Numbered from the stretch's first letter, positions 1 to 64,000 are shown. The stretch is DNA of 64,000 nucleotides from an uncultured Psychroserpens sp. (GCF_947503375.1 NZ_CANNDQ010000002.1:271182-335181); one strand, 5' to 3'. Translations and numbers: made by a program. The notes: generated by a model from the sequence alone, not told the origin.

Positions 1-54
1 ATTTTGGTAGAGATGAAATAAAAAAGGCTAGAAAACGCAAAACAAGTATAGAAG

Positions 55-726
55 ATGAAAAAAATAGAATTCAATAACAAAAACTATAATACCATGAACT
101 TTTTAAGAACACAACCAAATGACCTTAATACTGTTAGACTACGTTTAACCACCTTTTTAACATTTTTAATTACAGTAATTAGCTTTCAAGGCTTTGCACA
201 AAAGACCTATTTAAAAATTCATAAAGGCACAGATGCCAAAGATGTTATCATGTATCCACCAGGAACGATTTTTGAATTAAAAAATGAGCACCATTATGTA
301 GTTATGCGCTATAGTGAAACACCACGAACATATCTAATAGATGGAAAGTATAAGTTAGTTGTACATCCAACTTATAAAAAGCAAAAAGATATCTACTATT
401 TAGATAGCGGAAAAGTAGAGTTAGCTTTAACTGCCAATTTCGGAAAAACCAATTCAATTCAGGATAATTATGCATCAAATGGTATCACTGCAGAAGTTGA
501 CATTACCGATTCTAACGAAAATAAAGGTTATAAAAATCTAGTTTTTAAATTAAGTAATGGCATTGTATTTAATTATAGCGATGGAAAATATAATGCTAGT
601 TTGAATGGAATGTATTTAGACATCAAACATAAATATATTATAGCAAGCGAATTAGGTGAACTACGCTTAAGTTTTAGTCCAAAGAATGGAGAAGTATGGT
701 GGGTTTTCAAGCCAAAGAAATTATAA
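55..726 (+). CDS. hypothetical secreted/anchored protein
   Basis: Uninterrupted 223-codon ORF with a hydrophobic signal-like segment (LTTFLTFLITVISFQGFAQ). An alternative Met lies at 94. A hairpin follows at 731-749. No catalytic motif recognised. Confidence 0.5.
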   Translation: MKKIEFNNKNYNTMNFLRTQPNDLNTVRLRLTTFLTFLITVISFQGFAQKTYLKIHKGTDAKDVIMYPPGTIFELKNEHHYVVMRYSETPRTYLIDGKYKLVVHPTYKKQKDIYYLDSGKVELALTANFGKTNSIQDNYASNGITAEVDITDSNENKGYKNLVFKLSNGIVFNYSDGKYNASLNGMYLDIKHKYIIASELGELRLSFSPKNGEVWWVFKPKKL

Positions 727-752
727 AAAAGGGAAGCAAATTGCTTCCCTTA
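725..752. terminator. hairpin terminator between convergent genes
   Basis: Stem GGGAAGCA (731-738) / TGCTTCCC (742-749) with a 3-nt loop. It is flanked by an A-run, which gives a U-tract on the minus strand. Confidence 0.7.
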
Positions 753-756
753 TAGT

Positions 757-2223
757 TTATATCCCACTTATAAAACTTCCATAAGGATCTTTAAATTGAA
801 TTCCTTCAGTAAAGCGATACTTACTTAACTGTTTGAACTCTACCAATGCCCAAAGCACAAATTCTTTTACAAAATAACTCTCTTCTTTTTTCAAATTTGG
901 TTGGTACTGCCCTAATAAATCATCTAAAGGTGAAATGGCATCGAGTAACGCTTTGTACTCTTTGTCTCTTAAATCATCAAGAATCTCAAAACCGTCTTGT
1001 TGATTAAAAAACCATGAGATAATATCATCGTAAGGGGTTTCATCTTCCTCCTTTTTTAGTTTTTCGATCGTTGGGAAAAACTCAGGAAACAAACTCTTAA
1101 CTGCTTCGCCAATCAAATTAAATGCTACTACAGCTGCACCTTCTTGTTCACCTTCATAAACCAATTCTACTTTACCTGTAATTGAAGGGATAACACCAAC
1201 AAAATCACTTAACCTTAACATCGTTTGATCATCACCAGCTTTTAAGGAACGACGCTCAGCTGTACTCAATAAGTTTTCTAATGCAGTAATACTTAATCGC
1301 GCACTAACACCACTTTTAGCATCTATAAATTCACTCTCTCGAGCTTCAAATACAATTTGCTCTAATAGATCTCTGGCTAGATCTGGAACAATAATATTTT
1401 CTTTTTGACGTTCCACTAATTTGGCTTCTTGATTAGTAATTAGTCTAGCCGTTTCTATATCTACAGGATAATGTGTTAAAATTTGACTTCCTATTCTATC
1501 TTTCAAAGGGGTAACAATACTTCCTCTATTGGTATAATCTTCTGGATTGGCAGTAAAGATGAATTGAACATCTAAAGGCAACCTCAATTTAAAACCGCGA
1601 ATCTGAATATCACCTTCTTGCAAAATATTAAACAGTGCTACTTGAATTCTAGCTTGTAGATCTGGCAATTCGTTGATAACAAAAATACATCGATTAGCTC
1701 TAGGGATCATACCATAATGAATCACTCGATCATCAGCATAACTCAACTTTAAATTAGCGGCTTTAATTGGGTCAACATCACCAATAATATCTGCAACGGT
1801 AACATCTGGAGTTGCCAATTTTTCAGCAAAACGTTCGCTTCTATGTAGCCAAGCGATTGGAGTTTCATTTCCCTTTTTGGTAATCAATTCAGTTGCAAAT
1901 CTTGAAATTGGCTGAAAGGGATCATCATTAATTTCTGAACCTTCAACATAAGGAATATACTCATCTAAAAGATTTAACATCAAACGAGCAAGTCTTGTTT
2001 TTGCTTGTCCACGTAATCCTAACAAATTAATATTGTGTCTCGACAAAATAGCACGCTCTAATTCAGGAATCACAGTATTTTCATATCCATGAACACCTTC
2101 AAAAGTTGTCTCCCGACTTTTTATTTTAGTAATGAGATTATCACGTAATTCATCTTTAATAGGTTTTGTTTGATAACCTGCTTTTTTTAAATCGCCTAAT
2201 GTTTTAATTGTGTCTATTTTCAT
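757..2223 (-). CDS. ChlI/BchI-like AAA+ ATPase (Mg-chelatase subunit I-like, function unknown)
   Basis: Walker A-like GLRGQAKT, Walker B-like CIFVINELPDL and a downstream FTANPEDY segment resemble ChlI-type AAA+ cores. The ATG at 2223 lies 1 nt after the stop of the upstream vWA gene. The ORF-track start at 2268 would overlap that gene by 44 nt. Confidence 0.7.
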   Translation of the reverse strand: MKIDTIKTLGDLKKAGYQTKPIKDELRDNLITKIKSRETTFEGVHGYENTVIPELERAILSRHNINLLGLRGQAKTRLARLMLNLLDEYIPYVEGSEINDDPFQPISRFATELITKKGNETPIAWLHRSERFAEKLATPDVTVADIIGDVDPIKAANLKLSYADDRVIHYGMIPRANRCIFVINELPDLQARIQVALFNILQEGDIQIRGFKLRLPLDVQFIFTANPEDYTNRGSIVTPLKDRIGSQILTHYPVDIETARLITNQEAKLVERQKENIIVPDLARDLLEQIVFEARESEFIDAKSGVSARLSITALENLLSTAERRSLKAGDDQTMLRLSDFVGVIPSITGKVELVYEGEQEGAAVVAFNLIGEAVKSLFPEFFPTIEKLKKEEDETPYDDIISWFFNQQDGFEILDDLRDKEYKALLDAISPLDDLLGQYQPNLKKEESYFVKEFVLWALVEFKQLSKYRFTEGIQFKDPYGSFISGI

Positions 2224-2224
2224 T

Positions 2225-3352
2225 TTATCCTTTAATTCTTTTTTTTCTATTTGTTTCGTAATCTTCAAAGATCATCTCGCCTAATCCTTTTAAACCTGTA
2301 TAGAATGCTTTCCCTTGGTTAGCTCGTGTAAACTCTTGCACAAATTGCATGAGATATTGATCTTGTGCAATCATGAAGGTCGTAATTGGAATATGTAGCT
2401 TTCTAGCTTGCTGAGCCATAGCATAACATTTGTTCGTGATGTACGGATTTAATCCGTTGCTATCTTTATAATATTGCCCATCAGGTAAACGCAAACAACT
2501 TGGTTTTCCATCAGTGATCATAAATATTTGCTTATTAGTATTACGCTTTCTTCGTAATAAATCCATAGCTAATTGCAACCCTGCAACAGTATTGGTATGA
2601 TATGGTCCGACCTTCAAGTATGGTAAATCTTTGATTTCAATTTGCCAAGAATCGTTTCCAAAGACGATAATATCTAGTGTATCTTTGGGGTAGCGCGTTG
2701 TAATCAACTCAGCTAATGCCATAGCTACACGTTTAGCTGGAGTGATTCTATCTTCTCCATACAAGATCATACTGTGGCTAATATCAATCATCAAAACCGT
2801 ACTCATTTGTGATTTATGAAGTGTTTCTTCAACCACCAGATCATCTTCCGTGATGTTAAAATTGTTAATACCATGATTAATTTGTGCATTACGCAAACTT
2901 TCAGTCATAGAAACCTTGTCTAATGCATCTCCAAACTGATAGTTTCTAAAGTCACCTGTGTGTTCATCACCAATGCCTGGACTTTTACTTTTATGATTAC
3001 CTTGACCGCTACGTTTTATCTTTCCAAAGATATGGTCTAATGCTTGTTGACGAATAGCACGTTCTGTTTTTGCCGTAATTGCCATACTTCCATTACCATC
3101 TGGATCAATTTCTTCTTTGATGTAACCTTTCTTTTTTAAGTCTTCTATAAAATCATCAATAGTATATTCTGAAGTTGTAAGCTTATATTCCTTATCCAAC
3201 TGCCGAAGCCAATCAATAGCTTCATCAAAATCACCTGATGTGTACGTAATCAATTCTTTAAAAACTTCAAAGAGTTTGTCAAAAGGTGATTGGTTGGGAG
3301 CTTCGTAAGATTTGAATACAAACCCTTTTCTGTGATTTTCTTTTTCTTTCAT
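2225..3352 (-). CDS. von Willebrand factor A (vWA) domain protein, partner of the AAA+ ATPase
   Basis: Intact MIDAS motif DxSxS (VLMIDISHSM) plus the later ITDGKPS. The N-terminal half is helical with no recognised motif. Tightly coupled to the downstream ATPase gene. Confidence 0.75.
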   Translation of the reverse strand: MKEKENHRKGFVFKSYEAPNQSPFDKLFEVFKELITYTSGDFDEAIDWLRQLDKEYKLTTSEYTIDDFIEDLKKKGYIKEEIDPDGNGSMAITAKTERAIRQQALDHIFGKIKRSGQGNHKSKSPGIGDEHTGDFRNYQFGDALDKVSMTESLRNAQINHGINNFNITEDDLVVEETLHKSQMSTVLMIDISHSMILYGEDRITPAKRVAMALAELITTRYPKDTLDIIVFGNDSWQIEIKDLPYLKVGPYHTNTVAGLQLAMDLLRRKRNTNKQIFMITDGKPSCLRLPDGQYYKDSNGLNPYITNKCYAMAQQARKLHIPITTFMIAQDQYLMQFVQEFTRANQGKAFYTGLKGLGEMIFEDYETNRKKRIKG

Positions 3353-3460
3353 TGCACTATAAAATTACGACTATTTATATCGAAATAAAAAGCATTAACA
3401 TCTCTTTTAGAAATCGTATAATTAGTTTAACTATCTTTAGCCAACTAAACCAAAAGCATA

Positions 3461-6400
3461 ATGAAAAAAATACTTTACTTTATGTTGCTTTTTGCATCAT
3501 TTTCTCTTTTCTCTCAAGAATTTTCTCTCGATTTAGTAAAAAATATGAAGCCAAGAAATATTGGTCCTGGAGGTATGTCTGGTCGTGTAACGGCTATTGA
3601 TGTTGTGCATAACAATACAGATATCATGTATGTTGGCACTGCTTCTGGAGGTTTATGGAAATCAACATCGGGAGGCATTAAATGGGATCCCATTTTCGAA
3701 AAAGAAGCAACAGGATCAATAGGTGCAGTAGCCATTCAGCAATCTAATCCTAGCGTAATTTGGGTCGGTACAGGAGAAGGTAATCCAAGAAACAGCTTAA
3801 ATGGTGGTTATGGCATATACAAGTCTTTAGACTCAGGTAAAACTTGGCAGCTTATGGGTCTTGAAAAAACACGTCACATTCATCGTGTAATCATTGATCC
3901 AACCAATCCAGATGTGGTTTATGCGGCTGCTATTGGTTCTCCTTGGGGAATTCATCCTGAGCGTGGTGTTTACAAAACCATTGATGGCGGAAAAACTTGG
4001 AATAAAATCTTATTTGCTAATAATAAAACTGGAGCTGCCGATTTGATAATGGATCCAACAAATCCAAACAAACTTATAGCTGCCTTGTGGGAACACAAGC
4101 GTGACCCATGGTTCTTTAAATCTGGAGGTGAAGGCTCAGGTCTACATATAACACATGATGGAGGAAAAACCTGGAAAAAAATCACAGAGAAACAAGGGTT
4201 CCCTAAAGGGGAATTAGGACGTATTGGCATTGCCATCGCAGCTAATAAACCAAATGTAGTTTATGCTTTAGTTGAAGCTAAAAAAAATGCACTTTATAGA
4301 AGTGAGGATGGAGGTGCTAATTGGAAGAAGATTAATGATAAAAACGATATAGGCAATCGTCCGTTTTATTATTCAGAGATCTATGTTGACCCCCAAAATG
4401 AAAATAGAGTTTACTCCATTTATACTTATGTGAATGTTTCAGAAGATGGCGGAAAAAATTTCAAACAACTGATGCCAGCCTATGGTGTTAGCAATGGTGT
4501 ACATCCAGATCATCATGCGTGGTGGATACATCCAACTAATGGTAATTTTATGATTGACGGTAATGATGGAGGCATGAATATCACTAAAGATGGTGGAAAA
4601 TCTTGGCGCTTCATTGGTAATTTACCAGTAGCACAGTTCTACCACATCAATGTTGATAATGACATCCCATATAATGTATATGGTGGTATGCAAGACAATG
4701 GTTCTTGGAGAGGTCCAGCCTATGTATGGCGTGTGCAAGGTATAAGAAATAGTTATTGGCAAGAAATAAGTTTTGGTGATGGATTTGATGTTGTTCCCGA
4801 TCGTGATGATTCTCGTTTTGGATGGTCTATGAGTCAACAAGGCTATGTGAGTCGATATGATTGGCAAACAGGAAATAACTATACGGTTAGACCTACTCAT
4901 CCAAATCCTGAAGTTGAACTTCGCTTCAATTGGAATGCAGCTATAAATATCGATCCGTTTGATAACAACACACTCTATTTTGGAAGCCAATTTGTGCATA
5001 AATCAACTGATAAAGGACAAACTTGGACTGTAATTTCTGAGGATTTAACAACTAACGATCCCGAAAAACTAAAACAGAATGAAAGTGGAGGTTTAACGAT
5101 GGATGCTACTGGAGCTGAAAATCACTGTACAATTTTAGTGATCGAACCTTCAACACTAGAACGAAATATGTTCTGGGTAGCAAGTGATGATGGTCGAGTA
5201 CATTATACTCAAAATGGTGGTCAAGATTATACCGAAGTTACAAAAAACATTAAAGGACTCCCTTCTGGAAGTTGGATTACTCAAATAAAAGCATCTAATA
5301 AAAATAAAGGCGAAGCACTTTTAATCGCTAACGATTACAGACGCTTTAATTATACACCTTACGCCTATAGAACAAAAGACTATGGCAAAACATGGCAACG
5401 CATTGTAGATAATGATGATGTTGAAAGCTACACGTTATCAATTGTTGAAGATCCCGTAGAATCTAACTTATTATTTTTAGGTACTGATGATGGTTTGTAC
5501 ATCTCAATTGATGCTGGAGAGAAATGGACTAAATGGACTGAAGGTTTTCCAACAGTATCAGTAAAAGACCTAGTTATTCATCCCCGAGAACACGATTTAA
5601 TTATAGGAACGTTTGGTCGTGCAGCTTGGGTACTAGATGATATTCGTCCGTTGAGAGCAATAGCAAAGAACAAACAATTGATAAATCAAAAATTAGAATT
5701 ATTCGCTCCGCCTACAGCATATCAAGCGGCCTATCAACAACCTACAGGTAGTCGATTTGGAGGCGATGCTATGTATCATGGTGAGAACAGAAATTATGGT
5801 GCTAGATTTTCGTATTATGTTAAAATAGATGAACAGAAAAAAGAAGATGAAGACGACGATTCAAATGAAGACTCAGATAATGATAATTCAGATGAAGAAA
5901 AGCCAAATGAAATAAAATGGGATTCACTTACTATGAAACTCTATGATGGTGAGCGCTTGATTCGTACATTAAAACAGAAAGCTCCAGACTCTACTGGTGT
6001 GTACAAGTGGACTTGGTTTATGAATGAAGCTGGTGTGTCTTGGCCTTCAAGAACTATAAGAAAACAAACTAGAGAACCTTCAGGTGTTTCAGTAAAACCT
6101 GGCACTTATAAAGCTGTACTTCATTTTGGAGATCAAACCTCAGAAACAATGGTAACAGTGAATACTGATCCAAGATTAAATACTTCAATAGCTAACATTA
6201 ATGAGGTTTACACTGCATCTAAAACACTTGAATTAATGCAAAAAACCATAGCAGATGCTGTAAAACAATTGGTTGAAAGCAAACAAATTGCCACTAAATA
6301 CAAGTCTGATTTATCAAAACTAGATAAAGAACAATACAAAGAGGAAATTAAGGTCTCAAAAGATGTTATTAAACAAATTGATGAGCTTATTGATAGCTAT

Positions 6401-6673
6401 CTTGGCAAAGAAGATAAGCGACAAGGTATAACCAACACTTCTGTGGTAACTGTAACAGATCGTTTATCTACTGCTAGTTGGTATGTTGGGTCTCGTCAAA
6501 ATGGTTTAACTTCAACTGAGCATACATTAATAGAACATGCAAAAGATGCTGTAAACAATGTATTAGAAAAAACAAATAGTTTTTACAATGAGTCTTGGAA
6601 ACCTTATCAAGTAAAAATGGAGTCAGTAAAAACTAATCCTTTTAAAGAGATTAGTACTTTCAGATTAGATTAA
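3461..6673 (+). CDS. secreted BNR/Asp-box repeat protein (sortilin/VPS10-like double beta-propeller)
   Basis: Signal peptide (MKKILYFMLLFASFSLFSQ). About ten Asp-box motifs: SLDSGKTW, TIDGGKTW, THDGGKTW, SEDGGANW, SEDGGKNF, TKDGGKSW, STDKGQTW, TKDYGKTW, SIDAGEKW. Confidence 0.8.
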   Translation: MKKILYFMLLFASFSLFSQEFSLDLVKNMKPRNIGPGGMSGRVTAIDVVHNNTDIMYVGTASGGLWKSTSGGIKWDPIFEKEATGSIGAVAIQQSNPSVIWVGTGEGNPRNSLNGGYGIYKSLDSGKTWQLMGLEKTRHIHRVIIDPTNPDVVYAAAIGSPWGIHPERGVYKTIDGGKTWNKILFANNKTGAADLIMDPTNPNKLIAALWEHKRDPWFFKSGGEGSGLHITHDGGKTWKKITEKQGFPKGELGRIGIAIAANKPNVVYALVEAKKNALYRSEDGGANWKKINDKNDIGNRPFYYSEIYVDPQNENRVYSIYTYVNVSEDGGKNFKQLMPAYGVSNGVHPDHHAWWIHPTNGNFMIDGNDGGMNITKDGGKSWRFIGNLPVAQFYHINVDNDIPYNVYGGMQDNGSWRGPAYVWRVQGIRNSYWQEISFGDGFDVVPDRDDSRFGWSMSQQGYVSRYDWQTGNNYTVRPTHPNPEVELRFNWNAAINIDPFDNNTLYFGSQFVHKSTDKGQTWTVISEDLTTNDPEKLKQNESGGLTMDATGAENHCTILVIEPSTLERNMFWVASDDGRVHYTQNGGQDYTEVTKNIKGLPSGSWITQIKASNKNKGEALLIANDYRRFNYTPYAYRTKDYGKTWQRIVDNDDVESYTLSIVEDPVESNLLFLGTDDGLYISIDAGEKWTKWTEGFPTVSVKDLVIHPREHDLIIGTFGRAAWVLDDIRPLRAIAKNKQLINQKLELFAPPTAYQAAYQQPTGSRFGGDAMYHGENRNYGARFSYYVKIDEQKKEDEDDDSNEDSDNDNSDEEKPNEIKWDSLTMKLYDGERLIRTLKQKAPDSTGVYKWTWFMNEAGVSWPSRTIRKQTREPSGVSVKPGTYKAVLHFGDQTSETMVTVNTDPRLNTSIANINEVYTASKTLELMQKTIADAVKQLVESKQIATKYKSDLSKLDKEQYKEEIKVSKDVIKQIDELIDSYLGKEDKRQGITNTSVVTVTDRLSTASWYVGSRQNGLTSTEHTLIEHAKDAVNNVLEKTNSFYNESWKPYQVKMESVKTNPFKEISTFRLD

Positions 6674-6694
6674 AATAAAAGGCAATTAGTATTT

Positions 6695-6729
6695 AAAACC
6701 TTTCAGGAGTGACAACTTGAAAGGTTTTT
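6695..6729. terminator. bidirectional hairpin terminator
   Basis: A stem of about 13 bp, AAAACCTTTCAGG / CTTGAAAGGTTTT, flanked by T-runs. It lies between convergent genes. Confidence 0.75.
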
Positions 6730-6731
6730 AT

Positions 6732-7409
6732 TTAGTGAACATTTTTTAAGCCTTTCAAATCTTTAATTAAGATATGCTTACCAGAGGTTTCTATCAAACC
6801 ATCTTTCTTAAATTGTGATAAAATACGAATGGCTGATTCTGTAGCAGTACCTACAATGTTAGCATAATCTTCTCTAGACAACACAGCTCTAAGGTAATAC
6901 TCTTCATCAATTCCAAAATTATCGTAAAGATAAACTAGCGTATCTGCTAATCTTTTCTTAACCGACTTTTGAGCCATATTAACAATGGTATTGTCAGCAT
7001 CTTTTAGGTCATGAGCCATTTGTCTTAGCACATCCATGGAAAAATTTGCATTTCTCTGCAAATCACCAATAATTTCCGATTTTGGAATAAAACAAACTTC
7101 CATATCGTTTAAAGCAACGGCCTGAAGGTTGGAAGTCTCCTCTCCTATTAACGAACGTTGTCCTAATAGATCACCTTTAAAAACTAGTTTTACAATTTGA
7201 TCTTTTCCATTTTCACTTAGTTTAGATAGTTTACAAATACCATCCTTCACACAATAGACACCATTTATATTTTCGCCTTCTTCAAAAATGATAGTGCCTC
7301 GCTTTATAGTATGAGATGTCTTACAACCAGATATACGTACTAACTCATCTTTAGTCAATGCCTTTAAAGAATTAAACTGACGTATGATACACTGTTCACA
7401 TTTACTCAT
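6732..7409 (-). CDS. Crp/Fnr family transcriptional regulator (FNR-like)
   Basis: A cNMP-binding-type fold is followed by a C-terminal HTH (REDYANIVGTATESAIRILSQF), like FNR/CRP recognition helices. There is an N-terminal CxxC (C4, C7). An EVCFIP context resembles the E. coli FNR Cys122 region. The gene sits directly upstream of the cco cluster. Confidence 0.85.
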   Translation of the reverse strand: MSKCEQCIIRQFNSLKALTKDELVRISGCKTSHTIKRGTIIFEEGENINGVYCVKDGICKLSKLSENGKDQIVKLVFKGDLLGQRSLIGEETSNLQAVALNDMEVCFIPKSEIIGDLQRNANFSMDVLRQMAHDLKDADNTIVNMAQKSVKKRLADTLVYLYDNFGIDEEYYLRAVLSREDYANIVGTATESAIRILSQFKKDGLIETSGKHILIKDLKGLKNVH

Positions 7410-7448
7410 ATTTCTTTTTTAGAAACGGACTGTAAAAATACGCAAAAC

Positions 7449-7462
7449 ATGATAAAAATCAT
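7449..7462 (+). promoter_or_regulatory. Crp/Fnr-type palindrome ATGATAAAAATCAT upstream of ccoI-hemN
   Basis: TGAT-N4-ATCA core. The centre lies 29.5 bp from the -7-like box AAACTTTG (7485-7492). It is embedded in a 21-nt block identical to 11265-11285. Confidence 0.7.
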
Positions 7463-7517
7463 ATTATAACGTCTATTCATTTACAAACTTTGCATCAGGT
7501 ATAAATGAGCAAATATT

Positions 7518-9896
7518 ATGGAACAAACAACTTGTTTCCACTGCGGTGATGATTGTAACCATACAATTATAACCTTCAATAAAAAACACTTTTGTTGTAA
7601 TGGTTGTAAAACGGTATATGAGATTTTCTCTGAGAACGATTTAACGTGCTATTACGAGTTACAAACATCTCCAGGAGCAATTCCAAAGGAAATAGAAGGC
7701 AAATATGACTTCTTATCAGATGAAAGTATCATAGAAAAACTTATTGAGTTTAATGATGGAAGTACACAGATTACTACATTATACATTCCACATATCCATT
7801 GTAGTTCTTGCATTTGGATTTTGGAGAACCTCAATAAACTAAATCCAAATATTACGTCATCTCAAGTTAATTTTGGTAAGAAAACAGTTCGCATCACTTA
7901 TAACACGAGCAGCAATTCACTTAAAGATGTTGTTTTACTGCTTAGTGCTATTGGCTATGAACCTTATATCTCATTAGACGATTTTAAAACAGGAAAACAA
8001 AATGTAAACAGAGTATTAATCTACAAATTAGGAATAGCTGGTTTTGCTTTTGGTAATGTGATGTTCTTATCCTTTCCAGAATATTTTGAAGTAGAAGAGT
8101 TCTGGTTAGAACAATATAAACATCTATTTCGCTGGTTGATGTTTACGTTTTCGTTACCAGTCGTGTTTTATGCAGGACAAGATTATTTTATATCTGCTTA
8201 CAAAGGCTTACGGGCAAAGCTACTCAACATTGATGTTCCTATAGCGCTTGGTATTGCTGTATTATTCATAAGAAGTACAATTGAGATCAGCTTCAATATT
8301 GGATCTGGTTTTTTTGATAGTCTTACAGGGCTTGTATTCTTTTTATTACTCGGAAAGTTCTTTCAACAAAAAACATATACGTTCTTATCTTTTGAGCGTG
8401 ACTATAAATCCTATTTTCCAATTGCAGTTACTAAGATAGCAACTCACAGAAAAGAAATTCCTATTCAAGTTTATGATATAAAAAAGGGAGATCGACTCAT
8501 CATTAGAAATGAAGAACTCATTCCTGTTGATGCAATTCTTATAAACGGAAAAGCTAGAATTGATTACAGTTTTGTCACTGGCGAATCCAAAACTGTAAGT
8601 AAGCATTCGGGAGACAAACTATTTGCTGGTGGCAAGCAAACATCTGGAGTTATTGAAGTTGAGGCTATTAAATCTGTAGAACAAAGCTATCTAACCCAAT
8701 TATGGAGCAATGATGTATTCAATAAAAGTAAAGAAGACCATTTTAACACTTTGACCAATAAGATCAGTAAGCGCTTTACTATAGCAGTATTAAGTATTGC
8801 TGTAATAGCAACATCCTATTGGTTATTTACTGATGCTTCAAAAGCCATGAATGTATTTACGGCTGTGTTAATTATTGCCTGTCCTTGTGCCATAGCATTA
8901 TCAGCACCATTTACTTTTGGAAATTTACTACGCATTTTTGGGAAGCTAAAATTCTACGTAAAAAATGCAGCAGTTATTGAACAGTTAGCGGATATTAATA
9001 CTATAATCTTTGACAAAACTGGCACCATAACATCTAACAAAACAAGTACAGCAAATTATGAAGGTGCTGCATTAACCGAAACTGAAGAATTACTTCTAAA
9101 AAACACATTACGTGGTTCAAATCATCCGCTTAGCAGATCACTCTACGAAATCTTAGATGCTAATGATATTGTTTCTTTGAATCATTTTGAAGAGCACCTA
9201 GGTAAAGGAATTGAAGCCACATACAACAAAGATAATATCAAAATAGGATCTGCAAGCTTTGTTGGTGCAAGTGAAAATCAAGTATTGAACACTACTGTAC
9301 ACATCAGTACAAATAATACTTACAAAGGTAAATTTACGTTCTACAACAGTTACAGGAAAGGTTTATCAAAACTATTTAATACCCTTAAAAAACATTACGA
9401 TCTAGTGATTCTTTCTGGAGATAATGAAGGAGAATTAGAGAACCTCAAAAAAATGTTACCTACAAAAACAAAATTGATCTTTAACCAAAAACCCAACGAT
9501 AAGTTAGAATATATCAAGTATCATCAAACTGAAGGTGCTAAAGTACTCATGATTGGTGACGGACTCAATGATGCTGGTGCATTAGCACAAAGTAATATCG
9601 GTATTGCTTTATCAGAAAATGTAAATGTATTCTCACCTGCTTGTGATGCTATCATGGATGCTACAAAATTTAACCAACTCAATACATTCATTGACGCTTC
9701 TAAAAGTGCAATTAAGATTATTAAATGGAGTTTTGTTTTGTCTCTCATTTATAACATAGTTGGGCTCTATTTTGCTGTTACAGGCCAGTTAGCTCCAGTA
9801 GTGGCTGCAATATTAATGCCGTTGAGCTCAATTAGTGTTGTTGTGTTTACAACTATTGCTACAAATTTTATTGGAAGAAAACTATCAAAATCATGA
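7518..9896 (+). CDS. ccoI: copper-translocating P1B-type ATPase, cbb3 oxidase maturation (CcoI/FixI-type)
   Basis: N-terminal Cys-rich metal-binding segment (CFHCGDDC, CCNGCKTVYE). Also CPC (IIACPCAI), DKTGT and GDGLNDA motifs. Placed within the cco assembly cluster. Confidence 0.9.
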   Translation: MEQTTCFHCGDDCNHTIITFNKKHFCCNGCKTVYEIFSENDLTCYYELQTSPGAIPKEIEGKYDFLSDESIIEKLIEFNDGSTQITTLYIPHIHCSSCIWILENLNKLNPNITSSQVNFGKKTVRITYNTSSNSLKDVVLLLSAIGYEPYISLDDFKTGKQNVNRVLIYKLGIAGFAFGNVMFLSFPEYFEVEEFWLEQYKHLFRWLMFTFSLPVVFYAGQDYFISAYKGLRAKLLNIDVPIALGIAVLFIRSTIEISFNIGSGFFDSLTGLVFFLLLGKFFQQKTYTFLSFERDYKSYFPIAVTKIATHRKEIPIQVYDIKKGDRLIIRNEELIPVDAILINGKARIDYSFVTGESKTVSKHSGDKLFAGGKQTSGVIEVEAIKSVEQSYLTQLWSNDVFNKSKEDHFNTLTNKISKRFTIAVLSIAVIATSYWLFTDASKAMNVFTAVLIIACPCAIALSAPFTFGNLLRIFGKLKFYVKNAAVIEQLADINTIIFDKTGTITSNKTSTANYEGAALTETEELLLKNTLRGSNHPLSRSLYEILDANDIVSLNHFEEHLGKGIEATYNKDNIKIGSASFVGASENQVLNTTVHISTNNTYKGKFTFYNSYRKGLSKLFNTLKKHYDLVILSGDNEGELENLKKMLPTKTKLIFNQKPNDKLEYIKYHQTEGAKVLMIGDGLNDAGALAQSNIGIALSENVNVFSPACDAIMDATKFNQLNTFIDASKSAIKIIKWSFVLSLIYNIVGLYFAVTGQLAPVVAAILMPLSSISVVVFTTIATNFIGRKLSKS

Positions 9897-11257
9897 ACGC
9901 AACACTTATAAAAAAATATAATATTCCAGGCCCTAGATATACAAGTTATCCAACAGTTCCATTCTGGGACGAAGCGCAATTCTCAAAACATAAATGGATT
10001 GAAACTTTCAAAACTTCTTTTAAAGAAAGTAATGCTGATCAAGGAATTAGTTTATACATTCATCTTCCATTCTGTGAAAGTCTATGTACATTTTGTGCAT
10101 GTCATAAACACATTACTAAACGACATTCAGTAGAAGATAAATATATTGATACTATTCTTAAAGAATGGCAATTATACCTAGACTTGATGTCTTCAAAGCC
10201 TATAGTAAAAGAAATTCATTTAGGAGGTGGTACACCTACATTTTTCTCAGCTAATAATCTAGATCGTCTTATTAACGGATTATTAAAACCAGCTATACTC
10301 CATGAAAATTATGAATTTAGTTTTGAAGGTCATCCTAATAATACAACCAAAGATCAATTAAAAGCACTATATCATTTAGGCTTTACTCGCGTAAGCTTTG
10401 GAATTCAAGATTATGATCCTAAAGTACAGCACGCCATACACCGTATCCAAACCTTTGAACAAGTTGAAAAAGTCACAAAATGGTCTCGAGAAATTGGGTA
10501 TACATCTATAAGTCATGATCTCATTTTCGGCTTACCGTTTCAAACATTAGAGACCATCACACAAAGCATTGACAAAACTAAATTGTTAAGTCCAGATCGT
10601 ATTTCATTTTATAGTTATGCTCATGTGCCATGGGTAAAAGGTGTTGGTCAACGTGGCTTTAATGAAGCCGACTTACCTAAAGGCAATCAAAAAAGAGCAC
10701 TTTATGAAACTGGTAAAAAACTACTTACAGATTTAGGCTATAAAGAAATTGGCATGGATCATTTTGCGTTAGAAACAGATGACCTATATAAAGCTGCAAG
10801 CAATAAAACCTTACACAGGAACTTTATGGGCTATACCACTAATACAACCCAATTGATGATTGGTTTAGGAATGTCGGCTATAAGTGATAGTTGGTATGGG
10901 TTTGCACAGAATGTTAAGACCGTTAAAGCCTATGAAGAACTAGTTGAATCTGGTGATATTCCAGTATTTAGAGGTCATATTCTTACTAATGAAGATTTAA
11001 TAATTCGGCAACACATTTTAAACATTATGTGTCACATGGAAACGTCTTGGCAAAATGAATGCTCAAAATTCTCAAAACTAAGTCAAGTTATAGAAACTTT
11101 AGATGAATTGATAAACGATGGCATAATTCTGATAGAAAACAATGTCTTGAAAGTTCCCGAAATGGCCAAACCGTTTGTTAGAAATGTATGTATGGGGTTT
11201 GATCTAAGACTACATGATAGTTACCCTGAAACTCAAGTATTCTCTATGACAATATAA
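9893..11257 (+). CDS. hemN: oxygen-independent coproporphyrinogen III oxidase (radical SAM, HemN)
   Basis: Radical-SAM CxxxCxxC (CESLCTFCAC), GGGTPTF, and HemN-like length. ATGA start/stop overlap with ccoI. Confidence 0.9.
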   Translation: MNATLIKKYNIPGPRYTSYPTVPFWDEAQFSKHKWIETFKTSFKESNADQGISLYIHLPFCESLCTFCACHKHITKRHSVEDKYIDTILKEWQLYLDLMSSKPIVKEIHLGGGTPTFFSANNLDRLINGLLKPAILHENYEFSFEGHPNNTTKDQLKALYHLGFTRVSFGIQDYDPKVQHAIHRIQTFEQVEKVTKWSREIGYTSISHDLIFGLPFQTLETITQSIDKTKLLSPDRISFYSYAHVPWVKGVGQRGFNEADLPKGNQKRALYETGKKLLTDLGYKEIGMDHFALETDDLYKAASNKTLHRNFMGYTTNTTQLMIGLGMSAISDSWYGFAQNVKTVKAYEELVESGDIPVFRGHILTNEDLIIRQHILNIMCHMETSWQNECSKFSKLSQVIETLDELINDGIILIENNVLKVPEMAKPFVRNVCMGFDLRLHDSYPETQVFSMTI

Positions 11258-11268
11258 TTTTTTGAAAC

Positions 11269-11282
11269 ATGATAAAAATCAT
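11269..11282 (+). promoter_or_regulatory. Crp/Fnr-type palindrome ATGATAAAAATCAT upstream of ccoS-ccoNOQP
   Basis: Identical to the 7449 site. A perfect -7 box TAATTTTG at 11305-11312 starts 29.5 bp from the palindrome centre. Confidence 0.75.
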
Positions 11283-11332
11283 ATTCTAAGACTATAACCT
11301 AACGTAATTTTGAATCATAACTTCTAATAGGT

Positions 11333-11521
11333 ATGAGTGTTATATATATTTTATTGAGTATCAGCATTATTGTAGCTGTTGTGTTTTTTATTGCATTTAT
11401 AACTGCAGTAAAAAATGGACAGTATGATGATAGTTATACACCTTCTGTTAGAATGCTCTTTGAGGATGAACTTATCAAAGAGCAACCTGAACCATCTATT
11501 GATAAAAAAAAGACTAATTAA
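11333..11521 (+). CDS. ccoS: cbb3-type cytochrome oxidase assembly protein CcoS/FixS
   Basis: 62-aa single-TM protein with the CcoS-type motif AVKNGQYDD, immediately upstream of ccoNO. Confidence 0.85.
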   Translation: MSVIYILLSISIIVAVVFFIAFITAVKNGQYDDSYTPSVRMLFEDELIKEQPEPSIDKKKTN

Positions 11522-11527
11522 ATTATT

Positions 11528-13717
11528 ATGGAAGTACAACAGTTTCATTACGATAATAAAATCGTAAAAAATTTCCTCTATGCTACAATGCTTTGGGGAG
11601 TTGTCGGGATGTTAGTAGGATTACTACTAGCTTTTATGTTTTTATTCCCAAATTTAACCGACGGCGTTTCTTGGTTAAGCTTTGGGCGTTTAAGACCATT
11701 ACACACTAATGCAGTAATTTTTGCCTTTGTAGGTAATGCTATTTTTGCTGGTGTTTATTATTCAACACAGCGATTACTAAAAGCTAGAATGTTTAGCGAC
11801 CTTTTAAGTAAAATTAATTTTTGGGGCTGGCAATTGATTATTGTTGGTGCTGCAATAACATTACCTTTAGGCTACACCACATCAAAAGAATATGCCGAAT
11901 TAGAGTGGCCATTCGATATTGCTATAGCCATCATCTGGGTTGTTTTTGGGTGGAATTTAATTGCAACCATTTTAAAGCGTCGTCAGCGCCATTTGTATGT
12001 TGCCATCTGGTTTTATTTAGCAACATTTGTTACAGTTGCTGTACTACATATTTTCAATAGCTTAGAGTTACCAGTAAGCGGATTAAAAAGTTATTCTGTA
12101 TACGCAGGAGTTCAAGACGCCTTAGTACAATGGTGGTATGGTCATAATGCCGTAGCGTTCTTCCTTACTACGCCATTCTTAGGGCTGATGTACTACTTTG
12201 TTCCTAAAGCAGCAAACAGACCTGTATATTCGTATAGATTATCGATTGTGCACTTCTGGTCACTCATCTTCATCTATATATGGGCAGGACCGCATCATTT
12301 GTTATATACATCACTTCCTGGTTGGGCTCAAAATCTAGGAGTGGCATTTTCTGTCATGTTGATAATGCCTTCTTGGGGAGGAATGATCAACGGATTACTT
12401 ACACTTCGTGGAGCATGGGATAAAGTAAGAACAGATCCTGTATTAAAATTCATGGTAGTAGCTATTACAGGATATGGTATGGCTACTTTTGAAGGACCTA
12501 TGCTATCATTAAAAAGTGTAAATGCAATGGCTCATTTTACAGATTGGATTATTGCTCACGTTCATGTAGGAGCTTTGGCCTGGAATGGTTTTCTAACCTT
12601 TGGAATGATCTATTTCTTAGTGCCTAAACTATTTAAAACACGATTGTACTCTACTGGATTAGCAAACCTTCATTTTTGGATTGGCACCTTAGGAATCATT
12701 TTTTATGCACTTCCAATGTATGTTGCTGGCTTTACACAATGGGCTATGTGGAAACAATTCAACCCAGATGGAACGTTAGTTTATGGTAACTTCTTAGAAA
12801 CGGTTACTGAAATTATTCCAATGTATTGGATGCGAGCTATAGGTGGTACATTATTCATCGTAGGTATGTTAATTATGGTCGTTAATATAATCATAACCAT
12901 AATGAATGGTAGCAAAGTTGGAGATGAACTCGCAGAAGCACCTGCACTACAAAGAGTGTCAAAGAAACGTGTTGCTGGAGAAGGTTGGCATACCTGGTTA
13001 GAGCGCAAGCCAATAAAACTTACCATTTTTGCTACAATTGCTATTCTAATTGGAGGTATTGTTCAAATTATTCCAACATTATTGGTCAAATCTAATATCC
13101 CAACCATTACTAGTGTAAAACCTTATACCCCTTTAGAATTAGAAGGTCGAGATATCTACATAAGAGAGGGTTGTGTAGGTTGCCACTCACAAATGATTAG
13201 ACCTTTTAGAAATGAAGTTGAGCGTTATGGAGAATACTCAAAAGCTGGAGAATTTGTGTATGATCATCCATTCCTTTGGGGAAGTAAACGCACAGGACCA
13301 GATTTACATCGCATCGGTGGTAAATATTCTGACAACTGGCATTTAAATCATATGTATGATCCACAGAGTACCTCATCTGGCTCTATTATGCCTGCTTATC
13401 AATGGTTAGTAAGAAATGAACTTGATAAATCACAAACCGAAGCTAAAATGAAAGCTATGGTATCATTAGGCGTTCCTTACACCGATGAAGACATTGCTAA
13501 TGCGCAACAATCAATGCAAGACCAAGGAACTCAAATTGAAAAGAATCTTTACACCGATCCAGATTTTGCGCAAACCTATGAAGCAGATAAACAAGCTGGA
13601 GGTGAAGAATTTATTGAAATGCGCAATAGGGAAATTGTAGCTATTATCGCTTATTTACAACGTCTTGGAACTGATATTAAAGTAAAAGACGCTGAAGTTT
13701 CAACAACTCAAAACTAA
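11528..13717 (+). CDS. ccoNO: cbb3-type cytochrome c oxidase, fused subunits I and II (CcoN-CcoO)
   Basis: The N-terminal multi-TM heme-copper oxidase domain carries conserved His contexts (GHNAVAF, GPHHLLYT, AHVHVGALAWNG). It is fused in frame to a CcoO-like monoheme domain (REGCVGCHSQMIRP). Confidence 0.92.
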   Translation: MEVQQFHYDNKIVKNFLYATMLWGVVGMLVGLLLAFMFLFPNLTDGVSWLSFGRLRPLHTNAVIFAFVGNAIFAGVYYSTQRLLKARMFSDLLSKINFWGWQLIIVGAAITLPLGYTTSKEYAELEWPFDIAIAIIWVVFGWNLIATILKRRQRHLYVAIWFYLATFVTVAVLHIFNSLELPVSGLKSYSVYAGVQDALVQWWYGHNAVAFFLTTPFLGLMYYFVPKAANRPVYSYRLSIVHFWSLIFIYIWAGPHHLLYTSLPGWAQNLGVAFSVMLIMPSWGGMINGLLTLRGAWDKVRTDPVLKFMVVAITGYGMATFEGPMLSLKSVNAMAHFTDWIIAHVHVGALAWNGFLTFGMIYFLVPKLFKTRLYSTGLANLHFWIGTLGIIFYALPMYVAGFTQWAMWKQFNPDGTLVYGNFLETVTEIIPMYWMRAIGGTLFIVGMLIMVVNIIITIMNGSKVGDELAEAPALQRVSKKRVAGEGWHTWLERKPIKLTIFATIAILIGGIVQIIPTLLVKSNIPTITSVKPYTPLELEGRDIYIREGCVGCHSQMIRPFRNEVERYGEYSKAGEFVYDHPFLWGSKRTGPDLHRIGGKYSDNWHLNHMYDPQSTSSGSIMPAYQWLVRNELDKSQTEAKMKAMVSLGVPYTDEDIANAQQSMQDQGTQIEKNLYTDPDFAQTYEADKQAGGEEFIEMRNREIVAIIAYLQRLGTDIKVKDAEVSTTQN

Positions 13718-13723
13718 TTCATT

Positions 13724-13909
13724 ATGCTAAAGTTCGTAAAAAACCATATGGAAAGCATCACAGGAATAGAAATCTATCCAATGATTTCCTTACTCATATT
13801 TTTCAGTTTTTTCGTCATCCTCTTTTGGTGGGTAATTACTGCAAAAAAAGACTACATCAAAAAGGTGAGTCATATTCCTTTAGATAACCAAAACACCACA
13901 GAATTATGA
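13724..13909 (+). CDS. ccoQ: small single-TM cbb3 oxidase subunit (CcoQ/FixQ-like)
   Basis: 61-aa ORF with one TM helix between ccoNO and ccoP. ATGA overlap with ccoP. Called from position and size rather than a strong motif. Confidence 0.7.
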   Translation: MLKFVKNHMESITGIEIYPMISLLIFFSFFVILFWWVITAKKDYIKKVSHIPLDNQNTTEL

Positions 13910-14871
13910 GACAGTTTTTCCCATCTTGGATAAGAGTACCTCTTGTATTCTTCATTATTTTCGGAGTCGTAGAATACTTTATTGACTCTGGTGACAAACC
14001 AGCATTTATTGAAGAACCGCTTGTTTTACTCTTCTTATTTTTAGTATTGCTAATCATTATCGCTGTAGAAGCTATCGTAGGTTCTATAGGTAACATCTTA
14101 TATCAAAGTTTAGACGCAGAAGCAAAAGCTAGATATGATGCAAAACAAAATGCGCCTTCCAAATTAGCACTTTGGGTTAAGAAAACTTATTTAAAACTAT
14201 TAGGTTCAAAACCAATTGAAGAAGAATATGATATCATTCTAGATCATAATTATGATGGCATAAAAGAGCTGGATAATGATTTACCACCATGGTGGCTATA
14301 TGGTTTCTATGCTACTATTATTTTTGGAGCAATATACTTAGTTAGATATCATGTGTTTAATGGAGAGGATCAATATGAAGAGTTAGATGCTGAAATTGCT
14401 CAAGCAAAAATTGATATTGAAACCTATAAAAAAACAGCTAAAGATCTAGTTGATTTCAATACAGTTACTGTTCTCACAGAATTGAGCGATTTGAAAGCTG
14501 GTCAAGCCATTTTTGAAACCAATTGTGTTGCTTGTCATAAAGCTGATGGTGGTGGTGGAATTGGTCCTAACTTAACCGATAAACATTGGGTTTTAGGTGG
14601 TGGAATTAAAAATGTATTTAAAACTGTTTCTGAAGGTGGACGTGATGGTAAAGGTATGATTGCTTGGAAACAAAGTTTAAAACCTTCTGAAATTGCTCAG
14701 GTTTCAAGTTACGTGTTGCAATTTCAAGGTACTTCTCCAGCTGAGCCTAAAGCCCCTGAAGGCGAAATATGGGTAGATGAAAGCGCTCCGATTGAAGATA
14801 TTCCAACTGAAGAAATGGAAGTGAAAACAGATTCAATAATCACTATTGAATCTACAGAAACAGAAGATTAA
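13906..14871 (+). CDS. ccoP: cbb3-type cytochrome c oxidase subunit III (CcoP), monoheme form
   Basis: TM helices, a CcoP N-terminal-type segment (DHNYDGIKELDNDLPPWW), and a single c-type heme motif CVACH (nt 14524-14538). Confidence 0.85.
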   Translation: MRQFFPSWIRVPLVFFIIFGVVEYFIDSGDKPAFIEEPLVLLFLFLVLLIIIAVEAIVGSIGNILYQSLDAEAKARYDAKQNAPSKLALWVKKTYLKLLGSKPIEEEYDIILDHNYDGIKELDNDLPPWWLYGFYATIIFGAIYLVRYHVFNGEDQYEELDAEIAQAKIDIETYKKTAKDLVDFNTVTVLTELSDLKAGQAIFETNCVACHKADGGGGIGPNLTDKHWVLGGGIKNVFKTVSEGGRDGKGMIAWKQSLKPSEIAQVSSYVLQFQGTSPAEPKAPEGEIWVDESAPIEDIPTEEMEVKTDSIITIESTETED

Positions 14872-14924
14872 TTGGTAGGACTTTCAAGATCATTATTTAT
14901 TGAAAATCGTAACAACATATTGTC

Positions 14925-16349
14925 GTGAACACACCTAAAAATGAAAGCTTTAGAGATTCTATCGGTACACTAACTGATGAAGGCAAACGTGCATGGGTAT
15001 ATCCTAAGAAGCCAAGTGGTCGTTACTATGAAAAACGAAAAATAGTAAGCTATGGTCTGCTCTTGTTTTTATTTGCGGCTCCTTTTATTAAGATTGGTGG
15101 TAATCAATTTCTAATGTTCAATGTGTTAGAGCGTCGCTTTAATATATTTGGGTTTCCGTTTTGGCCACAAGATTTTCATCTGTTCGTGATATCGATGATC
15201 ATAGGTGTCATCTTTGTGACCTTATTTACTGTTGGCTTTGGTCGTATTTTCTGTGGTTGGATCTGTCCACAAACGATATTTATGGAAATGGTTTTCCGAA
15301 GAATTGAATACTGGATTGATGGTGACAGAAATAAACAACGAAAATTAGACCGACAAAAATGGGATGCAGAGAAGATTCGAAAGCGGCTATTAAAATGGTT
15401 CATATTCTTAATAATATCTTTCTTAATAGCTAACGTTTTTCTAGCTTATTTAATAGGAAGCGATAAACTTATCAAATACATCACTGATGGTCCGTTTCAA
15501 CATTTAGGAACACTCTTCCCTCTACTCATTTTTACTGCAGTTTTCTATTTTGTTTTTGCATGGTTTAGAGAACAAGTGTGTATAATTGCTTGTCCTTATG
15601 GTCGACTACAAGGTGTTCTGCTTGATAATAAATCTATTGTAGTTGCCTACGATCATAAACGTGGAGAAGGCGAAAATGGTCGTAAAAAGTTTAGAAAAAA
15701 TGAAGATAGAGCGGCACTAGGACATGGTGATTGTATAGATTGCTTACAATGTGTACATGTATGCCCAACTGGTATAGACATAAGAAATGGCACACAACTA
15801 GAATGTGTAAACTGTACTGCTTGCATTGACGAATGTGATCATATTATGGAGAGCATTAATCTTCCAAAAGGATTAATTAGATATGCCAGTGAAGAAAATA
15901 TCGAAAAGAAAAAGAAGTTTGAATTTTCTCCGCGATTAAAAGGTTACACAGCTGTATTAGTTATACTTATTGGTGTTTTAATAGGAATGTTAATGCTTAG
16001 AAATGATCTAGAAGCTAGAGTATTAAGGCTTCCTGGGCAATTATACGAACATAAAGAAGGGACTATTATAAGTAATGTATTTACATACAAGCTTATAAAT
16101 AAAACAACCAAAACTATAAGCGATGTAAGCTTTAAACTACGAAAGTATAAAGGAGAAATTAAATTGGTATCAACATCAAACACCTTTGAAGTTCCTGCTC
16201 AAGGTCTTGCTGAAGGTACATTGTTCATTGAAATTGATAAAAACGAACTTAAAGGAGATAAAAACAAATTAATGATTGAGGTCTATAATGGTGATGAGTT
16301 AATTGAAACAACCAGTGTCAACTTTTTAGGTCCAAGAAGTTATAATTAA
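14925..16349 (+). CDS. ccoG: cytochrome c oxidase accessory protein CcoG/FixG (4Fe-4S)
   Basis: TM helices plus two ferredoxin-type Cys clusters (CIDCLQCVHVCP and CVNCTACIDEC). GTG start in the ORF track. Confidence 0.88.
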   Translation: MNTPKNESFRDSIGTLTDEGKRAWVYPKKPSGRYYEKRKIVSYGLLLFLFAAPFIKIGGNQFLMFNVLERRFNIFGFPFWPQDFHLFVISMIIGVIFVTLFTVGFGRIFCGWICPQTIFMEMVFRRIEYWIDGDRNKQRKLDRQKWDAEKIRKRLLKWFIFLIISFLIANVFLAYLIGSDKLIKYITDGPFQHLGTLFPLLIFTAVFYFVFAWFREQVCIIACPYGRLQGVLLDNKSIVVAYDHKRGEGENGRKKFRKNEDRAALGHGDCIDCLQCVHVCPTGIDIRNGTQLECVNCTACIDECDHIMESINLPKGLIRYASEENIEKKKKFEFSPRLKGYTAVLVILIGVLIGMLMLRNDLEARVLRLPGQLYEHKEGTIISNVFTYKLINKTTKTISDVSFKLRKYKGEIKLVSTSNTFEVPAQGLAEGTLFIEIDKNELKGDKNKLMIEVYNGDELIETTSVNFLGPRSYN

Positions 16350-16363
16350 ATAAAAAGAGCATT

Positions 16364-16810
16364 ATGAAAATTAATTGGGGAACAGGTATCGTGTTAGCAT
16401 TTATAGGGTTTATAAGCTTCATCATGTATTTCGTTATCAATATGACTACCAACGATAAATATGATTCTTCACTAGTAACAAAAGAATATTACAAAGAAGA
16501 GTTGAAGTACCAAGAAGATATCAATAAAGAAACTAATGCTAAAAACTTAATCACTAATATCACATGGAAACGTACTTCAGAAGGTTTAGAACTATTGTTC
16601 CCAGATAACATGGACGCTAAAGCTATTACTGGAAAAGTGTTCCTATATAGACCATCTAACAAACAAGTAGACTTTGAAACTACAATTTCATTGTCTAATC
16701 ACAATTTGCTCATACCTGACAAACGTTTGTTGGATGGTCGTTGGAACCTTAAAGTCGATTGGCAATATAACGGAAAATCATATCTCTACAAAAAAGAAAT
16801 TGTGTACTAA
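16364..16810 (+). CDS. FixH family protein
   Basis: 148-aa protein with one N-terminal TM helix, directly after ccoG as in ccoGH/fixGH clusters. Confidence 0.7.
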   Translation: MKINWGTGIVLAFIGFISFIMYFVINMTTNDKYDSSLVTKEYYKEELKYQEDINKETNAKNLITNITWKRTSEGLELLFPDNMDAKAITGKVFLYRPSNKQVDFETTISLSNHNLLIPDKRLLDGRWNLKVDWQYNGKSYLYKKEIVY

Positions 16811-17512
16811 ATGTTTTGGTCTGCTATCATATTAGGTCTATTAGGAAGTTTCCACTGTATTGGGATGTGTGGTCCTATTGCCTTTATGTTACCTGTAGAC
16901 AGAAATCACACCTCTAAGAAAATTTTTCAAATTTCTATTTATCATTTTGGACGATTACTAGCATACAGCCTTATTGGATTGATCTTTGGACTTGTAGGCA
17001 AGAGCTTATATATATTTGGGATACAACAACAACTATCGATTGCTATAGGAGTAATAATGATTATAATCGTTTTAATTCCGAATAACGTATTTAATACGTA
17101 TAACTTCTCGAGACCTGTTTTTAAACTTATTTCTAAAGTAAAGTCTACTTTAGGCAAAGCATTGAAAAGAAAAACAGCAGACACATTTTTAACAATTGGT
17201 TTTCTTAATGGGTTTTTACCGTGCGGATTGATTTATATGGCAGTTATTGCATCTCTAGCAACACAGAATGCAATACAAAGCAGCATATACATGCTACTAT
17301 TTGGTGTTGGCACTATACCATTGATGACGACAGCTGTTTATATTGGTAAATTTTTAAATACGACCATTAAACAACGTATACAAAAAACGATTCCTATTTT
17401 TGTTTTAATCATTGGTCTACTATTCATCATTAGAGGTATGGGTTTAGATATTCCTTACTTATCTCCTACACCAGTTATTGAAATGACTTCAAGCGCTATC
17501 GAATGCCATTAA
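16811..17512 (+). CDS. DsbD_2 / TauE-SafE-like integral membrane protein of the cco assembly cluster
   Basis: Multi-TM protein with an N-terminal GSFHCIGMCGPI motif. Its start abuts the fixH-like stop. Confidence 0.7.
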   Translation: MFWSAIILGLLGSFHCIGMCGPIAFMLPVDRNHTSKKIFQISIYHFGRLLAYSLIGLIFGLVGKSLYIFGIQQQLSIAIGVIMIIIVLIPNNVFNTYNFSRPVFKLISKVKSTLGKALKRKTADTFLTIGFLNGFLPCGLIYMAVIASLATQNAIQSSIYMLLFGVGTIPLMTTAVYIGKFLNTTIKQRIQKTIPIFVLIIGLLFIIRGMGLDIPYLSPTPVIEMTSSAIECH

Positions 17513-17548
17513 ACGCATTACTATACTATCTACTTATTTGAATACAAA

Positions 17549-17562
17549 CTGATATAAGTCAT
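17549..17562 (+). promoter_or_regulatory. Crp/Fnr-type box CTGATATAAGTCAT upstream of usp/PNPOx-like operon
   Basis: TGAT-N4-GTCA core. The -7-like box TAACTTTA at 17585-17592 has the same 29.5-bp offset. Confidence 0.6.
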
Positions 17563-17606
17563 ACTTTTCTCGAATTGAATTATGTAACTTTAAGATACAT
17601 AATTCA

Positions 17607-18440
17607 ATGACCATGAAAAAGATCATTCTATTAACCGATTTCTCCGATAACGCGCTTGATGCTATTCACTATAGTATGCGCTTTTTTTCGTCAGAAAAAT
17701 GCATATTCTACTTGATGCATGTTCATAAGGCTGGTTCGTTTATTTCAGATGATTTAATGACCTCTTCATCCGAAAGTATTTACGAATCAATTACGAAAGC
17801 TCCACGAGAAAAGCTAAATACCTTAGCTGAAAACCTCAAAAAACAATACAATAACTCTAATCATACATTTGGGATTATTATTGATTTTGATGTCTTTACA
17901 GATGCCGTAAATCAAGCTATAAAAACCTATGATATAGATATTGTCATCATGGGTTCAAATGGTATTTCTGGTGTTAAAGAAGTGATCTTCGGAAGTAATA
18001 CTTTAAACGTCATTAGAGGTGTAATATGTAAAACATTGATTATACCCAATAATTACATGTTTAAACCAGCTAAGAACTTTTTACTTCCGCTACAAGATAA
18101 AGACATCATCAATGAAGAACAAATCAACCTTGTAAATGAATTTACAAAAAAGCAACAACTTAAACTTCATGTATTAAGAGTATGCTCAAAAGAAAAAATT
18201 GTTGAAACAATACGAACTGACAACTCAAAACTCAACACTACCAGTTGCAATTACAATATAGAATCTTCTAAATTCTTTGACGCTGTAATTGATTACTTAG
18301 AAGTTCATGACATAGATTTAATGGGATTGATTGTTCATGATAAGTCATTCATTGAACGCTTATTTACCGAATCGCCTACTATTAAATTGAGCAAAGTCAT
18401 TAAATTACCGTTACTGATTTTTCACTCATCAGAACATTAA
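17607..18440 (+). CDS. universal stress protein (tandem USP domains)
   Basis: Two USP-like alpha/beta modules (KIILLTDFSDNA ... VIMGSNGISGVKEVIFGSNT ... PLLIF). An Fnr-type box lies upstream. Confidence 0.8.
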   Translation: MTMKKIILLTDFSDNALDAIHYSMRFFSSEKCIFYLMHVHKAGSFISDDLMTSSSESIYESITKAPREKLNTLAENLKKQYNNSNHTFGIIIDFDVFTDAVNQAIKTYDIDIVIMGSNGISGVKEVIFGSNTLNVIRGVICKTLIIPNNYMFKPAKNFLLPLQDKDIINEEQINLVNEFTKKQQLKLHVLRVCSKEKIVETIRTDNSKLNTTSCNYNIESSKFFDAVIDYLEVHDIDLMGLIVHDKSFIERLFTESPTIKLSKVIKLPLLIFHSSEH

Positions 18441-18452
18441 AATTAAAATCTT

Positions 18453-18902
18453 ATGATAAAAAATCTTGATCGAATTGAATGCGAACTGATATTAAAACAG
18501 AACTACATTGGTCATTTGGCTTACGTATACCAAAACAAACCTTTTGTTATTCCAATAACTTATTTCTTCAATGCTAATAAAATTATTTGCTATTCTGGAG
18601 AAGGTCATAAAATCAATGCAATGCGTAAACATGCTCCAGTTGCTCTTGAAGTTTCAGACATTACTTCTGTTAATCATTGGCAATCTATAGCTGTACATGG
18701 TAGTTATGAAGAATATGAAGGTAGTGAGGCCAAAGCACTATTGCATGAGTTTTCTTTAGGAATTAAAGATATTATTATGACCAAAGAACGGCGTGACTTA
18801 GATTTTATAAGTGAATTCTCGGCCAAAATTGCTAAAAACGATATTCCAATAGTATTCGTTATCAATATTGAAGAAATCACCGGAAAGATGAGGCGTAAAT
18901 AG
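18453..18902 (+). CDS. pyridoxamine 5'-phosphate oxidase-like (split-barrel flavin-binding) family protein
   Basis: The N-terminal segment (ECELILKQNYIGHLAYVYQNKPFVIPITYFF) is typical of Pyridox_ox_2-type proteins. It starts 12 nt after usp. Confidence 0.7.
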   Translation: MIKNLDRIECELILKQNYIGHLAYVYQNKPFVIPITYFFNANKIICYSGEGHKINAMRKHAPVALEVSDITSVNHWQSIAVHGSYEEYEGSEAKALLHEFSLGIKDIIMTKERRDLDFISEFSAKIAKNDIPIVFVINIEEITGKMRRK

Positions 18903-18910
18903 AGCTTCTT

Positions 18911-20071
18911 TTATGTGAAAGGCACTTTTTTTCTATCTCGCTTTATAAAATGAATTTTATCTTCAATAACAACCTTCTTCCTGTAACCAAATAAATGAAA
19001 CACTTTGGTAGTTAAAAATAAAGCTATCCGTCTATTAGCAATAAGGCAATACGTGTTTTCTGGGTGTTTACTTATTCCTGGAAGAAGCCTCAATAACTGA
19101 TGAAATTTTAGACTTCTTAGGACAGTAGATAAAACTAACCAGAAACGAGAAAGCTTTCTTACAATAAAAAAACCATCTTCACCTTGTTTTTGATAGAGTG
19201 GCATAAAAATGAGACCATTTAACGGACTCTTTATTTCACTTACGCCATCGTGAGCTAATAATTGATGTTTAATTACCTGTGTAAAATTTTTAAATCCAGA
19301 ACACATTTCAAACTCATTAGTCTCAGCTAAAGAGTGCCTATACATTATTTCATAAAACCCTTTTTCTATATGTAGCAATTTATCATACTCTTTATAAGAA
19401 ATTAAATGTTTATTTACCATACTTAGTTTTTCCATAACCAGCCAAACAAATGCTTCGCAGTATAATATAGACTTTTCATCATCATGCTTCCCAGCTTCAA
19501 AACCTATAGACACATGACCAAACTCATTGATATAAGACAATAGAGGCCCATCTAAATACTCCTCTATACCAAGAACGATAGGAATATTAAATTTGTCTGC
19601 CAAAGACCTATTATTTAGCGAATCGCTTATAGTGATAAATGGAATTGTTGAAGAAGACGTTGTATGAAGGTCTACGAACACTAAATTACCATTGTGTTTT
19701 TTACTTATATCTTTAATGGTATTGTAAAGTTCGTATTGTTCTCTTTGCTCTTCAAATTCAAAATATTTACTGTCATTCAACACTTTGATATCGTCTTCAG
19801 ACCATAATCTATTAAGATCAAAATCCTTATATCTAATTCCAGCTTCAAAAGCACTTATGTTTCCTAACAAAGCATAAAAATTACCATTGATTTTTATGGC
19901 TTTAGATACGATGTCTTCAACAATTTTTCTCAGGCCTAAAACACCTGCTGGTTCATTTCCATGAATACCTCCAATACATACTAATGTTGTTGCATTGTCA
20001 ATATGACTTTGGCTGTATATAATTCTATTTGTGACAGTCTTGTTGATAGGTTCTGTTATGGTTTTAATCAT
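18911..20071 (-). CDS. succinylglutamate desuccinylase/aspartoacylase (AstE/AspA) family Zn-hydrolase with unknown C-terminal extension
   Basis: Zn-ligand motifs GGIHGNEPAG and VDLHTTSS. A C-terminal extension of about 150 aa is uncharacterised. Its start codon directly abuts the stop of the upstream ligase-CBS gene. Confidence 0.75.
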   Translation of the reverse strand: MIKTITEPINKTVTNRIIYSQSHIDNATTLVCIGGIHGNEPAGVLGLRKIVEDIVSKAIKINGNFYALLGNISAFEAGIRYKDFDLNRLWSEDDIKVLNDSKYFEFEEQREQYELYNTIKDISKKHNGNLVFVDLHTTSSSTIPFITISDSLNNRSLADKFNIPIVLGIEEYLDGPLLSYINEFGHVSIGFEAGKHDDEKSILYCEAFVWLVMEKLSMVNKHLISYKEYDKLLHIEKGFYEIMYRHSLAETNEFEMCSGFKNFTQVIKHQLLAHDGVSEIKSPLNGLIFMPLYQKQGEDGFFIVRKLSRFWLVLSTVLRSLKFHQLLRLLPGISKHPENTYCLIANRRIALFLTTKVFHLFGYRKKVVIEDKIHFIKRDRKKVPFT

Positions 20072-21937
20072 CTACTGCAAGTTAAGTTTTTCTAAATCGG
20101 TAATGGTAAAGATACCTACTAACTCATTATGGTCTAATACTGGCAAACAACTGATTCCATGATTATACATGAGTTGCTTAGCATCTTCAATACGCATTTC
20201 TGGATAAGCAGTTTTTATATCTTTTTGCATGATATCACATGCAGATTGATCGTCGTATTTTTCTTCTTTAGAGATATCATTTTGATAGATCACACCAACG
20301 ATCTTATTGTCTTTATTGATAACAGGAATATGATGAATACGTTTCCATTTCATAATTTTCTTAATCAAACGAACAGAATCATTTTCGTTTACTGTAAAAA
20401 TCTTTGTAGACATTACTTTGTATATCTTATTTTGAGAAAAAGCATCTCCTTTATCAAAGGTCTTGGCAAGTTTCCACTCACTAACGGGTACATCCTCTTT
20501 TTGGTTCTTATGTAAATGATAAGTGAGTAATATATTAGCTTCGTCTCTTGACACTACTTCTTGGAGTTTTCTGCTGCTTCGTACAAGCCATTTACTACCT
20601 GATGTATTTTTATCTATTCGGTCTTTTATGATGTTCAAATAGAATTCAATATCTACAGGATCGACATTTGCTTTAATGAGTCCGTCATGAGCCATAGGTA
20701 ATAGAATATGCTTTGCTAGATCTTTTGCCGATATGCCTTCATTAAACCAATTAAAATAAGTATCCATTCCTGTTCTTGCTGCTTTTATAAAATTACCTGT
20801 TGCATCTTTGAACGACATTCGCTTCCAGATAGATTTACAGTCTTCAGGCATTCCTAACATGACACCAACCCAAAACATAGCATTTGCAATTTCGTCTTTA
20901 ATGCTTGGTCCAGATGGGATATATCTATTTTCAATACGCAAATGCGCTATATTATTATGTACACCATAACATACGCGATTCCATTTATAGAGTGTTCCGT
21001 TATGCAACCCAAGAGCTTTCAATTCTGGTTTGATACCCTTCTTTAAATCATTAACTGCATTCCCTTCCAAATCTGATGTTACCAAAGGTGCGTAATGTGC
21101 TACATCGTCTGTGAATACATCTAAAATTGAATCTCTGATCCAGTCGTTCCCAAAAGACACTCTAGGCTTTTCTTCTCTTAGTAAATGTGCTTTATTTCTA
21201 GTATCTATACTTTGCTGAAAAAGTGCTATTCGAGTTTCACTCCAAAGTTCTCTACCCAAAAGCATAGGTGAATTTGTCATTACAGATAATACTGGTCCTG
21301 CAATAGCTTGCGACCAATTGTATTGATCTATAATATGCTCTAAATCGATTTGTAAGTGTACTTGAAAACTTGTATTGCATGCTTCAAATAAAATAGATTC
21401 ATGATCTAGAATCAACTCATCTATACCTCTAACCTGTACTCTAAAATCTTTCCCTCTAACCTTGCGCATCACATCATTTAAAACCTTATAACGTTGATGT
21501 GGTGTCATATTTTCAAAAACGAGGTCTTTGCGTTTAAAAGTTGGAAGTATTCCTGCGAGAATAATTTTGTTTTGATCGATACTATTAGCACATAGCTTGG
21601 CTTTATCTACCAAATTGAATAAGTCGGTTTCCATTTGAGAAAAACACTTCCCACTTAATACTAATGGATCTAAATTGGCTTCTATATTAAAAAGTCCGAG
21701 CTCTGTTGTAAAATGTTTGTCATCAATTTCATCTAATATCTGTAAGGCGTTAAATGATGGCCTATAATATTTATCTACAATGCACAATTCTTGCTCTGCA
21801 CCTATGCGCTGTGTTCCTTTCTCGAAAGCATCAGTTTCAATCATTAGCTTTAATGCCTCTAAATCATTTAATAAATGATTAATGAATTGCTTGCGTTGAG
21901 ACTGGTTAGTAATTGGTTGAACTGATTGTGATCCCAT
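20072..21937 (-). CDS. GCS2/YbdK-like carboxylate-amine ligase fused to a C-terminal CBS-domain pair
   Basis: N-terminal motifs IGAEQELCIVD and NTSFQVHLQI resemble glutamate-cysteine ligase family 2. The last ~130 aa form two CBS motifs (IHHIPVINKDNKIVGVI, ISCLPVLDHNELVGIFTITDL). Confidence 0.7.
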   Translation of the reverse strand: MGSQSVQPITNQSQRKQFINHLLNDLEALKLMIETDAFEKGTQRIGAEQELCIVDKYYRPSFNALQILDEIDDKHFTTELGLFNIEANLDPLVLSGKCFSQMETDLFNLVDKAKLCANSIDQNKIILAGILPTFKRKDLVFENMTPHQRYKVLNDVMRKVRGKDFRVQVRGIDELILDHESILFEACNTSFQVHLQIDLEHIIDQYNWSQAIAGPVLSVMTNSPMLLGRELWSETRIALFQQSIDTRNKAHLLREEKPRVSFGNDWIRDSILDVFTDDVAHYAPLVTSDLEGNAVNDLKKGIKPELKALGLHNGTLYKWNRVCYGVHNNIAHLRIENRYIPSGPSIKDEIANAMFWVGVMLGMPEDCKSIWKRMSFKDATGNFIKAARTGMDTYFNWFNEGISAKDLAKHILLPMAHDGLIKANVDPVDIEFYLNIIKDRIDKNTSGSKWLVRSSRKLQEVVSRDEANILLTYHLHKNQKEDVPVSEWKLAKTFDKGDAFSQNKIYKVMSTKIFTVNENDSVRLIKKIMKWKRIHHIPVINKDNKIVGVIYQNDISKEEKYDDQSACDIMQKDIKTAYPEMRIEDAKQLMYNHGISCLPVLDHNELVGIFTITDLEKLNLQ

Positions 21938-21986
21938 AATATTTGTACATGATTATCAAATTTAAAACATTAACACCAATGCTTTT

Positions 21987-22000
21987 ATGACTTTTGTCAT
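21987..22000. promoter_or_regulatory. perfect palindrome ATGACTTTTGTCAT shared by divergent promoters
   Basis: -7 boxes sit at the same 29.5-bp offset on both sides. TAAATTTG is on the minus strand (21957-21964). TACCTTTA is on the plus strand (22023-22030). Confidence 0.7.
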
Positions 22001-22056
22001 AGTAAAACTTTTATGATAATGCTACCTTTATTATGAACTAATAAATACTGTTAATC

Positions 22057-22476
22057 ATGAAAAAAAGAACACCTATTTCAGCAATTATGACCAAAGATGT
22101 CATTACACTAAATCATACAGACAATCTGGATAATGCAGAATCATTGTTTAAAAAACATAATATTAGACACATTCCAGTTGTAAGTGGCAACGAAATTATA
22201 GGCATGTTGAGTTACACCGATTTGTTACGTATAAGTTTTGCTGATGCCATTGATGAAGATGAAAGTACTGTAGATACTATTGTGTATAACATGTTTACTA
22301 TAGAACAAGTTATGGCTAAAAACTTGACTAGTGTTAGCCCAACTACAACCATAAAAGAAACTGCAGAAATTCTTTCAAAAAAAGAATTCCATGCTTTACC
22401 AGTAGTTGAAGATGGAAATCTTGTTGGCATCGTAACAACGACAGACCTAATCAATTATTTACTTGAACAATTTTGA
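22057..22476 (+). CDS. stand-alone CBS-domain pair protein
   Basis: 139 aa made of two CBS motifs (IRHIPVVSGNEIIGMLSYTDL; FHALPVVEDGNLVGIVTTTDL). Confidence 0.85.
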   Translation: MKKRTPISAIMTKDVITLNHTDNLDNAESLFKKHNIRHIPVVSGNEIIGMLSYTDLLRISFADAIDEDESTVDTIVYNMFTIEQVMAKNLTSVSPTTTIKETAEILSKKEFHALPVVEDGNLVGIVTTTDLINYLLEQF

Positions 22477-22566
22477 AGTTATTGAATAATAAAACTTATT
22501 GACAAGGTCATAAAAGCAATTGTTTTTATTAGTTTAGATGACTAATACTAAGTGATAATTGCTTTT

Positions 22567-22580
22567 ATGACTTTTATCAT
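22567..22580 (+). promoter_or_regulatory. Crp/Fnr-type box ATGACTTTTATCAT upstream of CoA-transferase gene
   Basis: The core and its 5' flank (GCTTTT) are nearly identical to the 21987 site. The -7-like box AACCTTTA at 22603-22610 has the same offset. Confidence 0.6.
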
Positions 22581-22636
22581 TTTAAATAAACAATCAACGA
22601 GCAACCTTTACGCTTTTAACACTTATAAAAAATAAC

Positions 22637-23917
22637 ATGAATACTCCAAAAACAGTCACTGCAAGGGAAGCTGTGTCTATCGTTAAATCAAATGATCGTG
22701 TATTCTTTCAAGGTGCAGCAATGACTCCAAATTTACTTATAGATAATTTGTGTGATCGCTACCAAGAACTTAATAATGTTCAAATTATTCAAATACATAC
22801 CGATGGTGAAGCCAAATATATGGAAGCACCTTATAGTAATTCATTTAAACTATACAGTTGTTTTGTAGGTAGCAACGTAAGGAAAGGTGTCAATTCTAAT
22901 AATGGTGATTATATTCCTATTTTTTTAAGTGAGATACACTTGCTATTTAGAAGAGCCATCTTGCCGCTAGATGTTGCTTTTATTCAAGTATCTCCACCAG
23001 ACAAACATGGTTATTGTTCTTTAGGCACTTCAGTAGACGTTACGTTACCAGCAATACAAACTGCAAAAGCTGTAGTAGCTTTAGTAAACCCTCAAGTTCC
23101 AAGAACGCATGGAGATGGTATCATACACATGAAAAATATAGATTATGCTGTTGAGATAGATAAACCTATTCATCAAGCTGTTTCTCAAGAACTTTCAGAA
23201 ACTGAACGTAAAATTGGTAAATACGTTGCCGAATTAGTAGAAGATGGTGCTACTTTACAAATGGGAATAGGAAATATTCCAAATGCGGTATTACACAACC
23301 TAACCAACCATAAAAGACTTGGAATTCATACTGAAATGTTTTCTGACGGTATTTTACCACTAATTGAAAAAGGAATCATTACTGGCGAAGAAAAAGAAAT
23401 TAAAACTGGGAAGATTGTCACCTGTTTTACCGTTGGTACCCAAAAACTGTATAACTTTATTGACGATAACCCTCTCGTTCATTTCAAAGAAGCTGGTTAC
23501 ACTAATGATACTTCAATTATAAAACTAAACCCAAAAGTAACAGCTATTAACAGTGCTATAGAAATAGATATTACTGGACAAGTCTGCGCTGATACCATTG
23601 GCAAATATCAATATTCTGGAGTTGGAGGACAAATGGACTTTATACGAGGTGCATCACTATCTAAAGGTGGTAAAGCTATTTTCGCAATGCCGTCAATAAC
23701 CACAAAAGGCGTTTCAAAGATATCGTCGTTTTTGAAAGAAGGCGCTGGAGTGACTACTACAAGAGCTCATGTACATTACGTGGCTACAGAATATGGTGTG
23801 GTTAACTTATTTGGAAAAAGCTTAAAGCAACGCGCTGAAGCTTTAATCTCTATATCACATCCAAACTTTAGAGAAGCATTAGAGCGTGATGCACATAATA
23901 GGTTCTCTAATTTGTAA
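22637..23917 (+). CDS. acetyl-CoA hydrolase/transferase family protein (4-hydroxybutyrate/succinyl-CoA:acetate CoA-transferase-like)
   Basis: Family motifs MGIGNIPNAV, GVGGQMDF and ATEYGVVNL. 426 aa. Confidence 0.8.
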   Translation: MNTPKTVTAREAVSIVKSNDRVFFQGAAMTPNLLIDNLCDRYQELNNVQIIQIHTDGEAKYMEAPYSNSFKLYSCFVGSNVRKGVNSNNGDYIPIFLSEIHLLFRRAILPLDVAFIQVSPPDKHGYCSLGTSVDVTLPAIQTAKAVVALVNPQVPRTHGDGIIHMKNIDYAVEIDKPIHQAVSQELSETERKIGKYVAELVEDGATLQMGIGNIPNAVLHNLTNHKRLGIHTEMFSDGILPLIEKGIITGEEKEIKTGKIVTCFTVGTQKLYNFIDDNPLVHFKEAGYTNDTSIIKLNPKVTAINSAIEIDITGQVCADTIGKYQYSGVGGQMDFIRGASLSKGGKAIFAMPSITTKGVSKISSFLKEGAGVTTTRAHVHYVATEYGVVNLFGKSLKQRAEALISISHPNFREALERDAHNRFSNL

Positions 23918-23923
23918 CTCAAT

Positions 23924-23956
23924 AAAAAAGAAGCCAGATAAAATCTGGCTTTTTTA
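23924..23956. terminator. bidirectional rho-independent terminator
   Basis: Stem AGCCAGAT (23932-23939) / ATCTGGCT (23943-23950), flanked by A6 and T6 runs. Confidence 0.8.
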
Positions 23957-23975
23957 TAAACTATAATTTTAAGAA

Positions 23976-24809
23976 TTAGATCTTAAATGTTAGTACTGGT
24001 AATGTAGAGTGGTTAGCAATATCTTCACCTATACTTCCACTAAAAAAATGAGCAATACCCTTTCTTCCATGAGTAGGTACAGCAATTAAGTCGGCGCCTA
24101 CAATATTAGAAAAATTCAACACGCCACTTTCTACAGTATAATCTGAAATATAATGCACATTATTAATAGCATTTACGTTTCCATCAGCTTTTTCTAAAAA
24201 CCTAGCTACAGTAGCTTCCATTTCTGTAGAACTTTTAAAACGCTCTCCTGGTAAGTTAACATAAAGTAGTTTTAAATCTGATCCAGAATCTTTAAAAAAC
24301 TGTCTCGCTTTTAGATAAGGTGCTACCATTTCATCACTAAAATCACATGCAAATACAACGGTTTCAACTTGAACACTTTCAGGTTTTTGTTTAACTACTA
24401 GCACAGGAATGTTTGAATGTCTTACCACTTTCTCTGTATTAGACCCAACGAAAATCTCTGATAAACCACTTGAGCCATGAGAACCCATTACAATAAGATC
24501 TGCACTGTGGTCTTCAGCAACTTCACTTACCTCACTAAACACCTTAAAATGTTTAACAATAGGAATGATTTTTACACCTTTGAGGTAATCTCGACTTAAA
24601 AAATCTTCGAATTTTTGTTCAGCCAATTTCAAAAAGAAAACAGCTTTAGCTTGCTGCTCATTATCTGAATCGGTTAAAATATTATTTGCCATCTCCAACA
24701 TATGCAATGCTAATATTTCAGCATTATTCTTTTTAGCAAGCATCGCTGCAGTTTGAAGTGCATATTCAGAATGTTCAGAAAAATCTATTGGTACTATTAT
24801 TTTATCCAT
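23976..24809 (-). CDS. universal stress protein (tandem USP domains)
   Basis: Two USP modules (KIIVPIDFSEHS ... VMGSHGSSGLSEIFVGSNT ... VPTHGRKGIAHFFSGSIGE). An Fnr-type box and a perfect -7 box lie upstream. Confidence 0.85.
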   Translation of the reverse strand: MDKIIVPIDFSEHSEYALQTAAMLAKKNNAEILALHMLEMANNILTDSDNEQQAKAVFFLKLAEQKFEDFLSRDYLKGVKIIPIVKHFKVFSEVSEVAEDHSADLIVMGSHGSSGLSEIFVGSNTEKVVRHSNIPVLVVKQKPESVQVETVVFACDFSDEMVAPYLKARQFFKDSGSDLKLLYVNLPGERFKSSTEMEATVARFLEKADGNVNAINNVHYISDYTVESGVLNFSNIVGADLIAVPTHGRKGIAHFFSGSIGEDIANHSTLPVLTFKI

Positions 24810-24923
24810 TTTAAAAATTTTAGTTAAAAGATTATTTAGTTATAAGTATAAGGTATTTCCTACTAATAGAAAAACACATCATCAATTTGATAACAAAATT
24901 AGAGGTTATCCCTTAGAAAAAAG

Positions 24924-24937
24924 ATGACATAAATCAT
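24924..24937 (-). promoter_or_regulatory. Crp/Fnr-type box ATGACATAAATCAT upstream of minus-strand usp
   Basis: A perfect minus-strand -7 box TAATTTTG (24894-24901) sits exactly 29.5 bp from the palindrome centre. Confidence 0.65.
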
Positions 24938-25013
24938 GTAAGCGTTTATATTTTAATTAATTTTAGTTTGAATTAAATAATCATTAAATTTCAACTTACA
25001 AAAACACTATACA

Positions 25014-25640
25014 ATGAAACACTCAATTTTAGGACTACTTTTTTTTGCAATGCTAATGATCACTTCATGTAAAAGTGATAAAAAAGAAGCTGAAACAGTA
25101 GTTGATGAACCTACACAAACCGAAGAAGCGACTGAAAACTCAAGACAACCTACGGAAGTAAAAGACGAGCCTGCATATTACTCTGAAAAACGAAAAGTGA
25201 CTTTAGCGTTAGAGTCTAAAAGTGATAGTAATGTTACTGGCAACGTGCTCTTTACTCAAGATCAAGGTGTAGTTACTATGATTGCTAGATTAAAAGGACT
25301 ATCTCCTGGTGAGCATGCTATTCACATTCACGAAAAGGCTGACTGTTCTTCTGCTGATGGAAAATCATCTGGCGGACATTGGAATCCAACTGGTCAACCG
25401 CACGGAAAATGGGGAGAAGCAACGGGTTACCACAAAGGTGATATTGGTAACTTCATTGCTAATAATGAAGGTAATGGAAATATTACCAAAATTACAGACG
25501 AGTGGTGTATTGGATGTGGTGATGAAACGAAAGATATTTTGGGTAAAGCCATAATTGTTCATCAAGGAACTGATGATTTTACATCACAACCTTCTGGAGC
25601 AGCAGGAGCTAGAGTTAGCTGTGGTGGAATTATTGAATAA
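25014..25640 (+). CDS. sodC: Cu/Zn superoxide dismutase, lipoprotein
   Basis: Lipoprotein signal (MLMITSC). Cu/Zn ligand contexts HIHEKADC, GGHWNP, GDIGN and VHQGTDD. Confidence 0.9.
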   Translation: MKHSILGLLFFAMLMITSCKSDKKEAETVVDEPTQTEEATENSRQPTEVKDEPAYYSEKRKVTLALESKSDSNVTGNVLFTQDQGVVTMIARLKGLSPGEHAIHIHEKADCSSADGKSSGGHWNPTGQPHGKWGEATGYHKGDIGNFIANNEGNGNITKITDEWCIGCGDETKDILGKAIIVHQGTDDFTSQPSGAAGARVSCGGIIE

Positions 25641-25733
25641 ATAACCGAATTAAAATAAGTAGAAAAGAAAAGTTATATAAGCTAACTATAGCTTTTCTTC
25701 TTTTATTTGTAAATAAATATAACAACACACTGA

Positions 25734-26261
25734 ATGCAACTAGAAACATTAATTTCTCAGTTTCAAAATAAGGATGAAAAGGCATTCGAGAAGTTATACC
25801 ATATGTATAGCGATAGTATTCATGGTGTGATCTATAATATTGTTAGAGATATTGATATTGCTGATGAAGTCATGCAAGATGTTTTTATCAAAGCTTGGAA
25901 TAATGCTAATACTTACAATCCTAGAAAAGGTCGATTTTTTACATGGATTCTCAATATTGCTAGAAATGCAGCAATAGACAAGACTCGCTCTAAAACATTT
26001 AAAAATTCTAGTAAAAACCTCAATGCCGAATTTTTCGTAGATATATTACAATCGACAGACGATCTTGATAATAAAACTGACGCTATTGGACTTAGAAATT
26101 TCGTAGAAAAACTTGCTAAAACATGTATTGAAATAATTGAGTTACTTTATTTTAAGGGCTATACGCAGAAAGAAGCCTCAGAGACTTTAGATATGCCTAT
26201 AGGCACTATAAAAACAAGAAATAGAAATTGTATTAAGACACTAAGAGAAATGTTATTATAA
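25734..26261 (+). CDS. ECF-type RNA polymerase sigma-70 factor
   Basis: Region 2 (DVMQDVFIKAW, FFTWILNIARNAAID) and region 4 (GYTQKEASETLDMPIGTIKTRN). Confidence 0.88.
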   Translation: MQLETLISQFQNKDEKAFEKLYHMYSDSIHGVIYNIVRDIDIADEVMQDVFIKAWNNANTYNPRKGRFFTWILNIARNAAIDKTRSKTFKNSSKNLNAEFFVDILQSTDDLDNKTDAIGLRNFVEKLAKTCIEIIELLYFKGYTQKEASETLDMPIGTIKTRNRNCIKTLREMLL

Positions 26262-26264
26262 CAA

Positions 26265-27068
26265 ATGGATATTAACGCTTACATAGCATCAGGAATTTTG
26301 GAACTTTATGTTGCAGGACGACTTTCTAAAAAAGAAAGTCTAGAGGTCTATGAACTTATGCTTAAACATCCTGAAATTTCAAAAGAGGTATTAGAGATTG
26401 AGGCGTCAATAGTTAAATTAACTGCAGCGACATCTCAAAATGAGAGTTCAAAAAATTTAGTAAAAATAAAAAGACAACTACATTTTAATGATTCTAGTTC
26501 AAAAGTTGTTTCTATATCAAAAACAAGAACCAATTGGCTCACTTATGTAGGTTGGGCTGCAGCATTAATAATTGGAGCTGGATTCTTATGGACTATCAAT
26601 AAAAATCAACAATTAGAATCTCAAATTACTTCTACAGAAATAGAAAATGCTTATCTAGAAAAGCAAATTGAAGATGCAAAAATAGATCTAGCTGCAAAAG
26701 AAAACTTACTAAACGTACTAAGAGATAAAGATATTATTTCGGTGCCTTTAGGAGGTCAAGGCGATTTTGCTAATGCTTATGCTAAAGTTTATTGGAATAA
26801 AGCAGACAATAACATTTACTTAGATGCCCAAGGACTACCAGATGCTCCAGAAGGCAAAGTCTGGCAGGTATGGTCACTAACACTAAATCCGTTAACACCA
26901 ACAAGTCTTGGTACAATAGATGATTTTAATTCTGACGAGAATAAGATTTTCAATATTACCAATACAAACGAAAGTCAAGCCTTTGGCATAACACTTGAGC
27001 CAGATGGAGGTAGTGCATCTCCAACCATGGAACAATTATATACTTTAGGTATAGTCTCTCAACCTTAA
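26265..27068 (+). CDS. anti-sigma factor, RskA-type C-terminal domain
   Basis: N-terminal anti-sigma helix, one TM (WLTYVGWAAALIIGAGFLW), and a C-terminal VWQVWSL ... GITLEPDGGSASPT as in anti-sigma-K RskA. It starts 3 nt after the sigma gene. Confidence 0.8.
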   Translation: MDINAYIASGILELYVAGRLSKKESLEVYELMLKHPEISKEVLEIEASIVKLTAATSQNESSKNLVKIKRQLHFNDSSSKVVSISKTRTNWLTYVGWAAALIIGAGFLWTINKNQQLESQITSTEIENAYLEKQIEDAKIDLAAKENLLNVLRDKDIISVPLGGQGDFANAYAKVYWNKADNNIYLDAQGLPDAPEGKVWQVWSLTLNPLTPTSLGTIDDFNSDENKIFNITNTNESQAFGITLEPDGGSASPTMEQLYTLGIVSQP

Positions 27069-27177
27069 TTTTAAAAATAAATCTTAGTTGTATTCATGAG
27101 CATATAACAAATTTATTATATATTCGTTACTAAGCTAGAGCACTACCATCTCAATATAAATTCATTACATATAGATT

Positions 27178-28143
27178 ATGATGAAACAGGTTTTGGTGCT
27201 TATTCTATTTAGTTTTACTTTTAACACATCTTTTTCTCAAGGTACTGTTGAGGCCGAATTTGATACGATTTTTAATTTTCAGTTCAAATCGTTAAAAGAT
27301 AAACATCAGAAAAAAATTCTGATAGATCAATCTCATAATACAATTTATTCGCTCTCCTACGGAAAAGACACAGCTCGGGAAATGTTGAGAATTATGAATG
27401 AAGACGGTTTTGATGTTCAGTTTACAGCACAAGAGATAAATACAACACATTTAAAAACAACTCAACCAGACATGTTAATTTTACATGGCATGCCTAACGA
27501 TAAAATTATTTTAGACAGTGGAGACAAAAAAGAAATCGTTTACAAATCACCATTAACCAACACAGAAGTTGTTGCTATTAGTAAGTATGTCTATAATGGT
27601 GGTAGCCTCTTTTTATTTTTAAGTCATTTCCCTGGTGGAAGCGGAGCATTGCCGCTCTTAGAAGCCTTTAGTATAAAATTTAGAGATGGTTATGCATATC
27701 ATGCTGATTCTCCAGGACACAATGGTGGCTTCTGTAGCCATTTTGTGATGACTTCAAATAATGGAATGATTAATACCAAACACCCTGTATTAACCTCAAG
27801 TCTAACAGATGAGCTAAACCCTAAAACTATAAAATTTTTATGTGGTGCTGCTATTTTCAGAAATCCTGAAGATAATATACTCTCATTTCCAAAAAATACG
27901 ATCAATTTCACACCAACCAATGATGGTAGTGCTGATATAGAAGAAACTTCAAATAGTTATGCAGGAATGATTGGATTTAACTTTGGTTCTGGCAGAGTGA
28001 TTGTGTGTACAGATCAAGGTATTTTTAGAAGTCTGGATCTCATTATCGATGGCGAAAAAATTCCGGTGACCATTCATGATCCAAATTGTGATAATGCAAG
28101 TTTGTTCTTAAATTCAATACGTTGGCTAACTAAATTACAATAG
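27178..28143 (+). CDS. hypothetical secreted protein
   Basis: Signal peptide (MMKQVLVLILFSFTFNTSFSQG). Segments ILIDQSHNT, YVYNGGSLFLFLSH and GRVIVCTDQG hint at a GATase-like/DUF4350-like fold, which is not verified. Confidence 0.55.
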   Translation: MMKQVLVLILFSFTFNTSFSQGTVEAEFDTIFNFQFKSLKDKHQKKILIDQSHNTIYSLSYGKDTAREMLRIMNEDGFDVQFTAQEINTTHLKTTQPDMLILHGMPNDKIILDSGDKKEIVYKSPLTNTEVVAISKYVYNGGSLFLFLSHFPGGSGALPLLEAFSIKFRDGYAYHADSPGHNGGFCSHFVMTSNNGMINTKHPVLTSSLTDELNPKTIKFLCGAAIFRNPEDNILSFPKNTINFTPTNDGSADIEETSNSYAGMIGFNFGSGRVIVCTDQGIFRSLDLIIDGEKIPVTIHDPNCDNASLFLNSIRWLTKLQ

Positions 28144-28159
28144 CCTTAACTTGATTTTA

Positions 28160-28495
28160 TTAAGATACAATACTTCCGTTTACAACTCTTGTTTCCGGAT
28201 TGAGCAGCGTAACATCTTTTCCATCAACAGCACCGAGAATCAAGCATTCACTCATAAATTTTGCAATCTGTTTTTTGGGGAAGTTAACCACAGCTATTAT
28301 TTGACGATTCAGTAAATCCGCTTTTGCGTATAACGTAGTAATTTGAGCGGAAGACTTTTTTATTCCTAAGTCACCAAAGTCTATCGTAAGTTGGTAGGCA
28401 GGATGCCTAGCCTCAGGAAAATCATTTACCTTAATAATGGTTCCAACACGAAAATCAACCTTTGTAAAGTCTTCAAAAGTTATTATATTATCCAT
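28160..28495 (-). CDS. csaA: tRNA-binding (EMAP/CsaA-type) protein
   Basis: 111-aa OB-fold tRNA-binding signature (DFRVGTIIKVNDFPEARHPAYQLTIDFG ... LILGA). Confidence 0.8.
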   Translation of the reverse strand: MDNIITFEDFTKVDFRVGTIIKVNDFPEARHPAYQLTIDFGDLGIKKSSAQITTLYAKADLLNRQIIAVVNFPKKQIAKFMSECLILGAVDGKDVTLLNPETRVVNGSIVS

Positions 28496-28515
28496 AATCT
28501 AAAAGTAAAAAAAAT

Positions 28516-29073
28516 ATGGCACTTACACCCTCAAATATGCTACCAATAGGTACTGTAGCACCAAATTTCGAACTTGTAAATACGGTAGATGACACCTTAG
28601 TTTCTTTAACCGAGGCTAAGGGCCTCAATGGTACTTTGATTATGTTTATTTGTAATCATTGTCCTTTTGTGAAACATGTGAATGAAGAACTATCTAAACT
28701 AGCTAAAGACTACGTCTCAAAAGGAATTAATTGCATAGCAATTTCAAGTAATGATATAGATAATTATCCTGAAGATGCACCAGATAAAATGAAACAAAAT
28801 GCTATAGATAATGATTTCATTTTTCCATATCTGTACGACCAAACCCAAAATGTTGCTAAAGCTTATGATGCCGCATGTACACCAGATTTTTATGTTTTTG
28901 ACAAAAATCTTAAATTAGTTTACAGAGGACAACTAGATGATTCAAGACCAGGCAATGGTATTCCTGTTAATGGCAAAGACTTACGAAATGCTTTGGATAC
29001 AATCATTAAAGGCGAGCTTATTTTGAGCACCCAGAAACCTAGTATAGGTTGTAACATCAAATGGAAAGCATAA
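28516..29073 (+). CDS. thioredoxin-fold thiol-disulfide oxidoreductase (AhpC/TSA-like)
   Basis: CxxC active site in the context FICNHCPFV. Thioredoxin-like length. Confidence 0.8.
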   Translation: MALTPSNMLPIGTVAPNFELVNTVDDTLVSLTEAKGLNGTLIMFICNHCPFVKHVNEELSKLAKDYVSKGINCIAISSNDIDNYPEDAPDKMKQNAIDNDFIFPYLYDQTQNVAKAYDAACTPDFYVFDKNLKLVYRGQLDDSRPGNGIPVNGKDLRNALDTIIKGELILSTQKPSIGCNIKWKA

Positions 29074-29104
29074 AAAAAGCATTCACTAACGTGAATGCTT
29101 TTTT
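29073..29104. terminator. bidirectional rho-independent terminator
   Basis: Stem GCATTCAC (29079-29086) / GTGAATGC (29091-29098) with loop TAAC, flanked by A and T runs. Confidence 0.8.
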
Positions 29105-29131
29105 CTCTTTTTCATAGCAATTGATCCCAAA

Positions 29132-29644
29132 TTATTTAGGCATTACAACGCTATTAATCACATGAATAACACCATTACTACCCATAACATCTGTAGCGGT
29201 AATCTCACTATAATTTCCATTTTGATCTTTCAACCAAATCTTATCATCTTTTTGAATAACCATCAAAGTTTGTCCGTTAAGTGCTTTTAACTCCACTTTT
29301 CCTTTACCTTTCTTTAGCGCAGTTACAACATCCTTAGCTGTTAGCTTTCCAGATACTACGTGATACGTTAAGATATTAGCTAAGGTTTTTTGGTTTCCTT
29401 TTTCTAATAGAGAACTTAAGGTTTTTGAATCAATTTTTTCAAATGCAGCATTTGTTGGTGCAAACACAGTAAATGGTCCATCACCTTGTAATGCTTTTAC
29501 TAGTTCTGCAGCTTTTAGTGCTGTTACCAAAGTTGAAAAATTTTCATTCCCAACTGCAACATCTACGATGGTCCCTTGCGCTTTTGCTGTATGACTAAAT
29601 GTTAATGCAACAACTGTGGTCAAAATAAATACTAACTTTTTCAT
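29132..29644 (-). CDS. fasciclin (FAS1) domain protein, secreted
   Basis: Signal peptide. FAS1 motifs (FSTLVTALKAAEL, GPFTVFAPTNAAF, LTYHVV, NGVIHVINSVVMP). Confidence 0.88.
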   Translation of the reverse strand: MKKLVFILTTVVALTFSHTAKAQGTIVDVAVGNENFSTLVTALKAAELVKALQGDGPFTVFAPTNAAFEKIDSKTLSSLLEKGNQKTLANILTYHVVSGKLTAKDVVTALKKGKGKVELKALNGQTLMVIQKDDKIWLKDQNGNYSEITATDVMGSNGVIHVINSVVMPK

Positions 29645-29755
29645 AATTTTTTAATGTATTGGTTAAACTAATTAGTGTACTTGTTTCCGTTTTGAAGTAC
29701 TTTCATTTATATTTACACAGCATTGTTACTTCTGGATGAGTAACCTTTTTATTTT

Positions 29756-30331
29756 GTGAAATCTTTAACATTAATGTCCAACGAGAATACTATCATTTCT
29801 AGACTTAAATTAAAAGATGAGTCAGCTCTAGCCGATTTATACGATAAGTATTCGGCTGCACTTTATGGTGTAATTGTAAGAATGTGTAAAGATGAAGGTA
29901 ATGCTCAAATCATTTTGCAGGATACATTTATGACCATTTGGGAAAAACCGCATTTATATGATGCAAAAAAAGGGCGATTTTACACTTGGGCATATCGTAT
30001 TGCCAAGAATAAAACGTTAAACTTTTTGAGAAAACCTGAAAACCTCATCCAAGTAGAAGATTTGAGTGTATATAAAGATAAAACTGAAGACGTTACTAAT
30101 GATGTAGATACATTGAAATTAAAAGGGAGCATACAACATTTAGATGCGCATCATCAACGTGCCATCGAATTGGTTTATTTTAATGGACTTACACATCGCG
30201 AAGCACATAAAGAAATGGGAGTCCCTTTAGGCACCTTCAAATCTTATGTAAGGCAAGCGCTTAAACAACTACAACAATCGTACGTTAAACTGATCGTGTT
30301 TTTGATGTTATTAATTGAGATAACGAAATGA
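29756..30331 (+). CDS. ECF-type RNA polymerase sigma-70 factor
   Basis: Region 2 (QDTFMTIWEK, FYTWAYRIAKNKTLN) and region 4 (GLTHREAHKEMGVPLGTFKSYVRQA). The ORF-track start is GTG; an ATG at 29774 is a plausible true start. Confidence 0.85.
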   Translation: MKSLTLMSNENTIISRLKLKDESALADLYDKYSAALYGVIVRMCKDEGNAQIILQDTFMTIWEKPHLYDAKKGRFYTWAYRIAKNKTLNFLRKPENLIQVEDLSVYKDKTEDVTNDVDTLKLKGSIQHLDAHHQRAIELVYFNGLTHREAHKEMGVPLGTFKSYVRQALKQLQQSYVKLIVFLMLLIEITK

Positions 30332-31113
30332 TGGATAAGACTTACATATTGAACAATGGAATTTTAGAACTTTACGTGTTAGGAGAATTGAATAGACATG
30401 AGCAACAACAAGTAGAAGATGCCCTTGAACAATATTCTGAATTAAAAACCGAATTAGATCATATTGAGAAAAGCTTTGAAACACTAGCATTACAGAATGG
30501 TATGCATGTTCCTTCATCTGTAAAATCTGCGCTACTAGAAAATTTATCTTCTGTAAGTCCAAAAACCGTTCCATTACAAGCTTCGACTAAGTCATTAAAC
30601 AAATACTATATTGGCATTGCAGCTAGCGTTGCTGCTTTATTATTGATTGGGCTCTTCTATATCTATTCAGAATTAAATACAACCAAAGAGCAACTACAAC
30701 TAGCTGAAGAGGAAAATATTAAACTCAGTGATGAGATTAAGAATCTTAACAACGATTTTAATGAAATTGCCAATTGGTATATAACTATCAATAATCCAAA
30801 TACTCAAAAATATATTATGACAGGTAATGCCTTACGACCAGAGGCTACTGTTGTGAGTTATGTAAACAATATTGATAAATCTGTTATAATTAATACTAAG
30901 CAATTACCAGAATTAGATGATGCTCACGATTATCAAATGTGGGCAGATGTTAAAGGAGAAATGATAAATATGGGATTAATAGACACTTCAAAAGAGATGT
31001 TGGCCATGACTTACATAGATGATGCTGAATCCTTGAATATCACTATAGAGCCTAGTGGTGGAAATGATCATCCAACCGTATCCCAACTCATCACAAATGT
31101 TTATTTAAGGTAA
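30328..31113 (+). CDS. anti-sigma factor, RskA-type C-terminal domain
   Basis: ATGA overlap with the sigma gene. One TM (YYIGIAASVAALLLIGLFYIY). C-terminal YQMWADV ... NITIEPSGGNDHPT. Confidence 0.8.
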   Translation: MMDKTYILNNGILELYVLGELNRHEQQQVEDALEQYSELKTELDHIEKSFETLALQNGMHVPSSVKSALLENLSSVSPKTVPLQASTKSLNKYYIGIAASVAALLLIGLFYIYSELNTTKEQLQLAEEENIKLSDEIKNLNNDFNEIANWYITINNPNTQKYIMTGNALRPEATVVSYVNNIDKSVIINTKQLPELDDAHDYQMWADVKGEMINMGLIDTSKEMLAMTYIDDAESLNITIEPSGGNDHPTVSQLITNVYLR

Positions 31114-31118
31114 ACCAA

Positions 31119-31874
31119 CTAAAATTTTTTATAAACAAAACTTATGGGTATGCTATAAGACATACTCACGGGTCTGCCACGTTGCTTACCTGGAATCATT
31201 TGAGGTAATAAACCAATAATACGTTCAGCTTCATTTTCTAATAATTCATCTGGACCTCTGCTTCTAATCTTAGCTACGCAACCGGTTTTATCTATTACAA
31301 ATAACACGTGTACCTTACCACTTATTCCAGCATCTAGTGCATCTTCAGGATAAGTGAAGTGCTTTTTAACATGAAGTTTCATTTGTTTTTGGAAGCAATC
31401 CATTTGCTCTTTTTTAGACCCTTTTTCACATCCTGGAAATATGGGTACATTTTCGATAACCGCAAATGGAATCTCAATATCCTCCTCTACATCTTCAACA
31501 TAAACTTCATCAATTTTAGCAATGTATTCAACAACGGCATCTTCTTGATTGACTTCTGTGCTACCAATAGTTTGTTCTTCTTTATCAAAAAGATTATCTA
31601 CAATATTGATCTCTTCTGATGTTGTAACAATTGGTACGACCTCTCCTGATTGTAGTGGAGGTGCCGGTGGCGGAATGGTCTTTACTTTTATAATCGGAAT
31701 CTCTTCCTCATAGACATCTTCTACCTGAACAATATCACGTTCAGTAACTGTAGTTTTATAACTCTTAAATTCAAATGTAAGGTACGTGAGTAACAACATT
31801 AAATTTAAACCTACAGCAAAATAAAGACTACTATTTCTAGCAACTTCAATCTCTGGGTTTTTTTTGACTTGCAT
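31119..31874 (-). CDS. tonB: energy transducer TonB
   Basis: N-terminal TM, a Pro-rich spacer (IPPPAPPLQ), and a C-terminal TonB domain with the flavobacterial PIFPGC motif and GKVHVLFVIDKTG. Confidence 0.8.
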   Translation of the reverse strand: MQVKKNPEIEVARNSSLYFAVGLNLMLLLTYLTFEFKSYKTTVTERDIVQVEDVYEEEIPIIKVKTIPPPAPPLQSGEVVPIVTTSEEINIVDNLFDKEEQTIGSTEVNQEDAVVEYIAKIDEVYVEDVEEDIEIPFAVIENVPIFPGCEKGSKKEQMDCFQKQMKLHVKKHFTYPEDALDAGISGKVHVLFVIDKTGCVAKIRSRGPDELLENEAERIIGLLPQMIPGKQRGRPVSMSYSIPISFVYKKF

Positions 31875-31924
31875 GGCTTTGGTGTTTAATTAGTATCAAG
31901 TTAGCCCATAAAACCAAAAAAAAA

Positions 31925-31938
31925 TATGATAATTATCA
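31925..31938 (-). promoter_or_regulatory. perfect palindrome ATGATAATTATCAT upstream of tonB (possible Crp/Fnr-type box)
   Basis: Same core as the other boxes, 51 bp upstream of the tonB start. No TAnnTTTG box is found at the canonical offset. Confidence 0.35.
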
Positions 31939-32000
31939 TACAAGACTGTTAAAACTAAGCTTGTTATTAGCCGCTTATAAAATTCTTGTTGATTTCATAT

Positions 32001-32034
32001 AAAAAACACCTGCTTGCATATTTGAAACAGGTGC
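32001..32034 (-). terminator. terminator after the TonB-dependent receptor gene
   Basis: Stem CACCTG (32007-32012) / CAGGTG (32028-32033), followed on the minus strand by a U-tract (A-run at 32001-32006). Confidence 0.55.
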
Positions 32035-32123
32035 TTTCAACTAACAAAAAAACTCTAAAAACACCATATCTCCATATGGTATACCCTTATAATTATTCCA
32101 TTTCTGTTAGTTCTAAATTCAAC

Positions 32124-34358
32124 TTAAAAACTATAACTTATATTCCCTTTTATGAAAAAGGGTACTCCAGGTGTGAAATGAATTTCTTCAATTGGTTCTA
32201 TTTCGTTTTGCAATCTCGATTTAGTTGCAAATTGAGTTTCATTCCATTTAGTATCAAAAACATTTTCTATTGTGACTCCTATTGCGATATCATTGAATGT
32301 ATAATTCATATTAAAGTCGGTTATAAAATAACCTTTAGCTATAATACTATTATCTTCATTTGCTGGTCTATCATCAACATATCTATATTTGAGTCCGCCT
32401 GAGAATCCATTTAAATCTGATACAGATAAACCGCCGGCTATTGTAAAATCTGGAGCCAATGGAATAAAATCTTCTTGACTAATAGCCTCAAGGCTTCTAG
32501 CCTTTGTATAAGTAGCATCTGTATCTATGTATAACCAATCATTGACTTGATACCTTAAGCCCATATCTACACCTAAACGTTCTGTTTTACCACTTGGCTC
32601 AACTATTCCCGCATCACCAACATAGACAAATTCCTGTTCTAAAAACAAATACCAAAAAGCAGTGTTTACAAATAATTTATCTGTTGGTTTCCATACATTA
32701 CCGATATCTACTCCATAAGCTTTAGGCAAAATATCTTTGCTTGTATTGCTCACTATAACTCTTGTATCGTTAGAATGAAAACCTATACCAGACTTGATGT
32801 AGAGTTGCAAATTTTCTTTTGCATTATAAAATACATTTAACTTCGGGCTAGCAATCGTTTTTGTTTCTGACAGTACTTCGTAAGTCGGTTGTAACTGGTC
32901 TTCATATAAAAATTTAAAGTAATCTAATCGTAAGGCTGGAGACAAAGTAAACTTTCCAAATTCAAATTCTACATTTACATAAGCATCAATATTTGTTTGG
33001 TAAATATTACCTAACTGAATATTTTCTAGTGTACTTCTTCGGTTAACAGTTCGAGATAATTCTACATTGTTATTGATATCATGTCTAAATCCGATTCCAG
33101 CTTCTATATCTACAGCAGTTTTTCCTAAATAAGTATTTTTTAGAAATAATGTATTAGCTCCAAAAATATGACGATTTTCCTTTTGACGAATTTGATCTCC
33201 ATTGATAGAATCTTCTAAAAAAAACGTGAAATTTGAATACAGTTCAAATTTGTAATTAGAGTAAAATGCATTAGCTTTTAATTGCAAGTCATCTGTAATA
33301 TATTTGTTAAACTCTACATTCAAATTGCTGCGCTCTGTTTGACCGCCTTCAGTATCATCAATAGCACCAAATCGAGAAATATTTCCATTATCGACCTCGC
33401 GTTGAGGAATTTGACCTGATGCATCCCAACGGCTTATAAAATGCGACGCTGTGATACTTAGTTTTTCATTATTCTTTGACAAAACCGAATACTTACCAAA
33501 AACATTCAAACGATTAAAATTCTGAGAAGACTCAAAAGGTCCGTCTGTAGCAATATATTCTGTTGCTATATATGCATTTTGACGATTGGCTTTTTCAAGA
33601 ATATTGAACATTCCTAGTGTTCGTAGCGTATTAAAGTTGCCAAGCTCAAAACTTATTTTACTATTCTTGATATGATCTTTGGTTGAGAAATTAACGTAAG
33701 CAGCAGTATTAAAATCACCTTCTTCAGCGTAATATGTTCCTTTTCCAAAATCTATCTTTTGAATAGTTTCAGGAATTATAAAATGCAAATCACTATAGCC
33801 TTGTCCATGAGCATGAGAGACCATATTTACTGGCATGCCATCAACAGATATGGATACGTCTGTACCATGATCTACATCAAAACCTCTGAGAAATAGCTGT
33901 TCAGCCTTTCCGCCACCTGCATGTTGGCCTATGATTAAGCCAGGTACTTTTCTTAAGATCTCTTGGGATGAATTTACTGGACTTGTTTGTAGGTCTAATT
34001 TAACTATTGATTGTAAAGGATTAAGCGCTTCTTTTATTATCATTTCATCGAGGAGAAACATTTTTTCCTTTAATCTGACGGAAAATACTGATTCAAAACT
34101 TTGCGAATCTAATTGAATTATCTTTGGTGAAAACCCAAGAAGTCCTATTTTGATTGAATCCCCAACTTTAGTCTTACTTAAAACAAATAATCCTGTTTCT
34201 GATGTGTGTGCATGACTTCCTGAATTCAAATTGTAAACATATGCGGTCTCTAAAGGCTGATTATTTAAGTTTACTACCACACCTCTGAGCGACTGACAAA
34301 AAGCATTAGAAGATAGCACTATAAACAATAATATTATGTGTTTAAATAAACGCTTCAT
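32124..34358 (-). CDS. TonB-dependent receptor with CarboxypepD_reg-like N-domain
   Basis: Signal peptide, an N-terminal LRGVVVN...GLFVL domain, a plug segment (VSISVDGMPVN), and a long beta-barrel ending in an aromatic residue (ISYSF). Confidence 0.88.
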   Translation of the reverse strand: MKRLFKHIILLFIVLSSNAFCQSLRGVVVNLNNQPLETAYVYNLNSGSHAHTSETGLFVLSKTKVGDSIKIGLLGFSPKIIQLDSQSFESVFSVRLKEKMFLLDEMIIKEALNPLQSIVKLDLQTSPVNSSQEILRKVPGLIIGQHAGGGKAEQLFLRGFDVDHGTDVSISVDGMPVNMVSHAHGQGYSDLHFIIPETIQKIDFGKGTYYAEEGDFNTAAYVNFSTKDHIKNSKISFELGNFNTLRTLGMFNILEKANRQNAYIATEYIATDGPFESSQNFNRLNVFGKYSVLSKNNEKLSITASHFISRWDASGQIPQREVDNGNISRFGAIDDTEGGQTERSNLNVEFNKYITDDLQLKANAFYSNYKFELYSNFTFFLEDSINGDQIRQKENRHIFGANTLFLKNTYLGKTAVDIEAGIGFRHDINNNVELSRTVNRRSTLENIQLGNIYQTNIDAYVNVEFEFGKFTLSPALRLDYFKFLYEDQLQPTYEVLSETKTIASPKLNVFYNAKENLQLYIKSGIGFHSNDTRVIVSNTSKDILPKAYGVDIGNVWKPTDKLFVNTAFWYLFLEQEFVYVGDAGIVEPSGKTERLGVDMGLRYQVNDWLYIDTDATYTKARSLEAISQEDFIPLAPDFTIAGGLSVSDLNGFSGGLKYRYVDDRPANEDNSIIAKGYFITDFNMNYTFNDIAIGVTIENVFDTKWNETQFATKSRLQNEIEPIEEIHFTPGVPFFIKGNISYSF

Positions 34359-34366
34359 ACTTGAAT

Positions 34367-35665
34367 TTACAATTGATTGATTTTTGATACCGTACTCGGA
34401 CCTAACTCATAACTACTCGCCAATAATTCTTCTTTTAGTGGTTGAAGGTCATTAATTCTTCCAGCGGCTTTATAAATTTCTGCAGCATGATATAGCGTCT
34501 CAGGCACGAAGGTTTTACCTATGATATAAGTATCTACAATACCTAAAGCCATATTGATATCTCCCTTTTTAAAATAAACCCAAGCCAATAAGTCATATGA
34601 TTGTGGTGTAGGTCTGTTTTCAACTTCTTTTTGAGCAATAGTTAATGCGCTTTCGAGTTTACTTTTTATATCTGTATACAAAAGCACATTATACTTGTTA
34701 TACATATCACCATAAGCTGTATTTTGCATAGCCTCGTTATATAATGCCAATTGCTTTTGGACTAATTCATCATTATTAATAAATTCGGCGATTTCTGCTT
34801 TGAGCAAATAATAATCTGGGGCAAAATAGGTGCTAGTTACTGTATCTAATATTCGCAATGCTTCGCTTGGATTTTTTTCATAAGAAAATACAATCCATGC
34901 AATACCTTTTTTTGCATAGGCATCATTAGGATCTAATCTTAAGGCTTTTAAGTAGTATTGATAGGATTTCTCTATATCTCCTGCATGACCATAAAAATCA
35001 GCTATATTAGTATATGACCATTGTTTTAACCCTTTTAAATTTGAGGTTTCAGCTATAGCCATTGCCTTTTCCATATACCTTATAGCAGCATCAAGATTTC
35101 CTTTGTGATCACTCCATTTTGATAAACGAATGAGGTAATCAAAATCTGAAAAGTTCTCAAAGGTATTTAAATAGGTGTGTGCTAATTCGTAATTACCAAG
35201 TTCTAGATGCACATCAAAAAGCATTTTTCTTGCCTCTTGAATATCTTCGCCTAATAATTCTGCTTTAGATAGTAAATCTAATGCTTCTTTGAAGCGATGT
35301 TGTGAAATAAAGTTATAAGCTAAACTCTTAAGATATGCTGGCTTATTATAGTTTGTTATAGTATTGACCTTAAGTAGATTTACTTCAGCTTTTTTTAGAT
35401 AATCAATATTCCCTGTAGCTGAAAAATAATCAGTATAAGCGTTAGCTAGTTTTACAAGATATGGAAACTGATTGGGATGTTTTTCTAACTTTTCAACCCA
35501 AAAAGCTTCATTTAATTTAGCGCGTTCTAAAGCTGCGTTATTAGCAACTAATAAATAGGTATTGTAATCATTACTATTTGTGATTTGAGTTTTAGTTTTG
35601 GTATGACAACTAGAAGCTAAGATCAAGATGAGCACACATCGCATTGTTTTATATACTGACTTCAT
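34367..35665 (-). CDS. tetratricopeptide-repeat lipoprotein
   Basis: Lipoprotein-type signal (LILILASSC). Repeated A-x-x-Y/L-x-K-A-L TPR-like helices (e.g. YYLKALRLDPNDAYAKKG). It ends 8 nt upstream of the TBDR start. Confidence 0.7.
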   Translation of the reverse strand: MKSVYKTMRCVLILILASSCHTKTKTQITNSNDYNTYLLVANNAALERAKLNEAFWVEKLEKHPNQFPYLVKLANAYTDYFSATGNIDYLKKAEVNLLKVNTITNYNKPAYLKSLAYNFISQHRFKEALDLLSKAELLGEDIQEARKMLFDVHLELGNYELAHTYLNTFENFSDFDYLIRLSKWSDHKGNLDAAIRYMEKAMAIAETSNLKGLKQWSYTNIADFYGHAGDIEKSYQYYLKALRLDPNDAYAKKGIAWIVFSYEKNPSEALRILDTVTSTYFAPDYYLLKAEIAEFINNDELVQKQLALYNEAMQNTAYGDMYNKYNVLLYTDIKSKLESALTIAQKEVENRPTPQSYDLLAWVYFKKGDINMALGIVDTYIIGKTFVPETLYHAAEIYKAAGRINDLQPLKEELLASSYELGPSTVSKINQL

Positions 35666-35744
35666 AATAATTAGTTTTTGAGTTTTTTTGTTTGAGTAAC
35701 TCTGAAATGAAACCTTAAAAGTCTCATTTCAGAGTATTAGCTTT

Positions 35745-36317
35745 TTACCAAGGGGAAGCTAAGTATGGAAATGTTGACAGAAATGGTTTATCGTTAGCAT
35801 CTACATTATCATCTGTTAGTCCTGGATTGTCAGTACCGGCTGGTCCGCCAAATATCAATAATAACTCTGTAGAAATAACATCATCTCCTAAAGCACGACC
35901 TGTTAATACATTAGTGCCGTCAAAAAATGTAGTTGTTCCTGTTAAAGAAACGGTTAATACATCTGTTGCTAACGCTGTTGTAAATTCTTCAGCATTAAAT
36001 CCTAGTGCATTGGTATACATAGGGTCTGTATGTGCGGGATTTAAAGCTTCTAATTTTGTCTGAAACTTGTTTTGAAATGCTGCATTTTGATCTGAAGGCA
36101 CTGTCATGTTAAACATACTTTTATCAGCCATATCAACAAAAACAGTGTTTATAGCAGGTCTTCCCATTTGATCTTCTTGGATATAGGTTCCGCTAAAATC
36201 TAGAGGTATTTGTTGCATAGGGTCATTATTTCCACTATCATCATCATTACTACAGTTATAGGCTGTGAAAGACAATATTGTGGCTATCATTATTAACTTT
36301 ATTTTATTAAATTTCAT
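35745..36317 (-). CDS. DUF4331-like lipoprotein (matches the central/C-terminal part of the family)
   Basis: Lipobox Cys followed by an acidic run (YNCSNDDDSGNND). MGRPAINTVFV and the C-terminal FLSTFPYLASPW resemble the DUF4331 middle and end. Family assignment is from memory, not searched. Confidence 0.6.
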   Translation of the reverse strand: MKFNKIKLIMIATILSFTAYNCSNDDDSGNNDPMQQIPLDFSGTYIQEDQMGRPAINTVFVDMADKSMFNMTVPSDQNAAFQNKFQTKLEALNPAHTDPMYTNALGFNAEEFTTALATDVLTVSLTGTTTFFDGTNVLTGRALGDDVISTELLLIFGGPAGTDNPGLTDDNVDANDKPFLSTFPYLASPW

Positions 36318-36341
36318 AATTTGAGTTTTAGATTGTTGTTC

Positions 36342-36992
36342 TTATTGTTTTCTTTTAGCTTCTACCCAAAGGTTTACAGAGTTTCCATTTCCAACCATTG
36401 TTTTTGGTAATTCTACAGCAATAGATAATACATTGGTACCTTCAAACGTATCTGTTCCTGGATTGTTAAAGCTTGTGGCTGTACCACCTATAATTTCACC
36501 ATAACGTGCAAAATCCATGAAAAAAGGATCATCTCTCGGGCCAGCGAAAAATTGCATCCCATTGTTAGCTTCAATGATAGCACCAGAACCATAAGTAGTA
36601 ATATCCACACTATTAGTAGTTGCCGATGTTAGAATGGTACTGTTCAACCCATTTTGTGAAGGAGTGGTTGGTCCAAAAAAGTACATCTTACCATCTCTAG
36701 GTATGGCTTGGATTACTAAATCTTCAACAGCGTCACCATTATTATCAATGTTAAATTCAAAAAGTACATTCTCGTCAAATGCAGCTTGAGCTGTATTAGC
36801 AGGACTAATTAAGCCTTGAACATTAGCTACAAAGACAATGTTGTCTGTATCTTGGGCCTGAAATCCGTAAATGTCTGTGATATCGCTTGTACCACCTGCT
36901 ATTGCTGGCGCATCAATATGATCTGCTGCAATTGCAAAAAAGCAGACTAATGCGATGAGTGCTGCTCCAATTAAAATTTTTGTGTGTTTCAT
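36342..36992 (-). CDS. DUF4331-like secreted protein (matches the N-terminal part of the family)
   Basis: Signal peptide, then ADHIDAP ... SDITDIYGF and AGPRDDPFFMDF, resembling the DUF4331 N-terminal signature. Confidence 0.6.
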   Translation of the reverse strand: MKHTKILIGAALIALVCFFAIAADHIDAPAIAGGTSDITDIYGFQAQDTDNIVFVANVQGLISPANTAQAAFDENVLFEFNIDNNGDAVEDLVIQAIPRDGKMYFFGPTTPSQNGLNSTILTSATTNSVDITTYGSGAIIEANNGMQFFAGPRDDPFFMDFARYGEIIGGTATSFNNPGTDTFEGTNVLSIAVELPKTMVGNGNSVNLWVEAKRKQ

Positions 36993-37143
36993 AATACTTG
37001 AGATTTTTCGTTAATATTAATTTGTCTCTGGGAACACTTACGGAAAAACCTTAAACGCGGTTTTGTTAAAATTTTGTTAAATAAAAATCAATCAGATTAT
37101 TCGTAGAAAAAATTAACTTTGCAAAGACTTTAAAACTGAAACC

Positions 37144-38328
37144 ATGAATCCATCAACTAGTGGTTGGATAGAAAAATTCTGCTTCCAAATCTCTAAAAAA
37201 GGTATTCCTTACAAAAGCTACCAAGAACTCTATGAGAACTTGAGAAGCTATGGTTTCATATATGGAGTGAATGTTGGTTTTACAAATCATATAGAGCAAA
37301 TTCACAATTATTCAGAAGACGAATTGGCTAAGATCAACTTGATTACAGGCTTGTATCAAACGTATCATTTCCATAAAGATTCATTTTCAAGCGAAGTATT
37401 TATAAAAGACCTTTTGAGTTTTTATAAAGCGCTTGAAGTATCAGACTTGTCGCTTTGGGATAAATTAGTCATTGGAAAAAGTGATAGTTCATTATTAGAG
37501 CGATTGATTCATGACCGCGTTCAAATAGATGACAACCTATTGACCAGAAATTTCAATAAATCTATTACGAATTCATTGTTATTTGTAGATGTTTTAACCT
37601 TCGATCAATATTTATCAAATGGTATTGAGCCTAAGTCTTATACTGCAAATTTAGAGAGTATAATCATTGGCACGCTTTACCAATCTCTCAATTCTAAGAG
37701 TAAGGTCACCGATTATGACAAAGAGATAATAGATCTTATTGAAACCTCAGCTACTGTGCCAGATGCTGAATTAGACGTAGAAGATCTCATTTATGATATC
37801 GATTACAAAATAAACAAACACGAAAAGCAATATTTAATTGATTTGATGTGTTTATCAACTTGGGATGATGAAATATTAGAGAAATCTGAATATCAGTTTT
37901 TGATCCAATTAGCGAAACGTTTAGAACTTGAGGTTCCTATTATTCAAGAGTCTATATTGTGTGTTGCTAAGTTTCATACCAAACATAAAAAAGAAGTTCT
38001 CCTATTTCAGCAAAAAAACCCCATTACAAATTTTTATGAAAATTCGTCTCAATTGGTAAATAAATTGATTCGACGAAATAGTAAACGTTTGGTTAAAGAA
38101 GTAAATCAAAGTAAAGAATTAATGTTGTTAATTTCAAAGTCTACGCATACTGAACTCAGTAAAGATGAGCAAAAAAAGCTACAATCTCAGCTGTTAGACA
38201 TTTTAAAAACGATACCTAGTTTGGCTATTTTTATGTTACCAGGAGGCGCTATACTACTTCCTATTTTTGCAAAACTCATACCAAACATGTTGCCGTCTGC
38301 CTTTGACGATAACCGCATCGATAAATAA
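37144..38328 (+). CDS. hypothetical protein, possibly LETM1-related biofilm-associated family
   Basis: 394-aa helical protein with a C-terminal hydrophobic segment (LAIFMLPGGAILLPIFAKLIPNMLPSAF). A TAACTTTG -7 box lies at 37114-37121. The family call is tentative. Confidence 0.45.
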   Translation: MNPSTSGWIEKFCFQISKKGIPYKSYQELYENLRSYGFIYGVNVGFTNHIEQIHNYSEDELAKINLITGLYQTYHFHKDSFSSEVFIKDLLSFYKALEVSDLSLWDKLVIGKSDSSLLERLIHDRVQIDDNLLTRNFNKSITNSLLFVDVLTFDQYLSNGIEPKSYTANLESIIIGTLYQSLNSKSKVTDYDKEIIDLIETSATVPDAELDVEDLIYDIDYKINKHEKQYLIDLMCLSTWDDEILEKSEYQFLIQLAKRLELEVPIIQESILCVAKFHTKHKKEVLLFQQKNPITNFYENSSQLVNKLIRRNSKRLVKEVNQSKELMLLISKSTHTELSKDEQKKLQSQLLDILKTIPSLAIFMLPGGAILLPIFAKLIPNMLPSAFDDNRIDK

Positions 38329-38331
38329 CCT

Positions 38332-39936
38332 CTATTTTATAAATCTGAAACTAGCCTTACCAGTATTTGTATTAACGGTTATAAAGTAAATACCCGATTT
38401 TAAATATTTTGCTGAAACATTTAATTGTTGACCCTCAAATGAAGTTGTAGTCTTAATTATTCGTCCGCTTATGTCTACGATCTCATACGAACCATTTTGA
38501 ATTGAGTTAAACTCTAGAGTAAAATTATCTTTAACTGGATTAGGATATAATTTGATATTACTTTTAAATATGTCATCATTAGATAAAGTTGCCGTAGAAG
38601 AAGAGGTACTTATCAATGTATTTGTTAGTGTACCATCTATAGAATACGCGGTAATTTTAAACCAAACCTCATCATTATTTGAAAGGGTTGAATTTGACCA
38701 TATGTATGAAGTATTTGTTAAACCTGAAACAATTGGATCAAAACTATTTTGATTATCTGTACTATATTCTATATCGTAAAAAATGGGTCTACCATCATCG
38801 GGATTGTCTAAGGTCCAAGCTATTGGTAGACTGGTATCATAAACTCCAGAATTAGGATAGGTTATTGTCACTTGAGGATCTTGATAATCATGCAATAACT
38901 CGGCAAATCCAATACCAGTAACAGCAACACCATTAATGGTTCCAGTGATAGATGTAGCACCTTCATAGAAACGAAATGGCAATTGTACTTCAGTATTATC
39001 ATGTAGTGTTGTTATTATCAAATCTATATTATTTACTGTAGATGTTAATCGCCATTGACTTGAATAACAACGCATATCGTCTGGCATCCAATTGTATGCG
39101 AGTCTTTCAATTTCGAAATCATCAGTTGTATATTGTGTATTTTCGTCAACATAGGCCGATAAAATCTTGTACTTATCATTATTAGGTATTAAACGATCTG
39201 GTGTAAATATGTTCCATAGGTTTAAATCCATCCCGTTAGATAATTGCATACTAAACCATTCATATTTTTCTCCAGTTAACGGATTAAAATTTCCATACTG
39301 TCTATCTATCCAACCTGTACCTATAACTGCTTCTGTAGTCCCATTGAATGTAATGGTACCAGTAACTTCATTCATGGTTTGAGAAAAATAATAGGTATAG
39401 TTACTTTCACCTTGATTTAAAAATCCATCATCTCCAAGAATTAATGGTCGCTTGATCGTATTGAATTCTATATCTAATCCAGCATTCGATGATGCCTGCG
39501 CAAACAACTCATACTCAAACGGAATTGGTACATTGCTCATATCTTCTTTATTTTTCCAATATTCGGTTGCTGCCAAAAACACATCTGCCTCAATATCAAA
39601 ACTTGTTGTTGAAAGTGTTGTGTATATTAATGGCTTTACATCCTGTAAAAATGTACCTGTATCATCATCTGTTATATTTAGAATTCTGAAACCGTCAAAT
39701 CCAGACTGAGGATAATGAAAAAAAGTATACATGAAACTGTAACTTTTTCCTGAAGTTTGACCTACAACGTGACCAGCAGAATACCACCATTCGATAGGTT
39801 CTGAAGCATGACGACCTTCATCGTTAGGAAACGCAACTTGACCAGCTGGTGTGTAAGGATATACTTTCCAATCTTGTCCAGAAGCTAAAAAACTTATACA
39901 GCAGATGACTATTAGTAGGTTGATTTTAGATTTCAT
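38332..39936 (-). CDS. T9SS-sorted secreted protein with AttH/CrtC-like (lipocalin-like) N-terminal domain
   Basis: Signal peptide and the EPIEWWYSAGHV motif typical of AttH-like domains. An Ig/Fn3-like middle region. C-terminal type-A sorting domain (KLYPNPVKDNFTLEF ... GIYFITVNT ... FIK). Confidence 0.7.
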   Translation of the reverse strand: MKSKINLLIVICCISFLASGQDWKVYPYTPAGQVAFPNDEGRHASEPIEWWYSAGHVVGQTSGKSYSFMYTFFHYPQSGFDGFRILNITDDDTGTFLQDVKPLIYTTLSTTSFDIEADVFLAATEYWKNKEDMSNVPIPFEYELFAQASSNAGLDIEFNTIKRPLILGDDGFLNQGESNYTYYFSQTMNEVTGTITFNGTTEAVIGTGWIDRQYGNFNPLTGEKYEWFSMQLSNGMDLNLWNIFTPDRLIPNNDKYKILSAYVDENTQYTTDDFEIERLAYNWMPDDMRCYSSQWRLTSTVNNIDLIITTLHDNTEVQLPFRFYEGATSITGTINGVAVTGIGFAELLHDYQDPQVTITYPNSGVYDTSLPIAWTLDNPDDGRPIFYDIEYSTDNQNSFDPIVSGLTNTSYIWSNSTLSNNDEVWFKITAYSIDGTLTNTLISTSSSTATLSNDDIFKSNIKLYPNPVKDNFTLEFNSIQNGSYEIVDISGRIIKTTTSFEGQQLNVSAKYLKSGIYFITVNTNTGKASFRFIK

Positions 39937-40087
39937 AACTTTAAGTTTATAGTCGAAAACTACAGGATTTGATTCATTTTTTGCTAATATTTGGGTTAAG
40001 ACGCATATTTTTTAGACTCAAATACATAATAAGTAACAATAATAGATGATTTACGTCTAACAATCAATGTAACAAAACTAGCCAATC

Positions 40088-40540
40088 ATGGAACTAATAA
40101 ATTATTATCTCATACTCAAAATAGAAAAAACTGCAGATCTTGATACCATAAAAAAAGCTTTCAGAAAAGAAATCGCACTTTACCATCCAGATAAGAATTC
40201 TTCTGAAAGTGCTAAAGCTCATTTTGATTTGCTCGTTGAGGCATTTGATATCTTATCACATCCTGAAAAGCGAAAGGCTTATGACACTTTACTTAGCTCT
40301 AAAGACAACAATAAACCGCTTATTATAGAAGCGAAAGCTGAGCAACAATACAAAGAATGGAAGAAAACGTCTAAAAAAAGATCTAATACCTATTGGGATA
40401 CTTCACTTACAGAACTTCTTATGCTAGATATTTTTTTAGAAACTGGGTTATTTAGTGACCTCCTCTCTGAAACTGGTGATTTATTTGATGGAATCGGTGA
40501 CTCGTTAGGTGATATTGGAGATCTGTTTGATGTCTTTTAA
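40088..40540 (+). CDS. J-domain (DnaJ-like) mini-protein
   Basis: J domain with an HPD motif (ALYHPDKN). No Zn-finger or substrate domain. Acidic GD-repeat tail. Its 3' end overlaps the convergent response regulator gene by 4 nt. Confidence 0.75.
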   Translation: MELINYYLILKIEKTADLDTIKKAFRKEIALYHPDKNSSESAKAHFDLLVEAFDILSHPEKRKAYDTLLSSKDNNKPLIIEAKAEQQYKEWKKTSKKRSNTYWDTSLTELLMLDIFLETGLFSDLLSETGDLFDGIGDSLGDIGDLFDVF

Positions 40541-41292
40541 GTTAACCACTCTTTAAAATCTTTAACGCGCTCTCTTGCGACGATAATGTCTTGCTCTTTA
40601 AATGTCTTTAACTTGATTTGTAGTCGTGAATTGGTATAGCTTACCATATCATCAATAGCATTGATATTAATAAAGAACTTACGACTAATTCTAAAAAATT
40701 TATTTGGTTCCAATTCATCTTCGAGTTGCTCAAGCGTAGTATCTAACAAATAATTTCTGTTTTCAGAAGTGTATACATAGGTCCCTTTGTTTTCGCTATA
40801 GAAACATTCTATATCATCAATATTAATAAGCTTTAAATGTTGACCAACTTTAACTGAAAATCGTTTTTTATATTCACGTTCAATAGGATTTACCAGAAGC
40901 TTTTTAATATCATTAAAGTCTAGGGTCACACTTTGTTGTTTAGGTAAGCGTTCGTTGTATTTTAAAACAGCTTTAGCCAGATCATCTTCATCAATAGGTT
41001 TTAATAAATAATCGATACTGTTAAGTTTGAAGGCTTGTAATGCATATTCATCATATGCTGTGGTGAAAATAACAGCAGAATTGATATCGATAGTCTCAAA
41101 AATCTCGAATGAAAGTCCATCACTAAGTTGAATATCGAGGAAAATCAAATCTGGATGTTCGTTGTTTTGAAACCATTCTATTGACTCTTCAACAGAATGC
41201 AACATGGTTTGTGCCTCCATGTCTAAAGTGGTTAACATGCGTTGTAGTCTTCGCGCTGATGGTTTTTCGTCCTCAATGATGATGATATTCAT
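40537..41292 (-). CDS. LytR/AlgR family response regulator (REC + LytTR)
   Basis: Receiver domain (MNIIIIEDE ... PDLIFLDIQL) and a C-terminal LytTR DNA-binding domain (FFRISRKFFININAI). Confidence 0.88.
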   Translation of the reverse strand: MNIIIIEDEKPSARRLQRMLTTLDMEAQTMLHSVEESIEWFQNNEHPDLIFLDIQLSDGLSFEIFETIDINSAVIFTTAYDEYALQAFKLNSIDYLLKPIDEDDLAKAVLKYNERLPKQQSVTLDFNDIKKLLVNPIEREYKKRFSVKVGQHLKLINIDDIECFYSENKGTYVYTSENRNYLLDTTLEQLEDELEPNKFFRISRKFFININAIDDMVSYTNSRLQIKLKTFKEQDIIVARERVKDFKEWLT

Positions 41293-41343
41293 TATTTAAT
41301 ATTTGTATGTTACTTTATAAACAATAGTTTGCATTTAACGGGT

Positions 41344-41664
41344 TTACTCCCAAAACGTGGTCTCTTGGTCTTCTTCTAAAAACGTTTTTATTTTTTTATC
41401 TTCCCAGCTTTTCTTAAACAGGAGTCTTCCTTTAAAAACTTTCCAGCCATGAATTACAATAAAAGCAGTCCATAGTACTAGAACTGAAACATTTAATGCC
41501 GTAATATTGCTTGTATATAGCCCTTCTTGAAGAATATAGAAGTTATACGAAATAAGCGCCACAACAATACTATACAATATTAAATGCAAATAAAATATTC
41601 TAATGCGATGGACTTGCGCTTTTGCTTTTAAATATTGTTTCTGCTCGTCTTTATCTAATTCCAT
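41344..41664 (-). CDS. 2TM domain-containing small membrane protein
   Basis: 106 aa with two TM helices and a C-terminal SWEDKKIKTFLEE motif shared with the three neighbouring copies. Confidence 0.75.
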   Translation of the reverse strand: MELDKDEQKQYLKAKAQVHRIRIFYLHLILYSIVVALISYNFYILQEGLYTSNITALNVSVLVLWTAFIVIHGWKVFKGRLLFKKSWEDKKIKTFLEEDQETTFWE

Positions 41665-41679
41665 AACCTAAAATCTTTA

Positions 41680-41997
41680 TTAACTACTCTCTCCTCTACG
41701 TTCTTTCTCCATAAATTCTTTAATCTTACGATTTTCCCATTGTGTTCCAAAAATAAAATTTGGAATAAACACTGAACCCGTATGTATTAACAGAAATGCA
41801 CCCCAAATAGAAAATGTGATAAAATTGTGCCATTGAAAATAACTTTCACCTTCATTTAAATTGTTAATATTGATAAACACAATGACAAGATTAACTAGAA
41901 TAAAAATCAATACATGTATATAATATCCTTTAAGTTGCTTCACTCTTATTTCAGCAAGTTTATACCGTTCTATGTAAACTAATTCTCTTGATTCCAT
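41680..41997 (-). CDS. 2TM domain-containing small membrane protein
   Basis: Two TM helices and the QWENRKIKEFMEKE motif. The ORF-track start at 42006 is TTG. The ATG at 41997 forms a TAATG overlap with the upstream stop. Confidence 0.75.
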   Translation of the reverse strand: MESRELVYIERYKLAEIRVKQLKGYYIHVLIFILVNLVIVFININNLNEGESYFQWHNFITFSIWGAFLLIHTGSVFIPNFIFGTQWENRKIKEFMEKERRGESS

Positions 41998-42338
41998 TAT
42001 TCCCAATGCTTATTTTCTTTATCCATCAATTGTTTGATTTTGCGCTCTTCCCAATTTTTTCCAAACATAAAATCTGGTCCAAATACACCAAGAAAATGGA
42101 ATAGCAATCCAATTCCCCAAAAGAGTGCTGTAGCAAAGGTTCCAAAGCTAAATAGCCTCCCTCCATAGGTAACAATCAAAATGATAATAAACAAATTGAC
42201 AATCACATAAGATGCTAAATGCCAATAAAATCCCATGAGCGCTTTTACTTTTTTCTGTGCTCTCATGTAAGCTTCTTCTTTTTCAAAAGCTCTCAGAGCA
42301 GATCTTTCTCTTTCGTGAAGTTCTATATTATTTTCCAT
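41997..42338 (-). CDS. 2TM domain-containing small membrane protein
   Basis: Two TM helices and the NWEERKIKQLMDKE motif. The ORF-track start at 42359 is TTG and overlaps the kinase gene. The ATG at 42338 (MENNIELHE) is the more likely start. Confidence 0.75.
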   Translation of the reverse strand: MENNIELHERERSALRAFEKEEAYMRAQKKVKALMGFYWHLASYVIVNLFIIILIVTYGGRLFSFGTFATALFWGIGLLFHFLGVFGPDFMFGKNWEERKIKQLMDKENKHWE

Positions 42339-42349
42339 GATATTTATAA

Positions 42350-43696
42350 TTAATTCCAATGTTTTTCGTCTTCTTCACGCATAAATTTTTCAATTTTACG
42401 TTGTTCCCAAGATTTTCCTAGAACACCATCATTTACATATACCTTGTAAGCATGAAATGCTAATCCCATTCCCCAACCTAAAATCGGAAACCAAAACCAT
42501 TGAATGGTATGTGGTGTATAGCGATACCAAATGAATATTAAAAATGGGATAACTACACAATAAGAGAGTAAACTATAATAAAATTCTTTCATCTCTTCTA
42601 CACGTTTACGTGCTCTAACATATCTGTCGTCAAATTTAGATTTTGGTTCTATAGCTTTCATGATTGATACTTGTTTTGTAAGCATTGGGATTGCGACTGC
42701 AAAACGATTTGCTTGTTGATTGATTGATACTGTCTTATTTGATAATAAGTTGTAACGCTGTTTGATATTTTCTAGTCCAACGCCACTACTCTTTTTTACA
42801 ATTTGTTTGGGTTGCAAATTATTTTCTACAATAAGCATACCCTCAGACTCATAAATTTTAATACGCAATGGCTTACTACTAGTTACCATATTATGCTTTA
42901 CTGCATTTTCTAAAAGTAATTGTAATGACAGCGGCACAACTTTACTTTCAGGATTAGTTGCTTTTTCAGGAATTTCAAATATGATACTATCTTCAAAACG
43001 CATTTTTAAAAGTGACATATAAGTTCTTGCAAAATCTAATTCTTCATCAACGGTTATAAGTTCTTTGTTTTTTTGTTCTAATACATAACGATAGACTTTT
43101 GATAGTGATGTAGTGAACTTTTGAGCATTCTTTGGGTTTTCTTCAATTAAACTGGTTAATACATTTAAACTGTTAAATAAAAAGTGTGGATCTAGCTGAT
43201 TCTTCAACGCATCAAACTTAGCACTTGCAGTACCTGCTATTACCTTTTGTTCTTTCAGTTTGTTCTTCTGATAACGGTTATAGAAAAATATGATATGAAA
43301 TACAGAAACAATCACAAGTGTAATCCACAATCCAAAAGAATAACCTTTCCATGAATCGTTTGCTATAAATTCTTCAAACGTATAATCGTAATAAATGATT
43401 GAAATATTAACGCGTAATAAGAATAAACAAATAAGCGTAATTATAGTTGATCCAATGATACCAAATACAATACGTTTTATTGTATCGCCTCGTTTCCATT
43501 GACGTCGTTCCATATAATCGAAGAAGAACGTATTAGAATACCCAATGACAAAGGTATATAGCTGATAGAAAGCAAAATCAATAAAAAACTCGTTAACCGA
43601 TTCGTAGTCGAACATCCCTGAGAATAGGTTTCCAATTATATATACAGCACAACCTATAAAAAAGGTGATCCCTATTTTTTTTACTGATTTTGACAT
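42350..43696 (-). CDS. LytS-type sensor histidine kinase with C-terminal fused 2TM domain
   Basis: N-terminal multi-TM sensor, a His_kinase motif (LKNQLDPHFLFNSLNVL) and an ATPase region (LLLENAVKHN ... GVGLENI). A C-terminal 2TM module ends in SWEQRKIEKFMREE. Confidence 0.85.
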   Translation of the reverse strand: MSKSVKKIGITFFIGCAVYIIGNLFSGMFDYESVNEFFIDFAFYQLYTFVIGYSNTFFFDYMERRQWKRGDTIKRIVFGIIGSTIITLICLFLLRVNISIIYYDYTFEEFIANDSWKGYSFGLWITLVIVSVFHIIFFYNRYQKNKLKEQKVIAGTASAKFDALKNQLDPHFLFNSLNVLTSLIEENPKNAQKFTTSLSKVYRYVLEQKNKELITVDEELDFARTYMSLLKMRFEDSIIFEIPEKATNPESKVVPLSLQLLLENAVKHNMVTSSKPLRIKIYESEGMLIVENNLQPKQIVKKSSGVGLENIKQRYNLLSNKTVSINQQANRFAVAIPMLTKQVSIMKAIEPKSKFDDRYVRARKRVEEMKEFYYSLLSYCVVIPFLIFIWYRYTPHTIQWFWFPILGWGMGLAFHAYKVYVNDGVLGKSWEQRKIEKFMREEDEKHWN

Positions 43697-43701
43697 TTAT
43701 A

Positions 43702-44325
43702 CTACAATTTACAAGATTCTACAACCGATTCTGCTCTCTTTTTCCCCCATGTAGGATGGAGTTCGCTTTCTGGTTTAAAGTTAGCAAAAAGTTTGATGGA
43801 TTTTTCCATTTCAGCACAGAACGGTTTGGTGTCTTGTCCAAAATATTTTGCACTTCCCATTCCCCATTCTGCTTTACTAAATACCACTCTTGGGTTTTCT
43901 GGAGCCATTGCATAGGCTTTAGCATATAACTCTGTTATTTTACCAGAGTACTTCATACCATAAGTCATTCCGTCAAAAGCAACCCAATTGGTAAGTATAT
44001 GTGCTTGTAAAACCATAATTTCAGCATTGTCTTTACTGATAGCTTTAGCCTTATCTATATGCAACTGCGCTTTATCTAGCTGCGCTTTTAATATGGCTTC
44101 GTCTTTTGTATTCCAGCTTTTTACACTATTGATCTGTGCAATATAATAGTGTGGTAACCATTGGTCTGGTTCAGCATTTGAAATACGCTCAAACATATTT
44201 TCTGCTTTATCTGTATCGCCTTCTTGCCATAGTTCAAACGCTTTCTGCATTCCCTTTTCAAAATTACTCTGCGCTGTCGTCATAGCAGAGGCTAAAATTA
44301 ATGTGATGATAATTAAATGTTTCAT
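43702..44325 (-). CDS. hypothetical secreted helical-repeat protein
   Basis: Signal peptide (MKHLIIITLILASAMTTAQS) and an all-helical, TPR-like composition. It ends 5 nt upstream of the kinase start. Confidence 0.55.
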   Translation of the reverse strand: MKHLIIITLILASAMTTAQSNFEKGMQKAFELWQEGDTDKAENMFERISNAEPDQWLPHYYIAQINSVKSWNTKDEAILKAQLDKAQLHIDKAKAISKDNAEIMVLQAHILTNWVAFDGMTYGMKYSGKITELYAKAYAMAPENPRVVFSKAEWGMGSAKYFGQDTKPFCAEMEKSIKLFANFKPESELHPTWGKKRAESVVESCKL

Positions 44326-44329
44326 GATG

Positions 44330-44755
44330 TTAAAGTGTTATGGTTTGTGTTATTGGTTTTGTACTGACTTCAAATTTAGCGTCTTCCCATTTTGGTGGAC
44401 CCATAAAGCCTTTAGCATTATTAGAGCAACCGTAATCTTCTTTTGGAATTCCTAAAAAATTGGTATCCATTTTATTGTTTTCATTTTCGTCATGGTAAAA
44501 GGAAATGGCATACACCCCTTTCGGTATATTTTTAAATACCACTTCGCAACTTTCATTTTCTATAGTGCTGAATGTTGCTTTTAATCCTTTTCCTAAAAAT
44601 GAATCTTCAGAGTTATAAAGTGCTACAAACACCTTACCTGTATTGCTGCTTAAATTTTCTATTTTAACTATGATATCTTGACCTGTAGCATCTTGTGCGC
44701 TTAATCCAGATATACTGAGTAAAAAGACAATGAAAATTTTGGTTAGTGTACTCAT
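44330..44755 (-). CDS. DUF2141 domain-containing secreted protein
   Basis: Signal peptide. The characteristic segment YAISFYHDENENNKMDTNFLGIPKEDYGCSNNAKGFMGPPKWEDAKF. Confidence 0.8.
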   Translation of the reverse strand: MSTLTKIFIVFLLSISGLSAQDATGQDIIVKIENLSSNTGKVFVALYNSEDSFLGKGLKATFSTIENESCEVVFKNIPKGVYAISFYHDENENNKMDTNFLGIPKEDYGCSNNAKGFMGPPKWEDAKFEVSTKPITQTITL

Positions 44756-44907
44756 GATTGCTGTGTTTTAATTTGATAAGACAAATATCCTTCAGCGCAT
44801 CAAGTTATTAAAAAGCATTTCACTGAATTGTAGTTTTTTTAGGATGAATTGTGAATTACTATAACCTTTTAATAATTCATATCGTAAATATTGATGTTAG
44901 ATCAAAC

Positions 44908-44939
44908 AAAAAAGCACAACCTTTCAGTTGTGCTTTTTT
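44908..44939 (-). terminator. rho-independent terminator downstream of ndk
   Basis: Stem GCACAAC (44914-44920) / GTTGTGC (44927-44933), flanked by A6 and T6. Confidence 0.8.
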
Positions 44940-44957
44940 AATATATGGATTGTTTTA

Positions 44958-45377
44958 CTAAAACATTTCTCTACCAGAAAAATGGAATGCACCTTCAATA
45001 GCCGCATTTTCATCACTATCACTTCCGTGAACAGCATTTTCTCCAATAGAAGCCGCATATAATTTTCTAATAGTACCTTCAGCTGCTTCAGCAGGATTAG
45101 TTGCACCTATTAACGTTCTAAAATCTTCAACAGCATTGTCTTTTTCTAAAATTGCTGCAACAATTGGTCCTCGAGTCATATAAGAAACCAACTCACCAAA
45201 AAATGGTCGTTCTTTATGTATTGCATAAAACGACTGCGCATCTGCAGTAGTCATTTGTGTTAATTTCATCGCTACGATTCTAAAACCTGAAGCGGTGATT
45301 TTTTCTAAAATTGCACCAATATTCCCTTTTTCAACAGAATCTGGTTTAAGCATTGTAAATGTTCTATTTGTTGCCAT
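44958..45377 (-). CDS. ndk: nucleoside-diphosphate kinase
   Basis: [10 protein letters not shown] and [14 protein letters not shown], with the active-site region NAVHGSDS. Confidence 0.95.
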
Positions 45378-45556
45378 TTGTATGTTTTAATTTATTCAGT
45401 TTATTTTATTCTTTTTAAATAAGTCTTCATGAAATTGCAATGTAACAAATTAAGCAAAATGAATAATTCTCGTTCGCAATTTTAAGGTGCAAAAGTAATA
45501 CAATTCTTTAAAAATTCGGTACTAAACCATATTAAAAAATTGTATCTTCGCTAACT

Positions 45557-46570
45557 ATGAATACCAACGATATTAATAGCATTAAGTCGCTTTTAAGTGC
45601 ACCTAAAGCAATTGTAATTATACCGCATAAAAACCCAGATGGTGATGCCATAGGCTCTACGCTTGGTCTCTATCATTACTTGAAACGATATCATCATGAC
45701 ATAACTATTATTGCACCAAATGATTATCCCGATTTTTTAAAATGGATGCCAGGCGAAAACACTATTTTAAAATATGATAGTCAAACACAAGAAAGTGAAC
45801 GTTTAATAGCGCAAGCAGTACTTATTTTTACATTAGACTTTAATTCATTAGGTCGAATTGGAGATATGCAAACTTGTGTTAGCAACGCAAAAGGCATTAA
45901 AATTATGATCGATCATCATCAGCAACCCGATGATTATGCAACTTATATGTATTCTGATGTTAGCATGTCTTCAACTTGTGAAATGGTCTATAACTTTATT
46001 GAAATGCTTGGTGATACTAATGCTATTGATAGCGATATAGCGACTTGTCTTTACACAGGAATAATGACAGATACTGGCTCTTTTAGATTTCCGTCTACCA
46101 CAAGTGCAACTCATCATATCATTGGTGAATTAATAAAGAAAGGTGCTAATAATTCTGAAATTCATAATAATACATATGATACAAATAGTTATGAACGCTT
46201 GCAGCTTTTAGGGTGTGCATTGAGTAACTTAAAAGTTATCCCAGAATATAAAACAGCATACATTACATTAACTCAAGACGAACTCAATACTTTTAATTTT
46301 AAAAAAGGCGACACCGAAGGTTTTGTAAACTATGGATTATCACTTAAAGGAATTATTTTTGCTGCTATTTTCATAGAAAACAATCAAGAAGGCATCGTCA
46401 AGATTTCACTAAGAAGTAAAGGCGATTTTTCGGTTAACGAATTATCAAGAGCGCATTTTAGTGGTGGAGGACACACCAATGCTGCAGGAGGAAAAAGCGA
46501 CCTCAACCTTAATGATACCATTGAAAAATTTATTAGTATCTTACCCAACTATAAAAAAGACCTCAAATAG
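45557..46570 (+). CDS. nrnA: DHH-family oligoribonuclease / pAp phosphatase (NrnA-like)
   Basis: DHH motifs (HKNPDGDAIGS, IDHHQQP) and the DHHA1 motif GGGHTNAAGG. Confidence 0.85.
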   Translation: MNTNDINSIKSLLSAPKAIVIIPHKNPDGDAIGSTLGLYHYLKRYHHDITIIAPNDYPDFLKWMPGENTILKYDSQTQESERLIAQAVLIFTLDFNSLGRIGDMQTCVSNAKGIKIMIDHHQQPDDYATYMYSDVSMSSTCEMVYNFIEMLGDTNAIDSDIATCLYTGIMTDTGSFRFPSTTSATHHIIGELIKKGANNSEIHNNTYDTNSYERLQLLGCALSNLKVIPEYKTAYITLTQDELNTFNFKKGDTEGFVNYGLSLKGIIFAAIFIENNQEGIVKISLRSKGDFSVNELSRAHFSGGGHTNAAGGKSDLNLNDTIEKFISILPNYKKDLK

Positions 46571-46572
46571 TA

Positions 46573-47109
46573 ATGAAATATATTTTTACACTTTTATGCG
46601 TTTCAATACTTTGTAGTTGTAAATCACCTACGCCAAGAGAACCTGAATCGGTCAAGTCTGGTTCTTTTATAAGAGAATCTGCTGAACGAAATAAAAAACT
46701 CAATCAAAAAGAGCGCACGCGTTTTGAAGCATTAATGAATCAAAATCCTGAGTACGATTACATCGCTTCTGAAAGTGGTTTTTGGTACTATTACCATACT
46801 AAAGTAGAAAAAGACACTATAACTCCTCGTTTTGGAGACATCGTTAATTTTAATTATAATATAAAAGACATAAATGGTAATGTTATTTATACTAAAGATG
46901 AATTAGGTACCCAGAATTATGCTATGGATCAGGAAGAGATTTTTACAGGCCTTCGAGAAGGTTTGAAATTATTAAAGCCAACAGAGTCTGTCACCTTTTT
47001 ATTTCCATCTCAAAAAGCATATGGATATTATGGAGACAATGATAGAATTGGAACAAACATACCTCTTATTTGTAAAGTAAAAGTAAATCATATAAAGCAA
47101 AAACAATAA
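46573..47109 (+). CDS. gldI: FKBP-type peptidyl-prolyl isomerase lipoprotein (GldI-like)
   Basis: Lipoprotein signal (ILCSC). FKBP-like C-terminal fold ([20 protein letters not shown] ... [19 protein letters not shown]). The gene-symbol assignment is from context and similarity to gliding-motility GldI, and is tentative. Confidence 0.5.
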
Positions 47110-47119
47110 ATACACACAC

Positions 47120-48343
47120 ATGAAATTGATTAGCAAAACCCTACAATTATTAGTACTATGTATCGTAGTTACTGCAACCTCATGCAAAGAAGAATATCCA
47201 GATTTAGATGATGGCCTTTACGCAGAAATAGTAACTTCAAAAGACACCATGATTGCAAAACTATTCTATGATAAAGTACCAGTTACTGTTGCCAATTTTG
47301 TTGCATTAGCAGAAGGAAATCATCCTATGATGAGTGAGGAGTTTAAAGGCAAACCATTTTTTGATAGCTTAACTTTTCATAGAGTAATGGATAAATTTAT
47401 GATACAAGGTGGTGATCCAACTGGCACTGGAAGTGGAAGCCCAGGTTACAAATTTACTGCTGATTTTCACCCAGATCTAAAACACGATAAAGGCGGAATA
47501 TTATCTATGGCTAATGCTGGTGGGTTTAATACCAACGGAAGCCAGTTCTTCATTACTGAAGTGCCTTACCCAAGCTTAGATGCGTATGACAAAGAAGGTA
47601 ATTTGAAACCATGTGATCAGCCAAGAGTTAGCTGTCATTCGGTATTTGGAGAACTTGTGAAAGGTATAGAAGTGCAAGATTCTATATCTAATGTAAAAGT
47701 CGGACAAGGAAATAAACCTTTGGAAAATGTTTATATTCTAGAAGTAAATATTATTAGAAAAGGTGGTGATGCTAAATCGTTCAATGCGCCTAAAGTTTTT
47801 GAAGCTGAACTTCCAGAAGTTGAAGCTGAAATTGAACAGATTAAAGAAGAAAAACGCTTAAAAGCTGAAGAAGAAAAACGAGTGAGAGAAGAAAAAATTG
47901 CTAATGCTTCCGAGGCAACCAAACCTATATTAGAAGATTACGAATCTAAAAGTAAAACCTTAGCTTCTGGGTTAAAAAAACATATTATTACTGAAGGTAC
48001 TGGACCAAAACCAAAGCAAGGTGCTGAAGCTATGATTGCCTATGAAGGCTATTTTGTAGATGGCCGCTTATTTGACAGTAACCTCCTCGAAGTTGCCGAT
48101 AAGTATGGTATGGTAAATCCACGACGTCAAGCAGCTGGTGCTTATGGTCCAACAAAAATGCCAATCAAACCAGATGCACAAATGATTGCTGGTTTCAAGG
48201 AAGCCATTGCATCTATGCGTGTTGGTGAGAAAGCATTTTTCTATATTCCTTCCCACCTAGCTTATGGTGAAGCAGGAAGACGAGGCATTGCACCGAATAC
48301 AGATCTTACATTTATTCTTGAAATGACAGCTATAGTGCAGTAA
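47120..48343 (+). CDS. dual-family peptidyl-prolyl isomerase (cyclophilin N-domain + FKBP C-domain), lipoprotein
   Basis: Lipobox (VTATSC). Cyclophilin motifs ([23 protein letters not shown]). An E/K-rich linker. FKBP domain ([14 protein letters not shown] ... [10 protein letters not shown]). Confidence 0.88.
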
Positions 48344-48361
48344 CTTAGTAAATAAAACCAT

Positions 48362-48393
48362 AAAAAAAGCCTTTCAAATGAAAGGCTTTTTTT
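48362..48393. terminator. bidirectional rho-independent terminator
   Basis: Stem AGCCTTTCA (48368-48376) / TGAAAGGCT (48379-48387), flanked by A7 and T7. Confidence 0.8.
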
Positions 48394-48411
48394 ATAATTT
48401 ACTGTTGGTCA

Positions 48412-49875
48412 TTACTTCTTTGGAATATGCTTCAATATCTCTAACACAAAAGTCCAATATTTTTGAGCAGAAGAAATTTGAGCTCTTTCATCTGGTGAAT
48501 GCGCACCTTTGATATTTGGACCAAAACTAATCATATCCATATCTGGATAGTTGGTACCTAAAATACCACATTCTAAACCTGCATGACATGCAGCAACATG
48601 TGGTTCTTCACTATTATTTAATTCTTTATATAATGGCACCATAACTTTCAATATCTCTGAATTCATATTGGGTTTCCAACCTGGATAATCACCACTAAAT
48701 TCTACTTCACATCCTGTTAATTCAAACGTAGCTCGCAACGTATTTGCCAGATCCCATTTTGAACTCTCTACAGAACTACGAGTAAGACATCCAATTTTTA
48801 TATGACCATCTTTTATTATAACTCTAGCAATATTATTTGATGTTTCTACCAAGTCTTTAATATCAGGACTCATACGATACACGCCATTTATAGCAGCATA
48901 AACAGCTCTGGTAATACCTTCTTGCACGCCCAAATCCATGATTTTCGAAGGTGTATCAATTTTTGAAACCTCAATAATTAAATCTGGCTCCATAGTTTTA
49001 TATTCGGCCTTAATATCATTTGCCATATCATTCATCTCAGAAATAAAAGCAGCTTCGTGGATGGCATCAATGGCAACTATGGCATTACTCTCTCTCGGGA
49101 TAGCATTTCTTAAACTTCCACCATCAACCTCAGAAATACGCAAACCAAAATTCTCAAAACCATCAAATAGCAGTCGATTCATGATTTTGTTAGCATTACC
49201 TAACCCTTCATGAATTTGCATTCCAGAATGACCGCCTTGTAGCCCTTTAACCAATATTTGAAATCCTATTTTAAATTCTGGAGTATCTTCTTGTTCGTAA
49301 GTTCTAGTTGCAGTAACGTCAACACCTCCAGCACAACCTACACCAATTTCGTCATCTTCTTCTGTATCGAGATTTAAAAGAATTTCACCCTCAAGTACAC
49401 CTCCTTTTAATCCCATAGCACCAGTCATTCCTGTTTCTTCATCTATTGTGAATAAAGCTTCTATAGCTGGATGTACAATAGTTGTACTTTCTAATATAGC
49501 CATGATAGTCGCAACACCAAGACCATTATCGGCTCCTAGCGTTGTACCTTTAGCTCTCACCCAGTCACCATCTATATACATTTCGATACCTTGTGTGTCA
49601 AAATCAAAAACGGTATCATTATTTTTTTGGTGCACCATATCAAGATGTGATTGCATAACTATGGTTTTTCTATTTTCCATTCCAGCTGTAGCAGGTTTTT
49701 TAATAATCACATTCCCTACTTCATCTTCGATAGTTTCTAAACCAAGATTAGCTCCAAAATCTTTCATAAACTGAATCACAAGTTCTTCTTTTTTCGAAGG
49801 TCTAGGAACAGCATTTAGATCTGCGAATTTATTCCAAAGTGCTTTCGGCTCTAATTGTCTTATTTCTGAACTCAT
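48412..49875 (-). CDS. pepD: aminoacyl-histidine dipeptidase (M20C, PepD)
   Basis: PepD-type motifs (MQSHLDMVHQKN, GADNGLGVA, FTIDEETGMTGA, GLECG). 487 aa. Confidence 0.88.
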   Translation of the reverse strand: MSSEIRQLEPKALWNKFADLNAVPRPSKKEELVIQFMKDFGANLGLETIEDEVGNVIIKKPATAGMENRKTIVMQSHLDMVHQKNNDTVFDFDTQGIEMYIDGDWVRAKGTTLGADNGLGVATIMAILESTTIVHPAIEALFTIDEETGMTGAMGLKGGVLEGEILLNLDTEEDDEIGVGCAGGVDVTATRTYEQEDTPEFKIGFQILVKGLQGGHSGMQIHEGLGNANKIMNRLLFDGFENFGLRISEVDGGSLRNAIPRESNAIVAIDAIHEAAFISEMNDMANDIKAEYKTMEPDLIIEVSKIDTPSKIMDLGVQEGITRAVYAAINGVYRMSPDIKDLVETSNNIARVIIKDGHIKIGCLTRSSVESSKWDLANTLRATFELTGCEVEFSGDYPGWKPNMNSEILKVMVPLYKELNNSEEPHVAACHAGLECGILGTNYPDMDMISFGPNIKGAHSPDERAQISSAQKYWTFVLEILKHIPKK

Positions 49876-49928
49876 TATTGTTAAATTTTAGTTTCGCAAA
49901 GGTACATTCTTTTTAGTATTTTTGAGTT

Positions 49929-50996
49929 ATGCTAAAACACAAAAAAAGCCTCATAGCATTTTCTATTATTCCACAGATTTTTCTTCTGAAATTACTAGCT
50001 CATTATCCAAATTTTGTTGAAAACATCTACAGTCATGGTATATATATCTGGATATCAAAAGCAATGCGTTATGCGTTTGGCTGGTTACCCTTCTCAATAG
50101 GTGATGTGTTTTACACACTATTAAGTTTATATGTTATACGTTGGCTTATTACAAATAGAAAACGAATCATTAACGATACCAAGCATTGGTTATTAGAGGT
50201 CTTATCTACCATCTCTATTGGTTATTTTGCATTTCATGTCCTTTGGGCATTCAACTATTATCGTTTACCACTACATGAATCATTAGAGATAGATAACGAA
50301 TATACAACGGAAGAATTAGTTACGATCACAAAAGAACTCATTACCAAGGCCAATCAAATTCATTTAAACATAACAAAAAACGACTCTATAAAAGTTGAGA
50401 TGCCATATACGAAGTCTGAACTTCTTAAAATGATTCCTAGTGGTTATAACGAGCTCTCCAAAGAGTTTCCATATTTATCTTATCATCCTAAGAGTATTAA
50501 ACGTTCTATATATAGTATTCCATTAACTTATATGGGATTTTCTGGCTATTTAAACCCATTTACGAATGAAGCGCAGATAGATGGTTTAATACCATCCTAT
50601 AAGTTTCCTACAACTGGTAGCCATGAAGTTGCACATCAATTGGGTTATGCCGCCGAAAACGAAGCCAATTTCATTGGAAGCATGGCAGCCATGCATCATC
50701 CAGACATCTATTTCAATTATTCTGGAAATGCCTTTGCTTTAAGGCATTGCCTAGGCGAAGTCTATAGAAGGGATCATACCACCTACGAAAAACTTATCCA
50801 GACTGTGAATAAAGGAATTTTAAAAAATTATCAAGAAGTAAGAGATTTTTGGGACAGCTATCAAAACCCAACTGAGCCATTATTTAAATCTACTTATAAC
50901 AACTTTTTGAAAGCCAATAATCAAGCTAATGGAATGGAAAGTTATAGCTATGTGGTGGCACTTTTAGTCAATTATTATAAAAGCAATGATTTTTGA
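49929..50996 (+). CDS. membrane-associated putative Zn-metallopeptidase (DUF3810-like)
   Basis: N-terminal TM helices and an HExxH motif (GSHEVAHQLGYAAENEANF). The family name is from memory. Confidence 0.6.
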   Translation: MLKHKKSLIAFSIIPQIFLLKLLAHYPNFVENIYSHGIYIWISKAMRYAFGWLPFSIGDVFYTLLSLYVIRWLITNRKRIINDTKHWLLEVLSTISIGYFAFHVLWAFNYYRLPLHESLEIDNEYTTEELVTITKELITKANQIHLNITKNDSIKVEMPYTKSELLKMIPSGYNELSKEFPYLSYHPKSIKRSIYSIPLTYMGFSGYLNPFTNEAQIDGLIPSYKFPTTGSHEVAHQLGYAAENEANFIGSMAAMHHPDIYFNYSGNAFALRHCLGEVYRRDHTTYEKLIQTVNKGILKNYQEVRDFWDSYQNPTEPLFKSTYNNFLKANNQANGMESYSYVVALLVNYYKSNDF

Positions 50997-51084
50997 AATC
51001 ACAAACGTTAAAAAAGCACGCATTACCCTTTTTCTCTTTCTATAATTTTTATCTTTAAGAACTAATTTTAATCAACTATTACAC

Positions 51085-54066
51085 ATGTTAAAAACACCTT
51101 TGGTTATTTTAATGCTTTTATGGAGTTGCTCTTTATTTGCACAAGAATACTATCCTAAAAATGATGGTGTAAAGACCATTAATTCAAATTACACAGCATT
51201 CACTAATGCAAAAATCTATATCACAGCAGATCAAGTCATAGCTAATGGCACACTTTTAATTAAAGATGGGAAAGTCGTTGCTTCAGGCACTCAGGTAAGT
51301 ATTCCCGACAACAGTACAATTATTGATATTGAAGGCAAGAGCATTTATCCTTCTTTTATTGATATGTATTCAGATTTTGGAGTTGAAAAACCTAAGCGGC
51401 AATCTGGAGCTGGTAGAAGCCCTCAATACAATCCAACACGAACCGGATATTATTGGAATGATCATGTAATGCCAGAAAATAAAGCTATTGAAAAATTCAA
51501 ATTTGATACAAAAAAAGCTAAAGAATATCTTGATGCAGGTTTTGGAGTTGTAAACACACACATTCAAGATGGTATTGTTAGAGGTACTGGTACTTTGGTT
51601 GCTTTAAATACTGATGCAGGTAATGAATCTATTATTCTAGATCAAAACTCAGCACAATATTTTTCATTTAGAAAGAGTGTTACTTCTAGACAATCATATC
51701 CAAGTTCTATTATGGGAAGCATGGCTTTATTACGTCAATTATATATAGACTCAGACTGGTATGCTAAAGGTAATAGTAAGACTAAAGACCTTTCTATTGA
51801 AGCACTTAATACTAATAAAGGTTTAGTTCAAATTTTTGGAGCTGGCAGTAGAGTTAATGCCTTACGCGCAGATAAAGTTGGAGATGAATATGGAATTCAA
51901 TATGTCATTTTAGGAGGTGGCGACGAATACGAACGTATTGATGAAATAAAAGCTACAAATGCTTCTTTTATTATTCCTGTAGATTTTAGAGATGCTTATG
52001 AAGTAGATAATGTGTTTTTAAGTGAATCTTTAGCGCTAAGTGACATGCGAGCCTGGCATCAAGAGCCAACAAATCCAAAAGTATTGGCAGATAACAATAT
52101 AACGTTTGCTTTCACTACTCATGATCTAAAATCACCTAAAGTCTTTAAAGCTAAACTTATCAAAGCTATTGAATATGGACTTTCAAAAGAAAAAGCACTA
52201 GAGGCTTTAACAACTGTTCCTGCTAAACTACTTCAAAAGTCCTCTGAGCTAGGACACTTAAATAAAGGTGCTTACGCAAATTTTTTAATCACTTCTGGAG
52301 ATGTATTTGATAAAAAAACGACCGTATACGAAAACTGGGTTCAAGGTAAACAAACCATATTAAATGATATGAATATTAAGGACATCAGAGGTGATTATGA
52401 ATTTAGTTTAGCAGGTGAAACTTACAAATTAAGTTTAAAAGGTGAGTTAAATAAACTGAAATCAGAAATTACAAGTAATAATAAAAAAAGAGGCTCTAAA
52501 GTAAGCTACATGAACGATTGGCTTTCTATAGCAATGACTACAAAAGATTCTATAAAACAGGAATTTATAAGACTTGTGGCTTACTTATCTAATGGTACGA
52601 ATCTTAATGGTAAAGCTAAGTTTCCAAATGGAAATGAAATGACATTCTTTGCAAAAAAAGTAAATGACAACGCCAATAATGATTCTTCTGAAAAAAATAA
52701 AGAAGATAACACTATTGAGACCACCTTTCCTGTGACCTATCCTAATACTGCTTACGGGTTTAAACAACTTCCAAAACAAGAAACATTATTATTCAAGAGT
52801 GCTACAGTTTGGACAAATGAAGCTGAAGGTATTTTAGAAGAAACAGATGTTCTAATAAAAAATGGTAAAATTTCTAAAATAGGAAAGAATCTATCAGATT
52901 CTAATGCTACAGTAATTGATGCTAAAGGAAAACACTTAACCTCTGGCATCATTGATGAGCATTCACATATTGCTGCAGCTTCGATTAATGAAAGCGGACA
53001 AAACTCTTCAGCTGAAGTAAGCATAGAAGATGTGATTGATAATGAAGATATAGATATTTATAGAAACCTTGCTGGTGGTGTAACATCTATTCAAATTTTA
53101 CATGGATCTGCAAATCCAATTGGCGGACGCTCAGCTATTATCAAACTAAAATGGGGAGAATCTGCAGAAAACTTAATTTTTGATGATAGTCCAAAATTCA
53201 TAAAATTCGCATTAGGCGAAAATGTAAAGCAATCAAATTGGCAAAGTTTTGAGCGCTTTCCTCAAACGAGAATGGGAGTTGAGCAATTATATATAGACTA
53301 TTTTAACAGAGCTAAAACTTATGATGCTTTAAAGAAAAGTGGAAAACCCTATCGGAAGGATATTGAAATGGAAGTCTTAGCTCAAGTTTTAAACAAAGAG
53401 CGATTTATCTCTTGCCATTCTTATGTACAGAGTGAAATCAATATGCTGATGAAGGTAGCTGAGCAATTCAATTTCAAAATCAATACGTTTACGCATATTC
53501 TTGAAGGCTATAAAGTAGCAGATAAAATGGCCGAGCATGGTGTAGGTGGATCAACATTTAGTGATTGGTGGGCTTATAAATATGAAGTTAATGATGCGAT
53601 TCCGTATAATGCTGCAATTATGCATGATGCAGGTGTAGTGGTAGCCATAAATAGTGATGATGGCGAAATGTCTCGTCGTTTAAACCAAGAAGCAGCAAAA
53701 TCTGTTAAATATGGAGGCATTAGCGAAGAAGACGCATGGAAATTCGTAACACTTAATCCCGCAAAACTATTACATATAGATGATCGTGTTGGAAGCATTA
53801 AAGTTGGGAAAGATGCAGATGTTGTTTTATGGTCAGATCATCCTTTATCCATATACGCTAAAGCTGAAAAGACCATTATTGAAGGGGTGACTTATTTTGA
53901 TTTGAAACGTGATGAAATGATGCGTAATGCTATCAAGACAGAAAAAAGCAAACTCATTAATGCGATGATGCAAGCAAAAAATAAAGGACTTAAGACACAA
54001 CCTATAAAGAAAAAGGAAAAAGATCAAATGCATTGCGATTATATTGATCATGAACAACAACATTAA
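51085..54066 (+). CDS. secreted two-module amidohydrolase family protein
   Basis: Signal peptide. The C-terminal module carries the metal-binding HxH (GIIDEHSHIAA) and a late Asp context (VAINSDD). The N-terminal module has the same fold pattern but no HxH (IYPSFIDMYSDFG). Confidence 0.8.
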   Translation: MLKTPLVILMLLWSCSLFAQEYYPKNDGVKTINSNYTAFTNAKIYITADQVIANGTLLIKDGKVVASGTQVSIPDNSTIIDIEGKSIYPSFIDMYSDFGVEKPKRQSGAGRSPQYNPTRTGYYWNDHVMPENKAIEKFKFDTKKAKEYLDAGFGVVNTHIQDGIVRGTGTLVALNTDAGNESIILDQNSAQYFSFRKSVTSRQSYPSSIMGSMALLRQLYIDSDWYAKGNSKTKDLSIEALNTNKGLVQIFGAGSRVNALRADKVGDEYGIQYVILGGGDEYERIDEIKATNASFIIPVDFRDAYEVDNVFLSESLALSDMRAWHQEPTNPKVLADNNITFAFTTHDLKSPKVFKAKLIKAIEYGLSKEKALEALTTVPAKLLQKSSELGHLNKGAYANFLITSGDVFDKKTTVYENWVQGKQTILNDMNIKDIRGDYEFSLAGETYKLSLKGELNKLKSEITSNNKKRGSKVSYMNDWLSIAMTTKDSIKQEFIRLVAYLSNGTNLNGKAKFPNGNEMTFFAKKVNDNANNDSSEKNKEDNTIETTFPVTYPNTAYGFKQLPKQETLLFKSATVWTNEAEGILEETDVLIKNGKISKIGKNLSDSNATVIDAKGKHLTSGIIDEHSHIAAASINESGQNSSAEVSIEDVIDNEDIDIYRNLAGGVTSIQILHGSANPIGGRSAIIKLKWGESAENLIFDDSPKFIKFALGENVKQSNWQSFERFPQTRMGVEQLYIDYFNRAKTYDALKKSGKPYRKDIEMEVLAQVLNKERFISCHSYVQSEINMLMKVAEQFNFKINTFTHILEGYKVADKMAEHGVGGSTFSDWWAYKYEVNDAIPYNAAIMHDAGVVVAINSDDGEMSRRLNQEAAKSVKYGGISEEDAWKFVTLNPAKLLHIDDRVGSIKVGKDADVVLWSDHPLSIYAKAEKTIIEGVTYFDLKRDEMMRNAIKTEKSKLINAMMQAKNKGLKTQPIKKKEKDQMHCDYIDHEQQH

Positions 54067-54076
54067 AACAACAACA

Positions 54077-55387
54077 ATGAAAAGTTTACAAACATATATA
54101 ATACTTCTAGTATTGCTTGCTTTTGGTTATTCAAATGCTCAGCAAACTCCAGCACCAAAGCAAAGTGAAACTATAGCTATTACAGGTGCTAAAGCACATA
54201 TTGGTAACGGCCAAGTTATAGACAATAGTTTAATTATTTTTAAAGATGGTATTCTTACCAACGTTTTAGATGCAACTGTTGCTCGAATAGACCTTAGTGG
54301 CATGACAGTAATTAATGCTAGTGGCAAACACATATATCCTGGTTTTATAATTCCAAATACAACCTTAGGCCTAGTTGAAATTGATGCTGTTCGCGCAACT
54401 GATGACGATGCAGAATTAGGATCATGGAATCCACATATAAGAAGTTTGATTGCCTATAACTCAGAATCAAAGGTAGTAGAATCGATGCGTCCAAATGGTG
54501 TATTGCTCGGGCAAATAACACCACGTGGTGGACATATTTCAGGCTCATCTTCTGTAGTTCAATTTGATGCTTGGAATTGGGAAGATGCAGTAGTAAAAGA
54601 AGATGATGGTATTCATATGAATTGGCCAAACAGTTTTTCAAGAGGTCGTTGGTGGTTAGGCGAAGACCCAGCAATGAAAGCCAATAAAAACTATGAGAAG
54701 CAAATTAAAGAAATTGTTGATTTTTTCAATGAAACCAAAGCTTATGCTAGAGCTTCTAACCCAATAATTAATTTACCTTATAAGGCTACTCAAGGTCTTT
54801 TTGACGGTTCTAAAACACTATATATTCACGTTAATGACGAAAAAGGAATTATTGATGCAGTAAATTTTTCTAAAGAAAATCAAGTGGAACGTATGGTGAT
54901 TGTTGGTGGTTATCACGCTTATAGAGTTGCTAATTTATTAAAACAAAACAATATCCCAGTACTTTTAAAACGTGTACATTCAAGACCAAGTCAAACTGAT
55001 GATGATTACGATTTACCTTTTAAAACAGCTAAATTATTAGTCGATAAAGGTGTTCTTGTAGCTTTAGAAGGTAGCGGACAAATGGAACGTATGAATGCAC
55101 GTAATCTTCCATTTTATGCTGGCACTACTGTAGCATATGGTTTAACAAAAGCGCAGGCATTAGAGTTAATAACATTAAATACAGCAAAAATTTTAGGAAT
55201 TGACACTAACTATGGGTCTTTAGAAGAAGGCAAAAGTGCAACACTATTCATTTCTGAAGGAGATGCTTTAGATATGCGAACCAATATTATCTCACATGCA
55301 TTTATTGACGGAAGACAATTAAGCCTTGAAACCCATCAAACCAAATTATGGAAACGTTATTCTGAAAAATTCAAGAACCAAGATTAG
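54077..55387 (+). CDS. secreted amidohydrolase-like protein lacking the HxH motif
   Basis: The signal peptide begins at the Met at 54077 (MKSLQTYIILLVLLAFGYSNAQ). The ORF-track start at 54044 overlaps the upstream gene. At the HxH position it has IYPGFIIPNTTLG. Confidence 0.75.
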   Translation: MKSLQTYIILLVLLAFGYSNAQQTPAPKQSETIAITGAKAHIGNGQVIDNSLIIFKDGILTNVLDATVARIDLSGMTVINASGKHIYPGFIIPNTTLGLVEIDAVRATDDDAELGSWNPHIRSLIAYNSESKVVESMRPNGVLLGQITPRGGHISGSSSVVQFDAWNWEDAVVKEDDGIHMNWPNSFSRGRWWLGEDPAMKANKNYEKQIKEIVDFFNETKAYARASNPIINLPYKATQGLFDGSKTLYIHVNDEKGIIDAVNFSKENQVERMVIVGGYHAYRVANLLKQNNIPVLLKRVHSRPSQTDDDYDLPFKTAKLLVDKGVLVALEGSGQMERMNARNLPFYAGTTVAYGLTKAQALELITLNTAKILGIDTNYGSLEEGKSATLFISEGDALDMRTNIISHAFIDGRQLSLETHQTKLWKRYSEKFKNQD

Positions 55388-55396
55388 TGTGTATAT

Positions 55397-55427
55397 AAAA
55401 AAGACCTGATTAGATCAGGTCTTTTTT
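55397..55427. terminator. bidirectional rho-independent terminator
   Basis: Stem AGACCTGAT (55402-55410) / ATCAGGTCT (55414-55422), flanked by A and T runs. Confidence 0.8.
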
Positions 55428-55441
55428 ATTCATTTTTAATT

Positions 55442-56248
55442 TTACTCAATTACTTCTGCACCATCTATTTTACTAAATAATTCTGAATCAACTTTAGTTT
55501 TTAGAAGTTCAATATTTGTAAACTCTAAATCGTTGCGTTTAGTCGTTGGAAGGTTATTTTCATAATTATACCATGTTAATGTTTTTGGTAATAATAATCC
55601 ATTTATGGTTTGCCAATCACTATAATTGATAAAATGAAATTCCTTTCCTTTTTCTTTAGTAAAATAGGTTACTGTATAACCTAACCAAACCATTTGGTGT
55701 GTGTTAGCATCGTAGTATAAAATATATTCATCATCAGGTGATTCTCCTACTCCACTTTCATATGAAATTTTAATTCCAGGATAACTTTTTCCTTCAAACT
55801 CTAAAGCTTGAACGTCTTCATAAATTATACCATCATCTGCTAAAATAAAAGGCATCGCATAAAAATAGAACATCAAGTTATAGTAAAACTTAGGATTGCC
55901 TTTATATGTAGTTGTGTCTTTTTTATGTAACCATACTTCAGTACCATCGTAACCTATGGTGTGGTTTGGCATATCGATATGTGAATTTCTATTATACAAA
56001 TCTGTAGTAGTGACCTCATTTCCAGATTCTTTAGCCATAGTAAATTTTAATGTTTGCATTTTTCGCCATGTTTCTAATCCGCCATGTGCTTCAAAAACTT
56101 TGGTGATATGTTCTGGATATACACTTGTTGTAATATTTAACTCTGTTTCAGAATAATCAATTGATTTAACTACTTCTTCGTCCTTAGTGTTCTTGCATGA
56201 AGCAAAAACTGTGAGCATCATTAATAAAAATAGACTTTTGTATTTCAT
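55442..56248 (-). CDS. hypothetical lipoprotein
   Basis: Lipoprotein signal (LTVFASC followed by KNTKDEE). No recognised motif. A terminator hairpin lies downstream at 55397-55427. Confidence 0.55.
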   Translation of the reverse strand: MKYKSLFLLMMLTVFASCKNTKDEEVVKSIDYSETELNITTSVYPEHITKVFEAHGGLETWRKMQTLKFTMAKESGNEVTTTDLYNRNSHIDMPNHTIGYDGTEVWLHKKDTTTYKGNPKFYYNLMFYFYAMPFILADDGIIYEDVQALEFEGKSYPGIKISYESGVGESPDDEYILYYDANTHQMVWLGYTVTYFTKEKGKEFHFINYSDWQTINGLLLPKTLTWYNYENNLPTTKRNDLEFTNIELLKTKVDSELFSKIDGAEVIE

Positions 56249-56300
56249 TTTTTATTTGTTTTAGTTTTTACTTAGACGAAGACTAAATTAATAGTTTACA

Positions 56301-56333
56301 AAAATGCCCCAGACATTTCCGAGGCATTTTTTT
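56301..56333 (-). terminator. terminator after T9SS paralog A
   Basis: Arms AAAATGCC (56301-56308) / GGCATTTT (56323-56330) with a T-run. The loop is rather large (14 nt). Confidence 0.5.
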
Positions 56334-56349
56334 GAATTTTTAATTCTTC

Positions 56350-57730
56350 TTATTCAATAACTAATTTTTTAATACTCTGCTGATGTGGTGTTATTAGTTC
56401 AACAAAATACAATCCACTTTGGAACTGTGAAACATCAATTATAGTCTCCTTATTTTGTAAATTATATATATTGTGAATCAACTTACCTTGAATATCATAA
56501 ATATTTATTACAACTGAATTTGGCAAAACATTATTTAGCTTAACATTTAAAATATCGCTAACTGGATTTGGATAAATCTCAAAACTGCTAGTTTCAAACG
56601 CTTCAACAGAAAGATTATCTTCTACAAATTCTGTCTGAAATGTATTAGTAATTATTGGTGCATTGAAATCAAAAAAAATAGCGGCATTATTTGGTATAAT
56701 ATCGCCAATTGCATATCCTGGTTTAGGCTTTACTTTAAAATAGACATAACCGATACTACCTTCAGCATCATCTTGTTCGGCTGGTAGATTTATATCTTCA
56801 AAAAACCACTCTACGCTACTATTTGTTCTAGTGGATACATAATCATGACTTGATCGTAGCATCACAAAAGTGGTCTCATCTAACTGAACATCTAAAACAT
56901 CTTCAATTCTCACAAATGAAGCTGCAGCTGTTCCAATATTTTGGAATCTAATCGTGTAATATAGGTATTCATCTGAATTGATAAAATTATCATATTGAAC
57001 TGCTCTTCCATGAGATTCCAATTTATCATTAGGATCAAAAGAACCTATTACTTCCTGTGTCAAGGATGAGATGTTATTTTCAGCAACTAGATCGTTAGTT
57101 ATTGTAATGTATTCAGCTGTATTTGTTACTAGATCACCAAGATTTAAATCTATTGAAGCTGTAAAAGAAATTAATGCTGTGAGTGTTTCTCCAGGTGGTA
57201 TATTAACAAAATCGAGGCTAAACCCATTTGCATTCAAAGTGGTTGTGTAATTTGCGTTAGTGCTTATGGAGTTGACAGTCAAATTTGAATCTACAGTAAA
57301 GTCTAAACTACCAGAAGTCGTTATCAGTCCTAAATTTTCAATAACCAAATAATTATTATGAACAAATCCAGGTTGAGGTGATTGATCACTAATTATGTAC
57401 ACTGCTATATCCTCACAAGATTGTTGATCTACTATAGGAAATTCAATATCTACATTCTCTCCAATTATAATACCTACATCTTCAAAAACGGCTGTAGTAA
57501 CATCATAACAATCTTCGTAATCATCATAGAAATAATAATTAATATCATAAGTATCAGTATCTTCAGAACTTGCTAATGTAAAACTACCTGTTGAAGAAGA
57601 AACTGTATTAATTACTGCATCATCATTAAGCTCGTAGGTAAAATATCCATTATTAAAACTTTGTTCTCCAGTATCAAATACGCCATTTTGATTAGTATCA
57701 TAAAACGCCCTTACGTTAATAAGACCAACT
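56350..57730 (-). repeat. about 1.4-kb paralogous 3' coding block shared with 59699-61080
   Basis: The encoded ~460 aa align colinearly with the C-terminus of the neighbouring gene. Examples: GLINVRAFYD / GIINVNAFVD, DPNDKLESHG / DPNDKMEAHG, EYLYYTIRFQNIGTA / EYLYYTIRFQNLGTA, NLPAEQDD in both. Identity is roughly 60-70% by eye. Confidence 0.75.
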
Positions 57731-59556
57731 TCATTACAATCAATAAAGGTCACTTGGATGTCATCCTCAGCAACACTATCACAGCTATTGTTATATAGAA
57801 TTACTGAATATGTACCAGATTCTGTTGCGTCATAAGCAGATTCAGACGATACAAAAACACCATTATAATACCATTCGTAAGTATCTGCAAATGGTGACTC
57901 CGCTTCAAGGGTAACTAAATTGGTATCTGAATCACATATATTCAAATCTGGACCTAGATCAACTTCTACGTCTCCTGTGATGCTTCCAGCACCAACTTCG
58001 GAGAGATTAGTTTGAGAGATCGAGATGGTTCCTATATCATTAGAAAAATTAGTAACTAAAATAATATATATTTCGCCAGATAAGGCATTTTCAATAGTAA
58101 GGTTCTCTACTGAATTAGCAGAATAACTACAATCTACAATATTCCCATAAGGATAAAAATTAGGGTTGTTCGTATTATTAACACATTGGTTTGCAGTTGG
58201 GCAGCCTAAATCTAATACTGAACATGCGTTATCAAGAGAGGCAAATGGTCCCCAAGCCACAAAATCAACATCTAAGCCATTACCACTACTGCTGGTTTGT
58301 ACAATTTCTATTTCAATAGGTCCAGATTCACCAATTTGAATAATATTCCATGTTTGGTTTGGTGTAGAAAACAAACATGCAATATCATCTGTACCAGGAA
58401 GACCTACAGTATTAGGTGTGGTTAATGTACCATTACTAGTACAAAATGCAATCGCTTCTTCACAGACTACATTAGAAGGTGCATCTCTCAAGCAGACATC
58501 AAAAGAAGACGTTTCTTCGTCACTACCTTCTGAAAATACTCTAATAAAATACGTGCTACCTATATTAAGTTGGCTAGCAACAGATGTTGGATTTGTAGAG
58601 CAATACAACTCAACAAGATTATCACATGTACCACTGTATACAGCATGATCTAAATTAAATGTTCCAGCAGTTACATTTTGTATATTAACCAACTGACTTT
58701 CTGTTATAGCAGTAAATTGAAACCATACATCATCATCAACATCGCCCTGACAGTTTGGAGTTTGAACATTAGATCCTGTAGCTCCAAAAATTGTGCCTGA
58801 AGCAATTAAATTACACGTATCATCAGCTGTATCTTCGACAAGAACTGTAGCCGAACAAGCCTCATCATTTTCTGGAGGACATGTTGATAGTTCAATTGGA
58901 GCACTATTTATGCTGCAATTTATATCTTGATCATTTTGTACACTTACTGTAATTTCATTTAAAAATGGAAATGGGCCTATTTGATATATCCCTATAGCTG
59001 TTGCATTTATTGTAGTTGCATCAAAGCTATTAAATATGGTAATTGAGCTAGCATCACCAAGACTTGTAACGTCAACATTAATAAAAAATTGATTCCCATT
59101 TGCACAATCCTCTTCAACTATAAAATTAGCATCTGGATTAGAACAAGTTAAACACACAACACTATAATTAATTCCTGCTGCACAACAACCATTACCATTA
59201 AAACAACTTACTGAACCATCAGAATCAACCGCAAAACTTATAGAATCTCCAGATGAAATATAACTCAATCCAGAGATATTACCATTAGCACCATAAGGTG
59301 TAGCTTGATTTAAATCTGTAACACCATCTGTATCTAAAATAATAAGTTGGTCATAGGAAAATTCTACTGCTCCTGAATCTATAGTTAGTTTTAAAGGGCT
59401 TCCGTCTGAACTTGTGTATGTAACAACCGTATTGTCATTATTACCATAACAATAAGATACGTCTAGTGGTCCATTTGCACAATCTAGAGTGGTTTGTGCT
59501 TCTATTTGTGTGATTCCAACTATTAAAAAAAGGAAAGTGAGTAATGTATGTTTCAT
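56350..59556 (-). CDS. large T9SS type-A sorted cell-surface protein (paralog A)
   Basis: The signal peptide starts at the Met at 59556 (MKHTLLTFLFLIVGITQIEAQ). It has a Cys-framed CUB-like module and a C-terminal ~460-aa block shared with the next gene. It ends in a T9SS CTD (FEIYPNPVSDILNV ... GLYFVELIT ... KLVIE). Confidence 0.85.
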   Translation of the reverse strand: MKHTLLTFLFLIVGITQIEAQTTLDCANGPLDVSYCYGNNDNTVVTYTSSDGSPLKLTIDSGAVEFSYDQLIILDTDGVTDLNQATPYGANGNISGLSYISSGDSISFAVDSDGSVSCFNGNGCCAAGINYSVVCLTCSNPDANFIVEEDCANGNQFFINVDVTSLGDASSITIFNSFDATTINATAIGIYQIGPFPFLNEITVSVQNDQDINCSINSAPIELSTCPPENDEACSATVLVEDTADDTCNLIASGTIFGATGSNVQTPNCQGDVDDDVWFQFTAITESQLVNIQNVTAGTFNLDHAVYSGTCDNLVELYCSTNPTSVASQLNIGSTYFIRVFSEGSDEETSSFDVCLRDAPSNVVCEEAIAFCTSNGTLTTPNTVGLPGTDDIACLFSTPNQTWNIIQIGESGPIEIEIVQTSSSGNGLDVDFVAWGPFASLDNACSVLDLGCPTANQCVNNTNNPNFYPYGNIVDCSYSANSVENLTIENALSGEIYIILVTNFSNDIGTISISQTNLSEVGAGSITGDVEVDLGPDLNICDSDTNLVTLEAESPFADTYEWYYNGVFVSSESAYDATESGTYSVILYNNSCDSVAEDDIQVTFIDCNEVGLINVRAFYDTNQNGVFDTGEQSFNNGYFTYELNDDAVINTVSSSTGSFTLASSEDTDTYDINYYFYDDYEDCYDVTTAVFEDVGIIIGENVDIEFPIVDQQSCEDIAVYIISDQSPQPGFVHNNYLVIENLGLITTSGSLDFTVDSNLTVNSISTNANYTTTLNANGFSLDFVNIPPGETLTALISFTASIDLNLGDLVTNTAEYITITNDLVAENNISSLTQEVIGSFDPNDKLESHGRAVQYDNFINSDEYLYYTIRFQNIGTAAASFVRIEDVLDVQLDETTFVMLRSSHDYVSTRTNSSVEWFFEDINLPAEQDDAEGSIGYVYFKVKPKPGYAIGDIIPNNAAIFFDFNAPIITNTFQTEFVEDNLSVEAFETSSFEIYPNPVSDILNVKLNNVLPNSVVINIYDIQGKLIHNIYNLQNKETIIDVSQFQSGLYFVELITPHQQSIKKLVIE

Positions 59557-59649
59557 ATTGATGGTTAGGTTTAGAAACAAATGTAAGAAAAATTTTATGG
59601 AATATTCTGACTGCAAGTAATGTACAATTGGCTACAGTTGATTAATACA

Positions 59650-59680
59650 AAAAAAGCCTCAGAGATGATCTGAGGCTTTA
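59650..59680 (-). terminator. rho-independent terminator after T9SS paralog B
   Basis: Stem AAGCCTCAGA (59654-59663) / TCTGAGGCTT (59669-59678). On the minus strand it is followed by a U-tract (A-run at 59649-59653). Confidence 0.8.
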
Positions 59681-59698
59681 AAAGATTTTAATCTTTCT

Positions 59699-61080
59699 TT
59701 ATTCAATAATCAATTTTTTAATCCATTCTTTGTGACCTGTATTAAGCTTTACAAAGTACATCCCACTTTGAAAATTTGAAATATTTAGATCCGTTTGTAT
59801 TTCAGATAAAGAACGACTTAAAATGAGTTTACCTTGTATATCATAAATACCAAGAGAGACATCTATATTTTGAGTTCCTTCATTTAATTTAACAGTAATT
59901 ACATCGTTAGCTGGATTTGGATAGATTTCAAAATTGGTAATTTCAAACTCTGAAACAGATAAAGCATCTTCGATAAATTCACTATCAAATCTATTGGTGA
60001 TCACAGGAGCGTTAAAATCAAAATAGATAGCTGCAGTATTGGATATAATATCTCCAACTGAATAACCTACTTTTGGTTTAACTCTAAAATATACAAACCC
60101 TTGACTTCCCAATTCGTCATCTTGTTCTGCTGGTAAATTTATATTATCAAAAAACCACTCTAAATTGTTTTCGGATCTGGTTACTACATAATCATGACTC
60201 GAACGGAGCATTTGAAATGTAGTCTCATCCAAGAGATCACTCAATACATCATCAATTCTAATGAAAATGGCTTCAGCTGTTCCTAGATTTTGAAAACGAA
60301 TGGTATAATATAGATACTCGTCTGATATTGCAAAATCATCATAGACAATTTTTGGACCATGAGCTTCCATTTTATCATTTGGATCCCAAGACCCTACAAC
60401 CAATTCAGATAAAGTAGAATAGTTATTTCCAACAACCAAATCTGTACTGTCTGTAAGATAATCTGCCGTATTAGTCACAATTTCTCCAAGGGCAACCGAA
60501 GCTGGACAAGTCAATGAAATACTGATATACTCAACATCTCCTGGCTGTAGATTTACAAAATCTACTGTAAATCCTGTTGTAGTAGTTGTAATCGTGTAAT
60601 TTGGATTTACCGAAAAAACATTATTATAAATCAATAATGGATCAAAGGTAAATTCAACTGTGCCAGACGAAATGGTAGTAAATCCTAAGTTTTCTAAGAC
60701 GAGATGATTCGTGTGAGTAAATCCAGGTCTTGGTGGTGCCGAATAATTAATTAAATAGACAGCTAAATCTTCACAACTTTGTTCTTCAACAATTGGGAAA
60801 TCTACATTAATTGAGCTACCTGCTGCTACACTTACATTATCAAAAACACTAATTACAGTATCATAACATGCAGCAGACTCCTCATAGAGGTTAAAGGTAA
60901 TGTTATAGACATCTGTCTCATTGGCACTTAAAATTTGAAAGTTCCCTGTAGAAGAATTCACCGTATTTACATTACCATTAACTTCATAAGTAAAATAACC
61001 GTTTGAAAAGTTAACTTCATTTGCATCAAAACTATTATTGGCATTAGCATCAACAAAAGCATTCACATTTATAATACCTA
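59699..61080 (-). repeat. about 1.4-kb paralogous 3' coding block shared with 56350-57730
   Basis: See the partner entry. The nucleotide 3' ends also start alike (TTATTCAATAA-N-AATTTTTTAAT). Confidence 0.75.
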
Positions 61081-63808
61081 CAGATGAAGAACAGAAGACA
61101 TCAAAATCAAACTCTGCTGTACAACATGAATTTCCATTGGCACAACTTACAGAACCATCTGTACTGTAACGCACAGTAATCGTACTTCCTGAAGATGTGT
61201 AATTTAACCCCGTAAAATCACCATCATTACCATATGGTAAATTAGGGTTTAAAATTGATCCATCAGAATCAATAATAGATACTTCATCAAAATCTACTTC
61301 TGTACTACCAGCATTAAAGAAAATAGTTAGAGGAGAACCATCTGAACTTTGGAACCCAAACTCGGTATCGTCATTATTTTCATAACAATAAGTTGTGTTT
61401 ACTACGCCATTTTCACATGTTACTATTTGGTTTGGATTGGCTCGTGTGGTAAAACTTTCTTCATTACAATCAAATGCATCACCATTGTCATTGTATGGCG
61501 TTATAGTTGCATAATAGGTAATTGAAAAATCTAGTGTACCTAGATCATAAGTCAGTACATCACCTACATCTAAATGATCTAGTACTTCAGTTCCTCCTGG
61601 TGTAATCCCTAAAGAAATTTTATAACCATTAACGATAACAGTAGCTGGACTCCATGATAGATCGGTATTTTCATCTACATCTTGATCTAAATTTAAAGGT
61701 GAAGTCAATATAGCATCACAATTAGGCACTGCAGAAGTATCTACACAACTCACATCATAATCAATAGGTGTATAGTTTTGGTCTGCACAACTATAAATAT
61801 CGTCTGAGTCAATATAAACAGTAATTCTATTTCCTGTAGAAACAAACGACAAACCAGTTAAATCCCCATTATTACCATAGCTTGTGTTTTCAGGATTTAA
61901 ATTTGTGATCCCATCTGAGTCGATAACATACAATTCGTCCCAGTCTACTTCAACTTGCCCTGCATTAAAAAAGACTTGTAGTTGTGAACCGTCTACACTT
62001 TCATATGTATATTGCGTAGCATCATTTAACTCATAACAGTATGTTGTATTTACTGGCTCAGCGTCGCAATTTATTTCTATTGGACATGAGCCACTTATTA
62101 AATTAAAATCTTCTATTACCACACAATTTCCATTAGGTGTTAAAACTCTAACATATATAGTTTCTGTAACGTTTATTGATGTATAGGCATTTTCATTAGT
62201 AATTATATTAGCACCAGAAAATGCATCATTATAAGAATTGTGAAATGTAATCTCAAACAGTGCTGCATCTACTCCATTTAAAAGTTCAGGAATTACAGAT
62301 GTTAAGTCAAAAACTGGATCTGGACCACAGTTTGTAATATCTGAAGGAGTTACAGTTACTGGTGTTTCTCCTTCATTAACATCTACACTGGCATTAGCCA
62401 TACATCCAGTTACTAGATCGGTTATAGATACTGTGTAAGTTCCGCCTTCAAAAACTACAATTTCGGGATCTATAGCACCTGTATTCCATAGAAAAGAGTA
62501 TTGTTGTGAACCGCCATTAATAAAAGGCGTTAAAACAATTTCAGTACCAGAACAAACAGTATATGGACCATTGAAATTTATTTGAGGATTAAGACTTAGA
62601 TTAAAAAATATCTCAACAATAGCAAAATCGGTTGATTGATTATCGTCTACTCTAACAATAACTTCAACAGAATTTCCACTCACTAAATAAGCTGTTGGAT
62701 CTAAAATTGAATTGATTTCATTTTGTGCATCAATTTCTGATTCATAGTATGTGAATGTATAATCCAATACATTTTGACCGTTGACTATATTTGTTTCTTG
62801 GGATGTCAAGTCGAATATTTGTGTGTCATTCGGGTTGTCTGTACACAGATCTACTATAACAGAAGAGGCAGGAACACAATCTAAATTCACCACCAAATCA
62901 AGCTCTGTTAATTGATAACATTCACCACTTACATTAGATACTCTTACATAAATTGTTTGCATGGATTGAATAATATTGGTATAGTTGTTTGGTAAAGCAT
63001 TGGTGAAATTTTGTGCATCTTCTATCGTTTCATGAAACGAAACAAAAAATAAATTGGGATTATTTGTGCCTAAAATTTCAGAGACTTTACTACCAAGGTT
63101 AAATGTAAAAAAACCATCATCGTCAGTATCACATTCTATTAGAGGTGCTGGTGCTGTAATATCTGCCTGATTATCTACATTTAAAAACAGTGCTGTATTT
63201 TGATTGACATAAAAACAACCTGTATTACTATCAGTTATTCTTGGATATAGTGTTTGCGAATAAGCAGTTATATTAGTATATGCAGATGGAGTTGCTATGG
63301 GATTGACATTATTAAGAGCATCTTGATAACTTTCATAATAAGCAATTGTAAATGATGGGTTACCTTGAGTAAATTCAAAATCAAAAAGCGTTAGATCAAA
63401 AGTTGAAATACCATCTATTTCACCTTCATCACATACAATAACATCTTGAGAGAACACTTGCAATGCAAACTCTAATACAACTAGATCAAATGTAGTAAGC
63501 TCTAGATTTCCAGTTGAAACTTCTAGTACACTAACATAAATAGTTTGCGGATTAGATGTGTTGAAATAAGGATTTGGCAACGGATTAATTGTTTGATCTG
63601 CATCACTTTGAGTGAGATGATAAGTAATACTATACGCACTAGGGTTTAGACCATTCAGTATTTCATTGTTCTTGCTCGTGAGATCAAACGCTACTGTCCC
63701 ATTACCTTCTGTATCACAAAGTTGATAATCTGAAGGTTGTGCAATTGTTTGAGAAAATGTGATAAAAGAAATTAATAAGAAAAGCGGAAAAAGTAATTTT
63801 AATTTCAT
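59699..63808 (-). CDS. very large T9SS type-A sorted cell-surface protein (paralog B)
   Basis: Signal peptide. Five ~90-aa N-terminal repeats, an Ig-like segment, two CUB-like modules and an Fn3-like module (DLSWSPATVIVNGYKISL). A shared C-terminal block and T9SS CTD (FEIYPNPANDVITV ... GMYFVKLNT ... KLIIE). Confidence 0.85.
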   Translation of the reverse strand: MKLKLLFPLFLLISFITFSQTIAQPSDYQLCDTEGNGTVAFDLTSKNNEILNGLNPSAYSITYHLTQSDADQTINPLPNPYFNTSNPQTIYVSVLEVSTGNLELTTFDLVVLEFALQVFSQDVIVCDEGEIDGISTFDLTLFDFEFTQGNPSFTIAYYESYQDALNNVNPIATPSAYTNITAYSQTLYPRITDSNTGCFYVNQNTALFLNVDNQADITAPAPLIECDTDDDGFFTFNLGSKVSEILGTNNPNLFFVSFHETIEDAQNFTNALPNNYTNIIQSMQTIYVRVSNVSGECYQLTELDLVVNLDCVPASSVIVDLCTDNPNDTQIFDLTSQETNIVNGQNVLDYTFTYYESEIDAQNEINSILDPTAYLVSGNSVEVIVRVDDNQSTDFAIVEIFFNLSLNPQINFNGPYTVCSGTEIVLTPFINGGSQQYSFLWNTGAIDPEIVVFEGGTYTVSITDLVTGCMANASVDVNEGETPVTVTPSDITNCGPDPVFDLTSVIPELLNGVDAALFEITFHNSYNDAFSGANIITNENAYTSINVTETIYVRVLTPNGNCVVIEDFNLISGSCPIEINCDAEPVNTTYCYELNDATQYTYESVDGSQLQVFFNAGQVEVDWDELYVIDSDGITNLNPENTSYGNNGDLTGLSFVSTGNRITVYIDSDDIYSCADQNYTPIDYDVSCVDTSAVPNCDAILTSPLNLDQDVDENTDLSWSPATVIVNGYKISLGITPGGTEVLDHLDVGDVLTYDLGTLDFSITYYATITPYNDNGDAFDCNEESFTTRANPNQIVTCENGVVNTTYCYENNDDTEFGFQSSDGSPLTIFFNAGSTEVDFDEVSIIDSDGSILNPNLPYGNDGDFTGLNYTSSGSTITVRYSTDGSVSCANGNSCCTAEFDFDVFCSSSVGIINVNAFVDANANNSFDANEVNFSNGYFTYEVNGNVNTVNSSTGNFQILSANETDVYNITFNLYEESAACYDTVISVFDNVSVAAGSSINVDFPIVEEQSCEDLAVYLINYSAPPRPGFTHTNHLVLENLGFTTISSGTVEFTFDPLLIYNNVFSVNPNYTITTTTTGFTVDFVNLQPGDVEYISISLTCPASVALGEIVTNTADYLTDSTDLVVGNNYSTLSELVVGSWDPNDKMEAHGPKIVYDDFAISDEYLYYTIRFQNLGTAEAIFIRIDDVLSDLLDETTFQMLRSSHDYVVTRSENNLEWFFDNINLPAEQDDELGSQGFVYFRVKPKVGYSVGDIISNTAAIYFDFNAPVITNRFDSEFIEDALSVSEFEITNFEIYPNPANDVITVKLNEGTQNIDVSLGIYDIQGKLILSRSLSEIQTDLNISNFQSGMYFVKLNTGHKEWIKKLIIE

Positions 63809-64000
63809 TTGGTTAGTTTTAAAGTGTGGTTATAAGAGTTGTAAGCTATTCTGCAATCAATATCAATTATATAACATGCAAAGTAGAATTATTCCTACCT
63901 GAATTTTTTAAACCACCATGAAAATAATACCTTCTTTTTGACAGATAAAAGCTTAAATTTGTTGCATCAAAGTAAGCCATTAAATGACTCATAAAGTAAT

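Follow-up and report, generated by a model that had tools for sequence, protein, structure and literature searches.

A conserved palindrome, placed at one fixed distance from the -7 box of eight promoters, ties the high-affinity cbb3 oxidase and heme synthesis, along with several stress genes, of the marine flavobacterium Psychroserpens into a single regulon, probably under the control of one FNR-like regulator encoded beside the first site. The analysis covers the window, i.e. the whole stretch of 64 kb of DNA from an uncultured Psychroserpens sp., together with related loci from other genomes. The regulon is well supported and amounts to a known design in a form specific to the phylum: FNR-like control of low-oxygen genes is well known in Proteobacteria, and no description of a design of this kind was found for the phylum Bacteroidota. 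The best explanation, which we consider likely, is that the sites are operators of the regulator encoded at 6732-7409, that this protein acts by class II activation and that oxygen is the probable signal.

A palindromic element confined to promoters

Seven sites were found in the window (Table 1), with the consensus [A/C]TGAY-N4-RTCAT and an A-tract and a T-tract at the flanks. Exact matches to ATGAYN4RTCAT lie at 7449, 11269, 21987, 22567, 24924 and 31926-31939, that is, six against 0.64 expected, a number reached in 0/100 shuffles; the site at 17549 (CTGATATAAGTCAT) fits the core TGAYN4RTCA, not the full pattern. The first-pass annotation had listed six sites serving seven promoters, all of which are real, including the one at 17549 as written; its tally was nevertheless short, since a seventh site (ATGATAATTATCAT), outside the range it had given, brings the total to seven sites and eight promoters.

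The confinement of the motif to promoters was evaluated with a 14-mer position weight matrix (PWM) trained on other genomes only and scanned over both strands. At a threshold of ≥13 bits, it returned the seven window sites, 7/7 of them intergenic, the next-best match (11.4 bits) being in coding DNA. Intergenic DNA makes up 6% of the window and holds all seven sites (7 in 4.0 kb), whereas the 60 kb of coding DNA hold none, and composition-matched shuffles of this intergenic DNA gave 0.055 matches. A comparable distribution was seen in 80 further loci, with 0.6-1.2 motifs per kb in intergenic DNA versus 0.006-0.02 per kb in coding DNA, the intergenic density being around 100-fold above that of shuffled intergenic DNA. 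The comparison of intergenic with coding hits that had been suggested at the outset thus favours a genuine element, and the outcome named there as refuting it, a motif equally dense in random AT-rich intergenic or coding DNA, is contradicted. The palindrome is a conserved cis-element, not AT-rich noise. Among related sites, the outer base of the distal half-site is A or C, with T at 0%.

Table 1. Sites, -7 boxes and genes of the regulon in the window.
Feature	Coordinates	Strand	Basis or remark
Crp/Fnr-family regulator gene, 225 aa	6732..7409	-	Pfam cNMP_binding + HTH_Crp_2; putative sensor/activator
Regulator's own -7 box TATTTTTA	7433..7440	-	8 nt from site 1; site at ~ -27.5
Site 1 ATGATAAAAATCAT	7449..7462	.	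divergent spacer, regulator gene / ccoI; pattern + PWM match
-7 box AAACTTTG	7485..7492	+	ccoI-hemN promoter; 22-nt spacer, site centre predicted at ~ -41.5
ccoI (fixI-type P-type ATPase) + hemN	7518..11257	+	Pfam, NCBIfam
Site 2 ATGATAAAAATCAT	11269..11282	.	upstream of ccoS; pattern + PWM match
-7 box TAATTTTG	11305..11312	+	cbb3 operon promoter
ccoS, fused ccoNO, ccoQ, ccoP, ccoG, ccoH, DsbD_2-family gene	11333..17512	+	cbb3 oxidase + assembly genes
Site 3 CTGATATAAGTCAT	17549..17562	.	usp promoter; core + PWM match
-7 box TAACTTTA	17585..17592	+	usp promoter
USP gene (277 aa, 17607-18440) + PNPOx-like gene (18453-18902)	17607..18902	+	Pfam Usp, Pyridox_ox_2
X-CBS/deacylase operon (X-CBS 20072-21937, deacylase 18911-20071)	18911..21937	-	Pfam CBS, AstE_AspA_cat
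-7 box TAAATTTG	21957..21964	-	X-CBS/deacylase operon
Site 4 ATGACTTTTGTCAT	21987..22000	.	one site for two divergent promoters; pattern + PWM match
-7 box TACCTTTA	22023..22030	+	CBS-pair gene
Stand-alone CBS-pair protein gene, 139 aa	22057..22476	+	Pfam CBS x2
Site 5 ATGACTTTTATCAT	22567..22580	.	CoA-transferase promoter; pattern + PWM match
-7 box AACCTTTA	22603..22610	+	CoA-transferase gene; 2 mismatches
Acetyl-CoA hydrolase/transferase family gene	22637..23917	+	Pfam AcetylCoA_hydro, AcetylCoA_hyd_C
Tandem-domain USP gene, 277 aa	23976..24809	-	Pfam Usp, two stretches
-7 box TAATTTTG	24894..24901	-	tandem-USP gene
Site 6 ATGACATAAATCAT	24924..24937	.	tandem-USP promoter; pattern + PWM match
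TonB_C-domain protein gene, 251 aa	31119..31874	-	Pfam TonB_C; probable target
-7-like box TAACTTGA	31896..31903	-	eighth promoter; 22-nt spacer, 2 mismatches
Site 7 ATGATAATTATCAT	31926..31939	.	TonB_C gene; pattern, PWM + composite scan

A fixed offset from the -7 box

The offset of 29.5 bp between site centre and box, initially described for seven orientations, holds in 7/7 of them, each box starting 22 nt past the 14-mer, and in an eighth. All eight window boxes are of the Bacteroidota sigma-A type TAnnTTTG, with 0-2 mismatches, and a composite scan for site and box at the fixed spacer retrieved exactly eight promoter orientations at ≥14 bits, versus 0.02 in shuffles. The box of the eighth promoter, TAACTTGA, is also near the TAnnTTGY type, but ends in A instead of the C or T of that consensus; the TAnnTTGY type is likewise found at -12 to -5 in F. 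psychrophilum (PMC9723704).

When all TGAYN4RTCA occurrences in 48 other Flavobacteriaceae loci were considered, a box with ≤1 mismatch lay at spacer 22 in 130 of the 366 orientations (59 exact), raw counts that overstate independent events, given that orthologous promoters of related genomes are non-independent. Most other spacers had 1-9 boxes, typically ~4, with minor peaks of 10-19 at 8-9, 32-33 and 44-45. At least 15 unrelated gene families share the spacing, which compensates for this non-independence, and the fixed offset is under selection across genera and across these families. The spacer carries ~0-0.2 bit per position, so its length is conserved and its sequence is not. Across 134 related promoters, the box is dominated by A (98%), TTT (97-99%) and G (80%), and G stands at 1% where a canonical -33 TTTG would need it: the -33 element is absent.

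The position of the sites relative to transcription starts can be estimated from the F. psychrophilum map of transcription start sites (TSSs), in which the sigma-A box occupies -12 to -5 (Guerin et al. 2021, PMC9723704). Taken over from that species and combined with the 22-nt spacer, this distance would centre the sites at -41.5, which agrees with the class II-like geometry and the centre near -40 read earlier from the sequence alone. One mapped F. psychrophilum TSS, THC0290_T_0050, has ATGATATTTATCAT, 22 nt and TACTTTTG before the start, with the site centred at -41.5; it is of class SigA (motif probability 0.97) and belongs to a cytochrome c551/c552 gene in co-expression cluster C52, together with the cbb3 operon and hemN (PMC9723704). 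Another motif-bearing TSS of this species has its site at -39.5, with low motif confidence. The arrangement of FNR/CRP class II promoters, an operator at about -41.5 in place of the upstream element, is thereby recovered, with the TSS drawn from the related species F. psychrophilum. In that bacterium, oxygen limitation induces a monoheme cytochrome c together with hemN and the cbb3 operon (PMC9723704); Guerin et al. (2021, PMC9723704) named no regulator or operator, their main text mentioning neither Fnr nor Crp nor any palindrome, and sigma-factor motifs being the sole motif predictions.

Probable target genes and their conservation

As in an FNR core regulon, the sites lie at the cbb3 oxidase, its assembly genes and hemN, and the regulator gene is adjacent. 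The ccoI gene (7518-9896) overlaps hemN (9893-11257), whose NCBIfam score of 413.6 bits is over the equivalog cut-off, and the cbb3 operon is recognised through FixS (ccoS), COX1+FixO, FixP_N, Fer4_18/FixG_C, FixH and DsbD_2 in Pfam. The gene families named in the first-pass annotation were recovered by Pfam and NCBIfam, apart from the 'ligase' label for 20072-21937, which is unconfirmed: the 621-aa product, here X-CBS, consists of an uncharacterised 490-aa N-terminal domain, for which the profile search gave no Pfam match, and a CBS pair, and the sole basis of the label is a sub-threshold GCS2 match in homologues (16.6 bits in one of them). Its operon partner is a deacylase of the AstE/AspA family.

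Conserved sites at orthologues elsewhere substantiate the proposed extension of the regulon to the USPs, the CBS protein, the X-CBS/deacylase operon and the CoA-transferase. The USP/PNPOx-like pair has a site in three other loci (L082, L083, L089), the site upstream of the tandem USP is kept in six (L001, L016, L082-L084, L086), and CoA-transferase orthologues have sites in two (L028, L078). Like site 4, one site in each of L081-L087 is flanked on either side by a -7 box at the 22-nt spacer. The PNPOx-like gene, also proposed as a member, follows usp1 but has no site of its own, and is counted in the regulon solely as a follower. The TonB_C-domain gene is a probable eighth target, and its homologue in L087 (38% identity) has an upstream site with TAATTTAG at the 22-nt spacer. 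Promoters with a box at this spacer lie upstream of ccoS (53 loci), ccoI (37), hemN (18), the USP type of site 3 (14), the other USP type (8), X-CBS (8), the CBS-pair gene (7), a second Crp/Fnr paralogue (6) and the CoA-transferase (2). Genes for Hsp20, ScdA/RIC, cytochrome c, NirK-type proteins, globin and PAS kinases have this layout as well.

The neighbouring Crp/Fnr regulator

The gene beside the first site encodes, as initially annotated, a Crp/Fnr-family protein, with the beta-roll and Crp-type helix-turn-helix of this superfamily (PF00027, 9e-19; PF13545, 2e-15; PF00325, 1e-5) and Crp/Fnr regulators as its best PDB matches. A homologue is present in 51 of the 80 loci and adjoins a site in most Flavobacteriaceae loci, where the site is kept between the fnr-like gene and ccoI. 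The top NCBIfam model is Fnr (NF008365), at 91.7 bits, the cut-off of 228 not being reached. Among the four ligands of E. coli FNR (Cys20, Cys23, Cys29, Cys122), three are matched, by Cys4, Cys7 and Cys106; at the position of Cys29, nearly all of the 43 orthologues have Asn or Ser, and only 3 of 130 representatives, obtained by clustering at 50% identity, have Cys. Cys53, aligned to Ala in FNR, is invariant (43/43), and Cys4, Cys7, Cys53 and Cys106 are each kept in 42-43 of the 43 orthologues and 101-113 of the 130 representatives. The recognition helix, GTATESAIR, follows the pattern E-[ST]-x-I-R (Ile in 112/130) and thus departs from the FNR pair of an E-x-x-S-R helix reading TTGAT-N4-ATCAA, the core TGAY-N4-RTCA being common to both.

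The protein is not a canonical FNR, as it falls below the NCBIfam cut-off, lacks the Cys29 equivalent and has the E-x-x-I-R helix. It is not a CRP either: the CRP operator is TGTGA-N6-TCACA, the half-site spacing here is 4 bp and not 6, and NCBIfam CRP gives 59.8 bits, its cut-off being 266. FixK has no sensory cysteine cluster and its expression is driven by FixLJ, and this assignment fails on the conserved four-cysteine set and a score of 64.5 bits against a cut-off of 300.

Since the Cys29 equivalent is missing, an iron-sulfur cluster is not assured, and the same regulator could govern the same regulon in response to a thiol/disulfide or metal-dependent redox switch, or to NO/heme. The sub-cut-off Fnr score is in keeping with such a signal, and the NirK-type, ScdA/RIC and globin genes found under the motif in some related loci hint at a nitrosative component. 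The Lactobacillus protein FLP provides a precedent for the redox switch, but it is active when oxidised, which is the wrong sign of regulation for the present genes. We regard a signal other than oxygen read by such a cluster as unlikely: of the four conserved cysteines, three occupy FNR ligand positions; cbb3, hemN and ccoGHIS, at the core of the target set, are typical low-oxygen genes; and in F. psychrophilum oxygen limitation induces their orthologues as well as a promoter that bears the motif (PMC9723704).

It is very doubtful that the palindromes are bound by another Crp/Fnr paralogue encoded elsewhere, with the neighbouring gene being non-cognate. Related genomes do contain a second paralogue of ~228 aa and Crp-like proteins of ~350 aa near cco genes, which could share the motif, as is common among Crp/Fnr paralogues (PMC2908626). 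Against this, most Flavobacteriaceae loci have the 225-aa gene in divergent linkage with a site, and the linked site is kept 8-9 nt from that gene's own -7 box, a spacing found in 21 of 33 regulator-oriented sites and also visible as a secondary peak of the spacing count. Moreover, the clade that conserves the E-x-x-I-R helix is the one whose half-site never has an outer T, and no second Crp/Fnr gene was found in the 64-kb window.

Proposed mechanism

We propose that the seven palindromes are most likely operators for the regulator encoded at 6732-7409. Bound at -41.5, its dimer would replace the usual -33 element and bring RNA polymerase with the housekeeping sigma factor of Bacteroidota to the adjacent -7 box TAnnTTTG, activating in the class II manner of FNR and CRP. 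This layout is shared by eight promoters of the window: those of ccoI-hemN, ccoS-ccoNOQP-ccoGH-dsbD2, usp with the PNPOx-like gene, X-CBS/deacylase, the CBS-pair gene, the CoA-transferase, the tandem USP and the TonB-like gene, with the single site 4 predicted to serve both the X-CBS operon and the divergent CBS-pair gene. Site 1 overlaps the regulator's own promoter, and its centre at about -27.5 leads us to expect negative autoregulation, so that autorepression is probable. The regulator would most likely sense falling oxygen through an iron-sulfur cluster ligated by Cys4, Cys7, Cys106 and the clade-specific Cys53. In FNR-type sensors an oxygen-labile [4Fe-4S] cluster governs dimerisation and DNA binding; here the indications for such a sensor are the cysteine pattern and the kind of genes targeted. 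It is highly improbable that the sites are instead repressor operators that occlude the -33 region and keep the genes off in air, with no activation: although they cover the position of the -33 element and site 1 has a repressing position at the regulator's promoter, repression calls for overlap with the promoter and not for a spacing exact to the base, hallmarks of class II activation are seen in the constant 22-nt spacer on a single helical face and in single sites that serve two divergent promoters symmetrically, and a missing -33 TTTG (G 1%) is expected of activator-dependent promoters.

Comparison with known systems

The DosR dormancy regulon of Mycobacterium tuberculosis is a USP-rich, low-oxygen regulon that includes a stand-alone CBS-pair protein and is controlled by a two-component response regulator. 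The Psychroserpens regulon resembles it in its USPs and stand-alone CBS-pair protein, a functional analogy rather than a demonstrated orthology (Hrp1/Rv2626c is among the CBS structural matches), and differs in its regulator, which belongs to an unrelated family. Bacillus subtilis Fnr, an FNR-type oxygen sensor whose cluster is held by three C-terminal cysteines and one Asp, offers a precedent for a ligand set other than that of E. coli; its cluster is C-terminal, whereas the candidate ligands here are N-terminal and in the beta-roll. The hypoxia stimulon of F. psychrophilum shares the cbb3 operon, hemN and cytochrome c, including a cytochrome c promoter with the palindrome at -41.5, but was published without a regulator or operator.

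With FNR of Escherichia coli and Aliivibrio fischeri (PDB 5cvr, 5e44, 9qlt), the regulator has in common the Crp/Fnr fold, the N-terminal C-x2-C, the Cys122 equivalent, two recognition-helix residues (Glu and Arg), the core half-site TGAY with 4-bp spacing, class II sites at -41.5 and hemN and cbb3-type oxidase targets. It differs from these proteins in the replacement of Cys29 by Asn/Ser, the invariant, clade-specific Cys53 in place of an FNR Ala, the helix E-x-x-I-R rather than E-x-x-S-R, and an outer half-site base that is A/C and never T; it would also work with the -7/-33 promoters of Bacteroidota. The alpha-proteobacterial FNR core regulon comprises a ccoI-type P-type ATPase, the cbb3 subunits, the oxygen-independent coproporphyrinogen oxidase HemN, uspA and the fnr gene (Dufour et al. 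2010, PMC2908626), so the idea that USP membership is a surprising extension can be rejected. FnrL/FNR of this group belongs to another phylum and reads TTGAT-N4-ATCAA (PMC2908626), and the present regulon further contains the X-CBS/deacylase operon, the CBS-pair protein, the CoA-transferase and the TonB-like gene; the core content is nevertheless nearly identical, and in both cases the regulator gene adjoins the cco genes (PMC2908626).

Results

Palindromic sites in the window

In the 64-kb window, ATGAYN4RTCAT has six matches where 0.64 would be expected, and none of 100 dinucleotide-preserving shuffles reached six. The 12-mer core TGAYN4RTCA alone was not significantly enriched in the window (10 matches against 6.4 expected), which indicates that the flanking A and T are informative. 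When a 14-mer weight matrix built from other genomes only was run over both strands of the window, seven sites scored at least 13 bits, followed by a gap down to 11.4 bits; all seven are intergenic, in a window whose intergenic share is only about 6%. This amounts to 7 sites per 4.0 kb of intergenic DNA against 0 per 60 kb of coding DNA, and composition-matched shuffles of the window's intergenic segments gave 0.055 matches. The comparison of intergenic with coding DNA that had been proposed in the first-pass annotation showed, in the window as in the other loci, that the sites are concentrated in intergenic DNA, at 50- to 100-fold the coding density in both comparison locus sets, the second of which was kept out of matrix training. 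Chance or AT-rich noise is thus ruled out by the shuffles, the coding-versus-intergenic densities and conservation across genomes. Among the six sites listed in the first-pass annotation, five are exact matches to ATGAYN4RTCAT, and the one at 17549 reads CTGATATAAGTCAT, as written there, and fits the core TGAYN4RTCA; the list was nevertheless incomplete, missing a perfect palindrome beyond its range, ATGATAATTATCAT (site 7, 31926-31939).

Genes of the window discussed here, with families confirmed by Pfam and NCBIfam
Feature	Position	Strand
Crp/Fnr regulator	6732-7409	-
ccoI/fixI-type P-type ATPase	7518-9896	+
hemN	9893-11257	+
ccoS	11333-11521	+
Fused ccoNO	11528-13717	+
ccoP, ccoG, ccoH and DsbD_2 protein	13906-17512	+
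277-aa USP	17607-18440	+
PNPOx-like protein	18453-18902	+
AstE/AspA-type deacylase	18911-20071	-
621-aa X-CBS, C-terminal CBS pair	20072-21937	-
Stand-alone CBS pair	22057-22476	+
Acetyl-CoA hydrolase/transferase	22637-23917	+
Tandem USP	23976-24809	-
Cu/Zn superoxide dismutase	25014-25640	+
TonB_C protein	31119-31874	-

Promoter geometry

Each of the -7 boxes (TAnnTTTG) reported earlier was found at its coordinate, starting 22 nt past the 14-mer (spacer 22). A composite scan for a site with a box at this spacer recovered all seven promoter orientations claimed in the first-pass annotation and raised the total to exactly eight with a score of at least 14 bits (shuffles: 0.02), the additional one being the minus-strand side of the 31926 site. 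The preference for this distance was assessed on every TGAYN4RTCA in 48 Flavobacteriaceae loci, in both orientations and with no preselection, allowing at most one mismatch to TAnnTTTG: at exactly 22 nt, 130 of 366 orientations have a box (59 of them exact), against 1-9 at most other offsets. The 22 spacer positions themselves hold nearly no information (about 0-0.2 bit each), and such a conserved length combined with a drifting sequence argues against simple inheritance; the same spacer is seen ahead of no fewer than 15 gene families unrelated to one another. Alignment of the promoters shows that the positions equivalent to -33 to -30 are T-rich with G at only 1%; they thus lack the canonical TTTG of the -33 element, which fits promoters that depend on an activator. 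Repression in place of activation explains the data less well. Promoters of the E. coli sigma-70 type were not enriched (89 found, 90 expected).

In F. psychrophilum, the sigma-A box TAnnTTTG lies at -12 to -5 (Guerin et al, 2021; PMC9723704), which places the palindrome centre at -41.5. At least two TSSs bear the motif in the covered rows of the TSS table of that study. The first, THC0290_T_0050, is assigned to SigA with a motif probability of 0.97; its 61-nt sequence (TGAtgatatttatcatttttttaAGTCATAACATAGCCTACTTTTGAAgtaac...), which spans -50 to +10 according to the table legend, contains ATGATATTTATCAT, a 22-nt spacer and TACTTTTG at -12 to -5, with the site centre at -41.5. The gene downstream of it encodes a cytochrome c551/c552 and belongs, together with the cbb3 operon and hemN, to co-expression cluster C52, which its authors describe as induced by oxygen limitation (PMC9723704). 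The second, in the same rows, lies upstream of a PAS-domain gene and has its site at -39.5, with a low-confidence promoter assignment.

The -7 box of ccoI (7485-7492 in the window) starts with T in only 4 of 46 loci and reads [G/A/C]AnnTTTG, while the same position is T in 67% of the whole promoter set. This box is systematically weakened, and the weakening is specific to that one target.

An FNR-like regulator with an altered cysteine set

The regulator, a Crp/Fnr-family protein of 225 aa, belongs to proteins that public databases name only 'Crp/Fnr family' or 'CRP-like cAMP-binding'; exact database matches to it and to X-CBS come from an uncultured Psychroserpens sp. (Flavobacteriaceae). Among the NCBIfam models, Fnr scores highest for the regulator, but its 91.7 bits fall short of the cut-off (228), and the best solved relatives are a Crp/Fnr protein of P. 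gingivalis and the FNR of A. fischeri. In the HMMER alignment to the latter, from which residues were paired, Cys4 and Cys7 correspond to the first two cluster cysteines of FNR and Cys106 is the equivalent of Cys122; Asn13 occupies the position of the third cluster cysteine, Cys53 faces an alanine, and the helix E-S-A-I-R is paired with E-T-I-S-R. Cys53 is invariant in 43 locus-derived orthologues, and Cys4, Cys7 and Cys106 each occur in all but one of them (42); none of the 43 has a cysteine at the FNR-Cys29 position. In a wider set of 130 full-length representatives, drawn from a library clustered at 50% identity, the four cysteines have counts of 105, 108, 101 and 113; the FNR-Cys29 position is a cysteine in only three, and Glu191 and Ile194 are retained in 123 and 112, respectively. 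The putative Bacteroidota FNR-like subfamily comprises 154 clusters (50% identity) at an E-value of 1e-30 or better. One outlier (locus L042) is without Cys106, has an N-terminal C-x2-C-x6-C and retains Cys53, a sequence pattern weakly consistent with Cys53 as a ligand; in a jelly-roll fold, the strands that bear Cys53 and Cys106 should presumably lie side by side. A non-iron-sulfur redox switch in place of Fe-S sensing explains the data less well.

The operator model derived from 134 promoters has the consensus AAAn[A/C]TGA[C/T]AAAT[A/G]TCATnTTTT. T fills the promoter-proximal flank in 94% of these promoters; at the distal flank, A accounts for 56%, C for 38% and T for 0%. The operator thus lacks the outer T that the proteobacterial TTGAT box has, an absence that coincides with a Ser-to-Ile change in the recognition helix; mutational work on E. 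coli FNR reportedly showed that the serine in question reads this outer T.

The regulator's own promoter and its paralogues

A second peak of box positions, at spacer 8-9, comes almost entirely from the promoter of the regulator gene itself (such a box is present at 21 of 33 sites in regulator orientation within L001-L048, the Flavobacteriaceae loci), where the window's -7 box is TATTTTTA (7433-7440, minus strand). In this conserved layout the shared site lies near -27.5/-28.5 and overlaps the core promoter, which suggests negative autoregulation of the regulator from the same site that would activate ccoI (7449-7462).

In three loci (L005, L007, L011), it is a spacer-22 promoter that precedes a regulator-like gene. 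At L005 6866 and L007 2956 it is a second Crp/Fnr paralogue, 31-35% identical and without C-x2-C, under a class II-type promoter, which points to a cascade of two tiers, comparable to FnrL-Dnr, in some genomes; at L011 (site 7260) it is the regulator's own orthologue, with C-x2-C kept. A different Crp/Fnr paralogue as the binder of the sites explains the data less well.

Conservation across genomes

Eighty loci were fetched around ccoNO homologues, from close Flavobacteriaceae to Cytophagales, Sphingobacteriales and other Bacteroidota. A TGAYN4RTCA site lies about 250 bp upstream of ccoNO, ahead of ccoS, in most of them, or about 90 bp upstream in many loci outside Flavobacteriaceae, and most Flavobacteriaceae loci have a further site between the divergently oriented regulator gene and ccoI. 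The hemN, USP, CoA-transferase, CBS and X-CBS genes have sites too, wherever they occur in the 80 loci. Thirteen further metagenomic contigs were fetched with the X-CBS protein; in L081-L087 just one site lies between the divergent X-CBS and CBS genes, flanked on either side by a -7 box at spacer 22, and the USP sites recur in X-CBS-bearing contigs. In related genomes the motif also precedes genes for Hsp20, ScdA/RIC, a cytochrome c lipoprotein, NirK-type nitrite reductase, truncated globin and a PAS histidine kinase, members that fit a hypoxia and nitrosative-stress theme.

Outside Flavobacteriaceae, pairs of sites exactly 22 bp apart are frequent at the cbb3 promoter, and other loci combine a perfect distal site (centred at about -63.5, with its box at spacer 44) with a degenerate proximal CTAAy-N4-RTCAT at -41.5, which looks like a two-dimer architecture (examples of these layouts among L049-L080 are L051, L055, L058, L059, L071, L074; L054, L061-L064, L069). 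A protein family (403-610 aa, beginning ..HSFHIPVMGLGYTIDSP..) that matches nothing in Pfam follows a palindrome with a spacer-22 box in three distant genomes, two Flavobacterium species and Hufsiella (L034 4486-, L047 4597- and L075, minus strand, downstream of site 6907).

Candidate targets and neighbouring features

Site 7 has a -7-like box, TAACTTGA, at spacer 22 upstream of the TonB_C-domain gene, and it is supported by L087, where a TonB-like homologue is preceded by a site and TAATTTAG at spacer 22. A role of site 6 (24924-24937) as a sodC repressor site was rejected: the window has a box (TATATTTT) at spacer 9 on the sodC side, and no such box is conserved in L082, L083, L084 and L086. 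Kinship of the CBS-pair protein with M. tuberculosis Hrp1 was likewise discarded, the similarity being that of generic CBS domains.

The earlier 'ligase' label for X-CBS found no confirmation in Pfam, profile-versus-PDB, AlphaFold or Foldseek comparisons. No Pfam family matches the 490-aa N-terminal domain of X-CBS, even at E-values up to 1, a homologue reaches GCS2 at 16.6 bits, under the cut-off, and searches of PDB sequences, including one with a 15-sequence profile, matched CBS domains only. The AlphaFold model is poor (pLDDT 60.5), with Foldseek matches to the CBS pair only. The N-terminal 490 aa (20480-21937, minus strand) are highly conserved, with many invariant residues in 15 homologues, and the domain is always followed by an AstE/AspA-type deacylase.

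Two ECF sigma factor/RskA-type anti-sigma pairs (25734-27068 and 29756-31113, plus strand) flank peroxiredoxin and fasciclin genes and adjoin the Cu/Zn superoxide dismutase gene; this region may be an oxidative-stress island beside the low-oxygen cluster. Two adjacent minus-strand ORFs (35745-36317 and 36342-36992) correspond to the C-terminal and N-terminal portions of a single DUF4331 model and could reflect a split gene, a frameshift or an assembly error; a TPR protein and a TonB-dependent receptor are encoded downstream of them. A hairpin with a 13-bp stem (6695-6728) between the convergent sortilin-like gene and regulator gene is likely a bidirectional terminator, and a similar hairpin (23931-23951) separates the CoA-transferase and tandem USP genes.

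Discussion

In the simplest account, the FNR-like regulator would bind the -41.5 sites at low oxygen, activate the eight promoters of the window and limit its own synthesis. We infer the identity of the site-binding protein, the sign of regulation, the cofactor and the signal. The broader reading that we propose is tentative, and its parts, taken together, are possible but on balance doubtful. Bacteroidota may own a large FNR-like subfamily in which the role of fourth cluster ligand has passed from a cysteine of the N-terminal arm (Cys29 in E. coli) to one of the beta-roll (Cys53), and the Ile-for-Ser replacement in the recognition helix may accompany a shift in half-site specificity. Such a variant sensor would drive class II activation on the unusual -33/-7 promoters of the phylum and define a phylum-wide hypoxia programme. 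Among the enzymes in this programme would be the X-CBS N-terminal domain and its AstE-like deacylase partner, which may make or remove an unrecognised low-oxygen metabolite. Outside Flavobacteriaceae, this regulator appears to rely on two sites, a strong one at -63.5 that helps a degenerate one at -41.5.

On marine particles and in fish tissue, settings in which oxygen falls fast, much of the degradation of organic matter is the work of flavobacteria. To our knowledge, their switch to micro-oxic respiration has so far been tied to no regulator. The present analysis names a candidate regulator, models its operator precisely and reduces the promoter layout to a rule (site, 22 nt, -7 box). It also lists targets that lend themselves to direct tests in relatives with workable genetics, among them F. 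johnsoniae and F. psychrophilum. The class II geometry at -41.5 is retained in a phylum whose housekeeping promoters are unlike the -35/-10 type, so that activator-polymerase contacts there are open to experiment. A low-oxygen context is also gained for two USP types, a CBS-pair protein, the X-CBS/deacylase pair and a PNPOx-like protein.

Full-text literature, in which subscription journals are thinly covered so that an earlier description is possible, yielded no FNR-type regulator, operator or regulon for Flavobacteriaceae or Bacteroidota. The covered part of the F. psychrophilum study reports hypoxia-induced genes and predicts sigma-factor motifs only, with no mention of Fnr/Crp (PMC9723704), and a PNA-microbiome study attributed a MalR-like role in carbon sensing to the Crp/Fnr homologues of Flavobacteriales.

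The finding is an expected extension of FNR biology and brings no new principle; it is solid and useful, and conceptually unsurprising. The alpha-proteobacterial FNR core regulon of Dufour et al. (PMC2908626) comprises a P-type ATPase, cbb3 subunits, oxygen-independent coproporphyrinogen oxidase, uspA and the regulator, and the window shares with it both this gene content and the position of the regulator gene beside the cco genes; the presence of uspA there makes the USP members expected. Compared with FNR, the logic is the same, but it operates in another phylum, on another type of promoter, and with an altered cysteine set and DNA-reading residue.
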